A program made the translations under genes and the position numbers. Shown piece after piece: positions 1 to 64,000 of a stretch of DNA of 64,000 nt. How positions within the stretch are numbered: position 1 is the first letter of the stretch; each line of letters starts with the position of its first letter. This DNA comes from Schizochytrium sp. TIO01. Its lineage: Eukaryota; Protista; Bigyra: Labyrinthulomycetes. The stretch is taken from positions 8,464,483-8,528,482 of the forward strand of contig SMSO01000032.1 in assembly GCA_004764695.1 (NCBI GenBank), read 5' to 3'. The notes under the pieces were generated by a model. It was not told the DNA's origin, searched no databases, and was given only the letters and a program-made list of their open reading frames with translations.

Positions 1-3000
1 TACCAGGCTCCCGAGGGCTGCCTATCTCCCCAGAGGCTTCGACCCAAGCTGGCCAGGCCAGCCAGTGTCTTCTTCCTCACTTGCCCAGGATCGACTTGGA
101 GTCCGAGCTCATGAGGCAAGTTCAACGCGTTCAAGCTCGACGGAGCTAGCTATAGCTGACTAGCCCAGCTTGCGGAGGGATGAATACCCACGCATGTAGC
201 TCTCGCGGGATGAGCTCACCGCTGCGGACTTGAAGTGCACAAGCGACAGAGCGAGGATTACAAATTCATGATCTTTTGAACCTCATTCGTGATCTCCAAA
301 GTGTCAGAGTCTGCCTGCATTTTTGATGGCGCTAGCAAACTTTCTCTGCTTACTGGTCATGCATGTATGATATATTTACAAAGCGTTACCAAAGTTGAAC
401 TCAAGCAGAAGACCCTAGACTTTGACGATGTCGCTATGCAAACCAGATGATTGATTACCTATGATGATGAGAGTGCCGTGAGCGACCAGGACGAAATTAA
501 ACTGTTGTTCCTTAGAGAGAAGGTCGCGGGCCACTGGCGCGGCCACCAGCGCGGCGAGAATACGAGATGAGGAAGGAGATTAGGTAGCTAGGTGGTATTT
601 AAGCAAGGTTAAGGAAGGAGGCCTTTTGGAGGTTTACGAAGGTGCAACAGTTCGTTGCCTCCGACACGCGAGCCATTTCCTGCTCCGAGTTCCAGTTGTG
701 CTGGTTTACAAATTGCAAGTTGACAAGTTTCATTTGAACGGGATGGTTTGCAATCTCGTTGGCCACAACCTGCGGCTATGTTCAATTCTCGCCATCTAGA
801 CCAAAGCACCTAAGGAATTTACCCTGGGGAACAAATAAACATTCCTAATGATTTGTAAACTATAGCAGACAAAAGCAAACTTGAGCAATATGCTACGTTC
901 ATAGTTTAATTCTTTCTTTTTTTTTAAGACAGTTGATGTGATTATGTTGCGCTATTACTTGCTCGTCCTTTAAAAGGCTCCAGGATCGCACATTGGCCCT
1001 ATATAATCGATATTTGTCCTGGCCTATGCCTATCAAATAAAGTTCACATTATTACTCTACTACACTTTAGGACAAAGCAGTTTACACTTGGCAATATCTT
1101 TGAAGATAAGTATAGTGGTACTTCTGTAAGCCTTCATGACAAACATTTAGGAGCACTAGTGGTAATTTCCTGCTCTCTCTAGTCGTGAACTGCTTCTGTA
1201 TATTATGCCACAACCTCTGGCTATGGTGGCGCCTTCGCAAATATGCTTGCTATGTAAATGTAGGCTTCAAATTTAGGTGAGGAAGTGAACTTGAAGTACT
1301 TGTTTTCACAGAAAATGAAAACGTGCTATCAAACATAGTATGATCGTGCAATCTTGGAAATGATCTCAAATGAATAATGTGTTGTGAAATGGAATGTAAT
1401 AGGGATTCATTTTGTCATCTGTGATAAGATATATAGACATTTTCAATCTTGCGTAGATTCTTGCAATTCGAAATGCAGTCCAATGTCTGTTACGCTGCGC
1501 AGACTCAGTCCTAGGTAAATAAAATTCATTTAGGTATGCGAAAAACTTAATAAAAAAACAGCTGGTTGCTCATGAATGCACGGCCTTTTCTACATAGAGG
1601 CCTGACTTCTCCACAGGGGCAGCAGAGTGCAACATAGAAATCACTTGATCCCTTTGCTTCAACTATGTATATTTTTTTATCATAGGTTACAAGACTCTAT
1701 AATCGTACGGTTGAAAGTCTGTTCAAGCCTCAAAATGCATTTGGGAGCAACGTTCCAGTCAGAAGTCAGAGAATTTGACCAATATGCTTCGATTTGCGGT
1801 AATTCGATTTGACTATTGGAGAGGTCTTGTGTTTCAGAGCATGTTAGTCATAGCTTGCTTAATAATCCGTAAATTTCATCATAATATTAATTTCTTGAAC
1901 AAACATGTGACTTAGAAAACTTCAAAAACAAATTTGTTGAGAAGGCAATTGCGAATCCTTCGTAGACTTTCTACCTATTCAGTGTGGTGTAAGCCAGGTT
2001 GAGAAAGTACATATATCGTGCACACAATCGAGCTAGGGCTTATTCGCTTTTTGTGCGAAATGATTGTGGACTCAAAATTCTGCTGCCCTCGGTAACATGT
2101 TACTACGTTATTATAAAGGGTTTGATGGTGAATTCGCACCTAAAAGAGGCGCTATTGGTATCACATGAAGCAAATATTTTTGGCGTCGTACTCTCGACAT
2201 ACCCTACATAGGGAGGAAACATATTCTCCTAAATTTATGTTGAATTCTGAAAACTGATACTACTTCTCGAAATAAAGCATGTGGAATCTTTGAGAAGTAA
2301 GAATTTGAGACCAAAGTCCACAATGTGAGCTCAGAAGAGGACTCGTCATTCAACAACAAAATTTAGCAAAACAGGCCTACTGTGACGAAAGCTTCTCTAT
2401 CAAAGGTGCTGGGAACTCCTATCGTCGAAGTAAATTGTGGCCAAACGATGGCTAGAGTTCTTGATGTACCATTATAAGCCCTAAACAATTGAGAACTTGC
2501 ATAGGTTCAAAACTAGATAATTAAACGCGCGCTTGTGAACTCAAGATACCTGAGAGCTAAAAGTGGACTTACCTATTCGCTAGAACCAAGAAGAGATCAC
2601 TTTACCTAACTTCTTTAATTATGTCTAGTGCAGATTGAATCGGTCTTAGTTTCCTAATTGTAACATGAACCAATCTGCCCTCCACAGGCAACAGATCGCA
2701 AACACTTACAGCTAAAGTTTATCAAGCCTTCCTCAAGCCTCTCGTTCTGTCATCGTAGTCACTCCTAGTCGTCTCTCAGCAAAAGAACAAAAGATAAACA
2801 CGATGAACTTTTGAAAAACAAAGACAACAGAGAAGCGCTCGGGCACAATTGTTTGCACATCGTGTTTGGTAGTATCTAATAAATCAAGTTGTACTTTTAC
2901 CACCAAACCATAAGCTACATTGCAACAGATACGACTTGACAGTTGTCATGAAACCAAGCTTCGTCAAGCATTGCGACCCAGCCCATTTATGCAGTAGCGT

Positions 3001-5541
3001 TAAAATTCTGCGGTTAACAGATAGCTGATTTAAAATGCTATCTTTAAACGTTGTATTAAACTTTACCTAGCAGCGGATTATCCTTGTGATCAATTCTAGC
3101 TGCCAGACCTTCAGTATCGATTAAATCTCTGCTGGCTCCTTCGGCATGCAAGACGACTATCCGTGCCACAAATAAAGCTAAAAATCACACAACATAAACG
3201 GGAAGAGATTGGTGAAAGAGAAATTGAGAATACTCATTAATTGGAGCTCACAACCTTGAACTGAGAAGTCATGGACAGGCTACGCTTTCAATCCAAGCTT
3301 GTTTGATTTGTACCAAGTACAGATATTTGGATATGCATTGACTACGATGCATGCAATGTTAGGCGATTTGACTGTGAGCCGCTTACATGACTAAACTTTC
3401 TCATGGAGTTATCATGCCTCGACTTCATTTTTAAGAGTGAAGGTGCTATCATTGTACAAACTATACTGCTTTGAAAGAAGTGTGTGTCTCTTGAAGATTA
3501 TTGTTGTAGTTGTTGTTTCCTATGGTAGCTTGACTTTAAGATACGCGCAGCCATCAAGACTTAAAGTCTTGAGGGTAAGGAAGTATAGACACGACGCGCT
3601 GTAGCATCCCCAAATATGTTGTGCTGCGAATTCAGGCATTCAAAGCATTTTCTTTAGACGATGTGAGCCTACCCTTTACAACAACGGAGAAGTTTGAATG
3701 GCGACAACTATCTTACGCTTTGTATATTACAAGAGTACGCAAAGTCAATGCTGAAGTCTTTGGGGAGGAAGCGGGCTTGACAATCACCTGTAGTACTAAA
3801 AAAGGTTAGATATTTGCGCGCTTGATAGCCTCTGAATTTGGGGAAGCCACCACGCCCGCTGAAATTATGAAGATTATTAAGAAAGCGATAGCTTTTCAGT
3901 AGTCAAAGTAGTATTTGAGTCTCCATGAAAGAGCACACGTAGACTCTTTGATACAAATTATCATTTATAATCGATCATTCATCTGTAAGTTTGCACAACA
4001 TGTGCTCAATTGGTGCAGCCTTTTTTAGGCTATAGTTTAGGAAAATTAGGCACGAAATTAGCGTCGTCAGAATAACGAAAACTGAGAAGGTTTATGTTCA
4101 TAGACATGGAATTCCTCTGATCAACATTTACTTTACTGGACAGATATCCACGCCATACCGTATCTCAACCTACCATCAAAAAGCAAAAAACTACTATATT
4201 TCCGAGAGTCTCCGCTTTCTATCAGCCAAATCTGGTTGAGCGAGAAACCAATTTGATTTTACCATCCATTTAAACGGATTCATTGTGAACCCAGCAATAG
4301 TACACAATGTGGTTTCTCAAACGCAATGGTGGAGTGGAAACGTCGATTTTCTACGTGCTGGGATTTTTTATCCAAGACATATGCGGGCAGTAAAGTGCTA
4401 GAGAGAGTGCTATTCTACTGAATGTCCAAAGGATCGGGTTTAGTTTATAGTTAAGATTTGCCAAGCTTTTACGAGGCTGGAAACTCCAATAATTGAAAGT
4501 GTAAAGTCAGTATGGTGACATGTACACTGTTGGATACAGAGATAAGTCAACCTCCCCTCCTCAGTTATGTGGAATACAGATAGAGTCTTCCCCAGCCTCA
4601 CAATTACGTCTGAACTGAATAGACCCATTGCAAGGTCCGTCGACCATGACTGACTCTAACAGTCCAACTTTAGAAAAGTCTTTCTAACTCTCCTTCAAGG
4701 CTCAGAACTTATCGCATTCGTTTTGCCAGTCAGCTCAACTCTCAGCACTACATGACAGTCTCCGCCCTTCCTCTTGCAAGAAAGGACTCATCGAAATAGT
4801 GTAAATATGTACTTTATGACTAGAGAGGGATTTATTAGCAAGATGATTGCAAGATGTTTAAAGGCTTGAAGAAAGGTTAGTGAAACTTTCGAAACTGGAC
4901 TGCTACAATCAGCAATTTGCTGACCTTGGAACAGGACCTGAAGATATTAAATTTTAATTTTGAGACTACAACAGATTTGATATTGAGCACGCAAAATTGT
5001 AGAGACAAAATTTTTCATCTCTTTCACCATCAATTTTATTTTCATCCATATACCTATATATGTCTGTATATCTACGATCTTGCATACCTTGGTTTCTCTA
5101 CCGTATTTCTGCTGGGTGCTTAATTTGACTCTTGTACATTCACATAAACGCTACGACTTGTGATAATCTGGGAGATGCATTATTTACAAGATTTTTTGAC
5201 TGGTGACCTTGGCAGAAAGATACTAACACAGTCAATAACCCCCAGAAATGGAAGGGTCAGTGGTCTATGTATACAATGAAGCAGGTCGCAGTCTAAATGT
5301 GTGACAGGAATATCGAAGTTTAACGATGGTCAACAACAACAACAAATGATTTTGTCTAATTCATTTGGTATTTCGACTGGACCACTTCAGCTTAGGAATA
5401 GAAGAAAACATCCAATTCCAAGTTCGCAAAGTCAGAAGATAGGTCATAGCCTCATTTCTCCCACACGTGTAAGCTTGAAGACAAAAACAACCTTACATTC
5501 GAAGGGAAAGATAGCAAAAAGAGAAAAGATAGTGAATCTGT

Positions 5542-5957
5542 TGCTGAAAGGTGATACTGATTAGCGTGAGGTTGACTGTAAAGATGAAGGCAAGAAGCTT
5601 GATGAAGGTTATAAGAAGGTTGATTTAAGTGTTAGCGAACTGCTGTCCTGAGGAATGAATTCCAGGACAGATGGATTCATGTAGTAATTAGGGAGATTAA
5701 GATATTCTTGAATGTGGTTAGAGATAATCGATGGGGTTAGGCTATCCAACCTTCTCCAACCATCGATTCAAGCTAAACCAAGCTTTGGTGTCGGTGATGT
5801 GTATTCACACTTATAGTTCTTGGCTTCAGCAGCCTCATGAGTCTGGCTGCTTATTCTTGTTCTAATTTAAACCTTATCTCTATTGGGTTTTACAAAGGGA
5901 CGCCAAGAACTCTAGCAATGTCTTGTCCACTAGTTCCTTCGATTGGAGATCTCAGCA
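5542..5957. mobile_element. Probable solo LTR, copy 1 (about 416 bp)
   Basis: Starts TGCTGA and ends TCAGCA (TG...CA with a 6-bp inverted terminus). Aligns along its length with 57891-58295, e.g. TGAGGTTGACTGTAAAGATGAAGG and GTTCCTTCGATTGGAGATCTC. The flanks (TCTGT/GCTAT) match only partly, so no clean TSD. Confidence 0.6.
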
Positions 5958-8931
5958 GCTATATGTAGGGAATCCAACTCAGAATTTCACATTAAAAAGT
6001 AAGGCAAATGGTTATTCGCAAAGAGTTCTAGCAGAGAATTCCGAAAGAATTAAGAAATGTTTTGGGTGACTGTGCTATACACTATCGAATTTTAAATTTG
6101 ATGCCTATAATGAGGATTGGAGTTACAAACATCAATAAATTCTCATATCAGGAGAAATATTGAGCAGGAAACATAACCAGCACCAAGGTAATCGCGGAGT
6201 CTTGACATTCATGCATTCATATGACGGGTTAAAAAGAGCTCCTCTTGGTCTCACGAAGTATTGCCCTAACATTGTTTTCTCAGTAAGAGAGCGACGTTTT
6301 AAAGCAAAACAACTTCTCTACGCATCCTATTACTTTCAGCTGGCTCGTACAAAAGAATTAAATCTAGAGCCCTTACCACTCACATGTCATCAGTAAGCTT
6401 TACAGGATATGCAGCCAGCAAAGTAACTTATGAACAGCTCTGGCGAATATATTGCCACTAGCTGATGAGCTCTTCAAGTGAATTAGTCTGAAGATGGTAG
6501 CGAGATCTCTTTGCACTGTATTTCAATGCTGGCTGCTAGGTCCGACGCATGTATAATTGGAAGACGATACGAAACCTCCCATATAGTGCGGTATGTCATA
6601 GAATTGAGTCGGTACTTAGAGAATAGTTCTATTTTTCGTCTCAACAAGACTATCCTAGAAAGCATACGTATGAATTAGCTCACCGCACGTTATCCAACTT
6701 TACTATTAACCCTCAGGACTGAACTATGGGGTTAAATCCTTCGATGTATAATAATACATTTGATTTGCGGACAAAATCACCCCTCCCAGAAAAGTGAAAG
6801 ACAGACTCCAAGAGGAAAATGTAAAATATGAACTATCAAAGGACTCAACCAGCTGTTTATGACTGTTAAGAAAATAACCAGTAGACAATCCAAACCATTA
6901 TCAAGGAAGTCATATAGATATTTGGCTGAGAAAATGGAAGGAAAGTCTTCGAGTACGCGCGGGTGGCTTTTTTATTGCGAACCTTTTAAACAGAACATTG
7001 CGTTGTTTTGCATACCTAGGTTTCTGTTAGTACCTGTGAGGAGGCACTTTTTCCTTTTGAGCAGAGCCACAGGGAACCATTCTTGATTGAACATACTGAA
7101 CAACAAGCGAAGGTTGAGCAGAAAGACTCAGATGTGACTTGTGTAAGATCATTTATTTGTTGCCGTTGAGTAACAAATCGTGCGAAATGAAGGGTTTCTT
7201 ATCGGGGATACTTGACTTTGGAAACATATGCTTTCTGCATATATTAGTAGAAAACATAGCTACCTCGATTGAAGTAGTTTGATCCTTCCCACCTGAAGAG
7301 ATTGTTCTCGAGAAAATCGTTCCTTATAGAAACATCACGCGCTTCACGAAGCGTATTATGCGCAAACATCGCTGTGCAATATAGTGTTTTGAGGTCAGTT
7401 TCTTCTTCAAACCATACGAATAGGAGACACGCGTTTCAAGCGAGAGTCTCCTAACGCAAAGGACAATGAGTTCTATGCACGGTGTACACTTGGCCAAGTT
7501 CTATGTGGTCGCACAGCTTGTGATAACAGAAGTTCTCGTGGATCTCGGGGTCCTATTCTGGGGAAGCTAGTCACTTCCCAAGGATCATCAGCCCTTAAAT
7601 TCTCCAATCTTTGTAAGACGTGCTGTAATTGTGGGGCGGTGAAGGTACCTAGCTCACCCATCGACATCCTTATTCTTCGTAATGTACTTCTAGGTTTCTA
7701 TCATGGCATGCTTGGTCATTAGGGCTTGTTTGTGACCGTCAAGAACTGAATTCTGTGGGTCAAAATTTGTGGTACCTGCACACACCCGTTCTCTTCTGAA
7801 GGGGTGCTCAGAACTCTGATTGCAGCGAATTGTTCACCCAGACCGTGAGACAGCGGACGCTGTACACTCTAGGTACTCATAAGGTCATTTGTCAATGCTT
7901 CCCCTGTGTCGTGCTGCTGTTGTTGTCATCATTATATGTGGTGGTTTGGGACCCGCACAAAATTTTGTGATCAAGAACAAGTGAACGAGAACAATAAAAG
8001 AAAATAGCATTATTATTATCATTATTATTATTATTATTGAAACCAAAAAAATTAATATATTACTCTGTGGGGGTGGTGGGCTCGAATTCGTACGTGCATC
8101 ATCTTGATAGTTGTTGTGCTCTCAAGGTAGTGGGCAGTGTATGGTGCGTTGATTGGTGCTCGTAACCATTGTGACACAGCTGGTTTCCTGGAGGGCACAA
8201 AGTTTTAAAGTGAACGGGGGACAAACAAGAAAAAAGAGATACGTTGCAATTTCCTATTATATCTACTTACTAGCTATACTAAGCGAAAGCGAAAGTTTGT
8301 GCCGCCCAACGAGTTGCGAAGGTGCAGGTTGGTCATCTTTGTGCCCATCATGAGACCAAAGCAACTGATGTGGGCATTCACAACGTCGTAGATGACTACG
8401 TCAATAGAAACAATTCTGGCACGTCAGTCTATTGAGACTCTCGCTGCAGAGACAATCCTGGTTTAGTGATACGATTCGAAATAAGAAAACTGCACCAAAT
8501 TTACCAAGTCTGTATCGATCGAGGCGCACAGGAGAAAGCACTCATTCGCGAGAATACGTGAACATTGATTTGGGAGCGAAGTAAGTGTCAAGGCCAACAA
8601 GAGAATAAATGAGAAGGCGAGAAAAGAAAAGGTAGGTACTAGTGAAATAATCGATTCATACGTTGGTTTTGTACTCGTGTTGTGTGAAATTATGGAGATC
8701 GGGAAAAAGGGGGGAGGAGTGCGCGAAGGCTACGATCCATGTCTCTATGGATTGAGCAAAGATTGATTGCTTAATTGAGCGAGCCTTGGGCGCCGAAAAT
8801 GTGGTCAGTCAGGGGTCTACGGCAGGGCATGACTGCATGCCTGCGTGTCAGTCAGTAAGTCATTCATTCAGACGGTCTGTATTGTTTCTGTCGATCCGTC
8901 TGTTTGTATGTGATGATGAAGATCCCCTCGC

Positions 8932-9999
8932 TCATTTCCTGGTCAGGAAGAGGAAGTCAGCGAGAACTCCCGCGGCGGTAACCTCGAGTCCTGCGCCAGG
9001 TCCGCGAACGACCGTGGGTGAGTTGTTGTACCATTTTGAGGAAAAGGAGACCAAGTTGTCGGTTCCCTGGAGACTGGCGAGAGGTGCGTCAGACTTGACC
9101 TGGACGAGGCCAACGGAGATGGGCTTGCCGGGCTCCACGACCGCTGCGTATCTGAGCATCTCGTTGGCCTCGGACGCCTTCCTGACCTTGGCATCAATCT
9201 CGTCATCGAGCTCAGGGAGACGGTCCATGAACTCGTCGAGCGGGAGGTCCGCAAAGGATGACGGGTAGAGGGCCTCCACGGTGAGCTGGTCCATGGAGAT
9301 GTCCTCGCCCATGGTGCGGGCAAGGATGAGAGCCTTCCTGGCAACATCAGTGCCGCTGAGGTCATCTCTGGGGTCGGGCTCAGTGAAGCCCTGAGCCTTG
9401 GCCTCGCGCACGATGTCGCTGAACTTGCCACCCTGCTGGAGTGCAGAGAGGATGTATCCGAGGGTGCCGGAGAGCTGGCCCTCAGCGCGAGTGACCTCGT
9501 CGCCGGAGTCGATCATGCGCTGGAGGGTGCAGATGACGGGGAGACCAGCACCAACGGTGGCCTCGTAGCCGATGAGGGAGGGGTCAGCGGTGAGTGCGCG
9601 GAAAGCAGCAAGGTCCTCACTGAGGGGCTTCTTGTTGGCGAGCGAGATGGGGAGCTTGAGCTTGAGCGCGTCAAGAAGGTAGTCCTCGGCGGCGTTGGCG
9701 TTGGCGGAGGTGTCGGCAACACCGGGCTTGCCGGGGAGCTTGGCCATGAAGGCGACAGCCTCCTTGGGGGTAGAGACACGGGCATCAGCGACGCTGGCGG
9801 CGGCCTCTGCGAGCTTGACGCCGCCGGCCTTGGCCTCGCCGAGTGTGCGAAGATCGTCAGACGTCAGGCCAGAGGACTTAACGATGGCGGCAGAGGAGTC
9901 AGCGACCACGGGAACGGCGCAGCCCACTGCGAGGGCTTGCTCGCAAAGCACGCGGCCTACATTTCCAAAGCCGAAAACGGCGAGCGAACGTCCTGCCAT
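8932..9999 (-). CDS. Homoserine dehydrogenase, stand-alone, about 355 aa from MAGRSLAVFGFGNVG. The frame is open further upstream (ATG at 10464).
   Basis: Rossmann GFGNVG motif, LANKKPL, YEATVGAGLPVI, GFTEPDPRDDLSGTDVARKALILAR and RGPGAGLEVTAAGVLADF are the hallmark HSD motifs of HOM6 and the ThrA C-terminal domain. Strong GC3 codon bias. Confidence 0.93.
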   Translation of the reverse strand: MAGRSLAVFGFGNVGRVLCEQALAVGCAVPVVADSSAAIVKSSGLTSDDLRTLGEAKAGGVKLAEAAASVADARVSTPKEAVAFMAKLPGKPGVADTSANANAAEDYLLDALKLKLPISLANKKPLSEDLAAFRALTADPSLIGYEATVGAGLPVICTLQRMIDSGDEVTRAEGQLSGTLGYILSALQQGGKFSDIVREAKAQGFTEPDPRDDLSGTDVARKALILARTMGEDISMDQLTVEALYPSSFADLPLDEFMDRLPELDDEIDAKVRKASEANEMLRYAAVVEPGKPISVGLVQVKSDAPLASLQGTDNLVSFSSKWYNNSPTVVRGPGAGLEVTAAGVLADFLFLTRK

Positions 10000-10920
10000 G
10001 CTGCTGCTGCTGTCGCTGCTGCTGCTAAGCCCCGCGTCCGATACGAGGTCCCGCGGACCCAGGTTTTCGCCAATCTTGCCTGTCGCTGCGAATACGCTCT
10101 TGCAGGTCTCAGGGACCCCTTGCAAGCGGTACTGCTGGGTCTCGCACGCTTTGGCGTCCAAACCCTTCGAGTCCTCGCCCGCAAACTTTACCGCCTGCGC
10201 GTCTTCCTCCTCCTCGTTATCCTTCTGCTGCGCCTCCTTCGCGAGCGCCTTCTTCGCCTTCTCTTCCGCCGTCTCCTCAGATGGTGCTTCTTCTCCTCTG
10301 CCTAAACCAGAACTGCTGCCATTGCAGAGCCGCCGCGGAGAGCGCCCCGCAGCGCATGCGCCCTTCTCCCCCTCTCTACGCCCCCGCACATCGCACCAAA
10401 AAGCTTCTCCGCGCGCACTGCGGGCGCATCTGTGGTAGTGATCTACATTGCTATCTTCCCGCATCTCCCCCCGCACTCCGCATCCGCGGCGAAGGCGTAT
10501 GAGAGGGCGTCGCGAGGTTTCCAGTGGGCCAGGGTGTGGGACAGTGGGGTGGTGGGGAAAGGTTCGCGGTGTGTGAGGGCAGCCTGCCACCACACCGGCC
10601 CTCGGCGCGGGCGGGGTGGGGGGCCCGCAGCGCGCGTTGTGGGGGAACCCACTAAGGAGCACCTGCACGCAACCTTGTTTGGGTGGCGGCGGCGCTCGAG
10701 GCAACGGCGACGAAACGATCGCGGCGGCAAGTTAGTTGACGGGTTCGCTCAAGCGGCAGGCGCCCTCTCTGTCCCTACCTGGCCAGAGGCCAGGCCGTGC
10801 GGCAGCTCCTGCTCTCGGCCTGCTCCAGCTCCACTTCCATCCTGCGTCGCGCCGGCGAAGGCGGATCTCGTGAAATTAGCTCTTCAAAGTGATCCTGCGC
10901 TCACTGATATTATTGTTGTG

Positions 10921-10992
10921 CATTCATTGCATTAGATTGCATTACAATGCATTGCATTGCATTGCATTACATTACATTACATTACATTGCAT
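10921..10992. repeat. (CATTG/CATTA)n pentanucleotide microsatellite
   Basis: Read directly from the sequence. Confidence 0.9.
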
Positions 10993-11746
10993 ATAATGTG
11001 ATAGGATACGAAATGATGCGAAGTGATATGGAGTGATATGGAGTGAGATGGAATGAAGTGAAGCGGGATGAGATGAGACGCTATGATATCATGTTTGTAC
11101 GCGTGTACGTGTCTCGTACGCGTCGCTTCGAGCGAATACTCTGCGATGTGAATGCCGATATGGGAGAGCTCAGATCACATGATGAGAAAGGCAAAGAAAG
11201 GCAAAGAAAGAAAGAAAGAAAGAAGGAAAACCCATGAGACAGCACGCTGATTTCAGGGGGGCACTTGGCAAGACCACACCCGTGACTACGCACAAAAGAA
11301 CATTCTCTGTCTCCCCGAGAATGGTCCGTATCCACAGGAAGCGGAAGAATCCAGGGCCCAAGGGGGCACAGGAGGAGTCAGACCATGGTGAGGGAGCGCG
11401 ACAACTCCCAAATACAGGGGGTACGACGCATCGCAAAAGAAAAGGAGAAGTGCCACCACACTGGTAGCAGTTTGTACTAGCCGAGACTAGCAGTCCCACT
11501 TCCTCCCCATCCTACTGCTCGCTAGGAACTCCTACGGCCCTCATGCTACTGCTGAGGAGGGAGGGCTAGAAGGCCCCACAGTGGCCCCGCAGCGCGTAGA
11601 CACGAGAGTCGAAAAAGAAAAGAAAAGGAGAGAAAAGAAAAGAAAAGGAAAAAGAGAAAAGGCACTAGCTGGGCGCTAGGACCTGCTAGCTGGCCTCGTA
11701 GGCTTTACTCTTAGCAGCGATAGTGAGTCTTTCTCACTCAACTTCG

Positions 11747-11794
11747 ATGATTGATTGATTGATTGATTGATTGATCGATTGATTGATCGATTGA
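11747..11794. repeat. (GATT/GATC)n microsatellite
   Basis: Read directly from the sequence. Confidence 0.9.
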
Positions 11795-11989
11795 TACAGA
11801 TGGAGTCACGCCGTGCGCGCACTGAGCAGCGGAGCCTGCAGCGAGGCATCAGCGAAACAGATCACGGGCCCAGGCTCCCACGGAAGCCGCCAGAAACTCG
11901 CCGCGACGCCCAAAGCCACACGCAATCCAGGCCTACTCGCCGCGTCTTCCGCTAACTAAACAAACATTGCATTGCTTCACATGTCTTTT

Positions 11990-12046
11990 ATGCAATGTAA
12001 TGCGATGCAATGCAATGCAATGTAATGCAATGCAATGCAATGTAAT
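11990..12046. repeat. (ATGCA/ATGTA)n pentanucleotide microsatellite, reverse complement of the 10921 array
   Basis: Read directly from the sequence. Confidence 0.9.
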
Positions 12047-12421
12047 ACAGGGCAATAGTACAGGCGACTGGTGTCCCCGCGGTGTGGTGTTGTTTTGGTT
12101 TAGTTTACTGTGTTTGGACTTCTTTCCTTTCCTTTTCTTTTTCAGTTTGTTTGTTTGTTTGTTTATTTGTTTGGGCTTTGAGGTTGTTGAATGTTTGTTT
12201 GCGCTCTGGTTTGGGGTGGTTGAGGTTCGTGAATTGCCGAGGACTCGAGGGTGCAGAGGCAGCAGAAGGAGAGAGAAGACCTGCCAAGTGCAGCGCTGAC
12301 ACGAGCGAACCACCCCTGGCGAAAGGAGCGGCGATGATTTGTCCAGCCGGCTACTTGGACTCACTCCTCCGGCACATGGAAATAACGCAGGGTGCCGCTA
12401 CCGTGCACTGTGTACCAGTCA

Positions 12422-12422
<1 letters not shown>

Positions 12423-12459
<37 letters not shown>
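12423..12459. repeat. (TA)n microsatellite
   Basis: Read directly from the sequence. Confidence 0.95.
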
Positions 12460-12461
<2 letters not shown>

Positions 12462-15400
12462 GGTGTGATGCGGGAAGAGCTACAGCTGACTTTGCGACTG
12501 AGCTAGCGAGCTAGTAGCACCTTGAACTTTTGTAAAGCACAGCCCATATAGCTAAAAGAATAGGCGATGTGCTGGAGGTAGCGGGAGAAGATGTGGCTGT
12601 GCTTTTCTTTCTTGGAGATGCTTTTTCCCTCTTGCCTTCATGCTGGTGACCGTCGTCGCAGGAATGCTTGTCGCCTTGAAGCCAGAATACGCTTCCTGGT
12701 CTGCGTAAGTTTGAGTGGCGCGGCTAATAGTGCAGAAGTTTGGGCGATGGATTGATTGGGATGAAACTTTTTGATGGAGATTTTACCGTGAAGCATGAGT
12801 TAGGATAAAATTATCAGGTGTTAGCATCCTTCAAGTTCCGTCGCTCCTAGTCTCTAGAGCTAGGTACCACCTACCTACCGAGGTGGAACAAGTTATCCTG
12901 CATTTGTTTGGAGATGGATGAGCTCTTCTTCGCAAAATCAAGCTGGGAGACGATGGAAGATCAAACCTAATTCGCCAACTAGGCATGCTTGTGCATCCAC
13001 GGTCGTGTCAAGCTCTTCAAACACTCGCCGCCTCGGATCGATTTGTAAACTGTGAACCTAAGAGGGATTTATGATAGATTGCAATGTGTGAATCCTCGCA
13101 TGGTAATTTTATGCGAATGATGAATGTGAGCCAAGAGGGAACTAGGTACCTAGGTACTACCTAATAGCAGGTCCAAGGTCATACACTGTCAGAGTGGAAT
13201 GACTCCGAATAACTGACGAAATGATGGCGCCTAACACAGTTTTCGCTTTGTCTCGATGATTGAAGTCTCCTGGCTATGTCCTGCGTAGAAGATATCTAGA
13301 TTGTACGTGAATATAGATTTCTAGCTAGGTCACTAGGTATTTTCAATAAAAAACAGAAACAAATCCCAAGCCTCTGCTCTGTTTTCTTATGTTTTCTGTC
13401 GTTTGATCATCATATTCTTCTTGACATGATCTCCAAAGCGTAGCTTCTTTTTCTGTGCAAGCTTATGCTGGTCCTTGGAGGGGGCTGATCGAAGACACCA
13501 GAGAAACCAACCTCTGCCAGCAATCGCGCTACTAGGTATACCAAGCTAGGGTAGTATGTTAATGGTAATGTTACCTGGCCAATAAGGTGTGTCGATGCTT
13601 CATCACGATGGAACTAGGAAGGAAGCTGTTGAACTTAGGTTGTACAACAGCAAGCACTGATGATAATTATCAGGTTCATCACTAATTAGATGCATCACAT
13701 GGTTTGAGATCCACACAATCCGCACAAAGATGCCGCACAACCAAATCATTTGATTAGAGGTGGAAGATGAACAGTCGGCCTGAAGATCTTGCGAAAGGAA
13801 TGGTGTTTCTTTGGATAGAAAAGAATGCAGAAGCAGAAGAAGAACGTTTGAATTCATTCTACTATGAACCGACTTTTGAAAACCAACAATAGTACTCTAG
13901 AGATTTACTCACCAAAAACACCTCTTGCAAATTTTTGTTCATCATTGTCCAAGTATCCGGCAGAGCAGATTCGTCTCTATTGGCAAATGCTGATGATCGT
14001 TTTAAAAAATATTTTTCTGTTGTGATCATAATTGTGATAACACAAATAGATCTATAAAGTGAATCGAGGTCGATCTCACCCATTGCAACCGCTATAAACA
14101 CTTGTTGGTACCAAAGTGCATGCAATTCACTACTTCTTGCCGTGGTCCTGTTGTTCCGGCCAGACCCAACAGCATCGTACCCCGCAAAAGACGCGAGATC
14201 TTGACAATCAACGTTCCTTTTATTTGGGAAAAAAAGGAAAAAAAAAGCACCGATACCCGCATTGTTGTTATAGTGTGAAGAAGGAGATCACCCGTATCCA
14301 TCCTTTAATTTGGGTAATAGGCATGGCATTCATGAAGAGAGCAACATTGTACTCCTCGACGATATGCCTGTGACTAGTGCTTAAGATTCTTCAATTACTG
14401 GCTTATAACCATGAAGAAGCATGCGTTCTTAGACTTGGACTTGGACTTTGACTTTCCACTTATTCTTTCTTTCTTTCTACTTCTTACAGAGCCGCATGTT
14501 CCCCGCACGTTCATCACTAGCAACGCAACGGGTGTAGGAGCCATCATGTTCGCCTTGCCCAGAGGCTACAAACATATTAAAGATAGATGCTGACGACAGG
14601 AGACCTATCTCGAGTCGGTGAACTTACTGAGTATAACGCCAAGTGCGAGCAGTTTCGGGAGCTGGCCCATGGCGACTTGCCTGGCAGTCGGTTGAGGTTC
14701 AATGCTTAGTCTACTTCTGGTGACTGTCAGAACAAGAAGAATATGTCACGACCGGCCACAAGACCATTCCCTTTTTGCTTCTGTGCATATTTGCAAGAAC
14801 AGCATTTCCTCAAACTTCGCAACTCATGGTCATTCCAAGATAAAGACTAAGGGAAATAATAGTAGGTATTGGAAAATACTCTTAGTACAAGATAGGGAAT
14901 GAAACACAGAGATGCGCCGCATAATCTCTAGCCAAAGAAACATTTGTTCACATGTAGCAGTGCCTGACCAAAGCTAATCTATCCGCTTCATAAAATGGGC
15001 CAGCCGATGGTCATTCTAGCTCAAATAAATATTGTTGGCCTCCATTACCACCATCTTTTCTACAAACAGCAGCGTAGACGGTACGGCGGCGGTTCGTTCT
15101 TCGAAGTACTACTTTGTAGATCCTAGCTAGTAAGTAATTCATGATGTATAGGTTTTACATAGAAAAGGGGAGACCTCGGTAGTATACACGTATACACTGT
15201 CATATGTAAATAGATAGCAAATCCAGGGCCACGGGGAATTATGGCCTATGTCCCATGACAACATAACAGAGTTCGGTATAATAGGTACAAGTAAGAGATC
15301 AATAGGGGATATAGTAGCCACTAGCAAGCAGCTCTTCAGGCGGGCACCGTTTGTTGCTTGCTATATTGCGCTTGTGTCATTTGCTAAACTAAACGAACTG

Positions 15401-15755
15401 ATGATGAGGAGTGCGCACATTTCCTCGCGCTTTCTTTGCTGTTGCGAACGCCATAATCAGCGGTCTTGCCACCGACCTCCCTCCACATCCTTGTTTATCT
15501 AATGCCGCAGCAATATAGGTTCTCTCTAACACTTAACCATGGCCACCAGTTCCTCTCATGAAGCGCTTTGATACCTGCGCAACGCTTTTTCAGCCTGGCT
15601 GCTTGCACAGAATCTCCTTAATTACTCTGTCTAAACCCCGTTAATCTCCTTATATTTTAAGGTGAGTCAAATCTGCACAACTCCTTTTCAGTCTACTTAA
15701 TCACCTCCTTCATTTCCCTTTACGCACTATCTATTAAGGTGGTTCTCCCTTCAAA

Positions 15756-15772
15756 CTAGGGTTTAACCCTAG
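15756..15772. promoter_or_regulatory. Inverted pair of telo-box-like motifs upstream of RPS3A
   Basis: CTAGGGTTTAACCCTAG lies about 330 bp upstream of the ATG. The AAACCCTA telo-box is a known element of ribosomal-protein promoters in plants. Confidence 0.45.
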
Positions 15773-16098
15773 GCGGAACGCAGCTGACCTTCGGCGCAGA
15801 TGCGCGCCTAAATGAGAGTGCGGATTTTGCCTTTTTGTATTTAATATGAGCTGCGGATGGCCTTGCAAGCAGGGCGTAAATGGGTGGAGGAAAGAAAGGA
15901 GTGGAGGGGCGCGGTCACTAGCTAGAGGTATCTGACTCTTATGAGCGCTGGGCGAGCGGCGGGGCATATAGGTGTGTTCTAAGGGTCTATTAGAGGTAAC
16001 GCGGGGAATGGTGCAGGGGCGGCGAGGAAGAGCAGACGGGCATCCTTCAATTCAATTCGGGTTGGTTGACGTGCAGGACTTGCGCGAAGTAGGCAACC

Positions 16099-17530
16099 AT
16101 GGCGGTGGGCAAGAACCGCAAGCTCGGCAAGAAGGGCAAGAAGAAGAAGGTCGTCGACCCCTTCACCCGCAAGGACTGGTACGTCGTCTCGGAGGTCTCC
16201 GCTGCAGAAGCAGCATGCACTCATGCAGGCATGGGCGCATGAGTGGCTGGTTGGCTGCCTTACTACTTACTACATACGGGCGGGCTGCGAGGCTTGAAGC
16301 AAGCAACTCTTTCACTTCAACTACAACTGCGAGGGAAACGTGGAGAAGGACAAGTGCAGGGGCGCGCCACGACGAGTTCGAAGTTGCATTCCGCGACGTC
16401 GAGACCGTCTCGGTTTTAAACACATATAGGTTATATGTATACGAATCGGTGGTCGCCCGTGAATTTAGTCCAGAGTCGCGCGATTAACTTCGCTTGCGAT
16501 TGCGTTGACCTGACTTGGGTATAAGGATGAGATGGACGCGAAACATTCGTGCAGTTTACACAATTGTTGAGTCAAGTTCATTCCATGCGTCTGAGTCTTA
16601 GTCGAAAGTTGATGCACATTGCTATGTGTATTAATATGAGATAGTAGTTGTGGTCTTAGTTGGTATAGAGGAGGAGCTCAAGTACTTCAGATGGCATAGG
16701 TAGTAGGAAAGCCTGCGTACTTGCACGCGCAAGGGGGAAACAAAAGAATGTGTAGGAATGAGAGGGAATATACTGACGAAGTTGGATGAATGGATGATCA
16801 ATGTTTTCTGTGAATTATATTGTACAGGTACACTGTCAAGGCCCCGAGTGTCTTCACTGTCCGTGACGCCGGCAAGTCGCCATGCACCCGCACCACCGGT
16901 ACCAAGATCGCCTCTGAGCAGATCAAGGGCCGCATCTTCGAGGTGTCTCTTGCTGACCTTCAGAACAACCCCGACATGGGTCACATTAAGATCAAGCTTG
17001 CCGCCGAGGATGTCCAGGGTGACAACGTTCTCACCACCTTCCACGGCTTGAGCTTGACCCGCGACAAGCTCTGCTCCCTCATCAAGAAGCGCGTTACCCT
17101 CATCGAGGGCCGTGTTGACGTCCGCACCAGCGACGGCTACACTGTTCGTCTCTTCGCCATCACCTTCACCCGCAAGCAGCGCAACAGCATGGCCAAGACT
17201 TGCTACTGCCAGACCGGCCAGGCTCGTCAGATCCGCGCTAAGATGATTCAGGTTATTCAGGACGAGGCTTCCAAGTGCGATCTTAAGGAGCTTGTGGCTA
17301 AGCTTCTTCCCGAGACCATCGGCAAGGAGATCGAGAAGGCTGTTGAGGGCATCTTCCCTTGCAGGGATGCCGCCATCCGTAAGGTCAAGATCCTCAAGAA
17401 GCCCCGCTTCGATCTTTCCCGCCTCATGGAGCAGCACCAGGAGACCGGCAACGACGTTGGCGCTGCCGTCGACCGCGAGAACCCCGCTGTCCCTGAGGAG
17501 CTCCTCGAGGGCTCTGGTGGCCGCCTGTGA
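16099..17530 (+). CDS. RPS3A: 40S ribosomal protein S3a (eS1), 260 aa; join(16099..16178,16828..17530)
   Basis: Exon 1 reads [27 protein letters not shown]. The intron runs GTACGT...TGTACAG (phase 2). Exon 2 reads YTVKAPSVF...[12 protein letters not shown]...[12 protein letters not shown]...[10 protein letters not shown]. Confidence 0.97.
16512..16603 (+). ncRNA. Candidate intronic box C/D snoRNA
   Basis: C-like box AGGATGA (16524-16530), D box CTGA (16591-16594) and an imperfect terminal stem GACTTGGGT/GTCTTAGTC. An internal ACATTCG-tg-CAGTTT resembles the U14 domain A 18S-antisense element. Located in a ribosomal-protein intron. Confidence 0.45.
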
Positions 17531-18560
17531 GAAGCTTTGTGCTAGCGTCTTTTTCCTATTTCGAACCCTATGGCAACAACACAATCTTCTCCAACAACTG
17601 CCCCCTTGGTTTTTCTTGAATTGGAAGACAAAAGCTTAATTTTACAGATTCGTTGTGCATTCCCGATTGCCTGTCAGGAGGATGCAACCATGTTTCCCCT
17701 CCTGAGAGACAATCTTTTGTTAGAGCCATCCTTGAGAAGCTAGCACGAACTACGAAAGTTTAATTTGATGACTTTACCTATCTTTCATGTAGGTTGCTTT
17801 CGTCTGTTCTCTTCTTTCCCGAGTCTTTTAAAAAAGCCAAATCACTGAAACACCTATTATTTCTTACCATTTCTTGAAATCGTTCCGCTTGCATCCGCGC
17901 ATAAGTTTCTAGCCTCCTTGCTGTGTACTTGTTGCACTTGTATCATCTTCAATTTGTTGATGTTGTAAGCTATTAGTTCCTGAGGTATTAATCGGCACAT
18001 GCGCTGTTTTTGTGAGGGTTTTTTCTGTTATGGATTAGTTAAGTTTTGCTGATAATTTGCTTTGATTTTCCTTTCTCTTACATTTTCTTTTGTTGCAATG
18101 GCCATTGTTTGAAAACATTGGTGTCCCATCAGTTGCTTGAATATCGAATGCGATCTGATCTATGAAGACAAGGCTGTGGCCATCGAAAAAGAGGGTGAAG
18201 TCTGTATCTAATGCCCAGGACTTGTCGCTTGTTAGTACAATCATGCTTGGCCAAGCCAAAAGCAACAATTGGTGCAGACAATGTACTAGAATGGGTAAAG
18301 CTTTTTATGTTCTTATCTAGCTAGACTTTGATCTTTTCTTCGCCTTCACAAATAAGGACTTTAAATGGAAATTCTGTGTATCTTACAAAACAAGACAATG
18401 TTTAAAAATCGTTTACAAAATGGGAATCAATAAGGTGTAGGGTGATGAGTAGTATTCTAAAGTACTAGTTGTAGGGTACTATTGAAGCGACCTTTATACA
18501 AAATGTGGTCAGGGCGCTACACATATAAACACATTGCAGTATTATGTTCATTCAAGAGCT

Positions 18561-20558
18561 TCAGGCCAAAAACGGATGATGATCATCAAGCTCTGCAGCA
18601 CTTGGGCGATCAGATGGGTTGATTGCAAACAAGGGTCGCAAAAATTCGCATACACTCGGTGGCACGTGGTCTGGAATGGGAGGGCCCTCTTTGGTTTGTC
18701 CAATCTTAAAAATAGCCGGAAGTTGTTCACGAACATTCGGCCAAGGGCGTTGACCAGAGGCCATCTCCAACACTGTTGCGCCAAGCGACCAAATGTCAGC
18801 CGGAAAATGGTACTGAGTTTCTTGGACAACCTCTGGGGCCATCCAGGGTACAGACCCGCGAATCCTTTGCAAAGTTTCCTCACGGTCAGTCTCATTCATG
18901 TCAAGCAAGAGTTTACTGCAGCCAAAGTCTGCGAGCTTGCAAACACCCGCAGTAGTGACAAGGACGTTGGCGCCCTTGATATCACGATGAATAATGTTAC
19001 GGCTATGCAGGTAGCGGATCCCGCGTACCATGTGGGCGGTGTAGGAGCGCACAAGTGTCTCCGGGAGAGCGCCAAATGCCCTTACTTGGGAAGCAATGCT
19101 ACCTCCAGCAACAAATTCCAAGTAAATGTCCAGTTGACAGGTTTCATGGTCATACGACGACCCGTAATATTGCACAATGTTTGGGTGACTGAGTGACTCC
19201 ATTACATGAACCTCATCCATGAACGCCAGCTTCTTGTTGTCATTGCCGTCTCCTTGGAGTCGCTTTACAGCATATTGAACACCAGTCTGGGTATCAATGG
19301 CCCCATACACAGCCCCAAAGGATCCGCGGCCGAGTTCGAAACCAACCTTAATATTGCTTGCACGAAACGAAGCTTTTGTTTGGCGTTGCTGCTGTTGCTG
19401 GAGCTGCAAGTTTGCTTCTGAACAAGGGTCCGCTAAGGTTAGCTTGCGTCGGTACGATGAGCTGCTTCGTAGTGTTTCCGAGGATTCGCGTCCACCAGCA
19501 CTAGGGGATGGCTGCTCAGGGCGAGCAATCTCATTTGACGATGAGTAGCCTCGACGACGGCGAAGACGAAACCCCTCGATCTTTGTTGGGTGAGCTGGAG
19601 ACCCGACTAATGCAAATGGTCTTGTTGAGGAGTTGTTGGCAGGGTTAAGTGGAGCATCATGTGTAAGACCGGGGGAGCGCTGCTGCTGTGAGATTCGTAA
19701 GCTCCGCTCCGAGGGGCTTGCGTAGCGCCAGCATTGAGGAGTAGCAGGCGACACCGGGCTTTGTTGCGAAATGCGTGTGGATCCTGGTGTTAATACAGAA
19801 ACAGCTGAAGACATCGGGCGCTCACGTTGAATGTCTTGGTCACTAAAGCTAAAGCAAGGTCTCAGTGTAGGTCTTGAAATGGGTTCGTTCGATGGAGTCA
19901 GCCTGTTGTGGTTGCCAAGGCTAGTGTGGCTTCGACTGTGGCTGAGGCTGTGAAGAGATTCAATTTCTAGGCCATCCGCAAATCCGACATTAGGGGAAAT
20001 TAAGGAGTCCTGGCCGCAATGCTTAGGAACACTGTGCGAACGCACAAGATGCGGCTGCCCGCCGGGGCGGGATACTGGGGTATCAAGGGTCTTGATTGGC
20101 GTGCTTCCGTGATGGTCCATGCTGTCCAGTGGAGAAATTACTGTTGAGTGTGAAGATGTGTAATGCGAAAAACGACCCGAGTCAAGACCCTCGGGCAGGC
20201 ACGGTGACGGCAATTCAAGATCATGTAAGTCATGTTCGTCATCTGTTGTGAAAGATTCAGTTTCTGAACGGCTACATGTTGATGGCTTGCGATGTCTCTC
20301 AATTTCAAAACCAATGTATGCATCCTTGTGGTGCTGCAGACGCCCATTCTTGTTTACAAACATAGTCTTGTTGTTGTTGTGGTGGTGGTGGTTGTGGGCA
20401 CTGGAGTGATTGTGTCCTCCATCGGGGAAGATGAGTGAGTTATTGTGTTTGCGAAAGGATCTCTTTCGCATCATTGAGTTTTGCTGTTCTTTACTCAGAT
20501 AGTCATAGCTTTCAATATTCTGCGTCTGCAGAGTAAGTTCTGGGTAAGCGTGAGGCAT
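18561..20558 (-). CDS. MAP kinase kinase kinase (STE11/NPK1-like), 665 aa, single exon
   Basis: C-terminal kinase with LGRGSFGAVY, AVKRL, LEFVAGGSIAS, HRDIKGANVLV, KLADFGCSK, GSVPWMAPEV and DIWSLGATVLEM. Long low-complexity N-terminus. Confidence 0.92.
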   Translation of the reverse strand: MPHAYPELTLQTQNIESYDYLSKEQQNSMMRKRSFRKHNNSLIFPDGGHNHSSAHNHHHHNNNKTMFVNKNGRLQHHKDAYIGFEIERHRKPSTCSRSETESFTTDDEHDLHDLELPSPCLPEGLDSGRFSHYTSSHSTVISPLDSMDHHGSTPIKTLDTPVSRPGGQPHLVRSHSVPKHCGQDSLISPNVGFADGLEIESLHSLSHSRSHTSLGNHNRLTPSNEPISRPTLRPCFSFSDQDIQRERPMSSAVSVLTPGSTRISQQSPVSPATPQCWRYASPSERSLRISQQQRSPGLTHDAPLNPANNSSTRPFALVGSPAHPTKIEGFRLRRRRGYSSSNEIARPEQPSPSAGGRESSETLRSSSSYRRKLTLADPCSEANLQLQQQQQRQTKASFRASNIKVGFELGRGSFGAVYGAIDTQTGVQYAVKRLQGDGNDNKKLAFMDEVHVMESLSHPNIVQYYGSSYDHETCQLDIYLEFVAGGSIASQVRAFGALPETLVRSYTAHMVRGIRYLHSRNIIHRDIKGANVLVTTAGVCKLADFGCSKLLLDMNETDREETLQRIRGSVPWMAPEVVQETQYHFPADIWSLGATVLEMASGQRPWPNVREQLPAIFKIGQTKEGPPIPDHVPPSVCEFLRPLFAINPSDRPSAAELDDHHPFLA

Positions 20559-23500
20559 TTTCTTCCTTTGGTCAGTTTAAACAGCTAAGGCAGAAAGTCT
20601 CAGCAGGAGCCACCTGAGTGTATGTCCCTATCTGACTGACTGCTTTGTCGCAGACTGGATTTCTCTAGCGAGGATGCCAAGCGCAGGCTGCCTGTACTCG
20701 GGGAGAAAGCGTGCTTTATCCCTCTGTGTCGAGGTTGCGATCGCGGCTTGGTTCGACAAAAGGCAAGCTAGCCTCCTTTGGCAGCTGACCTTGCGCCTCT
20801 TTGTTGTTTTTTACACAACTTGTAAGGGCCTGACTGATCCTGTCGCGCGACAATCGACCCACAGCGATTTCTTTCGTTCAAATTTGGTCGCCCCGTTTGT
20901 GGCGTCTGGGACTTCAATAAGCGCCCGGCTCCTCCAAATCTAATTGACTCTAGCGTGTACACTCTCTCTATTGAAAGCCCTTCAAGTTCTTCTCGCCCCA
21001 CGGAGAAGAAGAAGTAGAAGAAGAGTCCAAAGCGGATTTGCTCGCTCGTCTGAAGGATTACGTACAGCAATCTTCGTATCTTAAAAGGCTATAATGCAGA
21101 ACACACAATGTGCTATATGGTGTTTGGTCAAGACTCTTTTGTGTAGGAGCTTCTATCTACGTCTGTAGTCGGCAAAAGTGTTTTGGAGGCGATTTAGCGT
21201 CTGCCGAGCAGACTTGGGGCCTGTGGAGCGGATACAGTGTCTGGGATCGGGGAGCCCGTTATCTGATGTTGCAATGAACGAACTACCCAGCTTAATGACT
21301 GATTGGAAAGAGGCGCCAACCAAGGTTTCGGGCTGTCTGTGCAAGGGACGCGAGCTAGGGGGGAACGGTTGGCTGGCAGCTGACACGGGAGGGCTGCAGG
21401 GTCGCGCTGCTGAGATCTTGGTTTGATTGCAACGCAGCAGAAGACCCTCGAGCCGCTTGGATCCCACGATTGTCTGCCTGCAGAGATGGAGTTTTCACTG
21501 CTTCGAGTTCTTACCTATTATTGGCTCGCAGTTTTTTTCTCTCTCTTTTTCCCCTCTGAGTGATACCTACGCCACGCAGTAGTACTTTCTAGTAAACAAG
21601 TGTTCGGATTTCTTTTCTCTTTTCCTTTAAAAAGGCGCCTTTTGGAATATGGAGCATCATAAGTTTCATGACAGCACAAAAAACCAAAAAATTAATGATG
21701 GAGCCCCAAACCAAAATGGCCGCCAAACTTGAACTACTTAAGCCCACAGAACCACGCGCGGCTCGGACTGCCCGGAAGAGACCCGATCCGCCGTCGTCGT
21801 ATGCAGTGCTCGCTCTCTGCTCGCTCAACCAGCACAGCAGAAAGAAACCACCTTGCCTGGCTTGCTGCCGATTACTTGCTTGTCGTGATGAAGCAAGTGT
21901 TCCTTTTATACATGGTCTATCGCATGCATCGCTAAGAGCTGCATAGTTCCTCCTACTTTCGAAGGTCTTCACAGACAGAGACAAAGAAGTCGAGCTTTGG
22001 AGTTCTTATAATTCGTTCATTGCCGTCACCTCAGTTTGTGTTTATTGGTTTGTTTCCTCAGCGATCTGTAACAAAAGAGCGCCGAAGAGAGAATATAACC
22101 GTGTGGACTACTTCCCCAGAGACGACACCGCCGACAACCTCGGGCTGGCCGCCATCTTGCGAGGCACGCGCAGTCAGCATGCGTGTGCCTTTGGATTGCC
22201 ATCTGCCATAGCCTTCGGGGTCGCGGTTTTACAGCCCTGGGAGTGAAAACCCCAACAAGAATGAAGGTTCTCATTCTTGTGAAGGTCGAAGAACTAGCAG
22301 CTGAAGATGTTGGTATTGGCGCGCCTCGTTCGGGGTTCTCAAGGCTATTTGGTCTGGTTTACGCTTAGTGCATGAAGATGGTTGAGACGTAGGCTGGGGA
22401 AAAACCTCAGGTGATTGATTGCTTTTGTAGTTTAGAAGAAAAAGTAGTTTCTATCTGTGGCTGGCAGGTGTGCTTTCAGGTGGCGTCGAAGGATGAGACC
22501 TTTATGAAGCATGCAAATAGCCCAGTGCTGATCAGCCTGGCCGACCAGAAGAACTCCGCGTATTCCTGTCATGGTTGTAAATTGCCTTGTTCTTAAGATT
22601 TACTTGTCTCGATGGTGTTAATGTGTCATCTTCGCAGCGGCTTATTGATGATTCAATAACATTCGGCTCCTACCATGCTGAGCATGCCATGAAGCAATGT
22701 TTGCTTTTTTCTCAGGAAATCTTTAGAGCACCACTGCTTATCCAGACTCTAGAGAACTACTCACCCTTTCCCACCCGGGCTTTCGACTAGTTGATCTCTT
22801 GATCTTGTGGCATGACGGCATCATGCACCATACGAATGGTGGTAAATCGAGCGCACACGTGCAAATTACCTCTTCTAAACAAAGAAAACTATACTAGGTA
22901 GTAGGTACGAGTTAGACACAGTAGAGTAACGATTGAGCCTTGGGCTCGCCTTTGAGGTGCTACAGAGACCAGTGCTATGGTAAGCAATAGTGAGTTGGCT
23001 CAAAGGCAAGGTGATGTAGATGCTTCGTCAACCAGCACGTAGTAACCGTCGCGTAGCAGCGTTCTACATTCACCAGCCCAGGGGAGCGAGGGCGTGGTAT
23101 GTCGCACTTTTAATACAGGGTAGGTAACCTACCTTAAGGTGTTATTTTTATAGTCTACTAACACGGCGAAGCCTTCATTGAAGTATCAGTGGGGATGGCA
23201 AGTGCAACTTAAAATCCTCTATAAACTCTCCATAAAGCATTATGTTCAGGAGATGTGGTTACACTCTCCACATTCTCATTTTGCATTGTCTAGAGAAGAG
23301 TTTCACTCCCTCGGTAGCAGCTAGAGAGCCACCATTTCGGGGTCCTCAAGAGCTAAAACGCCAACCTTTTCTTTTCGCATATGGATCAAAACTGAGCAAG
23401 GCCTCCTTAACAGCGGATAATCCATATCCTTGTATGAAACTCCAAGTTTATGTGTTGTCGTTTCTTCTACCCAAATCACGAAAGTGAGAGCTCACCCCGT

Positions 23501-25864
23501 CCTGCTAATCGTAGAAAGTACTATCTGATAACTAACTTCTGCGGGGACCCGGTAACACGATGCCTTCTAGTTCCAACTAGCTGTGTGCAGCTTCCCTGTT
23601 TCGTAGCTAAGCTGTCGCTAACAATAATACTATTAAGTAGTGCCATGAAAAGAGTGGATGGCTGCACCATTGAACTAGGTTCACTATGTAGTGGCGTTGA
23701 TCGTCTCCATTATCATGGCATAGGTAGTCATATTTGGTGATTTATAGCACAAACCATCCACTGACTTAAAATATCCCGGAGGAGGAATGGGAGCGACTTA
23801 CCCTAGCCCAGCTGCTTGAAAGAAAACCAACTTGATAATAAAATTTGAGCTCTTTACCTTCCCCAGTTGCTAGTAACTGTATTTTCCACAACAATGCGTA
23901 TGTGCTACATCAGCCATCAAAGCAAGTGCGAGAAATTTCGTGATATGGATAGTACGAGAATGAAACCCTTGCGCATTTTTAAAGCGAACGCTTTTCTATT
24001 GCAATAAATTTATGTTTTATGTTTTTTGTTTGTTAACGACTTTAACGTGACGAAATGCAGTTTCGAATGCAGTGTCTAGCGCAACAATAAAATAATAAAG
24101 CAAAACACGCTCTGAGAAACAAAACATCACGAACGTGCGTTCGTGTTGACGAACCCTCACATTAAACTAAGCCAAACCTCGGAAATCCTCAACACCCAGG
24201 TTTGTTGCACATGAACGAACCGTTCCGAATTGGCTTGATGGCACCCAGCTAACCATAAAAACTATTGATTTGTTCTCCTTCGTAGATCAACTCGAGACCT
24301 AAAGGAGTTCATACACCGTTTCTCACTTCAATACTTACGGATGGGATGGGAAACGGCACTCCCACCGCAGCCTGTGCACTGGTAAGAAACTTTGTGGGCC
24401 CTTTGAAAAGGTACAAGCACAATCAAGCCCAGTAGACTCCACATCTTAATGTATCCGCCAGCGCCAACGACATAAGATCTAGCAGGTATTTAAAGCAAAA
24501 TTTTAGATCCGTTCTTTTCCAGCTTCGTTGAAGTTGGAATAATGTACCATTACTAGCACATAATAACCTGTTGGGTTTGGGTCTGCATAAACCCGAAAGT
24601 AATAGCACAAGCGACAATATTTTTTAATTAAAAAAAAATTAATTAAATTGGCAAGATAAATATACGGTAAGGTCTTTATCTGAAGTTGAAAACAAAAGCT
24701 CACCTCTACAAAATCACAACAAAGGAAACAACTTTTCTTCAGGAATTTGATCATGGCAAATGATTTCCGTCTTTGGTTTTGAAGCTCAATTTTCATGAAC
24801 TCATCTATTTGCAAAGATGCAGCATCCTTCCAGCTACCATGACCGCCTCGGCACAGAATATGCTGTTTCCCGATTCAGAAAGGTTGTAGACAGGCTGTTT
24901 CTGAAAATATGAATGACTTACAAAGCCTCTGTCTCACAGTTTCCGTCCGGGGTGGGGAGAGGCAATTCATATTTGGTAGAGTGGGTGTTGTGTAACTTTC
25001 TTTTTCTCCCTTAAAGGTAAAAATGCAAGCAATTGGGATTCTGGGATTGCTTTTCTGACCTAATTTTTGTTTTCCTACTTTGCTTGCTTGCATGAGATCC
25101 TGAGCTAAATTTGAAGAAATACAAATAGTGGTTCTATTTGATCAGGTTAACGCTAAGAAACAAAGAGGAAATAGGCGCCTAGCAGGAAAGACAAACTATA
25201 ACTTCTTTAGTTTTCTCAACGATTTGACAGGTACCTATCCTAGCAAAGGATGTAGAGCACTAATTCAGTCAGTTTTTTAGTGTCACAACAACTTATTGAA
25301 TAACTGATTGATTAATCACCGTCAACAATAAGTGTAAAATACAGATGCTATAGGACAAAGCAAACTAAACGTGCCGAAATGATTGATTTTAGGAGGTGAC
25401 ATTTATAACTTTGTTGTCTGTCAACCTCTCAAAGAAGTAGATCAACATCTACTTTGCCTTTCACACTCAGGAGCAACAGACCACTAGGCCGCCAGGGGTC
25501 TAGCTAGAGTCAAGAATGTGAGAGGCCTTGTGATCGGCACCTGGTGCATTCCTTCTCGCTCATAGTATCATGTCATTCGTTAGGACGCTATTAGGGATTA
25601 TGAGAATCATGCACTGTAATAGCGTTCTAGCGTTTTACTATCAATACGTGGTTTGCTTTATTTGAATTATCACCCAAGTATAACGATAAATTCAGATTAG
25701 CGAATGATTAATATGAATGTCTTCAGCGATTCTGTACTAAAGTCCTCAAGTAAGGCAAGAAAGAATACTTTGATCAAATTACAAGACTACGTCGAGTCTA
25801 GGTCGAGAATGATAGTTCAACAAGAAGAGCTCGAAATTTTATGGAGAAGCACCACAAAATAAAG

Positions 25865-28800
25865 CTATTCTAATCGAAATCCAGGGCCAACAAGGTCTGG
25901 GGTTAGCAAAGGCGAAAGTTGTTCTTGTAGGCCAAGACGGAGATTTCTGTCATGCACATTTGCCGACCAGTATTCACGCAGTCGCTCCGCACGCAGTATT
26001 CTCCACCCTTCACGCACCTGCTCGAATGATTCAGCAAAAAAAGGGTCTTGTCCAAGTTTTCTTGAGCAGGTTCTCACATGATCATGGCAAAACCTACTAT
26101 TCGGGGAACTATACGCAAGACACCAGGCACAAAAATGATGTCCACATGTACCATTACCACATTTCACAGCACAACATGCATCAAATTGGTCGAAGCAAGC
26201 ATGGCAATTTGGACAACACGTGTTTAAGATATTCTCTTGAATATGCAATAAATGCCTCCGCACATCGCGGGTCAGCCCATCTACCTGTAAAGCTTCTGCT
26301 ATGCGCCTTTGGATCTCTTGCTCTGCTCGAGCGGATGCTTCACTTTCTGCTCTCATCTTTGCGATCAGCAGAAGATGGTCCAGAGCACTAGGAGCAAGGC
26401 GAGTAATCTCTTGACCTGTAATCCTTCCAGTGCAACCAGGTCTTACGCATGACATTGTTCCGTCAGCACCAACCAATACGCTAGCTTGCGGCTGTGCCGC
26501 AGCCTCTACTGAGCTGGCAACGCAATCTCGGCAAAAAAAGTCTCCTTCCTCGCAGCTCGTACCCTCAGTAAGTGCTATGGCCTCAAAACACACGAGGCAT
26601 GTCTCCAGAGGTATTTTAGGGGCTCCAAATGCTTCATGTTTAAGAGCCTCCTTTGCGCTAATACGCCGACCAGGGTCTGTCGCTTTAAGATTCTCAATAA
26701 GCCTCTGCATGGCAGTGGTTGGCTCAGGATACAGGTCCTCAAAGACTACACCCACAGAGTACATGTCCATTGCTGTTTCGAACTTAGTCACTGGTCCACT
26801 CTGCAACTCAGGAGCAATATAGCGTGGAGTAGCCTGAACAGATGTGTAAGTTGCGGTGCAATCCGCAACTTTGATGCCGTCGAAATCACCAATCAGCGGG
26901 GTCCCATTACTTGTGAGGAAGATGTTCTCTGGTTTGATATCACAATGTACGATGCCGCAAGTATGTATATCTACCATACCAGTAAGCAGACCCATGGCGA
27001 GTCGATCGCGAGCTACTTTGCCTTCGTTGGGATGATCTTGAATCCATTTGGCTAGGTCACCTTGTTCGTAGAAAGGCATGACGATGCAGCCACGCGGTTC
27101 GCCATGTGCTATATCTACAAAAGCACCAGTAATGCGAATCACATGCTGAGACACCACTTTTCCAAGATTTGCAGCTTGTTTGTAAAATACTTTGTATTGA
27201 CTTGAGTCGCCAAGTTGAAACTGTTTGAGGACTACAGTTTTGCCAAAATTATCAAGAACCTTTTGAACCCTCTTGCCACCTCTGGAGGTGAGGGGCTTGC
27301 CAACAGGCTGAAAATCCGAAATCTTGACGTTGGCCAACCAAAGGTCGGAAAATGCAACTTCGAAAACCCCTTCTGCATTTATATGCATCCTTTCTAGCCA
27401 GGCACTATCAAGCAGGAGTTCTGGATAATGCTTTTGTGCATGTTGCAGAGTTTCAGCAAGCTTATGACGAAAAGCTTTGCTAAGCTCGATAGGGGTCCCT
27501 TGAGAGAGAATAAGCTCTTGTTTCTTGATTCGATTTCTGTAATGCTCTTGCTCTTCCTCATCCAAATCTTCAGTCTCGAGGGCTTCTCTGGCTCTCTTCA
27601 AACTTTCTGTCGCTTTCCGAGACTTGGCAAGCCCCTGGTACAACACCTCAACATCGAAGATGTTTGGTTCTTTCGAACCTAGCTCTATGAAGTCGTGCAT
27701 CTCAGAGATCTCTTTCGGCGAAAGTTTGTGACCTATCTTCAACCGGGCTCTTCTGTTAGCGTCGGGATATAAACGCTGGAGTGAGAAGCCGATAGCTGCG
27801 AGAGTTTTAAACACTCGGGCACTTAGTGTATCTCGTCTCAGAACCTCAAGCTCTTCTTGAAGAGCGTTTTGAAGTTCAACCAGCTCAGGTGTAAGCCTCG
27901 TTGCCTGTTCAGGTGTCCTCAGGGTAATCCAGAATGCGTCACCAAGTTGCAACTCATTTGCACGAGATATGATGCTTCTAACAGCTTGGTCGCTTCGTTG
28001 TCCAATGTTGTTTGGCCGGCCTTTTTGATTCATCTTGTACTCTTCAACACACCTGGCAGATTGACTAGCGAGTTCTTTGAGGCGCTCGAACTCGTCTGCG
28101 CAAGTCCCACCGGCAACTGATACATCGTTTGTATTCAGATCTTCTAACAAGCTTGCAATCTTCACTTTGAATGCACACACTACATCGTCATCGTCTTCGC
28201 AATCTCTTGCACAGACCCATGGGTACACGTCTTTCACGAGCGCTCGCAGGCGATCTCTTTCGGCATTCCGCTGCTTGACGAGACCGTGCAAGCCATCACG
28301 AGAGCTTGCACGAATCTGATCTTGTAGCCTGTCCAAGCTTGCTTTTGAGATTTTGATGTCACTAGAGGCCTGCTGCAATTTCATTTGGCCAAAGTAGCCC
28401 TGTATCGCGGGTCCTACAAACTCCTCAAGGAGAGCAATCCCAGTCTGCACAGAGCCCCCCCCGCCTTGGCCCGCGCGTGAATTCGAGACTTGATTGGCAA
28501 GCTGCACCACATCAGCGAAACTCACACTGGCGCTGTCCGGCCGCATTCTAGTGTAAACAAGGATGTGTCAGCAAATAAAGAGCAAGAGATGCGCGCGTTA
28601 GGATCTTGGATATTTCAACTTCACAATTCGTTGAGTGACAGACAAATCATGCCAAAATCATGAACCAGCAACCAAAACATCGTGAACTTACGCAGCTATA
28701 TCCACATTGCACGGCCCCGCGACAAGTCCGGCACCAACGACACCATCTTGTTCGCTCTTGGGTTCTACAGAAGGCTCGCTTGCTGCGTCTAGCGAGAGCC

Positions 28801-29777
28801 ACGACTCTGTGTCTAAAGAATCAATATCTTCTCCGGGAGAACACACCTTTGCAAACAATTCTTTAGGAGTCAAAGACGAATTTGCATCGTAAAACCTGCG
28901 ATTTACGAATAATTGAAACAATGGGAACATCAGAGCACTCGTTAGAACAACAATGCGCGCATTCGATGACCGCCTCGCAAGCCCATGGAGACACAAGAGA
29001 ACCAGCAAAGCCAAAGGTCTACGCAGACCGCGGGCGCCAGCAGCGGCAGAAGACACGGAACTTACTCGATTCGAACAGAAGGATGAGTTTTATGCAGAGT
29101 TTTCGCGACGGCCTTGGCACCCTCGTCGCTAATATTATTCTTCCAAATACTGCGAGTACAAATAAATAAGTTCATTCATTGTCAAAACGATTCCAATTGA
29201 GTCAGTCAACCACACTTTTCTACTCCCACAAAAATGATCATAGAAAACCCTCCCTTCGCTAAAAGATCGCTCTCATTATCTTTTGTCAATTTTCTGTCTG
29301 ATCGCATTTTGTGGAAAATGCTTCAGTTCTTCCTTTCTCTTCAGATTCTTCTCTCTTCCTTTCTTTCTACTACTGTGCTTTATGCTGAATAAGATGCTAG
29401 TAGTTCGACATTTTGATCTTTTCATTACACAGAAGTACTAAAAAGAAAGGAAAAGGGAGCCATCGTGGAGTCTCAAAAAACTTACCCAAACCCTGTCAGG
29501 TTCTTGCATCCCTCGAGTGCCTTTGCGACGGCCTTTGCACCTTCATCGCCGATATTGCATTGCACGATTCTGTGCGTACATATAAATAAGTTCATTCGTT
29601 GTCAGGATAATCGTAGTGAGTGAGTCAGTCTATCCTCTTCTTCAAGGGACGAACGGCAAAATACTTCTGCGCCCCAATTGCAAATCAAATAAATGCCTTC
29701 GTTGTACTGATCACGTTTCAGATATTGAAGAAAGAACTGCCCTTCTCTTCCTGCCTCTTCCTGCCTCTTCAAATTCT

Positions 29778-29860
<83 letters not shown>

Positions 29861-32299
29861 ACACTACTGTGCTTTATGCTGAATAAGCTGCTAGTAGTTC
29901 TATATTTTGATAGGGAAGTACTTAAAAGAAAGGAAAAGGGAGCCATCGTGGAGTCTCAAAAAACTTACGCAAACCCTGTCAGGTTCTTGCATCCCTCGAG
30001 TGCCTTTGCGACCTCATCGCCAATGCTGTAACCCAGCAGACTGTACGTATTGCAACCATCAATCCAAGAAAGTCGGTCAGCCAGTGATGTGAGTGCTGTG
30101 AGTCAACCGATCCTTATCACGGGAGTTTTCTTCTGCGTCCCTAACATTCTCATCAGATCACATTTAGTGGGAGATGTCTATAAGCTACCTGCTATGTACT
30201 CAGTAGGTGCATCATTGAAGATTTCCTCTTTTTTATTTTAAAATGATCATCATGTGGTCCCCAAAAGAAAGAAAAAGGGAATCAACGCGATTCTCCGAAA
30301 CTTACACAAATGCTTTCAGGTTCTTGCATCCCTCGAGTGCCTTTGCGACGGTATTGATGCCCTCATCGCTAATCCTACTCCCACTCAAACTGTGGGTTGC
30401 ATTAATTGACTCCTTGTCAGGATACTTAGTCAGTCAATTAAAAAAATAAAAAAAAAAAATTCAAATAAACATGGAAGTCTTCTCTATGTCCCTTTTGGTT
30501 TGCTCATCTTATTGCATTCGGGTGATAAGAAGAATGAATGCGCTTTTTCATTGAAGCTCTTTCTTCGCTTCCTTTCTCGACAAGTTCTTTTGTCTAGTCT
30601 CCTAATTCATTTAATTGTGATGCTTCTATTTAAATCTAATCTCTTCGTTCATCACTTAAAGAAAGAAAAAGAAGAACTCCCGTGTATTACTACTCTCCCA
30701 AAACTTACAAAAATGTTTCAAGGTTCTCGCATCCTTCGAGTACCTTTGCGACTGCCTTGGCAACCTCATCGCCAAAGTTGTTATGGTGGAGACTGAGAGT
30801 ATAAATGAGTCCATTCATTCCGATTGAGTCAGTCGATCCTCTTCTTCATTGCAACAATCGCAGAAGTCTTTTTATGGCCATATTTGCAAATTGATTGGCC
30901 CGCATCTTTTATTAGCTTTTATTTTTATTTAAAAAATAAAATCATTTGAAAGCCTAAAAACTTGACAGATCATTTTCCCCCCTCAAGGCTTTTTCCTTTC
31001 TTTCTCTTTCGAGATCTTATTTTCTACTTATTCTATGGTCTGCCTAATGGATGGTGCTTCTATTTTCATCTCTTCGTTCCTCAAAAAAAGAAAGGAAAAG
31101 AATACCTCTCCTGAACTGCTACACTACTCTTCCCAAACTTACCCCAGTACTGTCAGGTTCTTGCATCCCTCGAGTGCCTTTACGAGTGCCTTCGCACCTT
31201 CATCACCAATGTTGTTCTGATCAAGACTGTGAGTGAAAATAAGTCCGTCCGTTTCGAGTGAGTCATTCGATTCTCTTCTTCTTCACCAAAACATTCGCAG
31301 AAGTCTTCTTATGGCCCAATTTGCGAATTGATTGGGCTTCGTTATTCTGATGATCGCATTTTTAGTTGCGTTACGAAAAGTTAATTTTGAAACCCTCGAA
31401 ACTTGAGATCATTTTTTCTCCTCAAGGCGTTCTTCTTTCAAGCTCTTATTTTCTCCCCTCCCCACTGCCATAAGTTCTACTAATTGTACTTCTATTTAAT
31501 CTTGTCAATACAACAAAAAGAAAGGAAAAGAAGAACTCTCCTGAACTGCTACACTACTCTCCCCAAACTTACCTCAATCCTGTCAGGTTCTTGCATCCCT
31601 CGAGTGCCTTTGCGAGTGCCTTCGCACCCTCATCGCCAATGTTGTTCTGATTAAGACTGTGAGTGAAAATAAGTCCATCCGTTTCGAGTGAGTCATTCGA
31701 TTCTCTTCTTCTTCACCAAAGCATTCGCAGAAGTCTTCTTATGGCCCAATTTGCGAATTGATTGGGCTTCGTTATTCTGATGATCGCATTTTTAGTTGCG
31801 TTACGAAAAGTTAATTTTGAAACCCTCGAAACTTGAGATCATTTTTTCTCCTCAAGGCGTTCTTCTTTCAAGCTCTTATTTTCTCCCCTACCCACTGCCA
31901 TAAGTTCTACTAATAGTACTTCTATTTAATCTTGTCAATACAACAAAAAAAGTAAGGAAAAGAATACCTCTCCTGAACTGCTACACTACTCTCCCCAAAC
32001 TTACTTCAATACTGTCAGGTTCTTGCATCCCTCGAGTGCCTTTGCGAGCGCCTTCGCACCCTCATCGTCAATGTTCTTCTCTCCAAGGCTGTGTTTGAAG
32101 GTGAACAAGGCATCATAAATAAAGTAAGTATGCCGTTTACAAGTTCATGAGTGCGTGTACGAACCTAATAGCCAGATTTGCTTTCTTTGTCACATCAGCC
32201 ACGAAGGGCACTCTTTCGTCTCGTCCTCTCACCATCGTGAACTTACAATATCCGCGTCGTATCTTCTCTGATGTCCTCGATTCTGTATGCCGTTGACAT
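25865..32299 (-). CDS. Gene A: LRR x8 - linker - helical region - non-RD kinase - RING1/RING2 (RBR-like) protein, 1199 aa predicted
   Basis: Exons in transcript order: 32247..32299 (MSTAYRIEDIREDTTRI), 32005..32088, 31573..31656, 31143..31226, 30709..30792, 30306..30389, 29969..30040 (72 nt), 29486..29569, 29066..29149 (capping LRR), 28692..28895, 25865..28547. All introns are GT-AG and phase 2, and the 3600-nt spliced frame is open. Motifs: LxxNNIGDEGAKALAKALEGCKNLT; VLKQ/HCDIKPEN/DFD/APE; CLVC..C..CRDC..C..C; CPNC..CCAVKC..CGHHFCAWC. Confidence 0.85.
29066..32088 (-). repeat. LRR exon-intron cassette array of gene A (8 exons, period about 340-480 bp)
   Basis: Recurring plus-strand signature AAACTTAC...TGTCAGGTTCTTGCATCCCTCGAGTGCCTTTGCG...CTG. 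Units 31143-31572 and 31573-32004 are nearly identical including the introns. Confidence 0.95.
29776..29860. repeat. (CTTT)n microsatellite inside a gene A intron
   Basis: Read directly from the sequence. Confidence 0.95.
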
Positions 32300-34096
32300 C
32301 GTCTTGCAGAGTCACCTTGGGCGAAGCAACTCGATTGCTTGATCTGGTTGATCGGTTTTGCTTTGCTTTGATCGGTTTTGCTTTACTTTGCTTTGCTTTG
32401 CTTTGTTTGGAAACTCGTGAGAGCAGTTTGTTTGCAGCGCGATCAGGAATGGAGACTCTCCTGAGCAGCAACGCTGAGCGACGCCCCGTCGGTGGCTCTG
32501 TAGACCAAGCCTCGCAAAGTGTGAGTAGCACAGCAAGATTGTGCGGGGGCGCTCGCAGGGGTTGCTTGCGTCTCGTGCGCGTGCGTGCTGTCTTGTGTTC
32601 AAGGTTTGCGATGATGATGGTTGGTTTTGTAGCTTTTGTGTGAATATTCCTTTTCGTTCTTTTCCTGGTTTAAGGTTCTTCCTCCATTCGCTTAAGGTGC
32701 TTTCGGTGCAGCTTTTTAGTTTTTTATTTATCCTGGGAGCGCAAGGAAAATAATTTGCGTGGATGTAGTCGTCTTAGGCAGCCTCCTACTGCAACTAGGC
32801 CTGGCCTAGGTCCGGACACGTGGCAAGCGACATGGAGGACTGTGTGAGCGCGAAGATGAGCAGAACTTGAAGCACCTCATGGTTTCTTTCCTGCACTTTC
32901 AAAGTCAAAGTTAGATTTTGTGGAGAGGCATCAGATCGAAGCTTGATCTATCTCCTGCCGTGCAATAAATAACCAGAGGAGGCAGACCGTGCATTAGCCA
33001 GGTTATTTTGAAGAATCGTAAAGGTCATGGACATCATTGGTGCCTTGATGAAGCAATGGCGAGCAAGCATGCTTTGGGTAGCGCCCAAAAATAGCCTGCC
33101 TTGCCAGCTGCTCTGATGACAGATGGGGTTGTGAGTGTGAGTGGCGGCTTGATTTTGAAGAGTATTTTGGGGGTGTCCTGGGCCTCTAGGCTATTTCCAT
33201 AAAAGTTGCCCACTGCATGCATTCGCCCCTATATATTCCATATCAAGAAAAACCCGAGAAAACTTTCAATCCTTTCACGCCAAAACTTTCTTTAACTTTT
33301 CACTTAAAAGTAAAGTTAAAAAGAAAAACCTTAAGGGAAAATCTTTTAGCGATAAGAAGATTTCCTCTTATCGTGCACGCTATCGTGCAACGAGGAAATC
33401 GCACACCTCTCTAAGAAGAAGCCTCACAGGCAAGCATGCCCAGAGCCCCCGGCTACTCACAGCCACCAGAGTCTCACCGCCCTTACCTGTCGAGACTCCT
33501 TAGTCTCCGCCTTAGCTTGACCAACTCACTCATTCGCTCACCAGCTTAGTTTTCTCAAAGAGTTGCGACTGCGCCCCACGCACCATCTTTCGCCTTTCTG
33601 TAGGCGAGCCTATCCTCCTGCGGATGCCTCTTCTCCAGCGATTGCCCTTCAATCTGCGATTGTCCCATCAATCGACCAGGGGTCTCGACAGGGCAAGTTA
33701 TCTTGGGGAAGAGTAGAAAGCTGCATTCAAGTCAGGGCTGCAGAGGTAGCACATGCCATGCTGGAAGACAATCGCGCTTTGGTTATGGAGAGAAAGAAAC
33801 AGGGATATGCATTCGAGAGCCCGAGAACCAAAAAGAATTGCGGAAGACTTGAGGGCTGGCTGCCTATCGAGATAGGCTATCGAGATAGGCTATTGAAATA
33901 GGAAAGAAGAAAGATAGAACTGGAAGAGGAGCACAGGAGCACTTCGACAACGCAATGGAACTATTTTGAGAGGCCTGGCAGTCGTCAAGACCACTATGAG
34001 AGTAACAGACAGAGACTTGCTTTTATGCAGGGATGCTAAAGGAACAAATTTTGAAAGGCTTTATTGATTTTTTAAAAATATTTTTATATATTATAG

Positions 34097-36294
34097 TCAT
34101 TCTAATCGAAATCTAGGGCCAACGATGTCTGCCGTTAGGAAAGGTGCAAGCTGTTCTTTGAGAACACGACGGACATTTCTGTCCCTGACGTTCACATTCC
34201 AATACTCACGCAACCGCTCCGTACGCACTATCCGCCACGCCTCACGAACCTGCTCAAATGAATCAGGGAAAAATAGATCTTGCCCAAGTTTTCTTGAACA
34301 GGTTCTCACATGGCGATAGCAAGCTTCACTACTCTCAGAACTATACTCAAGACACCAAGCGCAAAAGTGATGCCCACATGTATCACGACCACATTTCACA
34401 GCACAAGAACCATCGAATTGTTCAAAACAAGCTTTGCAGTTTGGGCAGCATAAGTTCAAGATATCCTCTTGAATATGCAGTAAATGCCTCCGCACGTCAC
34501 GGGTCAGCCCATCTACCTGTAAAACTTCTGATGTGCGCCTTTGAATCTCTTGCTCTGCTCGGGCGGATGCTTCACTTTCTGCTCTCATCTTTGCGATCAG
34601 CAGAAGATGGTCCAGAGCACTAGGAGCAAGGCGAGTAATCTCTTGACCGGTGATCGTTCCAGTGCATCCAGGTTCCATGCACGACATTGTCCCATCATCG
34701 GCGATAGCTACAGCTGATCGTGGATGCGTGGCAGCTTCTACTGACCTTGCAACGCAGTCTCGGCAAAGGAAGTGTCCTCTCTCGCAGCTTGTGCCGTCGG
34801 AAGGAGGATGTTCCTCCATGCACACGAGACATGTCTTTTGAAGAGCACCATCTCTGGCTGCTGCGTCTGAGGAGTCAATGTCCTCTCCGCGAGAGCACAC
34901 CCGAGCAAACAACTCCCGAGGGGTCAAAGAAAAATTACCAAAAGGCGAGCCACCGAAACTGCGTTTTGAGGATGAGTTCAAAAAGCAATGAGAACACTCG
35001 TTAGAGCAACAATGAGCGTATTTGAAGACAGTCTTAAAGTTCCATGGAGATATAGAGAACCGACGAGGGCGAGCCTCTACGCAAGATGGATTGAACAGCC
35101 GCAAAAGAAGAAACACAACTTACTCGATTCGAACAAATGGACATGATTTGTGTAAAGACTTGGCAAGTGCTTTGACGCCATCTACGTAGATGTTGTTTTC
35201 GCCGAGACTGTCAATAGATACAAATAAGTTTGGTCGTGGCCGGGACAGTTCAAATTAGTGAGTGAATGATCCGAGTGTTGTGCTTTGAATCAGTCCTTGC
35301 AAAAGAAGCATAGGAGCGTTCATCTGTGCCAATCTACTAAGCTGGGTGCCCATATTAAGGTCCCTATTTTTAATGAAAAAGAAAAGAACCAGGACTGGTA
35401 GCTCAATGCGAATTCAATGGACGTACTACAAATGAGTCAGGTTCGGACATCCTTCCAGTGCCTTTGCAACGGCCTTGGTGCCCTCAGAGCCAATGCCGTT
35501 TCCCCAAAGACTGTAATGTAAATTCATTTGTTTTAAACAACCAAAAATAAATTTGTCAGTCATTCGAATACGGGTGATCCTATCATATTCAAAAGAAACA
35601 AAGTACTTTAGAAACATCAAATCGAGCGTAGCTTCCCGTGAGTACCCAAAACATACTCCAATTCTACCAGGTTCTTGCATCCCTCTAGTGACTTTGCGAT
35701 GGACTTGGCACCCTCAACCCCAATGTTGGACCCCCAAAGACTGTGGGCATTTCAAGCATTGTCAGCAAAATCTATGACAGTCAGTCGTTCAAATCTCGTG
35801 TGAATAATCATAAAAGTATTTTTCTGTGCCCGATCGCAAATTTAGTGCCCTCATTATTCTTCGCGCATTATATTAGCAATCGAACCAAACCATGGTACTA
35901 GGATACCATGATGGTTTACGATAAATGAAAACTTTGGATTTCCTTTCCTGCTTCATATATGTACAACCAAAAAATATACATTGCTTTTTGTGGATTCACA
36001 AAACATACCTCAAATATATCAGGTTCTTGCATCTCTCCAGTGCCTTTGCGACGGTCTTAGCGCCCTCGGTGCCAATGTTGTCCCCACCAAGACTGTGTTT
36101 GTTGGTAAACAGAAGAAGTAAGTGTGCTATTCCGCAAGTTCATGACTGCCAATATAAAACTAGTATACAAAACTTGCTTTTTACAACACATCGGTCACGC
36201 AGAGAATCCGTGTGTCCTCCCTCTCACGATCAAGCACTTACTCTACCTCTGTTGTATCCTCTTTGATGTCAATAATGCGCGTTACCTTGGTCAT
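34097..36294 (-). CDS. Gene B: LRR x4 - linker - RING1/RING2 protein without the helical and kinase regions, 416 aa predicted
   Basis: Exons: 36242..36294 (MTKVTRIIDIKEDTTEV), 36009..36092, 35657..35740, 35427..35510, 35124..35207, 34097..34958. All introns are phase 2 and the 1251-nt frame is open. The linker LTPRELFARVCS runs straight into CLVCMEEH. Confidence 0.82.
35124..36092 (-). repeat. LRR exon array of gene B (4 x 84 nt)
   Basis: Four 84-nt exons, each bounded by a CAG acceptor and a GT donor on the minus strand. Confidence 0.92.
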
Positions 36295-37755
36295 AATCTT
36301 GTACTTTGCTTGTTGATCAAGAGTCTTAGCTTTGGCACTCTCAAGATCAGTAGATCAGACTCGTAGATAAACTTCCTCTCAGCCGCAAGGAAGCAGGATC
36401 TCGACACGATGACTTAAACACAAGATACGCAGTGGAGTGGCTTGACGCCTGGCAGGCTGTGTGTTATTTGTGTGCGCGTGCAGCCTTCAACATGTGTTAA
36501 GGATCTGCGATGGTCGGGTCTCTGGTCTGAAGTGCCCTTCGCGTGAGAAAAGCTCTGCTACTACTATCTCATAATATATAAGAGAGGAGTCTTTGTAAGT
36601 TAACCACATTTTTTAATTTTTCTAAATCGCTGTTTAGCCACTACATTTTAATTCCAAAACGTCAGTACTAAAAGAGCGCAAGTCACTTTGCCCAACCATT
36701 ATACGTTAATTTCAAACGTATCCACATCTGAAAGCTCTTTGTAATTCAAGTTTGCTCGAATTACACACATACAATTCATGCTAGAGATAGAAAACAATTG
36801 TAAAAAAGAAAACAATTATCAGAATTTCAACAACAAAAAGGCGCACTTCAGTAAAGTTTCCCTACCTAACTATTTTAAAGGTCTAGGTCACTCGGATGAT
36901 TCGGAAAAACGGGTAGAAATCAAGAACTACGTGCTAATCTTATTTTGAAATCCTTAGTCCTCTGTCACGAGCTAGAAAGGCTGCCTCGTATTTAGGATTT
37001 GAGATCGTCAGTTTTTTTTTTAATCGACAAAACTATGTTCTAATTTTATCATTGGGCTCAATAACAAAACCATCTGCTCGAAGTAGTATCGTACGAAAAT
37101 TCTAGCGCCGTATTGTTCTTTGGGGGCATACAAGAACGAGATCGCGCTCTCAGGATTATCGAATCGCTCTGGTGCGATGCGTGTGTGGCTATTTTATCTT
37201 GAGGAGTATCTTGCAACGGCATGTTCTTTGGAAAGAATAAAAGCAGATACATGCCGCTGAAGAGATGAAATGTGCTAAAGGACAATTGCACTTTAGATTT
37301 GAGAAGAGGAGGCCACAGAAGGGCATCCAAAGGTCATAGATTTTTAAGGCTGCACGAGAAAAGAAGCGAGGAGGTGAGTATTATAGGGAATGACAGAAAG
37401 AGAATTTAAAGAACTGAGAGGGAATAATGGGCTTCTTCTTCTACCATTATACGTACTTTGTTCAGACACACATACCATTTACGACAGTTTCAAAGAAGAT
37501 TCTCGTTGAAAGAAGCTTTTCGCAAAAGTATCGAATGCACTTAGTTCGTACTTATATCTACGCGTATCATGGTAAAACAACTTCCTTCCAAGATCTTTCA
37601 GAATATTACAGTTACATGGTAACCCTTGGTAATGGTCAAGGCTATTTCAAGAAGAACAACCACAAAACTTTGGTCTAACCTAAGCCTACTCAACTACATA
37701 GATACCATAAAATATATCTAAGCTAAGCAAAATACACTCTATTACTCAAAAGTTA

Positions 37756-40700
37756 TTACAGTCTAAATCCTGGGTCAACGATGTCTGGTGTTAGCAGAGG
37801 CTCAAGCTGCCGTCCGAGAGCATGTCGAAGATTTCTGTCTTGAATATTTTCATTCCAATATTCACGCAGACGCTCCGCGCGCAATATTCTCCAACCTTGA
37901 CGAACCTGCTCAAATGAATCAGCGAAATATGCATTACGCGTAAGTTTCCTTGGGCAGTTCCTCACATGATCATGGCAAGCACGGTTGCTCTCAGAACTAT
38001 ACTCAAGACACCAAGCGCAAAAGTGATGCCCGCATGTATCACTGCCGCATTTTACAGCACAGCATGCATCAAATTGGTCGAAACAAGAATGACAATTTGG
38101 ACAACACGTGTTCAAGACATTCTCTTGAATATGTAGTAAGTGTCTCCGCACGTCACGGGTCAGCCCGTCTACCTGCAAAGCTTCTGCTATGCGTCTTTGA
38201 ATCTCTTGCTCGGCCCGAGCCGATGCTTCACTTTCTGCTCTTGTCTTTGCTATCAGCAAAAGATGATTCAAAGCCCTCGGTGCAAGGCGAGTCATCTCTT
38301 GACCCGTGAATCCTCCATCACAACCAGGCTCAACGCACGACATGGTCCCATCATTAGCGATAGTCACAGAAGCTTGTGGCTGCGCAGCAGCTTCTACTGA
38401 TCTTGCGATGCAGTCTCGGCAAATGAAGTGTCCTCTCTCACAGCTTGTGCCGTCGGAAAGAGGATGTTCCTCCATACATACGAGGCAACCTTCTACAGGA
38501 GCGTCAGGAATGCCAAATGCATCATGCTGGAGTACTTCACGAGCGCTTAGACGTTGACCAGGGTCTGTTGCTTTCAGAGTTGCAATGAGCTCCTGCATTG
38601 CAGTGGTCCGCTCAGTGGGATACAGGTCTTCTAAGACTACACCAACAGAGTACATGTCCACGGTTGTTTCAAACTTATCTACGGGCCCATTCTTCAACTC
38701 AGGTGCAATGTACCGTGGTGTTGCTTGAAGTGACGTGTAAGTTGCAGTACAATCTGCAACTTTAATGCCGTCAAAGTCGCCTATCAATGGGGTTCCGTTG
38801 CTCGTAAGAAATATGTTATCTGGTTTGATATCACAGTGCACAATACCGTGAGTATGCAAATCTGCTACACCAATAAGTAAGCCCATGGCGAGTCGGTCAC
38901 GCACAGCTTTGTCTCCGCGAGGATGATTCTCAATCCATTGGGCCAAGTTGCCTTGTTCATAGAAAGGCATCACGATACAGCCGCGTGGTACTCCATGCGT
39001 CAGGTCCACAAAAGCACCGATAATTCGAATCACATGTTGGGAAGTCACCTTGCCTAGGTTCACAACCTGTTTGTAGAACATCTTGGATAGACTTGGGTGT
39101 CCAAGTTGAAATTGTTTGAGAACCAAGGTCTTGCCATTTCCGTCAAGAACCTTTTGCACTGTCTTGCCGCCTCTAGAGGCCAGGAGGTCTCCAACATACT
39201 GAAAGTCTGGGGCCTGTACATTCGCTAGCCAGAGGTCCGAGCAAGCCACTTCAAAGAGGCCCTCGGCACTTATATGAAGCCTTTCTAGCCATGTTTTGTC
39301 TTGTAGCAGCTCTGGGTAATGCTCCTGCGCGTGTTGCAGAGTTCGAGCAAGCTTATGACGAAAAACTTTACTAAGCTCGATAGGGCTACCCTGAGAGAGA
39401 ATTCGCTTTTGTTTCTCGATTCTACTCCTGTAATGCACCCGTTCTTCGTCTTCCAAGTCCTCAGCCTCAAGATCTTGTTTGGCTCTCTTCAAACTTTCTG
39501 TTGCTTTTCGTGACTTGCAAAGTCTCTCATATAGCGCCTCAACATCTGAGATATTTGGCTCTTTGGAACCTAGTAATGCGTAATCATATATCTCGGATAG
39601 ATATTCCGGTGAAAGCCTACTCGCGTTACGTAACGCGGCTCGTTCGGCGTGGCCATCCAACCGATAGAATGCCAAGCTGATCGCTGTGAGGATTTCAGAT
39701 ATTTCGGCACTTAGAGTATCTCCTCGAAGAGCTTCAAGTTCTTCTTGAAGAGCACTCTCAAGTTCCAACAGCTCAGGTTCCAGCTTCAGAGCCTTTTCAG
39801 GTTGCCTGAGAATAACCCATGATAGATCGCCTAGGTTCAACTCATTTGCTCGAGACATGACACTTTCAACAGCACATTGGCTTCTGTCACCAATGTTGTT
39901 GGGCCGAGCTTCTCCATTCATCTTGTACTTTTCAATACACGTTGTAGCTTGAGAAGCGAGTTGTTGGCAGTGTATGAGATCGTCTACGCGTGCCTGTTGA
40001 ACTACTGAAAGATTGCTTAGATTCAGTGTCTGTAGCAAACTTGTAAGTTTCACTTTATATTCGTGGGCTACGTAGGCATCACTTTGGTAGTGATTTGGGT
40101 GGACCCATGTGTACACATCTTGCACGAGTGATCGTAGGCGATCTCTTTCGTCGTTCCTCTTTTCGATGAGACTTAGGACACCATGACGAGGGTCTTTGCG
40201 AATCTGATCTTGAAAGGCATCTAGATTCTGTTTGGACTTCTTGACGTCATCGAAGAGCTTTCGCAATTTCACATGACCAAAATAGCTCTGGATTACTGGT
40301 CCTACAAATTCTTCAAGCAAGGTAATGCCAGTCTGCAGGGAGTCTCCTCTCGCCCCACCTCTGTCTGCGCGCGAGGCTGAGACTTCCTGGGCAAGTTGCA
40401 CCACTTTAGTGAAACCCACGCTGGTATGACTCGGCCGTCCTCTGAAGTATTTTGGGTTCAGGGGGTGAGTAAAAGCACCGGCAGCAGGAAAAGCAACAGC
40501 AGAAAAAACAACAGCAAAGGATGAGCTAGTTAGAATCCCATCTATTTCAAAACAAAAACAACAGCAACTCGTGGGATGAATTATCATTAGAAGAACACCG
40601 AACCAAAGAATGCATGAACTTACCTATACTCTTCCGAGGCGTACGCTTCCGTAGCATATTTGACGGTTTCGACTTCATCTTGCTCCCCTGAGAGAAGCAC

Positions 40701-43639
40701 CGCCTTTGCAAACGATGCTTTCAGGATCAAGGTTGAGAGAAAGTGTATCAAACGAGCGAGTGAAAGGGCTATGGCACTCGTTAGAGCAACGCTGAGTACA
40801 TTCAAAGACAACCTCGGAAGTGCATCATTCTTGGGCTTTGCAAGAGGCTCACATGTCGGGTCTCTTGAGATAGAAGAGTTGTTATCTGAGAAATACATGT
40901 CCTCTATAAAAAAATAGATTCTAGCGAACAGTTCTTCCGGGGTGAAAAGCCAGAAAGAATACTGCGACGGCAGTAACCAAACTTTATCATAGAATTTGCA
41001 CACGAAAATCATTGAAAGAATCGAAGCACATATCAGGGCAAGGATAAGCGCATTCGAACAGAGCTTCGAAGGTGCACGAATCTTGGGTTTTGCAGAATAC
41101 TCAACCACCGTACTGCAAGAAAGCGTTGGAGGTTCATGGATCTTAGGCTTTGCAGGAGGCTCGACTGCTGTGTCGCTCGCGACACAAGAATCGGCATCTG
41201 AGACATCAATGTCATCTTCGGGAGAGCAAACCCTAGAGAACAGCTCTTTGGGCAAGTAAACTTGATGAGAATAGCGTGACGGCGACCACCAAAAATCATC
41301 ATAGAAACTGTATTATATGAGAATAAATGAAAAATCAGAGAACTTGTTAGAAGAACGATAAATGCATTCGAATACAGCCTCACAAGTCCATTGAGGCACA
41401 TAAAACCAACGAAAGAAATGCTCGGGAGCGGCAAACAGCAGGTAGAGGAAACCAAACTTACTCGATGCGAACAGAAGAACATGCTTTATGCAGAGACTTG
41501 GCGATAGCCTTGTACCCCTCCTTTCCAATGTTGCTGTGAGAAAGACTGTGAACATTCCACTCATCTCCAGAGGCAATCCAAATCAGTTAGCATTTCGTTC
41601 GAGCATAGTTGACCCCCCCTCTTCTGATAATCGCAGACGACTTCGTCTGCGTTCCTTCCCCTAATTAACCACTCCTAATTAGCGCAATTTCATTAACGGA
41701 ACAAGTAAATAGTCGAGTTCTTTCCCCGTCCATCTTCATCTTCTCTTTCTTTCTTCTTGAACCACGACACGTTTTTGTACGCCTTTGATTTTATTCATCA
41801 AAAAGAAAGTTGTTATCCAGGGCAGAAATTAATTTCATGGGTTCGAAAAACGTACAATATATCTTTCAGATTGCTGCATCCCTCCAGAGCCTTTGCAACC
41901 GCCTTGATGCCCTCTGTGCCAATGTTGTTCTCTCGTAAACTGGGAGTATATTTTTGTTACCAAGAATCCAAACCAGTCAGTCAGACAATCTTTAATCCCT
42001 CGTCTTTTATTTTCTTTGTCTATTAGTTTTGAAAGTTCCAGAACCCGCTTTTTGCCGTTGCTAAGCAATTCTCATCATCATTCTCATCATCATTCTGGTC
42101 GCAATAGATTATTTAAATAAAAATCGACTTGTCCTGCTTTCAGCATGTTCTTTCTTTCAAAACGTACCACAGTGTTGTCAGGTTTGGGCAACCCTTCAGA
42201 GTTTTTGCCACGGCTTTGACGCCCTCATCACCAATTTTGTTGTTGTGTAGGCTGCGAGTGATTACTTGTTGCCCAGGCAGTTCAGTTAGTCCGCTTGTCA
42301 ATTAATTATTTTTCAAAGTAATCACAGAACCTTTCTTCAGCTTTAGCTGTCGCTCTGCTGGTTTTTATTTGCCCCCCTCACCTTCTTTTCTTTTTTTAAA
42401 GAAACTACAGATTTTTACGTAGTGAGGTTTCATCCTATGTTTTCATCGAACGAAAGAAACGAGGAAATGCATGCAGATTTTGTGGATCAAATAATACGTA
42501 CTTCAAGTTTGTCAGGTTCCTGCATCCCTCGAGTGTCTTTGCGAGAGCCTTAGCGCCATCAGTGCCAACATTATTATCTTTAAGACTGTTGGTGTTTCGC
42601 GTGTTTTCCAGACAAGTAAAGTCAGTCATTCGCTTGGGTGCTGTCAGTCCACGCTCCTTTTCGACAATCACAGCACTGGCTCTGCACTTCTTTTGCACAT
42701 TGTCCTTCACATTGAACACGAGTTCCTTTTCCTCTCTTTCTTTCTTTCTCTCCAAATTCTTTCGTTCAAAACTACTGCGTAAGGCCTTCCTGCAGATTAT
42801 TAAAAAACGTACTACATTGTTGTCAGGCTCTTGCACCCCTCCAGTGCCTTTGCGATGGCCGTGATGCCTTCATCGCCGATCTTGTTTCCAGAAAGACTGC
42901 AAATGTTTCGTTCATTGTCCAGACAATTGAAGTCAGTTACTCCCTGAGGTCACGTCCATGAATCCTATTCGAGGATTCGCTCTCCTTATACTCTTTCTTC
43001 TTCCTTTCTGTAGGAAATAAAAAATATCGGATTCGAGGTGACGTACTACAATTGTGTTAGGTCCTTGCATCCCTCTAGTGCCTTTGCGAGGGTATTCGCA
43101 CCCTCGTCGCCAATATTGTTTCCAGAAAGACTGTGGTCATGTTATTCGTTGTTTTAAAACAATCCAAGTTAATCAGCTTTCAATGAATTCTTCTAAAAGC
43201 AATCACATAACTGTTCCTGGCCTTGCGAGTGCCCTGTGTTCTCATCATGATTCTGATCGCTATGCTGTTGTCTCTTGTTTTTTTCATTTTCATTTTCTTT
43301 TTTCATTTTTAAATAATAAAAAAATTAACTGAAAAAAGATTTTGTTGTTGGTGTGTTTTTATGAAACAGCAAAAAGGAAACTGAATACTTCTGTGGATTC
43401 AAAACGTACCATAATAGTGTCAGGTCCTTGCATCGTTTCAGTGCCTTTGCAACAGCCTTAATACCCTCATCGTCGATGTTCTTATTGCGAAGACTATGTT
43501 TGTTGATTAAAAAAGGTAGTAAGTATATCACTGACTAGTTGAATAAGTGCCAATACAAAACAAGTCTACAAAGCTAATAAAGCGTCGATAACCCAAGCTT
43601 ACTCCTCTCGCGATTGCGAACCTACATTATCTCCCCCAT
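37756..43639 (-). CDS. Gene C: LRR x7 - triplicated linker with two hydrophobic segments - helical region - non-RD kinase - RING1/RING2, about 1323 aa from the in-frame ATG at 43639
   Basis: Exons: 43626..43639 (the ancestral start position 43678 reads AGG), 43410..43493, 43047..43130, 42813..42896, 42502..42585, 42168..42251, 41856..41939, 41462..41545, 40624..41307, 37756..40441. All introns are GT-AG and phase 2, and the frame is open. HCDIKPDN, DFD and APE motifs plus the zinc module as in gene A. Confidence 0.8.
41462..43493 (-). repeat. LRR exon array of gene C (7 x 84 nt)
   Basis: Seven 84-nt exons, mostly with GTACGT donors. Confidence 0.92.
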
Positions 43640-44672
43640 ATTCTTGTTGATCTCGTTTAAGGTCTGCAGCCCCGTCCTTGTCTTGCAAAATCTATCACCT
43701 TGGATGGAGCGAAACGTAGGTTTGATCGATCAACCACGCTGTCTGTCTTTCCTTTGCTTTACTTTACTTTGCTTTCGCTCTCAAGAGCAGTTTGCTGCTG
43801 ATCAGGTTTGACAACCCCTGGCCCGCACTGAAGGCGAAACACGCAAGCACTCGTCCGTGCCTCTGCAGGCCAAGCTCACCCGCAAGTAACGTAGTGGTGT
43901 AGCAATCAAGAGGTTGGGTGTTTCTGAGTTATGTGCACTCGCTAACTTGTGTTGAGGATTTGCAGTGATGGCTTTATAGCTACTTTCAATGATTTAAGGT
44001 ACTTCGTTTAAGGTCCACTCAGTCAATTTATCTTGAGAGCGCAACATGTGCAAACTGAAATCTACTATCAATAATTGGTACTCTCGAAGAGAGTCAAGAA
44101 GAAGTGTTATCTCCGTCATTCTGTCCAGGCCGTGTTGGGAATTTGTTAGATAATGTATCTTATCATTGCCTTCAACAAAGAAGTAACGCGCGAAAGGTTT
44201 GGCGTCGCATGGTCATCTGGAGAGTGTAAATCGGGCTCGCGGGCCTAGAATTAGCTAGTCCCGCTGATGGTATAATGGAGATGTGAGCGGTGGTTTGATC
44301 TTGAAAAGTCTTGAGACAGAGAGTTTTCTTTAAAAAGAATAGAGAAAGAATGCAGGTTCCCGCATTCAGGATTCTAGAGATAGAACATGTTGAAAGACAC
44401 TCGCGCTTTGGCTTTGAAGCAAGGGAAACACAGATGCACATTCAGGGATACCACGCCTACAAAAGAATTATCGAAAACTTGAAGTCTTCTTCCGAGATAG
44501 CAAACAAGAAAGATAGAAGCGCAGGAAAACATGGATCACGAGATGCGGCTATGCTAAGATCCGCAGTCGTCAAGACTGCTTTGAAAACAACAAGTAAAAG
44601 CCTACTTTCTCGTAAGTCATTGTCAGCAACATATTTTGAGAATTTCAATTATTCGAAATCTGTTCGATTAGT

Positions 44673-47600
44673 TTATTCCAATCTAAAATTTGCGCCAACA
44701 ATATCTGGTGTTAGCAAAGGTGACAGTAACTCTTTCAGAACGAGTCGAAGATTGCTATCCTGAATTTTTGAATTCCAGTACTCACGCAGACGTTCTGCGC
44801 GTAGCAGCCGCCAAGCCTCACGAACCTGCTCGAATGAATCAGCGAAATGTAGATCTTGCCCAAGTCTTCTTGAACAGGTTCTCACATGAGCATGACAAGC
44901 ATCTGCATCCTGAGAACTATAGCCAAGACACCAAGCGCAGAAGTGATGACCACAAGCACGATTAATACACTCTACAGCACAGCACTCATCAAAATCGCCC
45001 ACATAAGCGTTACAATTCGGGCAACATGTGCTCAAGATCTTCTCTTGAATATGTAGTAAATGATGCTTTGCGTCACTGTTCTGTTCACCTGCACGTAGAA
45101 CTCCTGCTATGCGCCTTTGGATCTCTTTCTCCGCCCAAACTGCTGCTTCATTTTCTGCCTTCATCTTCGCAATCAACAAAAGATGATTCAAAGCAGTTGG
45201 TGCAAGACGGGTGATTTCTTGACCTGATATCCTTCCACTACATTCAGGTTTCATGCATGCCATCGTTCCATCAGCATCCACTCTGACGTTAGCAAGTGGC
45301 CCTGCCGCCTCTTCTATTGAAGATTCGATACAGTCTCTGCAAAGGAAGTCTCCCTCCTCGCAGCTCGTGCCCTCGGAAAGCAGATGCTCCTCCATACATA
45401 CTAGACATTCCTTGAGAGGGATTTTAGGAGGTCCAAAAGCTTCATGTTGGAGTGCTTGGCGAGCGGTTGGACGCTGGCCAGGGTCTGTTGCTGTAAGAGC
45501 ATCGATAAGTTTCTGCATTGCAGCGGTTCGCTCAGTAGGATACAGCTCCTTTAAGCTGATGCCCACAGAGTACATGTCCATCGCTGTTTCAAACCTATCT
45601 ACAGGCCCATTCTGCAACTCGGGGGCAACGTACCGTGGCGTTGCCTGAAGTGATGTGTAAGTTGCCGTGTAGTCTGCATTCTTGATGCCGTCAAAGTCGC
45701 CGATCAATGGTGTCCCGTTGCTTGTAAGGAAAATGTTTTCTGGTTTGATGTCACAATGCACAATGCCGTGGGTATGTAAATCCGCCACGCCGATGAGTAG
45801 GCCCACAGCAAGTCGGTCGCGCGCTGCTTTGCCTTCGTTAGGATGAGACTCAATCCACTTGGCAAGGTCACCTTGCTCGTAGAAAGGCATGACAATACAG
45901 CCACGCGGTGCTCCATGAGTCATGTCCACAAAAGCACCAGTGATACGGATCACGTGCTGAGAAACCACTTTGCCCAGATTGGCAACTTGTTTGTAGAAGG
46001 TTTTAGATTGACTTAGATGTTCAAGCTGAAACTGCTTGAGAACTAGAGTTCTGCCATCTCCATCAAGAACCTTCTGGACAGTCTTACCTCCTCTGGAAGC
46101 TAGGAGATCTCCAACAGGCTTGAAGTCTGAAATCTCGACGTTTGCCAGCCAAAGATCAGAACAAGCTACTTCAAAAACACCTTCTGTACTTACATGAAGC
46201 CTTTCCAGCCAGGCTCTATCTTGCAGCAACTCTGGATAATGTTCCTGCGCGTGTTGCAGAGTCTCAGCAAGCTTATGACAAAAAGCTTTGCTAAGCTCGA
46301 TAGGGTTGCCTTGAGAGAGAATGAGCTCTTGTTTCTTGATACGATTTCTAAAATATGCTCGATCTTCCTCATCAAAGTCCTCAGCGTCGACAGCTTCTCT
46401 AGCTCTTCTTAAGCTTTCTGTGGCTTTCCTCGACTTGTCAAGTTTCTGGTATAATGCTTCCACATCTGAGACAGAAGGTTCTTTCAAATCCAGTACTGCA
46501 TAGTCATATAGTTCGAAGAGCTCTTTTGGTATGCACTTGCTCGCGTCATTCAACGCAGAACTTTCAGAGTATCCTTCAAATCGAGCAAATGTTGAACTTA
46601 TCGCGCAAAGTATTTTGCACAATTGGGCACGAAGTGTATCTCCTTGTAGAGCTTCAATCTCTTCCTTGAGAGCACTCTCAAGTTCAGACAACTCGGGTTC
46701 TAGCTCCATGGCCTGGTCGGGTGTTCTCAGAGCAACCGATAATCCATCACCAAGTTCTAGCTCAGACAATCGAGAGACGACGCGTTTTACAGCCTGTTGG
46801 CTTCGTTCACCAATGTTGTTGAGGAGTTGGCCTTCTCCACTCCTTTTATACCCTTCCACGCATTGAACAGCCTGAACAACGAGTTCTTGGCAGTGTTTGA
46901 AGTCATCTGTGCTGGTATCTTCATCGACTGGTGCAAGGTTGATCTTTAGATCTTGTACCAAACTTTCAACTCTCACTTTGAATTCTCGCACTGCACTCTC
47001 ATCACTTTCGCAAAGGTTAGCGCGAACCCATGGGTACACGACCTGCAAAAGTGAATGCAGGTGCCTCCGCTCGGTGTTCCGTTTTTCGATGAGGCTGGGC
47101 AAGACATCTGCAGAGCTTGCACGAATCTGGCTTTGTAGCTTGTCCAGACCCTCTTTGGAGTTCTTGATGTCAGCGGAAACCTGTCGCAACTTCACTTGGC
47201 CAAAGTAGCCCTGGATCGTCGGTCGAACGAATTCCTCAAGCAGGGCAATCCCAGCCTGCAGGGAGTTTCCTCTGACCCCGCCTCGGTCCGCGCGCAAGTC
47301 CGAGACTTTCTTGGCAAGCTGCACCACATCAGCGAAACTCACGCTCGCTCCATCCAGCCGTTGTCTAAGGCGAACAAGACAGAAGAAGCAGCAACAGAGG
47401 CAGAAGCAAAAGTTAGAATTCCCAATATCTCAACAACACAATTCGTGGAATGAATGCTCGCGGTCCCAAACATAGAAGTCGCATGAACTTACTGAGATCT
47501 ATCTAAACCGCGAGGCTCCGTAGCAAGCCCGGCGCCAGCGACGCCATCTTGCACGCTCTTGGACTCTAAAAGAGGCTTGCATTTTGCTGCCTCTATATAG

Positions 47601-50600
47601 GTACAGGAATCGCTGTCTAATGAGGAATCGGCAATGTCCTCCGCTGGAGAACACACCCTTTCGAACAATCGTTTAGGCGTCAAAGGTCTCCAACCGTAGA
47701 TACTGCGTTTCGGAAACGAATGAATAACGCGAATGAAAGAGAATAAAAGCGCGTGTTAGAAAAACGATGAACACATTCAAAGACGACCTCGCAAGTCCAT
47801 GGAGACACAGAGAGAACCATAGAAGGCAAAGCTCTGAGCAGAGGGAACGGAACTTACTAGATTTTAACAGAAGGACATGCTTTGTGCAGAGACTTTGCGA
47901 CGGCCTTTGCGCCCTCTGAGCCAATATTGTTGCCCAAAAGACTGTGAGTATAAATAAACAATGAGCTCAGAGAGACAGCTCCGTCAGTGATTCGATTCAT
48001 CCTCTTTATTTATTTTTCAAAACGCCTAGTAAAAAAGTAATCACCTCTTCTTTTCTGCCTTCGCGTTTTATGAAGACACCACAGTAGATTTCCCCTTTCC
48101 CTCCCTTCTTCTCTTTTAATTTTAAAAAAGCAGGTAAAGAGTTGTTTTCCTTTCTAAACTACTCAACTACTTAGGTAGTACTAGCAGTGTTTTCATCTTG
48201 ATTCCTTGCCCCCCCTTTCCAAAAACAAAAAATGAAAGAAGGAAAGAAGGAAAGAAGGAAGGAATGAAAGAAAGAAACAGATAAACCATAGTAGGTTGGT
48301 ATTACCTGTTATGAGGCTACCTACATATAGCTTTCTGTGCAAACTTACTTCAATTCTGTCAGGTTCTTGCATCCCTCGAGTGCCTTTGCGAGTGCCTTCG
48401 CACCCTCATCGCCAATGTTGTTCTGATCAAGACTGTGAGTGAAAATAAGTCCATCCGTTTCGAGTGAGTCAGTCGATTCTCTTCTTCATCAAAGCAATCG
48501 CATAAGTCTTCCTATGGCCCAATTTGCGAATTGATTGGGCTTCGTTATTCTGATCGCATTCTTCTTTGCGTTACGAAAAATATATTTTGAAAACCTCGAA
48601 ACTTGAGATCATTTTTTCTCCTCAAGGCTTTCTTCTTTCAAGCTCTTATTTTCTCCCCTACCCACTGCCATAACAAAGCTTCTGCTTCTATTCGAATACA
48701 TAAACAAACAAACAGAAGAACTCTTGTGTACTATTACACTACTCTCCCCAAACTTACTTCAATTCTGTCAGGTTCTTGCATCCCTCGAGTGCCTTTGCGA
48801 GTGCCTTCGCACCCTCATCGCCAATGTTGTTCTGATCAAGACTGTGAGTGAAAATAAGTCCATCGAGTTCGAGTGAGTCAATCATTCGTCTTCTTCATTA
48901 CAACAATCGCAGAAGCTTTCTTCGGGTTCTATTTGCAAATTAATTGGCCCTTGTTACTCTGATTGCATTTTGGTTTGTTTTTACAAAAAGAAAGAAAAAG
49001 AAGAACTCCCGACTCTTCACAAACTTACCTCAATATTGTCAGGTTCTCGCATTCCTCCAGTGCCTTTGCGACCGCCTTGACACCCTCATGGCTAATGTTG
49101 TTCTGGTTAAGGCTGCGAGTATAAATAAGTCCATCGATTTCAAGTGAGTCAGTCGATCCTCATTTTATATACAACAATTATGGAACTCTTCTTGTTCCGG
49201 TTCAATTTACAAATCTATTAGCCGTGGTTATTCTGATATCGCATTTCTATTTACCAAAAAATTATTTTGAAAACCTAAAAACTTGAGATCATTCTTTTTA
49301 AAGGCTCTCTTTCCTTCCTTCTCGCGCTCAATCTTTTTTTTTTCTTTACCAGTATTTATTTTATAACTCTCGTGTACTACTCTACTCTCCAGAAACTTAC
49401 CTCAGTGTTTTAAAGTTCTTGCATATCTCCAGTGCCTTTGCGTCTGCCTTGGCACCCTCATCGCCAATGTCGTTCCGATCAAGACTGAGAATATAAATCA
49501 GTTCATCCATTTCAAATCAGTCAGTCGATCCTCTTCTTCATTACAACAATCACTGAGTTTCCGTCTGACCCTATTTGCAAAACAATTGGCCTTTTTTACT
49601 CTGATCGCCTTTGCGAAGAGAATGAAAAAGAAGTACTAGCACTCTTTTAAACTTACCTCAATTCTGTCAGAAATCGTACGCTAACACCACAAGCATCCTC
49701 TAGACTTTGAGTAGAATCAGTTTCCTCACGCCTTTGAGAAAGTCCAGCAGTGCGCGAAATATTTTCCTTGGTGATTGCGCGCTTTCTCGAACTTATCAGC
49801 AATACCAGAATGGGTTTCAAAATTTGAAGAAAAGCGCCAAGCAAACTTGGCCTCAACGATACTATAAAATTGAAGATAAATCTTAGAGAATCTGTCCGAG
49901 GTTTAGAGAAAGCTCGGGTCTCACTGCTTTCGGTGTTCTCCCCTTGGCCTGACCTTCTGCGCTTGCCTGCGCCTTCACTACTCGAAGACGTACTTGAATC
50001 TCCCTGATTGTTGGCTAGCACTTTGCCGACCAGGTTTTTTAAGGTTCCGCAAGTATTTTCGTCCAAATTGTCTGGGCATAACAAAGCCGCGCACCACTGG
50101 TTGAATTTCTTGAGTTTTTCTCCATCAAAGTCTTCATGATAGAAGATCTTTGCAATATCTACCATCCCACTAGTGTAGTTATCTCGCAGCATTCTTACGC
50201 ATAAATAGGCCTTGAAGAGAAAAGAATCGTCTAGATCTAGGGGTAATCTGAAAGTGTCACGAGAATCAGATGGATTTTCTTGGTTTTTTTTTTTAAGATA
50301 TTGTTGGACTTTCTGTACAATGTCTTTTTTTTTCTGCACCTGATCGATCAATCGATAGAAAACTTCGAAAGCAGGTGGTTCACCTCGGGTCATTTCGCCG
50401 GAATTTTTAGGAATGCCTCCAAATTGAATCCAGCGAGAGATCTCACCGTGCCTGTATTCTGTGGACAATCCCAAAAGCTTATCTAAGTGTCTAAGAACAT
50501 CTTTTTGAAAATAATTAAGCACCTTCTTCTTCTTCTTCTTCTTCCCCCCATTATTATCATTCTTCTTCTTCCCCCCATTATTATCATTTTTTTTTTTTTC

Positions 50601-51296
50601 CAACGGTTTGTCCATTTTTTCCAACATGTCTTTCAAGACTTCAGAAAGATTTTGACCCTCAAACGATTGCCAATGTGTCTCATCATTGAAGATAAGGCGA
50701 AAAACCACACGCTGTAAACATCTCTTTGTTTCTTCGGAAATATTTGTATCAGTGACCTTTCTGTTTTGTTGAATGTTTTCCAGTGGATTGCTTAGAATGC
50801 TCCCCAAAATTCTAGTTGCCTTTGTTCGAGCTACAAATTGACTAGAATTTTGAACGAGAACTTCATCTCTCAAATCAACCAGGAATTCGGTGATCTTTTG
50901 AATGTCGTCTCCACTATATGGACGATTATCGTATGTAATTTGCTTCCGGGCGTGAAAATTCTGTTGTTCTCCTTGTTGTGGCCCTTCTGGTCCTTGTGGA
51001 GGAGAAGAAGATATTGTGTTGACGTCAACCTCTCTCTGCGAAGCACCAATTCCCCCAAAGTTACTATCTGTAGAAGCTTGAGAGCTTTGACCTCTGGAGG
51101 TAGTAGAACTTAATGGAGATTCACGAAGCAGCGGGCTATCTGTCATAGTGTGAATATTTTGTGAATCTTCACTGTCTTCTTGTGGATGATTTCCTAAATC
51201 ATCATCTCGATGAGGTAACGATGGGTAATTTATATAAGGAACCTCCGACTCAAACTCCTCCTCGGTACATTCGATTAGATCATCTAATTCACTCAT
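44673..51296 (-). CDS. Gene D: captured N-terminal region (paralog of the gene E N-terminus) - LRR x5 - linker - helical region - non-RD kinase - RING1/RING2, 1653 aa predicted
   Basis: Exons: 49657..51296, 49401..49484, 49029..49112, 48758..48841, 48349..48432, 47858..47941, 47493..47702, 44673..47364. All introns are phase 2 and the 4962-nt frame is open. The 547-aa ORF ends in CTGACAGAATTGAG|GTAAGT, which is the 3' end and donor of an LRR exon. Confidence 0.78.
47858..49484 (-). repeat. LRR exon array of gene D (5 x 84 nt, plus a terminal LRR-exon fragment at 49657-49670)
   Basis: Exons 48349..48432 and 48758..48841 are identical to each other, and the introns resemble gene A introns. Confidence 0.93.
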
Positions 51297-53058
51297 CGTT
51301 CTTGTCTAAATGCACCACTTTGCAGAATGCAAAATGTCAAAATCAGCCAACGAAGCCTATTCAAGTGTGAAAATGAGCTTGTCACTTTCAACCAGAAGCT
51401 AAAACGGAGCTGTTCTTCACACTTCTTCGAGCGTACGCTCCCGTGGGCGGCGCCACTTCTGGAACTGCTGATTCGCGATGATACAAGTCGTACAGCCACG
51501 CCTCAGCTGTCTGAAAAGGTTTTGCAAGCTGTAGCAAACTGAGCCAGCGGCGAAGATATCTGTTTATATTTGGTTGGCAATAACGATACGTGGCAGAAAG
51601 TAGATATTAATAAGATAAATCCGTTAGAGGATATTCTGCATAGTCCAGATCACCTCTCCTACTTCTTCGCATTGTGCGGACTGCCACCCAGCCTATGAAT
51701 AGATGTTTCCAGTTTCATCCTCAATCTCTAGATCTTCATACTCATCAATAGGCATGCCAATATTCTCCTCCGTCATCATGATTTCCTCAGGATTAACTTC
51801 TGCAAGCCATCAACCGGAGACCCAGATTGAATAAACTCAGCCCAACGCTCTTGTAATATCGATCCACCTTTAAGATATACCCCTTTTTCTCGGTACGGCG
51901 TGTACCAAACCGGGGAGACTACGCAAAGTTTTTCAAGTTAGCGGATTTGGCTGGCCTGCCTACACTCTCTGTCAGAGGCTACTACTACCAGTCCTTTCAC
52001 CTGGCCAAAGACTCAAGTCGAAGCGTGTTACTTGAGTCTGCCATGCTGTCTTGCGATTCAAACGGAAAAGCTTGCTGTTAGAACGATATAGATTGGAGTT
52101 GGAACGTTCCGGGGCATTGTTCTGTTTGTTCTGTATCACCCGCCCTTCCCTCATGGGCAAATACGGAATTGCGTCACTATTCCTATAGGGATTTCATTCA
52201 TTTCATCCTTTAGTCTCAGGCTAGTTTCGTTCAAGTTATATGTCAAAGAACTCATTGGATAAATTTGGTTCAATTAAAAATTTCATGGGCAACTATCGCA
52301 GCTTGGTAGGTAGAGAGATGAAGGAACATAATAGTTAGGATTAGCATTCTGAAACTGCTGACAAAGACTGTTGATTTAGTCCAGGCTTTGGCTTTATGCA
52401 CGTCATACTGAAGGTGTTCTTGTAGATACACAGCTTCGTACATACTTAGCTGCGATACGTTAACAGTTTCATTTATAGAACTTCTAGATCAACTTGAGAG
52501 TTAGTCATTTGGATGATGGATACTCAATCATTCCAAATGCTATCTCATCTTCCTCACTCTTTGTGCGAGCATTGCTACTGACGCTGGTTAGGCTACTCGA
52601 ACCAAAAACCTTAAATGTTGTTAAAATTGTGTTGTATTCATATCAGCTGAAACGCAGAAATTATGTGGATAATATGCCAATCATTGTATAATCAGTTGGT
52701 TCAAAAATTTGCAGATAATTTCATTGATTTGGGGAAACATATTATATGTGGACCTCTTGGGATACTGTTAGTTGTCGAGTGTCTCAGATCTTGAAGCCTT
52801 CCTGATGTTCGCACTTCGACAATCACTTCGATCTACTTGGTTTCTTGAACTGAGGGAAAAGACCACTCAGCGTTAACCATAGAAAACATCGCTGCTCATA
52901 GTCCCTTCACCCATATTTCATACCTCGCATTGTTTCGGTTGTTAATGCGCGGCAGCGCGTCGTCTTGGAAGGGTTTGCAAAACTGCTAGTGGCCATCTGG
53001 TATTATCTACTGCATGGTTTTACATATCTAGCTAGGAGTAGAGGTACAACTTTGCCAT

Positions 53059-53111
53059 GTTCTCCGCTCCCCACTAATAGTTCTCCGCACCCCACTAATA
53101 GTTCTCTGCCC
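53059..53111. repeat. 21-bp tandem repeat (about 2.5 copies) in the intergenic region between divergent genes D and E
   Basis: GTTCTCCGCTCCCCACTAATA / GTTCTCCGCACCCCACTAATA / GTTCTCTGCCC. Confidence 0.8.
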
Positions 53112-53726
53112 TGCGAATGGTTCGCCGCTCCTGCGAGTTCCTTTTCCAGCTTATGTCAGCATTGAAAAAGAGCTAGTTTTCTTTCTTCTCTTATGGTGAG
53201 ATGCCCAACCTCAACACTGAGAGGTGTATTGTGTACACTTGGGGTAAAAACTCAAGCACATTTATGCTCCTAAGTTTGTGCAGATTTTGCACATTAGAGG
53301 TAGGTTAAGAGATTTCCTTAACCAAAGCTTACCTAGTTATGTGTAGTATGGTAGTCATAAAAGAACGGATTTATAGGAAGAACCTGTATCGTATTTCTAT
53401 TTCCTCTCAAATGATAGAGCCTTGAAAAGATAATCGTAATACCTCTACTACGTAGGCGAATTTGTCTAAACTGTCAAGCACAAAGCTTTATTTCTGCAGA
53501 AGTGGAAACGGGAGCTAGTTTGCTTTGAATGAAAGCGTGCTGAGAGGTTTTTCAGCAGAACCTCTGTTCAGTTTTCGTGGCTCCAAGAACAGAGGGAAGG
53601 GACCTGCACTTTCTACTCGTCAATCTTCGTTCACAGCTGCCTGCGTAGAAGTGAGGTTGAGAGGACATCTTTTCAACGATTACTTACGCCTTGAAGACTC
53701 GTCTCAGTCCTGCGCATATTTGTCCA

Positions 53727-56700
53727 ATGGGCGACAACAACACCCAGCAGAATGAGAACTCTTCTTATGGAGACGAGCTCAATTTTTCTGAAGAGATAAT
53801 TAATGATGTTTTTCCTGATCCTAAGGTGCGTAACAAGCTCGGTTTGGCGAAGGCTGACCAAGAGACCAATCATAAGAACGACCAAGGCCCATCAGCAACC
53901 CAGCAGCAAAATCCACCGGCCCAACATGCACCTAAGTCTAGCAACACTATGGTAGATGATGATTCCCAGACTTTCGCCTCAGTCAGTAGCGGTGGTGATC
54001 AACAAATTGCGGACAATAGGCAACCGAGTGAAAATGAGCGCAGCGGTTTTAAGACAAACGATATTCCGAATCGTTCATGTGAACTACAGGGCGATGCACT
54101 TTCTTTATCACCCGAACCAGACTTGAGTAATCAAGTGAACTTGACGTCATGTTCGCTAAACTCATGGCAACCAGGCCGTTTTACGCACATTTTCCCCATT
54201 TTAGTAGTGAATCAGATGTACTTTTTAAACTCACAGTCAAACAATGGGAGAAATTCCGCAGCCTCACTACTTGGTCATCACATGTATGTTCCACTGAAAA
54301 CTATCAATGGTGAAGAAATGTTACCTGTTGACACAAGGGAAGGGAAAAATCAGTTAAAACAATACGTCCGTCGAATTGTATTTCCATTCGATGATTCATA
54401 TCCAAAATGGACGGATCTTTCCTTTAAGGCCTTTGTGAAGATTTTGAAGTCTTGCAAGAAGGTTAACTTGCTTCAAAAATCTATCGTGGAGTGTCTTATG
54501 GAGCTGTTGGAGGAAGCAGATGAAGAAACGCAACAATCAAAGCTAAAGTCATGGCTTAAATATGGTGGCACAAAGATTGACAGCTGTCAAGACCTGAAAC
54601 GTGGAGAAGTTTACATTTACGAGAGCCTTGCAAAAATTATTGAGCATGCGCAACAGGTCACAGAGAGGGAAGAGATGGAAAAGGTTCGAAAGGTATTGAA
54701 AGAGAACAAATGCGAACTCAATAATAAAGAAGCTATAGCGCAATGTCTCAGTTATAGCCTAGTGAGTCGATCCAGTACACTCGGGTTCTTAAAGCTTGCA
54801 AACATACTTGTTCATTTTTCCGGGGAGCAACACAAAAAATTCAACCAATGGTGTGCGGCGTTGCTATTTCCAGATAAGATGGACCAGGATGAAAAAAAAA
54901 GTCTCAGAAAAGAACTTTTACGAATCAAGTCGCTGGACTCTTCACAGAATCCAGGTAATGGAAAGGGCCCCGGCAATGAAAGTAGAACTTCCAAGGGAAA
55001 GCGTCAACACAACGAATCTACGGATAACCCGCAAACAGAAAAGAAACCTTGTCACAGATCTCATCTTATTTTGAGCCAGTTCATACTGCAACTCCTTCAT
55101 GGTGCGGGTCTCATGTTTCGGAACACGCTTGAATTTGCCTACTCCCGATGTTTTCAGATTTTGCAATCCTCATTTGTATCTTTCAAAGAGAGATATTCAA
55201 GAAGCTTGCCTCTAAATGAGCAGCCATTTGATGTTTTAGATCAGAAATCTGATCAAGATTCTCCTGAAGACGCCTGTGGAGTAAGCATCCATTTTCTTAC
55301 CCTATACTACCGCTACGTGCATCAAAAGGCAGAAAGGGATTCAGGTGAAGATCTGGATCTTAATTCATTGAATATGTACAAGATTGTCAATCACATTCTC
55401 CCACAAAATAGCGTGGTGACTACAGGCGGGCAGGGTAGTAAATCTGTACGAGATGATTGGTCAATATGCTATCATACAATGAGTTCAGAGAGTGAGAGTT
55501 ATAACTGTGCTCAGAGCCTAGTATCCTTGCTCCGTTCTGGATCTGAAAAAGGCGAACAGCTCAAATGTGAACTTCTTGCTCTAGCTACTACTGCGTCCGA
55601 AAAAGACTTTCAAAGTTGGTTTAGAACTCCTTCGCGATATGTATGTTATGCTTGGAAATTACCATTTGTCCAGTTTGTGGATGCTATTCGGTCGACCTTC
55701 TTGCGGTCTAATTCATTTGCTGATGATGAGTATCTTTGGATCGACGCATTCGCACTGCCTCAAGCAAATGTCAAGAACTTACATATCAAGAATGATCCAT
55801 TAGACAACACGCCTAAAAGAGTATGGAGTCAGCAATTGAAGAGAAACATTAACCGTGCTACGAAAGGATTGTTGATCATTGCAAATGAATGGAACGCACC
55901 TAATGTTTTAAGCCGCTCGTGGTGCTGGCTTGAAATATCCTTCGCACTGAGCCTGAACAAGGCATTGCAGCTTGCACTGACTAACAAAGAGTTCAAGAAG
56001 CTTGAGGAAGTAAGTGAGGAATACCTTTCTCAGACGTATTCTGAGGACAACATGTTGGCGAAGGTTGACGAAACAATTAAGAAAATGTCATTTGAAGAAA
56101 GTGAGTGCAGTGAACCAGAAGATCAAGCACTTATTCAGGAACTTTTCCTGAGCAGTGAAAATAGTTCACACGTGCAGGGTCAAATTAGGAGCTCTTTTGT
56201 TGAGTTGTTGCTCAAACCTGCTGAGAAACGCATTCAAAATCACAAAGGAGGTATTAATCCAACAGAATTCATCAACAAGGTCAGACCTTACCTGACAATC
56301 GAAAACCTTGCTGATGCGACGTTGAAAACAGCCGCATGCTTCACAATCAGTGGTTCAAGTGAGGGGATAGCTCTCATTGATGGGGTTGTTGCTGAACTTC
56401 GAGAGCAAATTACGAACTTGCCAACTTTAAATAAGCGCCGACAAAATCTTGAGATCAAGTTAGCAAGGCTTTTGAGTAGTCAGGGGCGAATGTATGGTGA
56501 TCAATTCTGTAACGAAACTGTTCCAAATGCACTTCGGTGTCATGAGGAAGCGTACAATATCATGAAACGCAACGATTGTAGAGCGTTGTATCTGGTAGAG
56601 TACTTCTGGGCTAGAGTGCTTGTCAATCATCACTATAATTTATTCAACAAAAATAATCATAGCCCACGAGACAAAGTGTCAGACCTAAAAAAAGCGGAAG

Positions 56701-57542
56701 AACTTCTGGACAGTTCCTCCAAGTATTTGCAGAACAATGAGCCTTCCAATGGCACTTTAGGAGCGATACATGTGCACCAAGCGAAAATCATGGATATTAA
56801 ATCTGCGCCTCATTCTGAGGTTCTAGAGAAATTTGAACGAGCGCTTGATATACAAACTGCCATCTATGGTCCTAGAGACATGCGTTGTGCTATGACAGTT
56901 AGGTGTTTGGGAATGAGCCATGCATATCGTGGTAGTTTCTCACGTGCTCTTGGGTACTGGTGCCATACATTTGATCGGCTGCGTGAAGGATCAGAGGCTC
57001 GTTCATTTTCAGCAGAGCAGCTACTCTGGCTGCTTGAGTTTATCATGAACGGCTTCAAAAAATGGAGAGAAAGCAATGAATTAAAGCTAATATATGGAGA
57101 GCAAGAGTTGGACTTTATTCGCACTCGAGGAGAGCCAACACTGCGCCACATTTTGCAAGTATCAGACAGGAAGGTTCTTGATGCACATAAAGATTTGGTC
57201 ACTAGGCTATTACGGTGGGTGCAGAGAAAATTGCGGAGGACAGTGGTTTGTGTGACGGATATCACTATAGCACATCAAATTAAGGAGGATTTATCCAACG
57301 AACATTGCTCTGATGTTGATATTGCCTTGAAAGACGCAGATGTGAAGAGCATTCTCCAAAAGAAAATCGTTGCTGTTGTAATTTATGACAAGGATTTCTG
57401 GAAGCAGAGTGATATCAAGAGGCTCTGGGGGGAGACATTTCAAAACGAAAAACCCCATTTTATACACTGGCGTGATTATGAACTCTTGAATGATGAGACC
57501 CTAATCTCGGAACTGGCTACTGCAGTCCAAAATGCTCATTGA
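53727..57542 (+). CDS. Gene E: uncharacterised N-terminal region - HET-like (TIR-related) domain - TPR-like helical repeats, about 1271 aa, single exon
   Basis: Long uninterrupted ORF whose first ATG is at 53727. Motifs GVSIHFL, YVCYAW, YLWIDAFALPQ, PNVLSRSWCWLE and SECSEPEDQALI match the HET-like pattern SYxW/WIDxxxxxQ/RxWxxxE. The C-terminal FERALDIQTAIYGPRDMRCAMTVRCLGMSHAYRGSFSRAL resembles kinesin-light-chain-type TPRs. Confidence 0.75.
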   Translation: MGDNNTQQNENSSYGDELNFSEEIINDVFPDPKVRNKLGLAKADQETNHKNDQGPSATQQQNPPAQHAPKSSNTMVDDDSQTFASVSSGGDQQIADNRQPSENERSGFKTNDIPNRSCELQGDALSLSPEPDLSNQVNLTSCSLNSWQPGRFTHIFPILVVNQMYFLNSQSNNGRNSAASLLGHHMYVPLKTINGEEMLPVDTREGKNQLKQYVRRIVFPFDDSYPKWTDLSFKAFVKILKSCKKVNLLQKSIVECLMELLEEADEETQQSKLKSWLKYGGTKIDSCQDLKRGEVYIYESLAKIIEHAQQVTEREEMEKVRKVLKENKCELNNKEAIAQCLSYSLVSRSSTLGFLKLANILVHFSGEQHKKFNQWCAALLFPDKMDQDEKKSLRKELLRIKSLDSSQNPGNGKGPGNESRTSKGKRQHNESTDNPQTEKKPCHRSHLILSQFILQLLHGAGLMFRNTLEFAYSRCFQILQSSFVSFKERYSRSLPLNEQPFDVLDQKSDQDSPEDACGVSIHFLTLYYRYVHQKAERDSGEDLDLNSLNMYKIVNHILPQNSVVTTGGQGSKSVRDDWSICYHTMSSESESYNCAQSLVSLLRSGSEKGEQLKCELLALATTASEKDFQSWFRTPSRYVCYAWKLPFVQFVDAIRSTFLRSNSFADDEYLWIDAFALPQANVKNLHIKNDPLDNTPKRVWSQQLKRNINRATKGLLIIANEWNAPNVLSRSWCWLEISFALSLNKALQLALTNKEFKKLEEVSEEYLSQTYSEDNMLAKVDETIKKMSFEESECSEPEDQALIQELFLSSENSSHVQGQIRSSFVELLLKPAEKRIQNHKGGINPTEFINKVRPYLTIENLADATLKTAACFTISGSSEGIALIDGVVAELREQITNLPTLNKRRQNLEIKLARLLSSQGRMYGDQFCNETVPNALRCHEEAYNIMKRNDCRALYLVEYFWARVLVNHHYNLFNKNNHSPRDKVSDLKKAEELLDSSSKYLQNNEPSNGTLGAIHVHQAKIMDIKSAPHSEVLEKFERALDIQTAIYGPRDMRCAMTVRCLGMSHAYRGSFSRALGYWCHTFDRLREGSEARSFSAEQLLWLLEFIMNGFKKWRESNELKLIYGEQELDFIRTRGEPTLRHILQVSDRKVLDAHKDLVTRLLRWVQRKLRRTVVCVTDITIAHQIKEDLSNEHCSDVDIALKDADVKSILQKKIVAVVIYDKDFWKQSDIKRLWGETFQNEKPHFIHWRDYELLNDETLISELATAVQNAH

Positions 57543-57890
57543 TCAGCCAACGCATAACTGCTATCATCATGATTCTGCACTTTGAAGAGATCTTTTTGAA
57601 ACTCTCTAGAGTAAGCCAATATTATGCCAACTTTCTTTTTCTGTCTTTCTTTACAACGTTTTAATTCCAGGCGTCTTCTCAAAACTATTCAATGTAATCT
57701 AGCTGACTGTTCACCCTAAACCGCTGATGTTCTCTCCTTGATATAATTCAAAAGAAGCTTAGAAAGGTACTATACTTTACCAAGTAAATTTTCACGCGAA
57801 GGTTATGCGTAAGCTTTGCTTGCGACCTGGTGATTGATTCTTTCTTCTTCTGTAATAGAAATGTGAACTTGAGAGGGAGAGAGAGAGAGA

Positions 57891-58295
57891 TGCTAAAAGA
57901 TGATTCTAGTCAGCCTGAGGTTGACTGTAAAGATGAAGGTAAGAGTCTTGATGAAGATTTTAAAAAGGTTGATTTTAAGAGTTTGCTGTCCTGGACATGA
58001 GTCCCAGGGCAGATTGATTCATGTAGTAATTATGGAGGCTTAGACATTCTTGAACGCTATTAGAGGTGCATGATGGGATTAGGTTAATTCAACCTCTTCA
58101 ACCATTGATTCAGGTTAAGCCATACTTGGAGCTAGCTAATGTGTAGTCACACTTTTGGTTATTGACTCTAGCAGCTGCATGAGCCTAGCTGCCTACTTCT
58201 TCTCTGCTGTCCTACGTCTGCGAGGGTTTTGCAAAGGGATGCCAAGAACTCTAGGAATGTCTGTCCAGTAGTTCCTTCGATTGGAGATCTCGGCA
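57891..58295. mobile_element. Probable solo LTR, copy 2 (about 405 bp) with a 5-bp TSD AGAGA
   Basis: TG...CA termini, AGAGA immediately on both sides (57886-57890 and 58296-58300), and homology to 5542-5957. The left flank is a GA run, which weakens the TSD evidence. Confidence 0.65.
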
Positions 58296-61200
58296 AGAGA
58301 GGGTAAGACCAAATCGATTTAGCGACCAATTAAACAATTGCTGATATTTAATTCGAATTATCTGCTCAAAATCTATATTCGAAAAAAAATAAAAATAATA
58401 TTGCCATTTGAATTGTGACCCATTTACCCATCAGCAAATATTCTAAACCTCTCCTCCCAAAACTAGATAATAAAGAAATAAACCAGCCAATAAACCAGCC
58501 GATAAACAAACAAATAAGATCACTATTTAAGTGTATCTACATGAAATATTTCAATATTGTCAAGCACTTTATTCATCTCAAGAAAAAGAAGAAGGCATCT
58601 CGAACCTTATTCATAGTTGCATTGGATATATCCAACACAATGCTGCTCGAATTGCTAGATAGCTCATTTACATGATCGCTCGATATTATGTAGGAAGCCA
58701 GAACAGGTGCAGGGGCTACACGAAGGCCTATCTTCTTGTGATAGTTATTGGTGATAATTTTACTTGTTCGCTAAATACGAAGGCATATTGATCGCTTGGA
58801 AGTCATCTATCTGGGCTGTGAAATAGGAATTTCATAAAATGAATAATATTCCTTCGATTGAAACCTCTATCACCTCTCGAGTATCTTGGTCCAAAATCCT
58901 TAGTCAAGCTTTTGCCGCGCACAGGTTCAGACACTTAAAGGGGGCAACATCTTCTCAAAAATACGCTAGCATAGATCCTTTTTAGACAAGAGCGATTGTC
59001 GAAACCCTATCAGAGGATTGAAAACACACATTCAGCCGGTTAATTTGATTTATATCAGGTAGGTACAAAATCCTTCGATACCTCCACGTGTTTGCTTTAA
59101 AGTATTGGTATAATTGTAGAGGTAGATGTAGACAATAAGAAATCTACAGAGACAATATTTTACAAACTCACTAGTCCGGAGAGTGCCACTGTCTTATTTG
59201 CTAGGAAATCTTATCACCATATGTACACTTATGATTTTTTCTTACAAGTTTTTACAGTTTTTGATAGCTTGACAGCATTGTTTTCGCGAATATGTATGTA
59301 GCTTTATGTCCTCTAATGTATCAATTATGAGTGAACCATATTCAAATATGTCTATAAGAGAGAGAGAAAAATTCCTACGATTTTTTCAGTTCGCGTATAT
59401 TTCCCAATTATCCTCTTGTTTAGTGCCGCTTGCTCGTCAGATTCCCATGAGATGCACTCACAGGAAATTTTACATAGAATCACCAACCGTACCATTGAAT
59501 CGACTTGTATGCTTCATGAACAGACTTTTAAACTAGCAAGCTAGCAGGTCAAAATGCATGGCGCACGTCAAGACGAGAATAGCAATGAAAGTGTTTTAAT
59601 TTTTTGTTGTGTGTAAACGCGATCAATGATCACAATTAACATCTGATGATAGGTTTAAATTTTCCAAATCTCAATTTAGCTCACTAGGTGACTGGTATAG
59701 AGGTGGATTGGATTGACACATGACTATAGGCGTGTGCCCATGAAGTTCCCACTCATACAATGTCCAATATTCAGAATGAGAATTGTACAACATGCAGGAA
59801 AACAGAATCTGCAGTGAAATGGGAACAAACATTTCACTATGTGTAAGGTCACTTGTCCTTCTTGCAATTCAGTGAAAAGTGTAGCACTGTTCTTGTCTGG
59901 ACTACATATGCGCGAGCTTTCAATTTGGCACCATTCGCCAAGCTTATTTAGAGGGAGTCTACATCTTTTCTTCTTCTACTAGCACACTTTAAAATCGCGT
60001 CCGTGTCCGATCTTTGTGGCAGATTCGTCACTTCTAAGAGAAAGCAGAACTTTAAGTTTAAAGTGGAATTATGTAGAAGAGTTGAAAAAGTGTCCGTCTG
60101 TAAAGGACTCACTTCAACTAGAGAATGCAATCAGGTTAAAAAATAGAACCTAACTAGGTCGCGCCGAAAAGATCTAATTGGTTATGAACGTTATAATCAA
60201 TAGTTCCAACAGCGATGCCTCTTCATGTTCTTCCGCAGACTACTAAACTTAGGCACCCTGGTATCATCGAAAACAATATTGATGAATAAAGAAGATTAAT
60301 TTATTATTTAAAAAACACTTTATATTCTATATATAACAAAGGCAGTCTCAGTACCTCTACTAGAGATATACCTAGCTAGGGGTAATTATTTTTCAAATAT
60401 AGAATGAACAACAAAGTGGTGGATGTATGGGTACTACCTAAACATGCTTACCTCTGTTGTATCGGTGTGGTGAGTTTGCAGGAGAAATAACACCATTCTT
60501 GATATCACACTATAGTGCTTGTTACGCAACAGTGCAGAACCATATCGCAGACTCTTTCGAATTCAAATTAGCCCTCAACCGAATGTAGCAAGTATCCATC
60601 GCAACGAAAAAGAAATTGCATGGCCCATCCTTCGGCGATAGAATATTGGCAGAGCAGAGAGCAGTGAATGACTGCTCAAATCTGCATCACTGCATCATGT
60701 TATTTTAAAAACAGAGCAGCAGTGAGACAGAACAATATCGGGCGATCCAAAATGCACTGTTAATTTGGGTAACAGAGTCTGGGCGATGTCAACGGAACGC
60801 CTGAAATGAAGGGAAAACAAAGCGACCGAGCTTTTAGAAGAAAAGACTAGTAGATATTTTGCAATCATTCCGGCAATATGTTAAAAGCGCCGGGTTAGGT
60901 TGCGAGTAAGAATCAGGTAGATTAAGTATTAATAAAGACAACAATACGGATACTGCTTTTTAGGCTCGGGGATGTGTCTTCTCTCGCCAGGCGGAGTCTT
61001 TCCCTGATAGTTCCTTTACGTTTGAGTCAAAATCAAAGAAAAACTAAGCTGTCATGCTTGCATTCTGCCGCCAAGATGCGTGGATTTTCCAACCGTACTG
61101 CACGGCCTTCTTATCGTAAACAACAAGAAATGTGTGGTGCTGAGTGTTTTTACTTTAGATACTAACAAGAGCCACGCAAATGAGTAGGTAGTTTGCTGAA

Positions 61201-63684
61201 GAGAGACCGCCACAATCGCTCAGTAAGAAATGCTCTGCACTGCCGGCTGCTGAGAAGCACCTTACCAAGTACTTCTTTAAATTTCAGAGCTGCTCGCCAA
61301 CCTGAGCCACTCGTGTACACTGCCTGCCGGCCGCTGCAAGGAAATTTTAGCTGCTGAGACCCTGTCTTGCAGCAGCAGAAGGTAAAGAGCCTCGGCAGGT
61401 AGGTGGTAGGAGCAGCACTTCCCCTTGCGGAGTGGATCTCTGAACGCGAGCGTCAGTCAGGTGAGAAATCGAGTGCCGCAGAGGGCTGGAGGCTCGAGGC
61501 TCGAGGCATGATTCAAGGCAAATGAGAGGCATCAGCGCTGACGCCATTCAGAAGATTGTTCAAGTTCTGTGGGAAAACACTTTTGCGCACGCGACCGAAC
61601 AATCGCTTTTGAAAGGGGAATGATGATGCTTATTATTATTATTAGTGGAAAACAGATTTAAAAAAAGAAAAAAAAAGTCACGGTCTTTCAATTTCTCATC
61701 GCCTCTTTGCGTAGTACCTCCTCTATCAAAGTAGACAATCAGACAGGCCCACATCAACGCAGCATCATGAGGAACAGCGCACTAGCTTTGAAAAAAGCTC
61801 CCCCCACCTAGGAAACAATATATTTTGTCTATTCTTTATGAAGAAAGGAAACTCAAATGCTCTGAGCCTTTTCTCCTCTTTATGAAAAACCTTCAAAGAA
61901 GTGAAAGAAGTTAAGAAGTATTAGTTAGTAGTGCTGTTTCAGGAACAATGTTATCTTTTGCGGACCCGTATTATGTATGCTTCACTTGGACCTGAAGACT
62001 GTATCGTGAGCTATGGTATAACCATCAATGCGTAAGTTCTAAAGCTGTTTGGTTGACAATTAAGCACTGGGCTAGGTTGAGACTCATAATTCTTCAAAAC
62101 AATCTATAGAATAAGAGTCTATAAAAAAGGAGTAAGTGCAAATGAAAAGGCCTCATTCATGCGCTTGAATGTTCTTAAAAAAAAAAAAGAATCTGAGGAA
62201 AACAAAAAAACACTTGCAGAGGAGTTGCTCATGTATGAGGTTTATTTATCAAAAGGAAAAAAGATCTGCTCAGCTCTTTGTTGGACTGAGTGTTAGAATC
62301 TGGATATATGGCTTCAAAATTCAGTTTGAGGTTGCTGCCTTTTTTCATTTCAATTAAAAACTTTTAAAAAATAAAATTAAAAAGACCTTTTTGAAAGAAC
62401 TTGAAGGGAAACACTAAAAATAAAATAAAATAAAATATAGATTATAAATAGAGACACTATTCGATCACACAAAATATGTGGTTCGCGAACATCTTTTGAG
62501 AAATAAAATGCTAATTCTAAATCCATTCTGCAATTAAAAACCAGCAGACTTGTTGTGTCAACCTGCGTCGTTCCAACGTAGGAGATAATCTTCAATTTTA
62601 GCAAATTCATTGTTCTATTTGAGTTTGCAGTTGGTGAGACTTTTTTTTTGAAACAATTATAGGATAACGTTGCTTCGAATATCTTATAATTTATCAATGT
62701 ATAAGGGTGAATGGACTTCCGAGTAATAGTGAATTCTCTGGAATTCTCAGGAACTTTCAATGGGATCTGATTTTTTATTTACATTTTAAAATATAAATTG
62801 AAGATAGAGGCTTTTTTTCTACTTTCTTTTTCTGAATAAAATCATAGTAGACAGTCGCTACTCACAATCCTATGTACCTACTTTCTCCAGGGAGGAAATT
62901 GATAATTCGTTGCTGCAGAGCTGCTTCTTCATTCAGAGAAGAAAGTACGTAGCGCTACTCAGTAGCTGAGGAACAACTCGTTTGTGCGCTTTGCCTCCAA
63001 AATGAGTGGAGTTGCATAGCTGGAGTGCCGTGACCAAACGAGTATGGGTACAATTCGATTGGTTCTAACTGGTGTTCTATTTCTTACTTTCTGTACATTA
63101 CCTACCTAGTTCCAGCCTACTCACCTACCTACAACTGCACGAAAGGAAAGAATTAATCTCTCTCGGCTGCTCCTGAAGAGGTAGGTAGGTACCTACGATG
63201 ACCGGCAGCTTCAAGATACATATGTATGCGGTACACATGTAAACATTTATTCATTTATTCATTAACCACTACTTCAATATACGTACCACAGCTTGAGGTT
63301 CAACGCCATTCCTTCTTCAACTCATGGGATTGAATTTGAAAACATGCATAGCTCCATGCAAGTCGTGGCTTCGAATTCTTCCATGCTTGTCACCAAATCC
63401 CGCTCCAGCCTGCAATCGTCTATACATTCTACTCTTAAAATTTCATGAAACCCAGGCCTCCCAACCAATTAAATTCATCAAGCAATCTTGCCAAACGTCA
63501 TGCCAAGGCCCATCGCCACGCCGCACGCGACAGCAGTAGCGCCAGTCATCACTCAACCCCAAGACACGACGTGCAGAACTAACTCCCAAGCACAGCAAAC
63601 CTCGAGATTCGAGCCGAGTACTTTCGTCAACAGCATTTTCATACTCAGGCAGGCAACCTACCTGCCTGCAAAAGATCAATGAGT

Positions 63685-63775
63685 ACGTATGTATGTATGC
63701 ATGTATGTATGAATGAATAATAAACGTATGTTATGTATGCATGTATGTTAGGTATGTATGTATGCATGTATGTAT
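63685..63775. repeat. Degenerate (GTAT)n microsatellite
   Basis: Read directly from the sequence. Confidence 0.85.
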
Positions 63776-64000
63776 TCCCTCCGAAGTCCTTAGTGCTACC
63801 ACCTCCGAGGCCTCTGCTGATTTCTTTCAAACTCTTTATCCCCTTCACTGATCGATCCTCGCATGTTCATTAATTCAGCTCAGATGCTATGGGGCTGGGT
63901 ACACCTGCGATGTGTCGTCCCCAGGGGGCCGTGATAAGTCGTGCCAGCCAGCGAGCGAGCGCTGCGAACCTCGAATTCTTTCTGGTTATCTGCTGAGCTC

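Follow-up and report, generated by a model that had tools for sequence, protein, structure and literature searches.

Genes assembled from single-repeat LRR exons

Four tandem neighbouring genes in the genome of a thraustochytrid, the marine protist Schizochytrium sp. TIO01, raise the question of what kind of protein arises when every LRR is encoded by an exon of its own. The genes, designated A to D, lie on the minus strand within a window of 64,000 nt of contig SMSO01000032.1, and all coordinates are positions in this window (Table 1). In each gene, a variable LRR sensor with one 84-nt exon per repeat is followed by a linker and a large exon. The four genes and 24 LRR exons (eight, four, seven and five in A to D) that a first-pass annotation had proposed, with phase-2 AG/GT boundaries, were all found in place. 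Twenty-three of these exons comprise 84 nt and one 72 nt; all 24 have (c/t)ag directly upstream and gta(a/c/t)gt directly downstream. A codon is split at both ends: the exon opens with the third base of one codon and closes with the first two of another. The introns are thus in phase 2, and the claim of one LRR per exon in symmetric phase holds throughout. Because each repeat is a symmetric phase-2 exon, repeats can be duplicated, lost, swapped between genes or skipped in frame. Such an exon-per-repeat pattern across four genes is far beyond chance.

Each LRR exon encodes one RI-type repeat, with both the consensus LxxLxLxxNxIgdeGaxaLaxaL and the 28-residue register present. Pfam LRR_6 (PF13516) matches single 27-residue exon translations with E-values of 6.4e-5 to 0.08, one exon being half a Pfam unit, and reaches 1.4e-33 in the relative P0011. 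The solenoids comprise 4 to 8 repeats in genes A to D and up to at least 20 in paralogues.

Table 1. Features of genes A to D and their positions in the window; the models of genes B, C and D are based on homology to gene A and paralogues
Feature	Position	Strand	Details
Gene A start mini-exon	32247..32299	-	ATG plus 17 codons MSTAYRIEDIREDTTRI, then 2 bases of split codon; in-frame ATG, GTAAGT donor
Gene A LRR array, 8 exons	29066..32088	-	32088-32005, 31656-31573, 31226-31143, 30792-30709, 30389-30306, 30040-29969 (72 nt), 29569-29486, 29149-29066
Gene A linker exon	28692..28895	-	68 codons, acidic, motif TPKELFAKVCSP
Gene A effector exon	25865..28547	-	helical domain 28525-27353, kinase 27352-26600, zinc module 26623-25868
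Gene A motif codons	HCD 26947-26939, DFD 26887-26879, beta3 Lys 27226-27224, putative catalytic Cys 26176-26174	-	
Gene B start mini-exon	36242..36294	-	MTKVTRIIDIKEDTTEV; homologous to gene A mini-exon; donor in phase
Gene B LRR array, 4 exons	35124..36092	-	36092-36009, 35740-35657, 35510-35427, 35207-35124
Gene B last exon	34097..34958	-	shortened linker straight into zinc module; acceptor cgcag/T in frame
Gene C start mini-exon remnant	43626..43639	-	homology to gene A mini-exon; GTAGGT donor in phase
Gene C LRR array, 7 exons	41462..43493	-	43493-43410, 43130-43047, 42896-42813, 42585-42502, 42251-42168, 41939-41856, 41545-41462
Gene C enlarged linker exon	40624..41307	-	open over 684 nt; acceptor and donor in phase
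Gene C effector exon	37756..40441	-	helical domain 40416-39244, kinase 39243-38491, zinc module 38514-37759; acceptor homologous to that of gene A
Open exon upstream of gene D, 546 codons	49657..51296	-	ends at GT donor in phase of LRR1
Gene D LRR array, 5 exons	47858..49484	-	49484-49401, 49112-49029, 48841-48758, 48432-48349, 47941-47858
Gene D linker exon	47493..47702	-	acceptor cgcag/T, donor CA/gtaagt, in phase
Gene D effector exon	44673..47364	-	helical domain 47336-46164, kinase 46163-45411, zinc module 45434-44676

The LRR arrays join the large exons in frame via linker sequence, which forms separate, linker-only coding exons in genes A, C and D. The modelled exons sum to 3600 (A), 1251 (B), 3972 (C) and 4962 nt (D), each sum being divisible by 3, and the frames are open, in agreement with the earlier claim of in-frame splicing without stops into a zinc module. 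Pfam detects a kinase domain (Pkinase) in the large exons of A, C and D, and the zinc module is present in all four; no NACHT or NB-ARC NTPase was found in any large exon (Pfam, E up to 0.1).

The N-termini, previously described as invisible, can be seen in two genes: A and B begin with a 17-codon mini-exon common to paralogues, homologues of which are found in L036-L038. Gene C has lost the usual ATG, and an in-frame ATG is predicted to provide just MGEI before LRR1. Its enlarged linker exon, likewise predicted, contains the linker motif twice and possibly two hydrophobic stretches, and may be spliced internally. Gene D is devoid of the mini-exon. The 546-codon exon upstream, which is either the N-terminus of gene D or a separate gene, yielded no Pfam family, no Atlas match and no homologue; it is unique to the locus except for a 29%-identical stretch in a neighbouring gene.

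Splicing of gene A and relatives of the family

The annotation had called for its junctions to be checked on transcripts. For gene A, RNA-like contigs from three public runs (X1, X2 and X3) confirm six of ten introns, each with a GT-AG joint; the runs were typed as RNA by inference, and their contigs are uninformative on isoform structure and expression level. The joint 32247/32088, connecting the start mini-exon to LRR1, is present in all three runs. Within the array, LRR2 is joined to LRR3, LRR4 to LRR5 and LRR6 to LRR8, the latter joint skipping exon 29569-29486. The joints 29066/28895 (LRR8 to linker) and 28692/28547 (linker to kinase exon), both GT..AG, occur in X1 and X2. None of the gene A joints, including that of the mini-exon, was found in the best DNA run (X15), whose contigs read straight through the introns. 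In X1, depth amounts to about 450-585 for exon contigs of gene A as compared to about 43-60 for unique intron contigs.

These spliced contigs agree with the proposal that LRRs, kinase and zinc module reside on a single polypeptide, as does an MMETSP transcript from a distant relative, whose complete ORF, P0020 (1240 aa), encodes 12 LRRs, the helical domain, kinase, RING1 and the Rcat-like finger in the same order. The search for this architecture in other protists, which had likewise been suggested, returned distant relatives with LRR or ankyrin sensors in Hondaea and in an MMETSP transcript. In Schizochytrium sp. TIO01 itself the genome contains at least 51 copies, and 45 of 51 matches are free of stop codons. 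The effector exon of gene D is 82-90% identical to about 40 paralogues genome-wide.

For gene A, the earlier assignment to the cytosol is supported: the first 17 residues of its product are hydrophilic, and the hydrophobic segment downstream of LRR8 belongs to an intron that is removed in the spliced contigs. Gene A accordingly lacks the layout of a plant LRR receptor kinase, in which a signal peptide and extracellular LRRs are followed by a TM helix and then by the kinase. Genes A to D are four members of a large labyrinthulomycete family of soluble, modular and probably cytosolic proteins.

The effector cassette: helical domain, kinase and zinc module

The first-pass annotation had described the architecture as LRRs, kinase and ligase; these parts stand, but the description left out a domain. 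That is, the effector exons of A, C and D start with an all-helical domain of 390 residues, about one third of the effector, which lies between LRRs and kinase and is conserved along with the latter. Its AlphaFold model (gene A) has a pLDDT of 81. Fold searches with this domain returned no significant match (Foldseek best E 0.14); the best VIA hit, a three-helix Habc bundle, has a Z of 8.9, which is below the meaningful level for helical proteins. The effector cassette is under purifying selection, including the effector exons of C and D, with dN/dS values of 0.19-0.43 for the helical domain, 0.14-0.29 for the zinc module and 0.09-0.22 for the kinase, the most constrained of the three.

Pkinase (PF00069) is detected with E-values of 3e-26 (A), 5.9e-27 (C) and 9e-30 (D), corresponding to 93-104 bits as compared to a cut-off of 31.7. 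The motifs VLK, HCDIKPEN, DFD and APE are kept in all copies and in the distant relatives from Hondaea and MMETSP, so that the beta3 Lys, the Asp and Asn of the catalytic loop and the Asp of DFD are retained. The kinase had been classified as non-RD, and indeed A, C and D share with every paralogue examined and every distant relative the motif HCD, which lacks Arg before the catalytic Asp. However, two features deviate family-wide from a canonical kinase: alignments to 9gmp and StkP show Gln in place of the alpha-C Glu, and a degenerate glycine loop reads SRGGKxV rather than GxGxxG. With the alpha-C Glu replaced and the glycine loop abnormal, the kinase might be weak or inactive. These two deviations would also fit a pseudokinase that acts as a switch or scaffold in the manner of MLKL or IRAK and leaves the output solely to the ligase or the helical domain. 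We consider this unlikely, given that the beta3 Lys, HCD Asp, catalytic-loop Asn, DFD Asp and APE are all kept and that the kinase has the lowest dN/dS; moreover, an MLKL-like four-helix bundle is unsupported, as the fold searches with the helical domain gave no significant match.

The zinc module consists of RING1, a helical hairpin, an Rcat-like finger and C-terminal helices (AlphaFold model of gene A, pLDDT 85). Its earlier designation as an RBR-type module holds for RING1 by fold and for the second finger by Cys spacing, but not for the part between them. RING1 follows the pattern C-x2-C-x11-C-x3-(H/D)-x2-C-x2-C-x24-C-x4-C; B, C and the distant relatives use His as fourth ligand. In VIA, it superimposes on RING1 of RNF216 with a Z of 10.3 and an rmsd of 2.1 over 82 residues, and the next 30 rows are all RBR RING1 domains (HOIL-1, parkin, HOIP, ARIH2); RBR ligases also lead the Foldseek ranking for the whole module. 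In contrast, residues 65-135 of the module, where the IBR would be expected, contain no Cys/His cluster, and the model places helices there (70-76, 78-112 and 119-133). The second finger (C-x2-C-x9-C-x4-C-x4-C-x4-C-x2-C) has the spacing of the Ariadne Rcat and aligns without gaps to Ariadne RING2 (1wd2; query 9-49, chain 8-48) with E 0.017 when a profile is used.

Alternatively, the module could comprise two RING-like fingers, forming an ordinary RING-type E3 scaffold or a protein-binding module in which the Cys pair is structural. The RNF4 RING is the best PDB sequence match of the second finger (E 3.8e-5 for a tandem construct, 0.003 for a single RING), Pfam gives 0.002 for zf-RING_UBOX with gene B as compared to only 0.5-1 for IBR/Rcat, and an IBR is missing. 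The ligand pattern is at odds with this reading. In a plain RING, the fourth ligand would have to be the His of CGH, yet this residue is Gln in one paralogue and Lys, Tyr, Cys, Ala or Ser in distant relatives, whereas Cys155, a residue superfluous in a RING, is invariant among the paralogues. The Cys pair varies hardly at all between paralogues and recurs in those distant relatives that keep the finger. Together with the Ariadne Rcat spacing, the RING1 fold and the ranking of the whole module, this renders a plain RING improbable. We rather favour an IBR-less, RBR-like module, RBR-type in its RING1 according to the modelled fold and Rcat-like in its second finger according to spacing, with a putative catalytic Cys at the conserved Rcat position.

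The last exon of gene B encodes neither helical domain nor kinase and carries Ser (TCT, 34408-34406) at the position of the putative catalytic Cys, while all zinc ligands are kept. These losses, the missing usual start codon and duplicated, hydrophobic linker of gene C and the lack of the mini-exon in gene D could mean that B, C and perhaps D are decaying or rearranged, non-functional copies, leaving A as the only working receptor. We take this possibility seriously without favouring it, as all frames are open with exon sums divisible by 3, every zinc ligand persists in gene B and the effector exons of C and D evolve under purifying selection.

Variation of the LRR face and exchange of cassettes

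Variability within the repeat is concentrated at positions 2, 3 and 26 (entropy 2.6-3.6 bits) and extends to the junction codon, as compared to at most 2.05 bits elsewhere. In cassette pairs with similar introns, the four variable codons diverge by 40.6%, the rest of the exon by 5.4% and the introns by 2.0%. The four codons sit on the beta-strand face (LxxLxLxxN), which in solved LRR proteins is the ligand-binding surface. Exchange of exon cassettes, as proposed in the annotation, is evident from unit D3, which over a length of about 405 nt, introns as well as exon, matches units A1 and A2 with 92% identity, whereas the effector exons of A and D are 76% identical with a dS of about 1, that is, silent sites are saturated.

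Instead of defence, a variable LRR face could also serve recognition within the species or of endogenous partners, for example in allorecognition or fusion incompatibility between colonies, in mating or the recognition of kin, or in keeping selfish elements in check. Of the 51 copies, at least 26 are located no more than about 300 kb from a contig end, and fungal incompatibility loci are likewise marked by large, fast-evolving families with chromosome-end enrichment and hypervariable repeats. However, no polymorphic partner gene was seen adjoining genes A to D, and fusions of RI-type LRRs to kinase or ubiquitin effectors are, to our knowledge, otherwise known mainly from innate immunity; we therefore assign a low probability to this explanation.

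Proposed mechanism

Taken together, the architecture looks like an apparently undescribed type of intracellular recognition receptor, for which we infer an immune function. The explanation that accounts best for the data as a whole, and which we hold to be rather probable, is a large family in which a variable LRR sensor is spliced to a conserved cassette of helical domain, kinase and RBR-like module. In such a receptor, the LRR face would bind a ligand that changes rapidly, most probably a non-self protein of a virus, bacterium or other parasite, and binding would lift autoinhibition. The kinase could then phosphorylate the ligase module, or else ubiquitin or the target bound by the LRRs, a PINK1-parkin-like switch in cis, and the Rcat Cys would accept ubiquitin from an E2 and pass it on, either to the target or to the receptor's own chain. 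Gene B, having neither helical domain nor kinase and Ser at the catalytic position, may be a sensor-only decoy or regulator, or a decaying copy.

A more far-reaching version is that the family represents a self-contained class of protist innate immune receptors. Here, a hypervariable LRR face, diversified by germline cassette exchange and possibly by exon skipping per transcript, would capture a pathogen protein, the kinase would activate in cis an IBR-less RBR ligase that ubiquitinates the target, and the helical domain would oligomerize. In this full form the proposal is speculative, and we rate it as rather doubtful.

Comparison with known systems

A close parallel in gene structure is found in Ectocarpus, also a stramenopile, where every LRR of the LRR-ROCO and LRR-kinase candidate receptors has an exon to itself and the genes occur in clusters, shuffle cassettes and show positive selection on solvent-exposed LRR residues (PMC3341825; PMC11378527). 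Exon-per-repeat arrays in symmetric phase, clustering, cassette exchange and change at exposed residues are shared with the genes described here, and the exon-skipping joint of gene A resembles the alternative use of LRR exons in brown algae (PMC3341825; PMC11378527). The repeats differ, being of the RI type with 84 nt and 28 residues here as compared to 72 nt and 24 residues in the type I LRR exons of Ectocarpus (PMC3341825). So does the effector, which is a ROC-COR GTPase or a kinase alone in Ectocarpus and a helical domain plus atypical kinase plus RBR-like ligase in Schizochytrium.

With RBR ligases (RNF216/TRIAD3, HOIL-1, parkin, HOIP, ARIH1/2) the zinc module shares the RING1 fold and trailing helix (Z 10.3 to 6.3) and a second finger that has Ariadne Rcat spacing and retains a Cys where the catalytic residue would be. 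Unlike these enzymes, it has a helical hairpin of about 60 residues in place of the IBR, and its sequence scores stay under Pfam thresholds. We know of no RBR subfamily fused to a kinase and LRRs.

Vertebrate NOD/NLRC proteins are likewise cytosolic sensors with RI-type repeats of 28 residues (LRR_6), and NLRC genes typically devote a separate 84-nt exon to each repeat. In contrast, the genes studied here have no NACHT/NB-ARC, CARD or PYD and carry an enzymatic effector in cis. Plant LRR receptor kinases such as XA21 and FLS2 share the non-RD kinase, a type over-represented among pattern-recognition receptors and uniformly HCD in the present family. However, they are transmembrane proteins with extracellular, plant-type LRRs, whereas the spliced product of gene A has neither signal peptide nor membrane segment.

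As for the proposed mechanism, the closest analogue is provided by the LRR-E3 fusions LRSAM1 (animal, LRR-RING) and IpaH/SspH (bacterial, LRR-NEL), which couple target recognition by LRRs to a ubiquitin ligase. The ligase of IpaH is Cys-dependent and stays autoinhibited by the LRR until a target is bound, and by analogy a similar release might operate here. The ligase folds of these proteins are unrelated or different, though, and they lack a kinase, exon-per-repeat arrays and a hypervariable family. Control of an autoinhibited RBR by a kinase is known from PINK1 and parkin, which are two separate, LRR-less proteins, whereas kinase and RBR-like module share one chain here. If the proposed mechanism is true, the family would thus represent a single-chain version of a sensor combined with PINK1-parkin logic.

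One-repeat LRR exons and gene models

A mechanical scan of the minus strand for open AG-84 nt-GT segments recovered 23 LRR exons of 84 nt in the window, which derives from an assembly of 64 Mb in 37 contigs (G000:C31:8464483-8528482). Together with one 72-nt exon they form clusters of 8, 4, 7 and 5, each upstream of one large minus-strand ORF (genes A to D; see the table). Translation of an 84-nt exon yields 27 residues of the type L-x-x-N-N-I-G-D-E-G-A-K-A-L-A-K-A-L-E-G-C-K-N-L-T-x-L, and the Pfam family LRR_6 (ribonuclease-inhibitor type) matches individual exons with E values from 6e-5 to 0.08. All LRR exons share the acceptor (c/t)ag and the donor gta(a/c/t)gt and are in phase 2, that is, the first base ends a split codon and the last two bases open the next one. 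The scan and the LRR_6 matches confirm the 24 one-repeat, phase-2 exons with GT-AG introns exactly as the first-pass annotation had described them.

Coordinates of gene features and neighbouring loci in the window
Feature	Position	Strand	Remarks
Large ORF, gene A	25865-28546	-	
Large ORF, gene B	34097-35116	-	
Large ORF, gene C	37756-40587	-	
Large ORF, gene D	44673-47342	-	
72-nt LRR exon	30040-29969	-	single shorter repeat exon, gene A
Linker exon, gene A	28895-28692	-	204 nt; after last LRR exon (end 29066), before large exon (start 28547)
Start mini-exon, gene A	32299-32247	-	53 nt; codes for MSTAYRIEDIREDTTRI
Start mini-exon, gene B	36294-36242	-	homologous to gene A mini-exon
546-codon open exon, gene D	51296-49657	-	upstream of LRR exons
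Upstream extension, gene A	32300-34070	-	ORF-poor; 1.1 to 1.8 kb in RNA-like contigs
Microsatellite, LRR6-LRR7 intron	29700-29870		(AAGAAAGA)n-like; long artefactual KKER and FLSF ORFs on both strands; reads seem cut here
1283-codon open frame	53691-57542	+	head-to-head with the 546-codon exon of gene D
Conventional protein kinase	18561-20558	-	full Pkinase match, E 5.7e-61; unrelated neighbour
Homoserine dehydrogenase	8932-10704	-	N-terminal part ELFV_dehydrog-like; unrelated neighbour

The 17-codon start exon of A and B recurs in three paralogues elsewhere in the genome, where it is followed by 6 to 11 LRR exons. At the paralogous locus L039 (G000:C35:2429400-2439399, minus strand), 20 or more LRR exons follow one another in a recurring block of some five distinct cassettes, which indicates block duplication within one array. 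At the start of gene C only an in-frame ATG remains, four codons ahead of a donor, and its linker exon is seemingly enlarged to 684 nt, containing the linker motif twice and two hydrophobic stretches. Gene D has no mini-exon; its upstream 546-codon exon ends in a donor of the right phase. The sole homologue of this exon is a 29%-identical stretch of ~290 residues in the neighbouring plus-strand frame, and a word-indexed protein search and the ESM Atlas returned nothing for it. Pfam detected neither HET nor TPR in that neighbouring frame, just a sub-threshold match to EFR3_ARM (E 0.004), and Rfam found no RNA family over the whole window. The exon sums of A, B, C and D amount to 3600, 1251, 3972 and 4962 nt (the latter including the 546-codon exon), all of which are divisible by three; exons were searched singly and unjoined, and these frame checks rest on exon lengths only.

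Splicing of gene A

Contigs of four public runs were placed on positions 28400-34000, which cover the gene A region only. Runs X1 and X2 consist of transcriptome-sized contig sets, X15 is genome-sized and the nature of X3 is uncertain. In X1 and X2, contigs connect 32247 to 32088, 30710 to 30390, 29969 to 29149, 29066 to 28895 and 28692 to 28547; X3 has the same joints except 29066/28895, and a sixth joint from ~31575 to 31226 is present in all three runs. On the plus strand, CT..AC ends, corresponding to GT..AG on the minus strand, flank 32247/32088, 29969/29149, 29066/28895 and 28692/28547, whereas the two joints located within repeats (30710/30390 and ~31575/31226) came out with shifted ends. 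One 340-nt contig spans the last LRR exon and the complete linker exon and extends 52 nt into the kinase exon. None of these joints occurs in X15, of which one contig runs unspliced across both linker introns. In X1, depth is ~450-585 for exon contigs as compared to ~43-60 for unique intron contigs, whereas it is flat in X15 (~150-210). This contrast fits X1 and X2 being RNA, an assignment that is still the tool's guess. For gene A, the gene covered here, the splicing proposed from sequence is supported at six of the ten introns by joints in RNA-like contigs that are absent from X15.

Joint 29969/29149 leaves out the exon at 29569-29486, which is entered by another contig joint with differing letters in its first codons. 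As contigs in repeats can be chimeric, skipping of this exon is only a lead. Contigs of other strains differ precisely in the junction codon at 31573-31575 and in the first exon codons at 29562-29569 (both minus strand), and these letter differences suggest allelic or paralogous variation centred on the variable codons. The 5' exon of gene A extends more than 1.1 kb further upstream in X1 and to within ~25 nt of the gene B stop codon in X2. Either the leader is very long and contains upstream ORFs, or the B trailer overlaps with the A leader or is read through; in X1 and X2 the extension may fuse the A leader to the B trailer. A membrane receptor reading of gene A was rejected: the hydrophobic stretch following the last LRR exon is intronic and removed in the spliced contigs.

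Kinase, zinc module and helical domain

Genes A, C and D each have a Pkinase match in their large exon (E 3e-26 to 9e-30). In the family alignment the β3 lysine (VLK), HCDIKPEN, DFD and APE are kept from these genes to the most distant relatives, while glutamine occupies the αC glutamate position and the glycine loop is degenerate. Pseudokinases are defined by loss of three residues. On account of its conserved motifs, the αC glutamine and the degenerate glycine loop, the domain is best read from its sequence as an atypical non-RD kinase retaining all three pseudokinase-defining residues. Among solved chains, 9gmp_A, a 'Map kinase kinase-like protein' that is uncharacterised, comes nearest (E 7.5e-14 with the single sequence, 3.9e-27 with the profile); a literature search on 9GMP found nothing relevant.

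For the zinc module, 14 copies were aligned. Finger 1 is spaced C-x2-C-x11-C-x3-(H/D)-x2-C-x2-C-x24-C-x4-C and finger 2 CP-x-C-x9-CC-x3-C-x4-C-x4-C-x2-C-x10-CH-x-H-x3-C; between them lie ~70 residues devoid of Cys/His clusters, and ~65 helical residues form the C-terminus. Comparison of the AlphaFold model (pLDDT 85) by Foldseek ranked RNF216, HOIL-1, ARIH2, HHARI and parkin at the top (best E 1.2e-3), and RING1 of RNF216 was the first VIA match to module residues 6-93 (Z 10.3, rmsd 2.1), with about thirty RING1 domains of RBR ligases ranking next. In the model the inter-finger region is predicted to be a helical hairpin rather than an IBR. Finger 2 is ambiguous by sequence alone, resembling the RNF4 RING (E 3.8e-5 to 0.003) as well as Ariadne RING2 (E 0.017), and Pfam finds it sub-threshold as both types. 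Cys155, which is invariant among the paralogues, occupies a position of no use in a cross-braced RING; a RING would need the histidine of CGH, which is glutamine in one paralogue and missing from all distant relatives. A plain RING is considered unlikely, its fourth-ligand histidine being unconserved in relatives, and Rcat is favoured because the cysteine spacing fits Ariadne RING2 gap-free, Cys155 is invariant and the CGH histidine is not conserved. Finger 2 is therefore probably an Rcat, and we classify the module as an RBR-like one lacking an IBR: of the RBR-like module suspected initially, the RBR-type RING1 fold and the Rcat spacing stand, but a helical hairpin replaces the IBR. At the putative catalytic position, A, C and D have a cysteine codon (TGT or TGC) and B has TCT (serine). 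The large exon of B encodes the zinc module without helical domain or kinase, and gene B is compatible with a role as decoy or regulator, or with decay of the copy. A word-indexed protein search with the zinc module retrieved just two close Logan relatives, and kinase matches dominated a PDB search with an enlarged profile (A4) because full-length relatives had added kinase columns to it.

The 390 residues N-terminal to the kinase have no Pfam family, no match in the PDB profile search and none in the ESM Atlas. Their AlphaFold model is all-helical (pLDDT 81), and neither the best Foldseek match (E 0.14) nor the best wide VIA match (Z 8.9, a three-helix bundle) was significant. Weak rows for the ZAR1 coiled coil and for alpha-pore-forming toxins lie at the noise level for helical proteins.

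Spread of the effector cassette

Searched against 1.84 billion cluster representatives, the helical-domain profile found 16 proteins only. Most relatives scanned carry the same kinase C-terminal to the helical domain, the exceptions being P0016, in which the kinase comes first, and P0009, in which no kinase is visible; several also possess the same two zinc fingers. Their N-termini consist of LRR_6 repeats, ankyrin repeats or both. Since relatives keep the cassette of helical domain, kinase and zinc module but vary the repeats in front of it, this cassette is an evolutionary unit that accepts varied repeat sensors. The named distant relatives are all from the thraustochytrid Hondaea fermentalgiana. 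In P0007, P0009, P0010 and P0012 of this species the helical-kinase(-zinc) cassette is joined to ankyrin repeats, replacing or alongside LRRs, and these proteins are annotated merely as 'Ankyrin-2' or 'Protein kinase, putative'. One of the clusters of relatives contains a transcript from MMETSP0960 whose complete ORF of 1240 residues encodes 12 LRRs followed by the helical domain, kinase, RING1 and an Rcat-like finger. Hence, the full architecture is present on a single mRNA of a distant relative, which, along with the spliced contigs of gene A, upholds the earlier proposal that LRRs, kinase and zinc module reside in one polypeptide. The genome analysed here contains at least 51 effector-exon matches, of which 45 are free of stop codons; about one half of the matches are situated no more than roughly 300 kb from a contig end.

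Diversification and exchange of LRR cassettes

Among the 23 exons of 84 nt, repeat positions 2, 3 and 26 show the highest entropy (2.6-3.6 bits), with additional variability in the junction codon; these correspond to the x residues of LxxLxLxxN, on the concave face. Comparison of 60 cassette pairs with similar flanking introns, drawn from the window and four paralogous arrays, revealed differences at 40.6% of sites in the four variable codons as compared to 5.4% in the remaining exon and 2.0% in introns; as pairs were picked by intron similarity, the intron value is biased low, leaving the contrast within exons unaffected. For the effector exons, dN/dS ranges from 0.09 to 0.43, with the kinase lowest, and dS among A, C and D is ~1. 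In view of this divergence, the 92% identity of cassettes A1 and A2 of gene A to D3 of gene D over ~405 nt, introns included, argues that LRR cassettes transfer between anciently diverged genes.

Interpretation and comparison with known systems

Taken together, the LRR - helical - kinase - RBR-like family is transcribed and spliced, as seen for gene A in RNA-like contigs, and selectively maintained, while its LRR faces diversify and its cassettes are exchanged. Binding of a ligand to the LRRs may release autoinhibition, the kinase may govern the ligase, and the bound target would be ubiquitinated, in the service of defence or other non-self recognition. Immune receptors of plants and animals are recognizable as expanded, clustered families whose ligand-face residues are hypervariable, whose cassettes are exchanged and whose enzymatic effectors are conserved, and the family of genes A-D bears the signatures by which they are found. 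To our knowledge, the recognition of viruses or bacteria by heterotrophic marine protists, thraustochytrids included, is almost wholly uncharacterised. The family would also constitute a natural IBR-less RBR-like ligase covalently linked to a kinase, which could reveal how phosphorylation is coupled to RBR activation. As gene finders and ORF scans overlook 84-nt exons, such receptors probably appear in public annotations of thraustochytrids as truncated 'protein kinase, putative' entries, and the Hondaea entries found are named in that way. Aurantiochytrium is genetically tractable, which makes these predictions testable.

Three known identities were rejected: an NLR, as there is no NTPase, a plant-type receptor kinase, as gene A has no membrane anchor, and a canonical RBR, as there is no IBR. 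The searched literature yielded no description of an effector combining a kinase with an RBR-like ligase. Among described kinds, candidate receptors of the brown alga Ectocarpus come closest: there, each LRR has its own exon, these exons measure 72 nt, and the effector is of the ROCO or kinase type (PMC3341825; PMC11378527).

Follow-up and report, generated by a model that had tools for sequence, protein, structure and literature searches.

Plant NLR receptors with integrated domains occur, and so do NLR genes arranged as head-to-head pairs, as in RGA5/RGA4 and RRS1/RPS4. Chimeric genes that arose by fusion at the DNA level are exemplified by TRIM5-CypA (TRIMCyp) and jingwei, and in fungal pairs of the NWD2/HET-S type the motif shared by the two partners is a 21-residue amyloid motif.

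The cassette arrays of the LRR-kinase family treated here have been published as non-coding LORE-TEARS repeats (bioRxiv 10.1101/2023.06.15.545109). In the window, by which the whole stretch of 64,000 nucleotides that was analyzed is meant, four genes of this family (A, B, C and D) were identified on the minus strand, with one LRR encoded by each 84-nt exon. The plus strand carries gene E, which is oriented head-to-head with gene D. The front of gene D is homologous to gene E, and its remainder is that of an LRR-kinase gene. Judged from the DNA, gene D is probably a genuine chimeric gene of this genome, and most likely a functional one.

The LRR-kinase part of gene D

An array of 84-nt, phase-2 exons coding for RI-type LRRs and closing with ...SLHKACPSV.I was found in gene D as five exons between positions 49484 and 47858 (minus strand, as are all further exons and introns of gene D). 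They comprise LRR exon 1 (49401..49484, LDRNDIGDEGAKADAKALEICKNFKTL), LRR exon 2 (49029..49112), LRR exon 3 (48758..48841), LRR exon 4 (48349..48432) and a terminal LRR exon of main-clade type (47858..47941), which ends in ...SLHKACPSVKI. Each is 84 nt long, and an in-frame ATG is lacking from LRR exon 1. A linker exon of 210 nt (47493..47702) has phase 2 at both ends. The last exon (44673..47364) encodes a coiled region, a protein kinase domain (Pfam Pkinase, E 9e-30) and a Cys-rich, RING/RBR-like tail up to the stop codon. The RING matches of this tail are weak (Pfam zf-C3HC4_4, E 5.4; PDB RNF4, E 0.05), and its cysteine pattern is conserved in the paralogs.

All exons of gene D are open in the expected frame, and the splice junctions of its seven introns are all canonical and in phase 2. 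Introns in the window have the form GTAAGT...CAG. Together the exons comprise 4,959 coding nucleotides (1,653 codons).

The cassettes of LRR exons 3 and 4, introns included, are gene A-like, with 86-87% nucleotide identity to gene A across 537-650 nt. From the terminal LRR exon onward gene D is of main-clade type: positions 47961-47200 are 77-79% identical to main-clade genes versus 68% to gene A, and the last exon shares 80-90% amino acid identity with about 40 dispersed copies versus 66% with genes A and C. On these identities gene D is a three-part mosaic, composed of an E-family exon 1, gene A-like LRR cassettes and a main-clade kinase/Cys-rich 3' part. Many of the main-clade copies are located close to contig ends.

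The canonical 5' block of the family, in which a conserved 5'UTR and a 53-nt exon 1 (M..RI.DI..DTT..) are followed by a first intron of ~165 nt, was present in all ten of the sampled members and at no fewer than 40 loci genome-wide. The initial annotation had stated that the 53-nt exon and the promoter shared by genes A, B and C are missing from gene D. A BLASTN search with the block found genes A, B and C and nothing between 49485 and 53700, which upholds the statement for gene D; its other half needed amendment, the 53-nt exon being intact in genes A and B only. Gene C has AAG in place of the canonical ATG, and carries a new ATG 14 nt upstream of a GTAGGT donor. The promoters of genes A and B have diverged so far that BLASTN matches neither to the other. 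Elsewhere in the genome, five main-clade copies have no canonical 5' block among those listed (kinase exons at C35:2708734, C33:4817200, C6:1075931, C30:1734965 and C13:7345228).

Genes D and E, placed head-to-head, are separated by 2.4 kb (51297..53726). This stretch contains no ORF of 80 or more amino acids wholly inside it, yielded no match in Rfam and lacks the canonical promoter block of the LRR-kinase genes. A comparison of the upstream regions of the two genes revealed no leftover inverted duplication, the inverted matches being coding homologies alone.

The E-family exon and its junction

The 547-aa ORF at 49653..51296 (minus strand) is present as first read. Exon 1 of gene D (49657..51296) is 1640 nt long and runs from the first in-frame ATG, at 51296, to a phase-2 end, where two bases that belong to a split codon remain after 546 complete codons. 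Its predicted product combines an acidic low-complexity leader with the E family's helical N-domain. For this ORF, homology to the N-terminal portion of gene E had been described, ceasing at FLT, and BLASTP bears this out (E 5e-22, 27% identity across about 310 columns). Residues 255-544 of D were aligned with residues 253-537 of E (numbered from a TTG), the alignment stops exactly at FLT, and the three quoted motif pairs were all found. The homologous core (49665..50534) contains KKFNQWCAALL and EDACGVSVRFLT. A three-way alignment suggests that the entire exon, acidic leader included, is collinear with the first ~525 residues of E.

Gene E (53727..57542, plus strand) encodes 1271 aa from its ATG, with an N-domain, a TIR/HET-like region, TPR and a C-terminal part, and is the closest relative of exon 1 of gene D. 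Whole-genome searches, which covered 64 Mb in 37 contigs, located a close copy of the N-domain in genes D and E only, and among the LRR-kinase genes gene D was the only carrier. The N-domain had no Pfam match and, in an ESM Atlas search, no usable match; an AF2 model of exon 1 of gene D (pLDDT 34) showed no confident fold.

For the C-terminal part of E, no fewer than six clear paralogs were found on contig C30, with identities of 29-36%. The N-terminus of every one of these gave a weak, collinear BLASTP match to the N-domain of E, and two also matched D. A profile of the six paralog N-termini, built without E, was aligned to residues 139-408 of D by hhalign with a probability of 96.7% (E 3e-10). 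Both N-domain marks of the E family, ...F..WCAA.L... and GVS..FL, are present in D. Since the N-domain is found, in diverged form, at the N-termini of the E paralogs and gene D is its sole carrier among LRR-kinase genes, the direction of transfer was from the E family to gene D; going by these homologies, the domain is native to the E family and was acquired by D. The TIR/HET-like core (Y.CYAW ... YLW.D.FA.PQ) and the TPR are absent from gene D, in which LRR exons come after FLT, and a second E-type C-terminal part was not found near the window.

The HET designation initially given to E is not borne out by Pfam, HET (PF06985) producing no match even at E values up to 10. A fold search with residues ~633-765 of E returned weak TIR, ThsB and deoxyribosyltransferase matches (Z 4.6-5.4, Foldseek E of at least 0.77). 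Given these weak fold matches and the lack of a Pfam HET match, "HET/TIR-like" is a plausible, unproven label for E. Pfam scans of exon 1 and the last exon of gene D and of gene E revealed no NB-ARC or NACHT NTPase.

Immediately after TTT, the DNA of gene D reads CTGACAGAATTGAG (49670-49657) followed by GTAAGTTT, with the splice donor at 49656. The first of these segments (49657..49670) is a 14-nt remnant of the 3' end of an LRR exon, coding for LTEL and a split Ser codon, which is made up of AG and the T of the next exon. It is identical to the exon ends of LRR exons 3 and 4 of the same gene except for the last base (AG, not AA). Intron 1 (49485..49656, 172 nt) is of the LRR-cassette type, with a GTAAGT donor, a conserved branch-like motif (CGACTGACT) and a CAG acceptor. 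It aligns along its full length with LRR introns of genes D and A, and its closest matches elsewhere in the genome are 76-81% identical. Exon 1 ends in the same phase as all LRR exons, and the join is in frame. The 14 nt, the GTAAGT and the 172-nt intron are thus all of LRR type, in agreement with the switch at FLT that had been proposed. The further claim that the 5' part of an E paralog had been fused to an LRR exon fits equally well: exon 1 is the truncated 5' half of an E-family gene, in frame with the last 14 nt of such an exon. The initial annotation had also placed the recombination at a microhomology of the Leu-Thr codons, a reading that the sequence does not support. At the junction these codons are CTG ACA in gene D, as in LRR exons, and CTT ACC in gene E, and the residue following FL differs between E paralogs (T, N, R or K), so that both codons of D may be entirely LRR-derived.

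The region is rich in repeated cassettes, and a false connection made through them during assembly, which the initial annotation had wished to see excluded, would also yield such a join. The junction DNA occurs once in the genome. Its exon-1 half is single-copy, and its intron half has no match above 81%; neither intron 1 nor LRR exon 1 exceeds 81% identity to any other copy. With a single-copy exon on one side and an intron this distinct on the other, a repeat-driven false join is unlikely. In addition, the sequence common to both sides of the join amounts to only about 22 nt, and a random mis-join, which would preserve frame and phase in about one case in three, would not be expected to fall within the last 14 nt of an exon. 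An assembly artefact is therefore regarded as extremely improbable, and the join is treated below as a feature of the genome.

A family alignment revealed a block, GVS[ILV]xFLx-[LV]xxR[YF], which spans the position of the break in all E-family genes and is intronless there. Gene D retains only the first half of it (GVSVRFLT). Since the break falls within a conserved intronless block, the join arose in the DNA itself, as a truncation inside a conserved element and not through the shuffling of exons at the border of a domain. In an AF2 model of residues 226-800 of E the N-domain is modelled poorly, while from exactly the break point pLDDT reaches 87-88. At this point the model has a short strand (VSI) and then a helix (HFLTLYYRY...), and the break in D corresponds to a position four residues into this confidently modelled helix.

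Selection and the proposed history of gene D

Exon 1 of gene D has no in-frame stop codon, while the other five frames contain 20-48 and shuffled sequences a mean of 36.5. It has stayed open despite differing from its nearest relative, E, at about 70% of its residues, and a 27-nt tandem duplication within it keeps the frame. For the kinase exon, changes specific to gene D were counted at sites where eight close paralogs agree; 28 were synonymous and 20 nonsynonymous, against a neutral expectation of about 77% nonsynonymous, giving a dN/dS of about 0.21 on the gene's own branch. Both halves of gene D thus look to be under selection.

These values bear on whether gene D is merely a relic, in which one rearrangement deprived an LRR-kinase gene of its front and cut an E-like gene short, both parts being non-functional and their decay still pending. 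Several members of the family are indeed pseudogenes with stop codons, gene D has 5 LRR exons compared with up to 15 in other sampled copies, and searches of a protein library and of metagenomes found no orthologous fusion elsewhere. A decaying relic is nevertheless difficult to reconcile with an exon that is about 70% diverged yet carries 0 stops where about 36 would be expected, with a dN/dS of 0.21 on D's own branch and with canonical splice sites in seven of seven introns, and we consider this explanation very unlikely.

As to the searches themselves, a phmmer comparison of exon 1 of gene D with 1.84 billion representatives (15 billion proteins) recovered a single protein, P0001, and no D-like fusion. 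The library lacks exact copies of D exon 1 and of E and seemingly does not include this genome, so that absence from it says little. Two scans of metagenome contigs for a D-like protein likewise found nothing. P0001, which is known from Logan assemblies only, is 97% identical to E from its residue 99 onward. Its leader is D-like, with 62% identity across residues 41-120 and 23 consecutive identical residues, and the switch between D-type and E-type sequence occurs at homologous alignment positions. P0001 looks as though gene conversion in another strain had patched together 5' ends of the D type and the E type.

A different division of the locus was also weighed, in which a stand-alone 547-aa E-like protein is produced separately from an LRR-kinase that starts internally, for instance at an ATG in intron 1. 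The TAA which ends the 547-aa ORF lies within the intron-1 donor, directly after ...FLTELR, so that an unspliced transcript would yield the stand-alone protein. Near the 3' end of intron 1, 26 nt upstream of its acceptor, there is an ATG in frame with LRR exon 1, and selection on each half alone is compatible with separate translation. Between the two parts, however, there is neither a canonical promoter nor a canonical first exon; the gap is just 172 nt, carries full splice signals homologous to those of functional LRR introns, and matches the flanking exons exactly in phase. Two separate units are accordingly judged unlikely. The open exon 1, the dN/dS value and the lack of an ATG in LRR exon 1 would rather favour a translated fusion.

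For this fusion we infer the following history. An old paralog of E would have faced E head-to-head, with an LRR-kinase gene following downstream of the paralog on the paralog's own strand. A break and join at the DNA level would then have fused the two, the simplest route being a single deletion. Such a deletion would have removed the TIR/HET-like and TPR parts of the paralog and, in the same event, the canonical promoter, the 53-nt exon 1, intron 1 and the first LRR exon or exons of the LRR-kinase gene. It would have joined the remainders within the conserved E-family block, in frame and 14 nt ahead of an LRR-exon donor. Splicing from the retained donor is predicted to give one frame of 1,653 codons, coding for the N-domain, five LRRs, the linker, the kinase and a Cys-rich, ligase-like tail. 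Transcription of gene D would be driven by an E-type promoter region, divergently shared with gene E. Later exchange with paralogs may have replaced LRR cassettes with ones resembling those of the neighbouring gene A; in the 3' part, it may either have introduced the main-clade type or kept it in place. For exon 1 there is no paralog to act as donor, and so this exon would have diverged alone.

Comparison with known systems

The LRR-kinase family, with 50 members or more, is a candidate variable receptor repertoire. Gene D is its sole detected copy in which the front end has been swapped for a module taken from another candidate defence-type family, the one with TIR/HET-like and TPR parts; the closest member of that donor family, gene E, adjoins it. 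An in-frame chimera in a fast-evolving family is unsurprising by itself. If the fusion is expressed, it would represent a natural experiment in the modular rewiring of protist receptor-like genes, and it would supply a concrete hypothesis of two families acting together. One such hypothesis is that genes D and E form a co-regulated head-to-head pair whose products communicate through their common N-domain, D serving as an LRR sensor with kinase/ligase output and E as a TIR/HET-like executor. This is a speculative proposal and we hold it to be quite unlikely. Were it true, two large unannotated candidate immune families would be physically linked, like plant NLR or fungal NLR/effector pairs, and the D-type leader on the E allele represented by P0001 would reflect an ongoing exchange which keeps the N-termini compatible.

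Gene D shares with the thraustochytrid LRR-kinase-RBR-like family the 84-nt phase-2 LRR exons, the type of terminal LRR, the linker exon and the kinase/Cys-rich last exon. It differs from the family in lacking the canonical promoter, the 53-nt exon 1 and intron 1, in having only five LRRs, and in its position next to diverged copies, some 515 kb away from the end of the contig.

Like TRIMCyp and jingwei, gene D joins portions of two unrelated genes in frame, by which a new architecture was obtained in a family of candidate defence type and an existing splice site reused. Unlike them it bears no signature of retroposition, and a deletion or an illegitimate recombination between neighbours appears to be the likeliest origin. 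The resemblance to the NWD2/HET-S-type pairs lies in the adjacency of genes D and E and in their homologous terminal region, with E as the HET/TIR-like putative effector and D as the repeat sensor; the region shared by D and E, however, is about 540 aa long, helical and partly disordered.

With the plant NLRs carrying integrated domains, gene D has in common that a variable LRR receptor-like family has, in one member, gained a domain from an unrelated gene, and that this member faces a head-to-head partner. The initial annotation had spoken of a domain like an integrated decoy, a role that for gene D would be conjectural. Three differences were noted. In Pfam scans of its exon 1 and last exon gene D showed no NB-ARC or NACHT, its foreign module stands in place of the canonical first exon and promoter and is not an addition to them, and its neighbour comes from the donor family and is not a helper belonging to the receptor family.

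Composition of gene D

Gene D, the chimeric LRR-kinase gene of the minus strand whose first exon is of E-family origin, is a mosaic also 3' of exon 1. Positions 44673-49000 were compared with gene A, one of the neighbouring minus-strand LRR-kinase genes, and with the dispersed genomic copies of the same family (main clade). LRR cassettes 3 and 4 of D were 86-87% identical to those of gene A, introns included. The remainder of D, beginning with the terminal LRR exon and running through the stop codon, belongs to the main clade, with about 90% amino acid identity, and not to the local A/C clade, to which identity is 66%.

Exon 1 carries an in-frame tandem duplication of 27 nt (50524-50577) encoding KKKNDNNGG twice, followed by a lysine run. 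Within intron 1 an ATG is located 26 nt 5' of the acceptor (49485-49510, minus strand), in the frame of LRR exon 1. Intron retention, or transcription initiating inside the intron, could allow this codon to serve as an alternative start.

The 5' block in related copies

The canonical 5' block of this family comprises a conserved 5'UTR, a 53-nt first exon and intron 1 of about 165 nt. In gene C (first-exon region approximately 43623-43690, minus strand) AAG stands where the 53-nt exon canonically has its start codon. Another ATG is present 14 nt upstream of a GTAGGT donor, and with it the first exon would again end in phase 2 (MGEI...). The first exon of a main-clade copy (L019/L020; on G000:C7, 5' of the kinase exon that spans 1065570-1068233) contains indels and a stop (ATGACTAGGCAAGTATAA...), reflecting either a pseudogene or sequencing error. 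Among the matches listed genome-wide, the canonical 5' block was absent for five main-clade kinase exons (C35:2708734, C33:4817200, C6:1075931, C30:1734965 and C13:7345228); either their blocks are among the unscored candidates or these represent further 5' replacements.

N-domain ORFs and the D leader

In the C30 cluster, which holds paralogs of gene E, two loci have long ORFs with the E-family N-domain, L005 (G000:C30:7519793-7523221) and L010 (L010:3246-5168). Neither showed a TIR or TPR match in the same frame. These ORFs may encode N-domain proteins that stand alone, or may be portions of genes interrupted by an intron or frameshift.

The leader of gene D (51117-51296, minus strand) was compared with P0001, an E-like protein found only in Logan assemblies. 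From residue 99 onward P0001 is 97% identical to gene E, the head-to-head neighbour of D, but its leader is D-like rather than E-like, with a run of 23 consecutive residues identical to D. The switch from D-like to E-like sequence occurs at homologous alignment positions, and this arrangement suggests gene conversion between the 5' ends of D and E in another strain.
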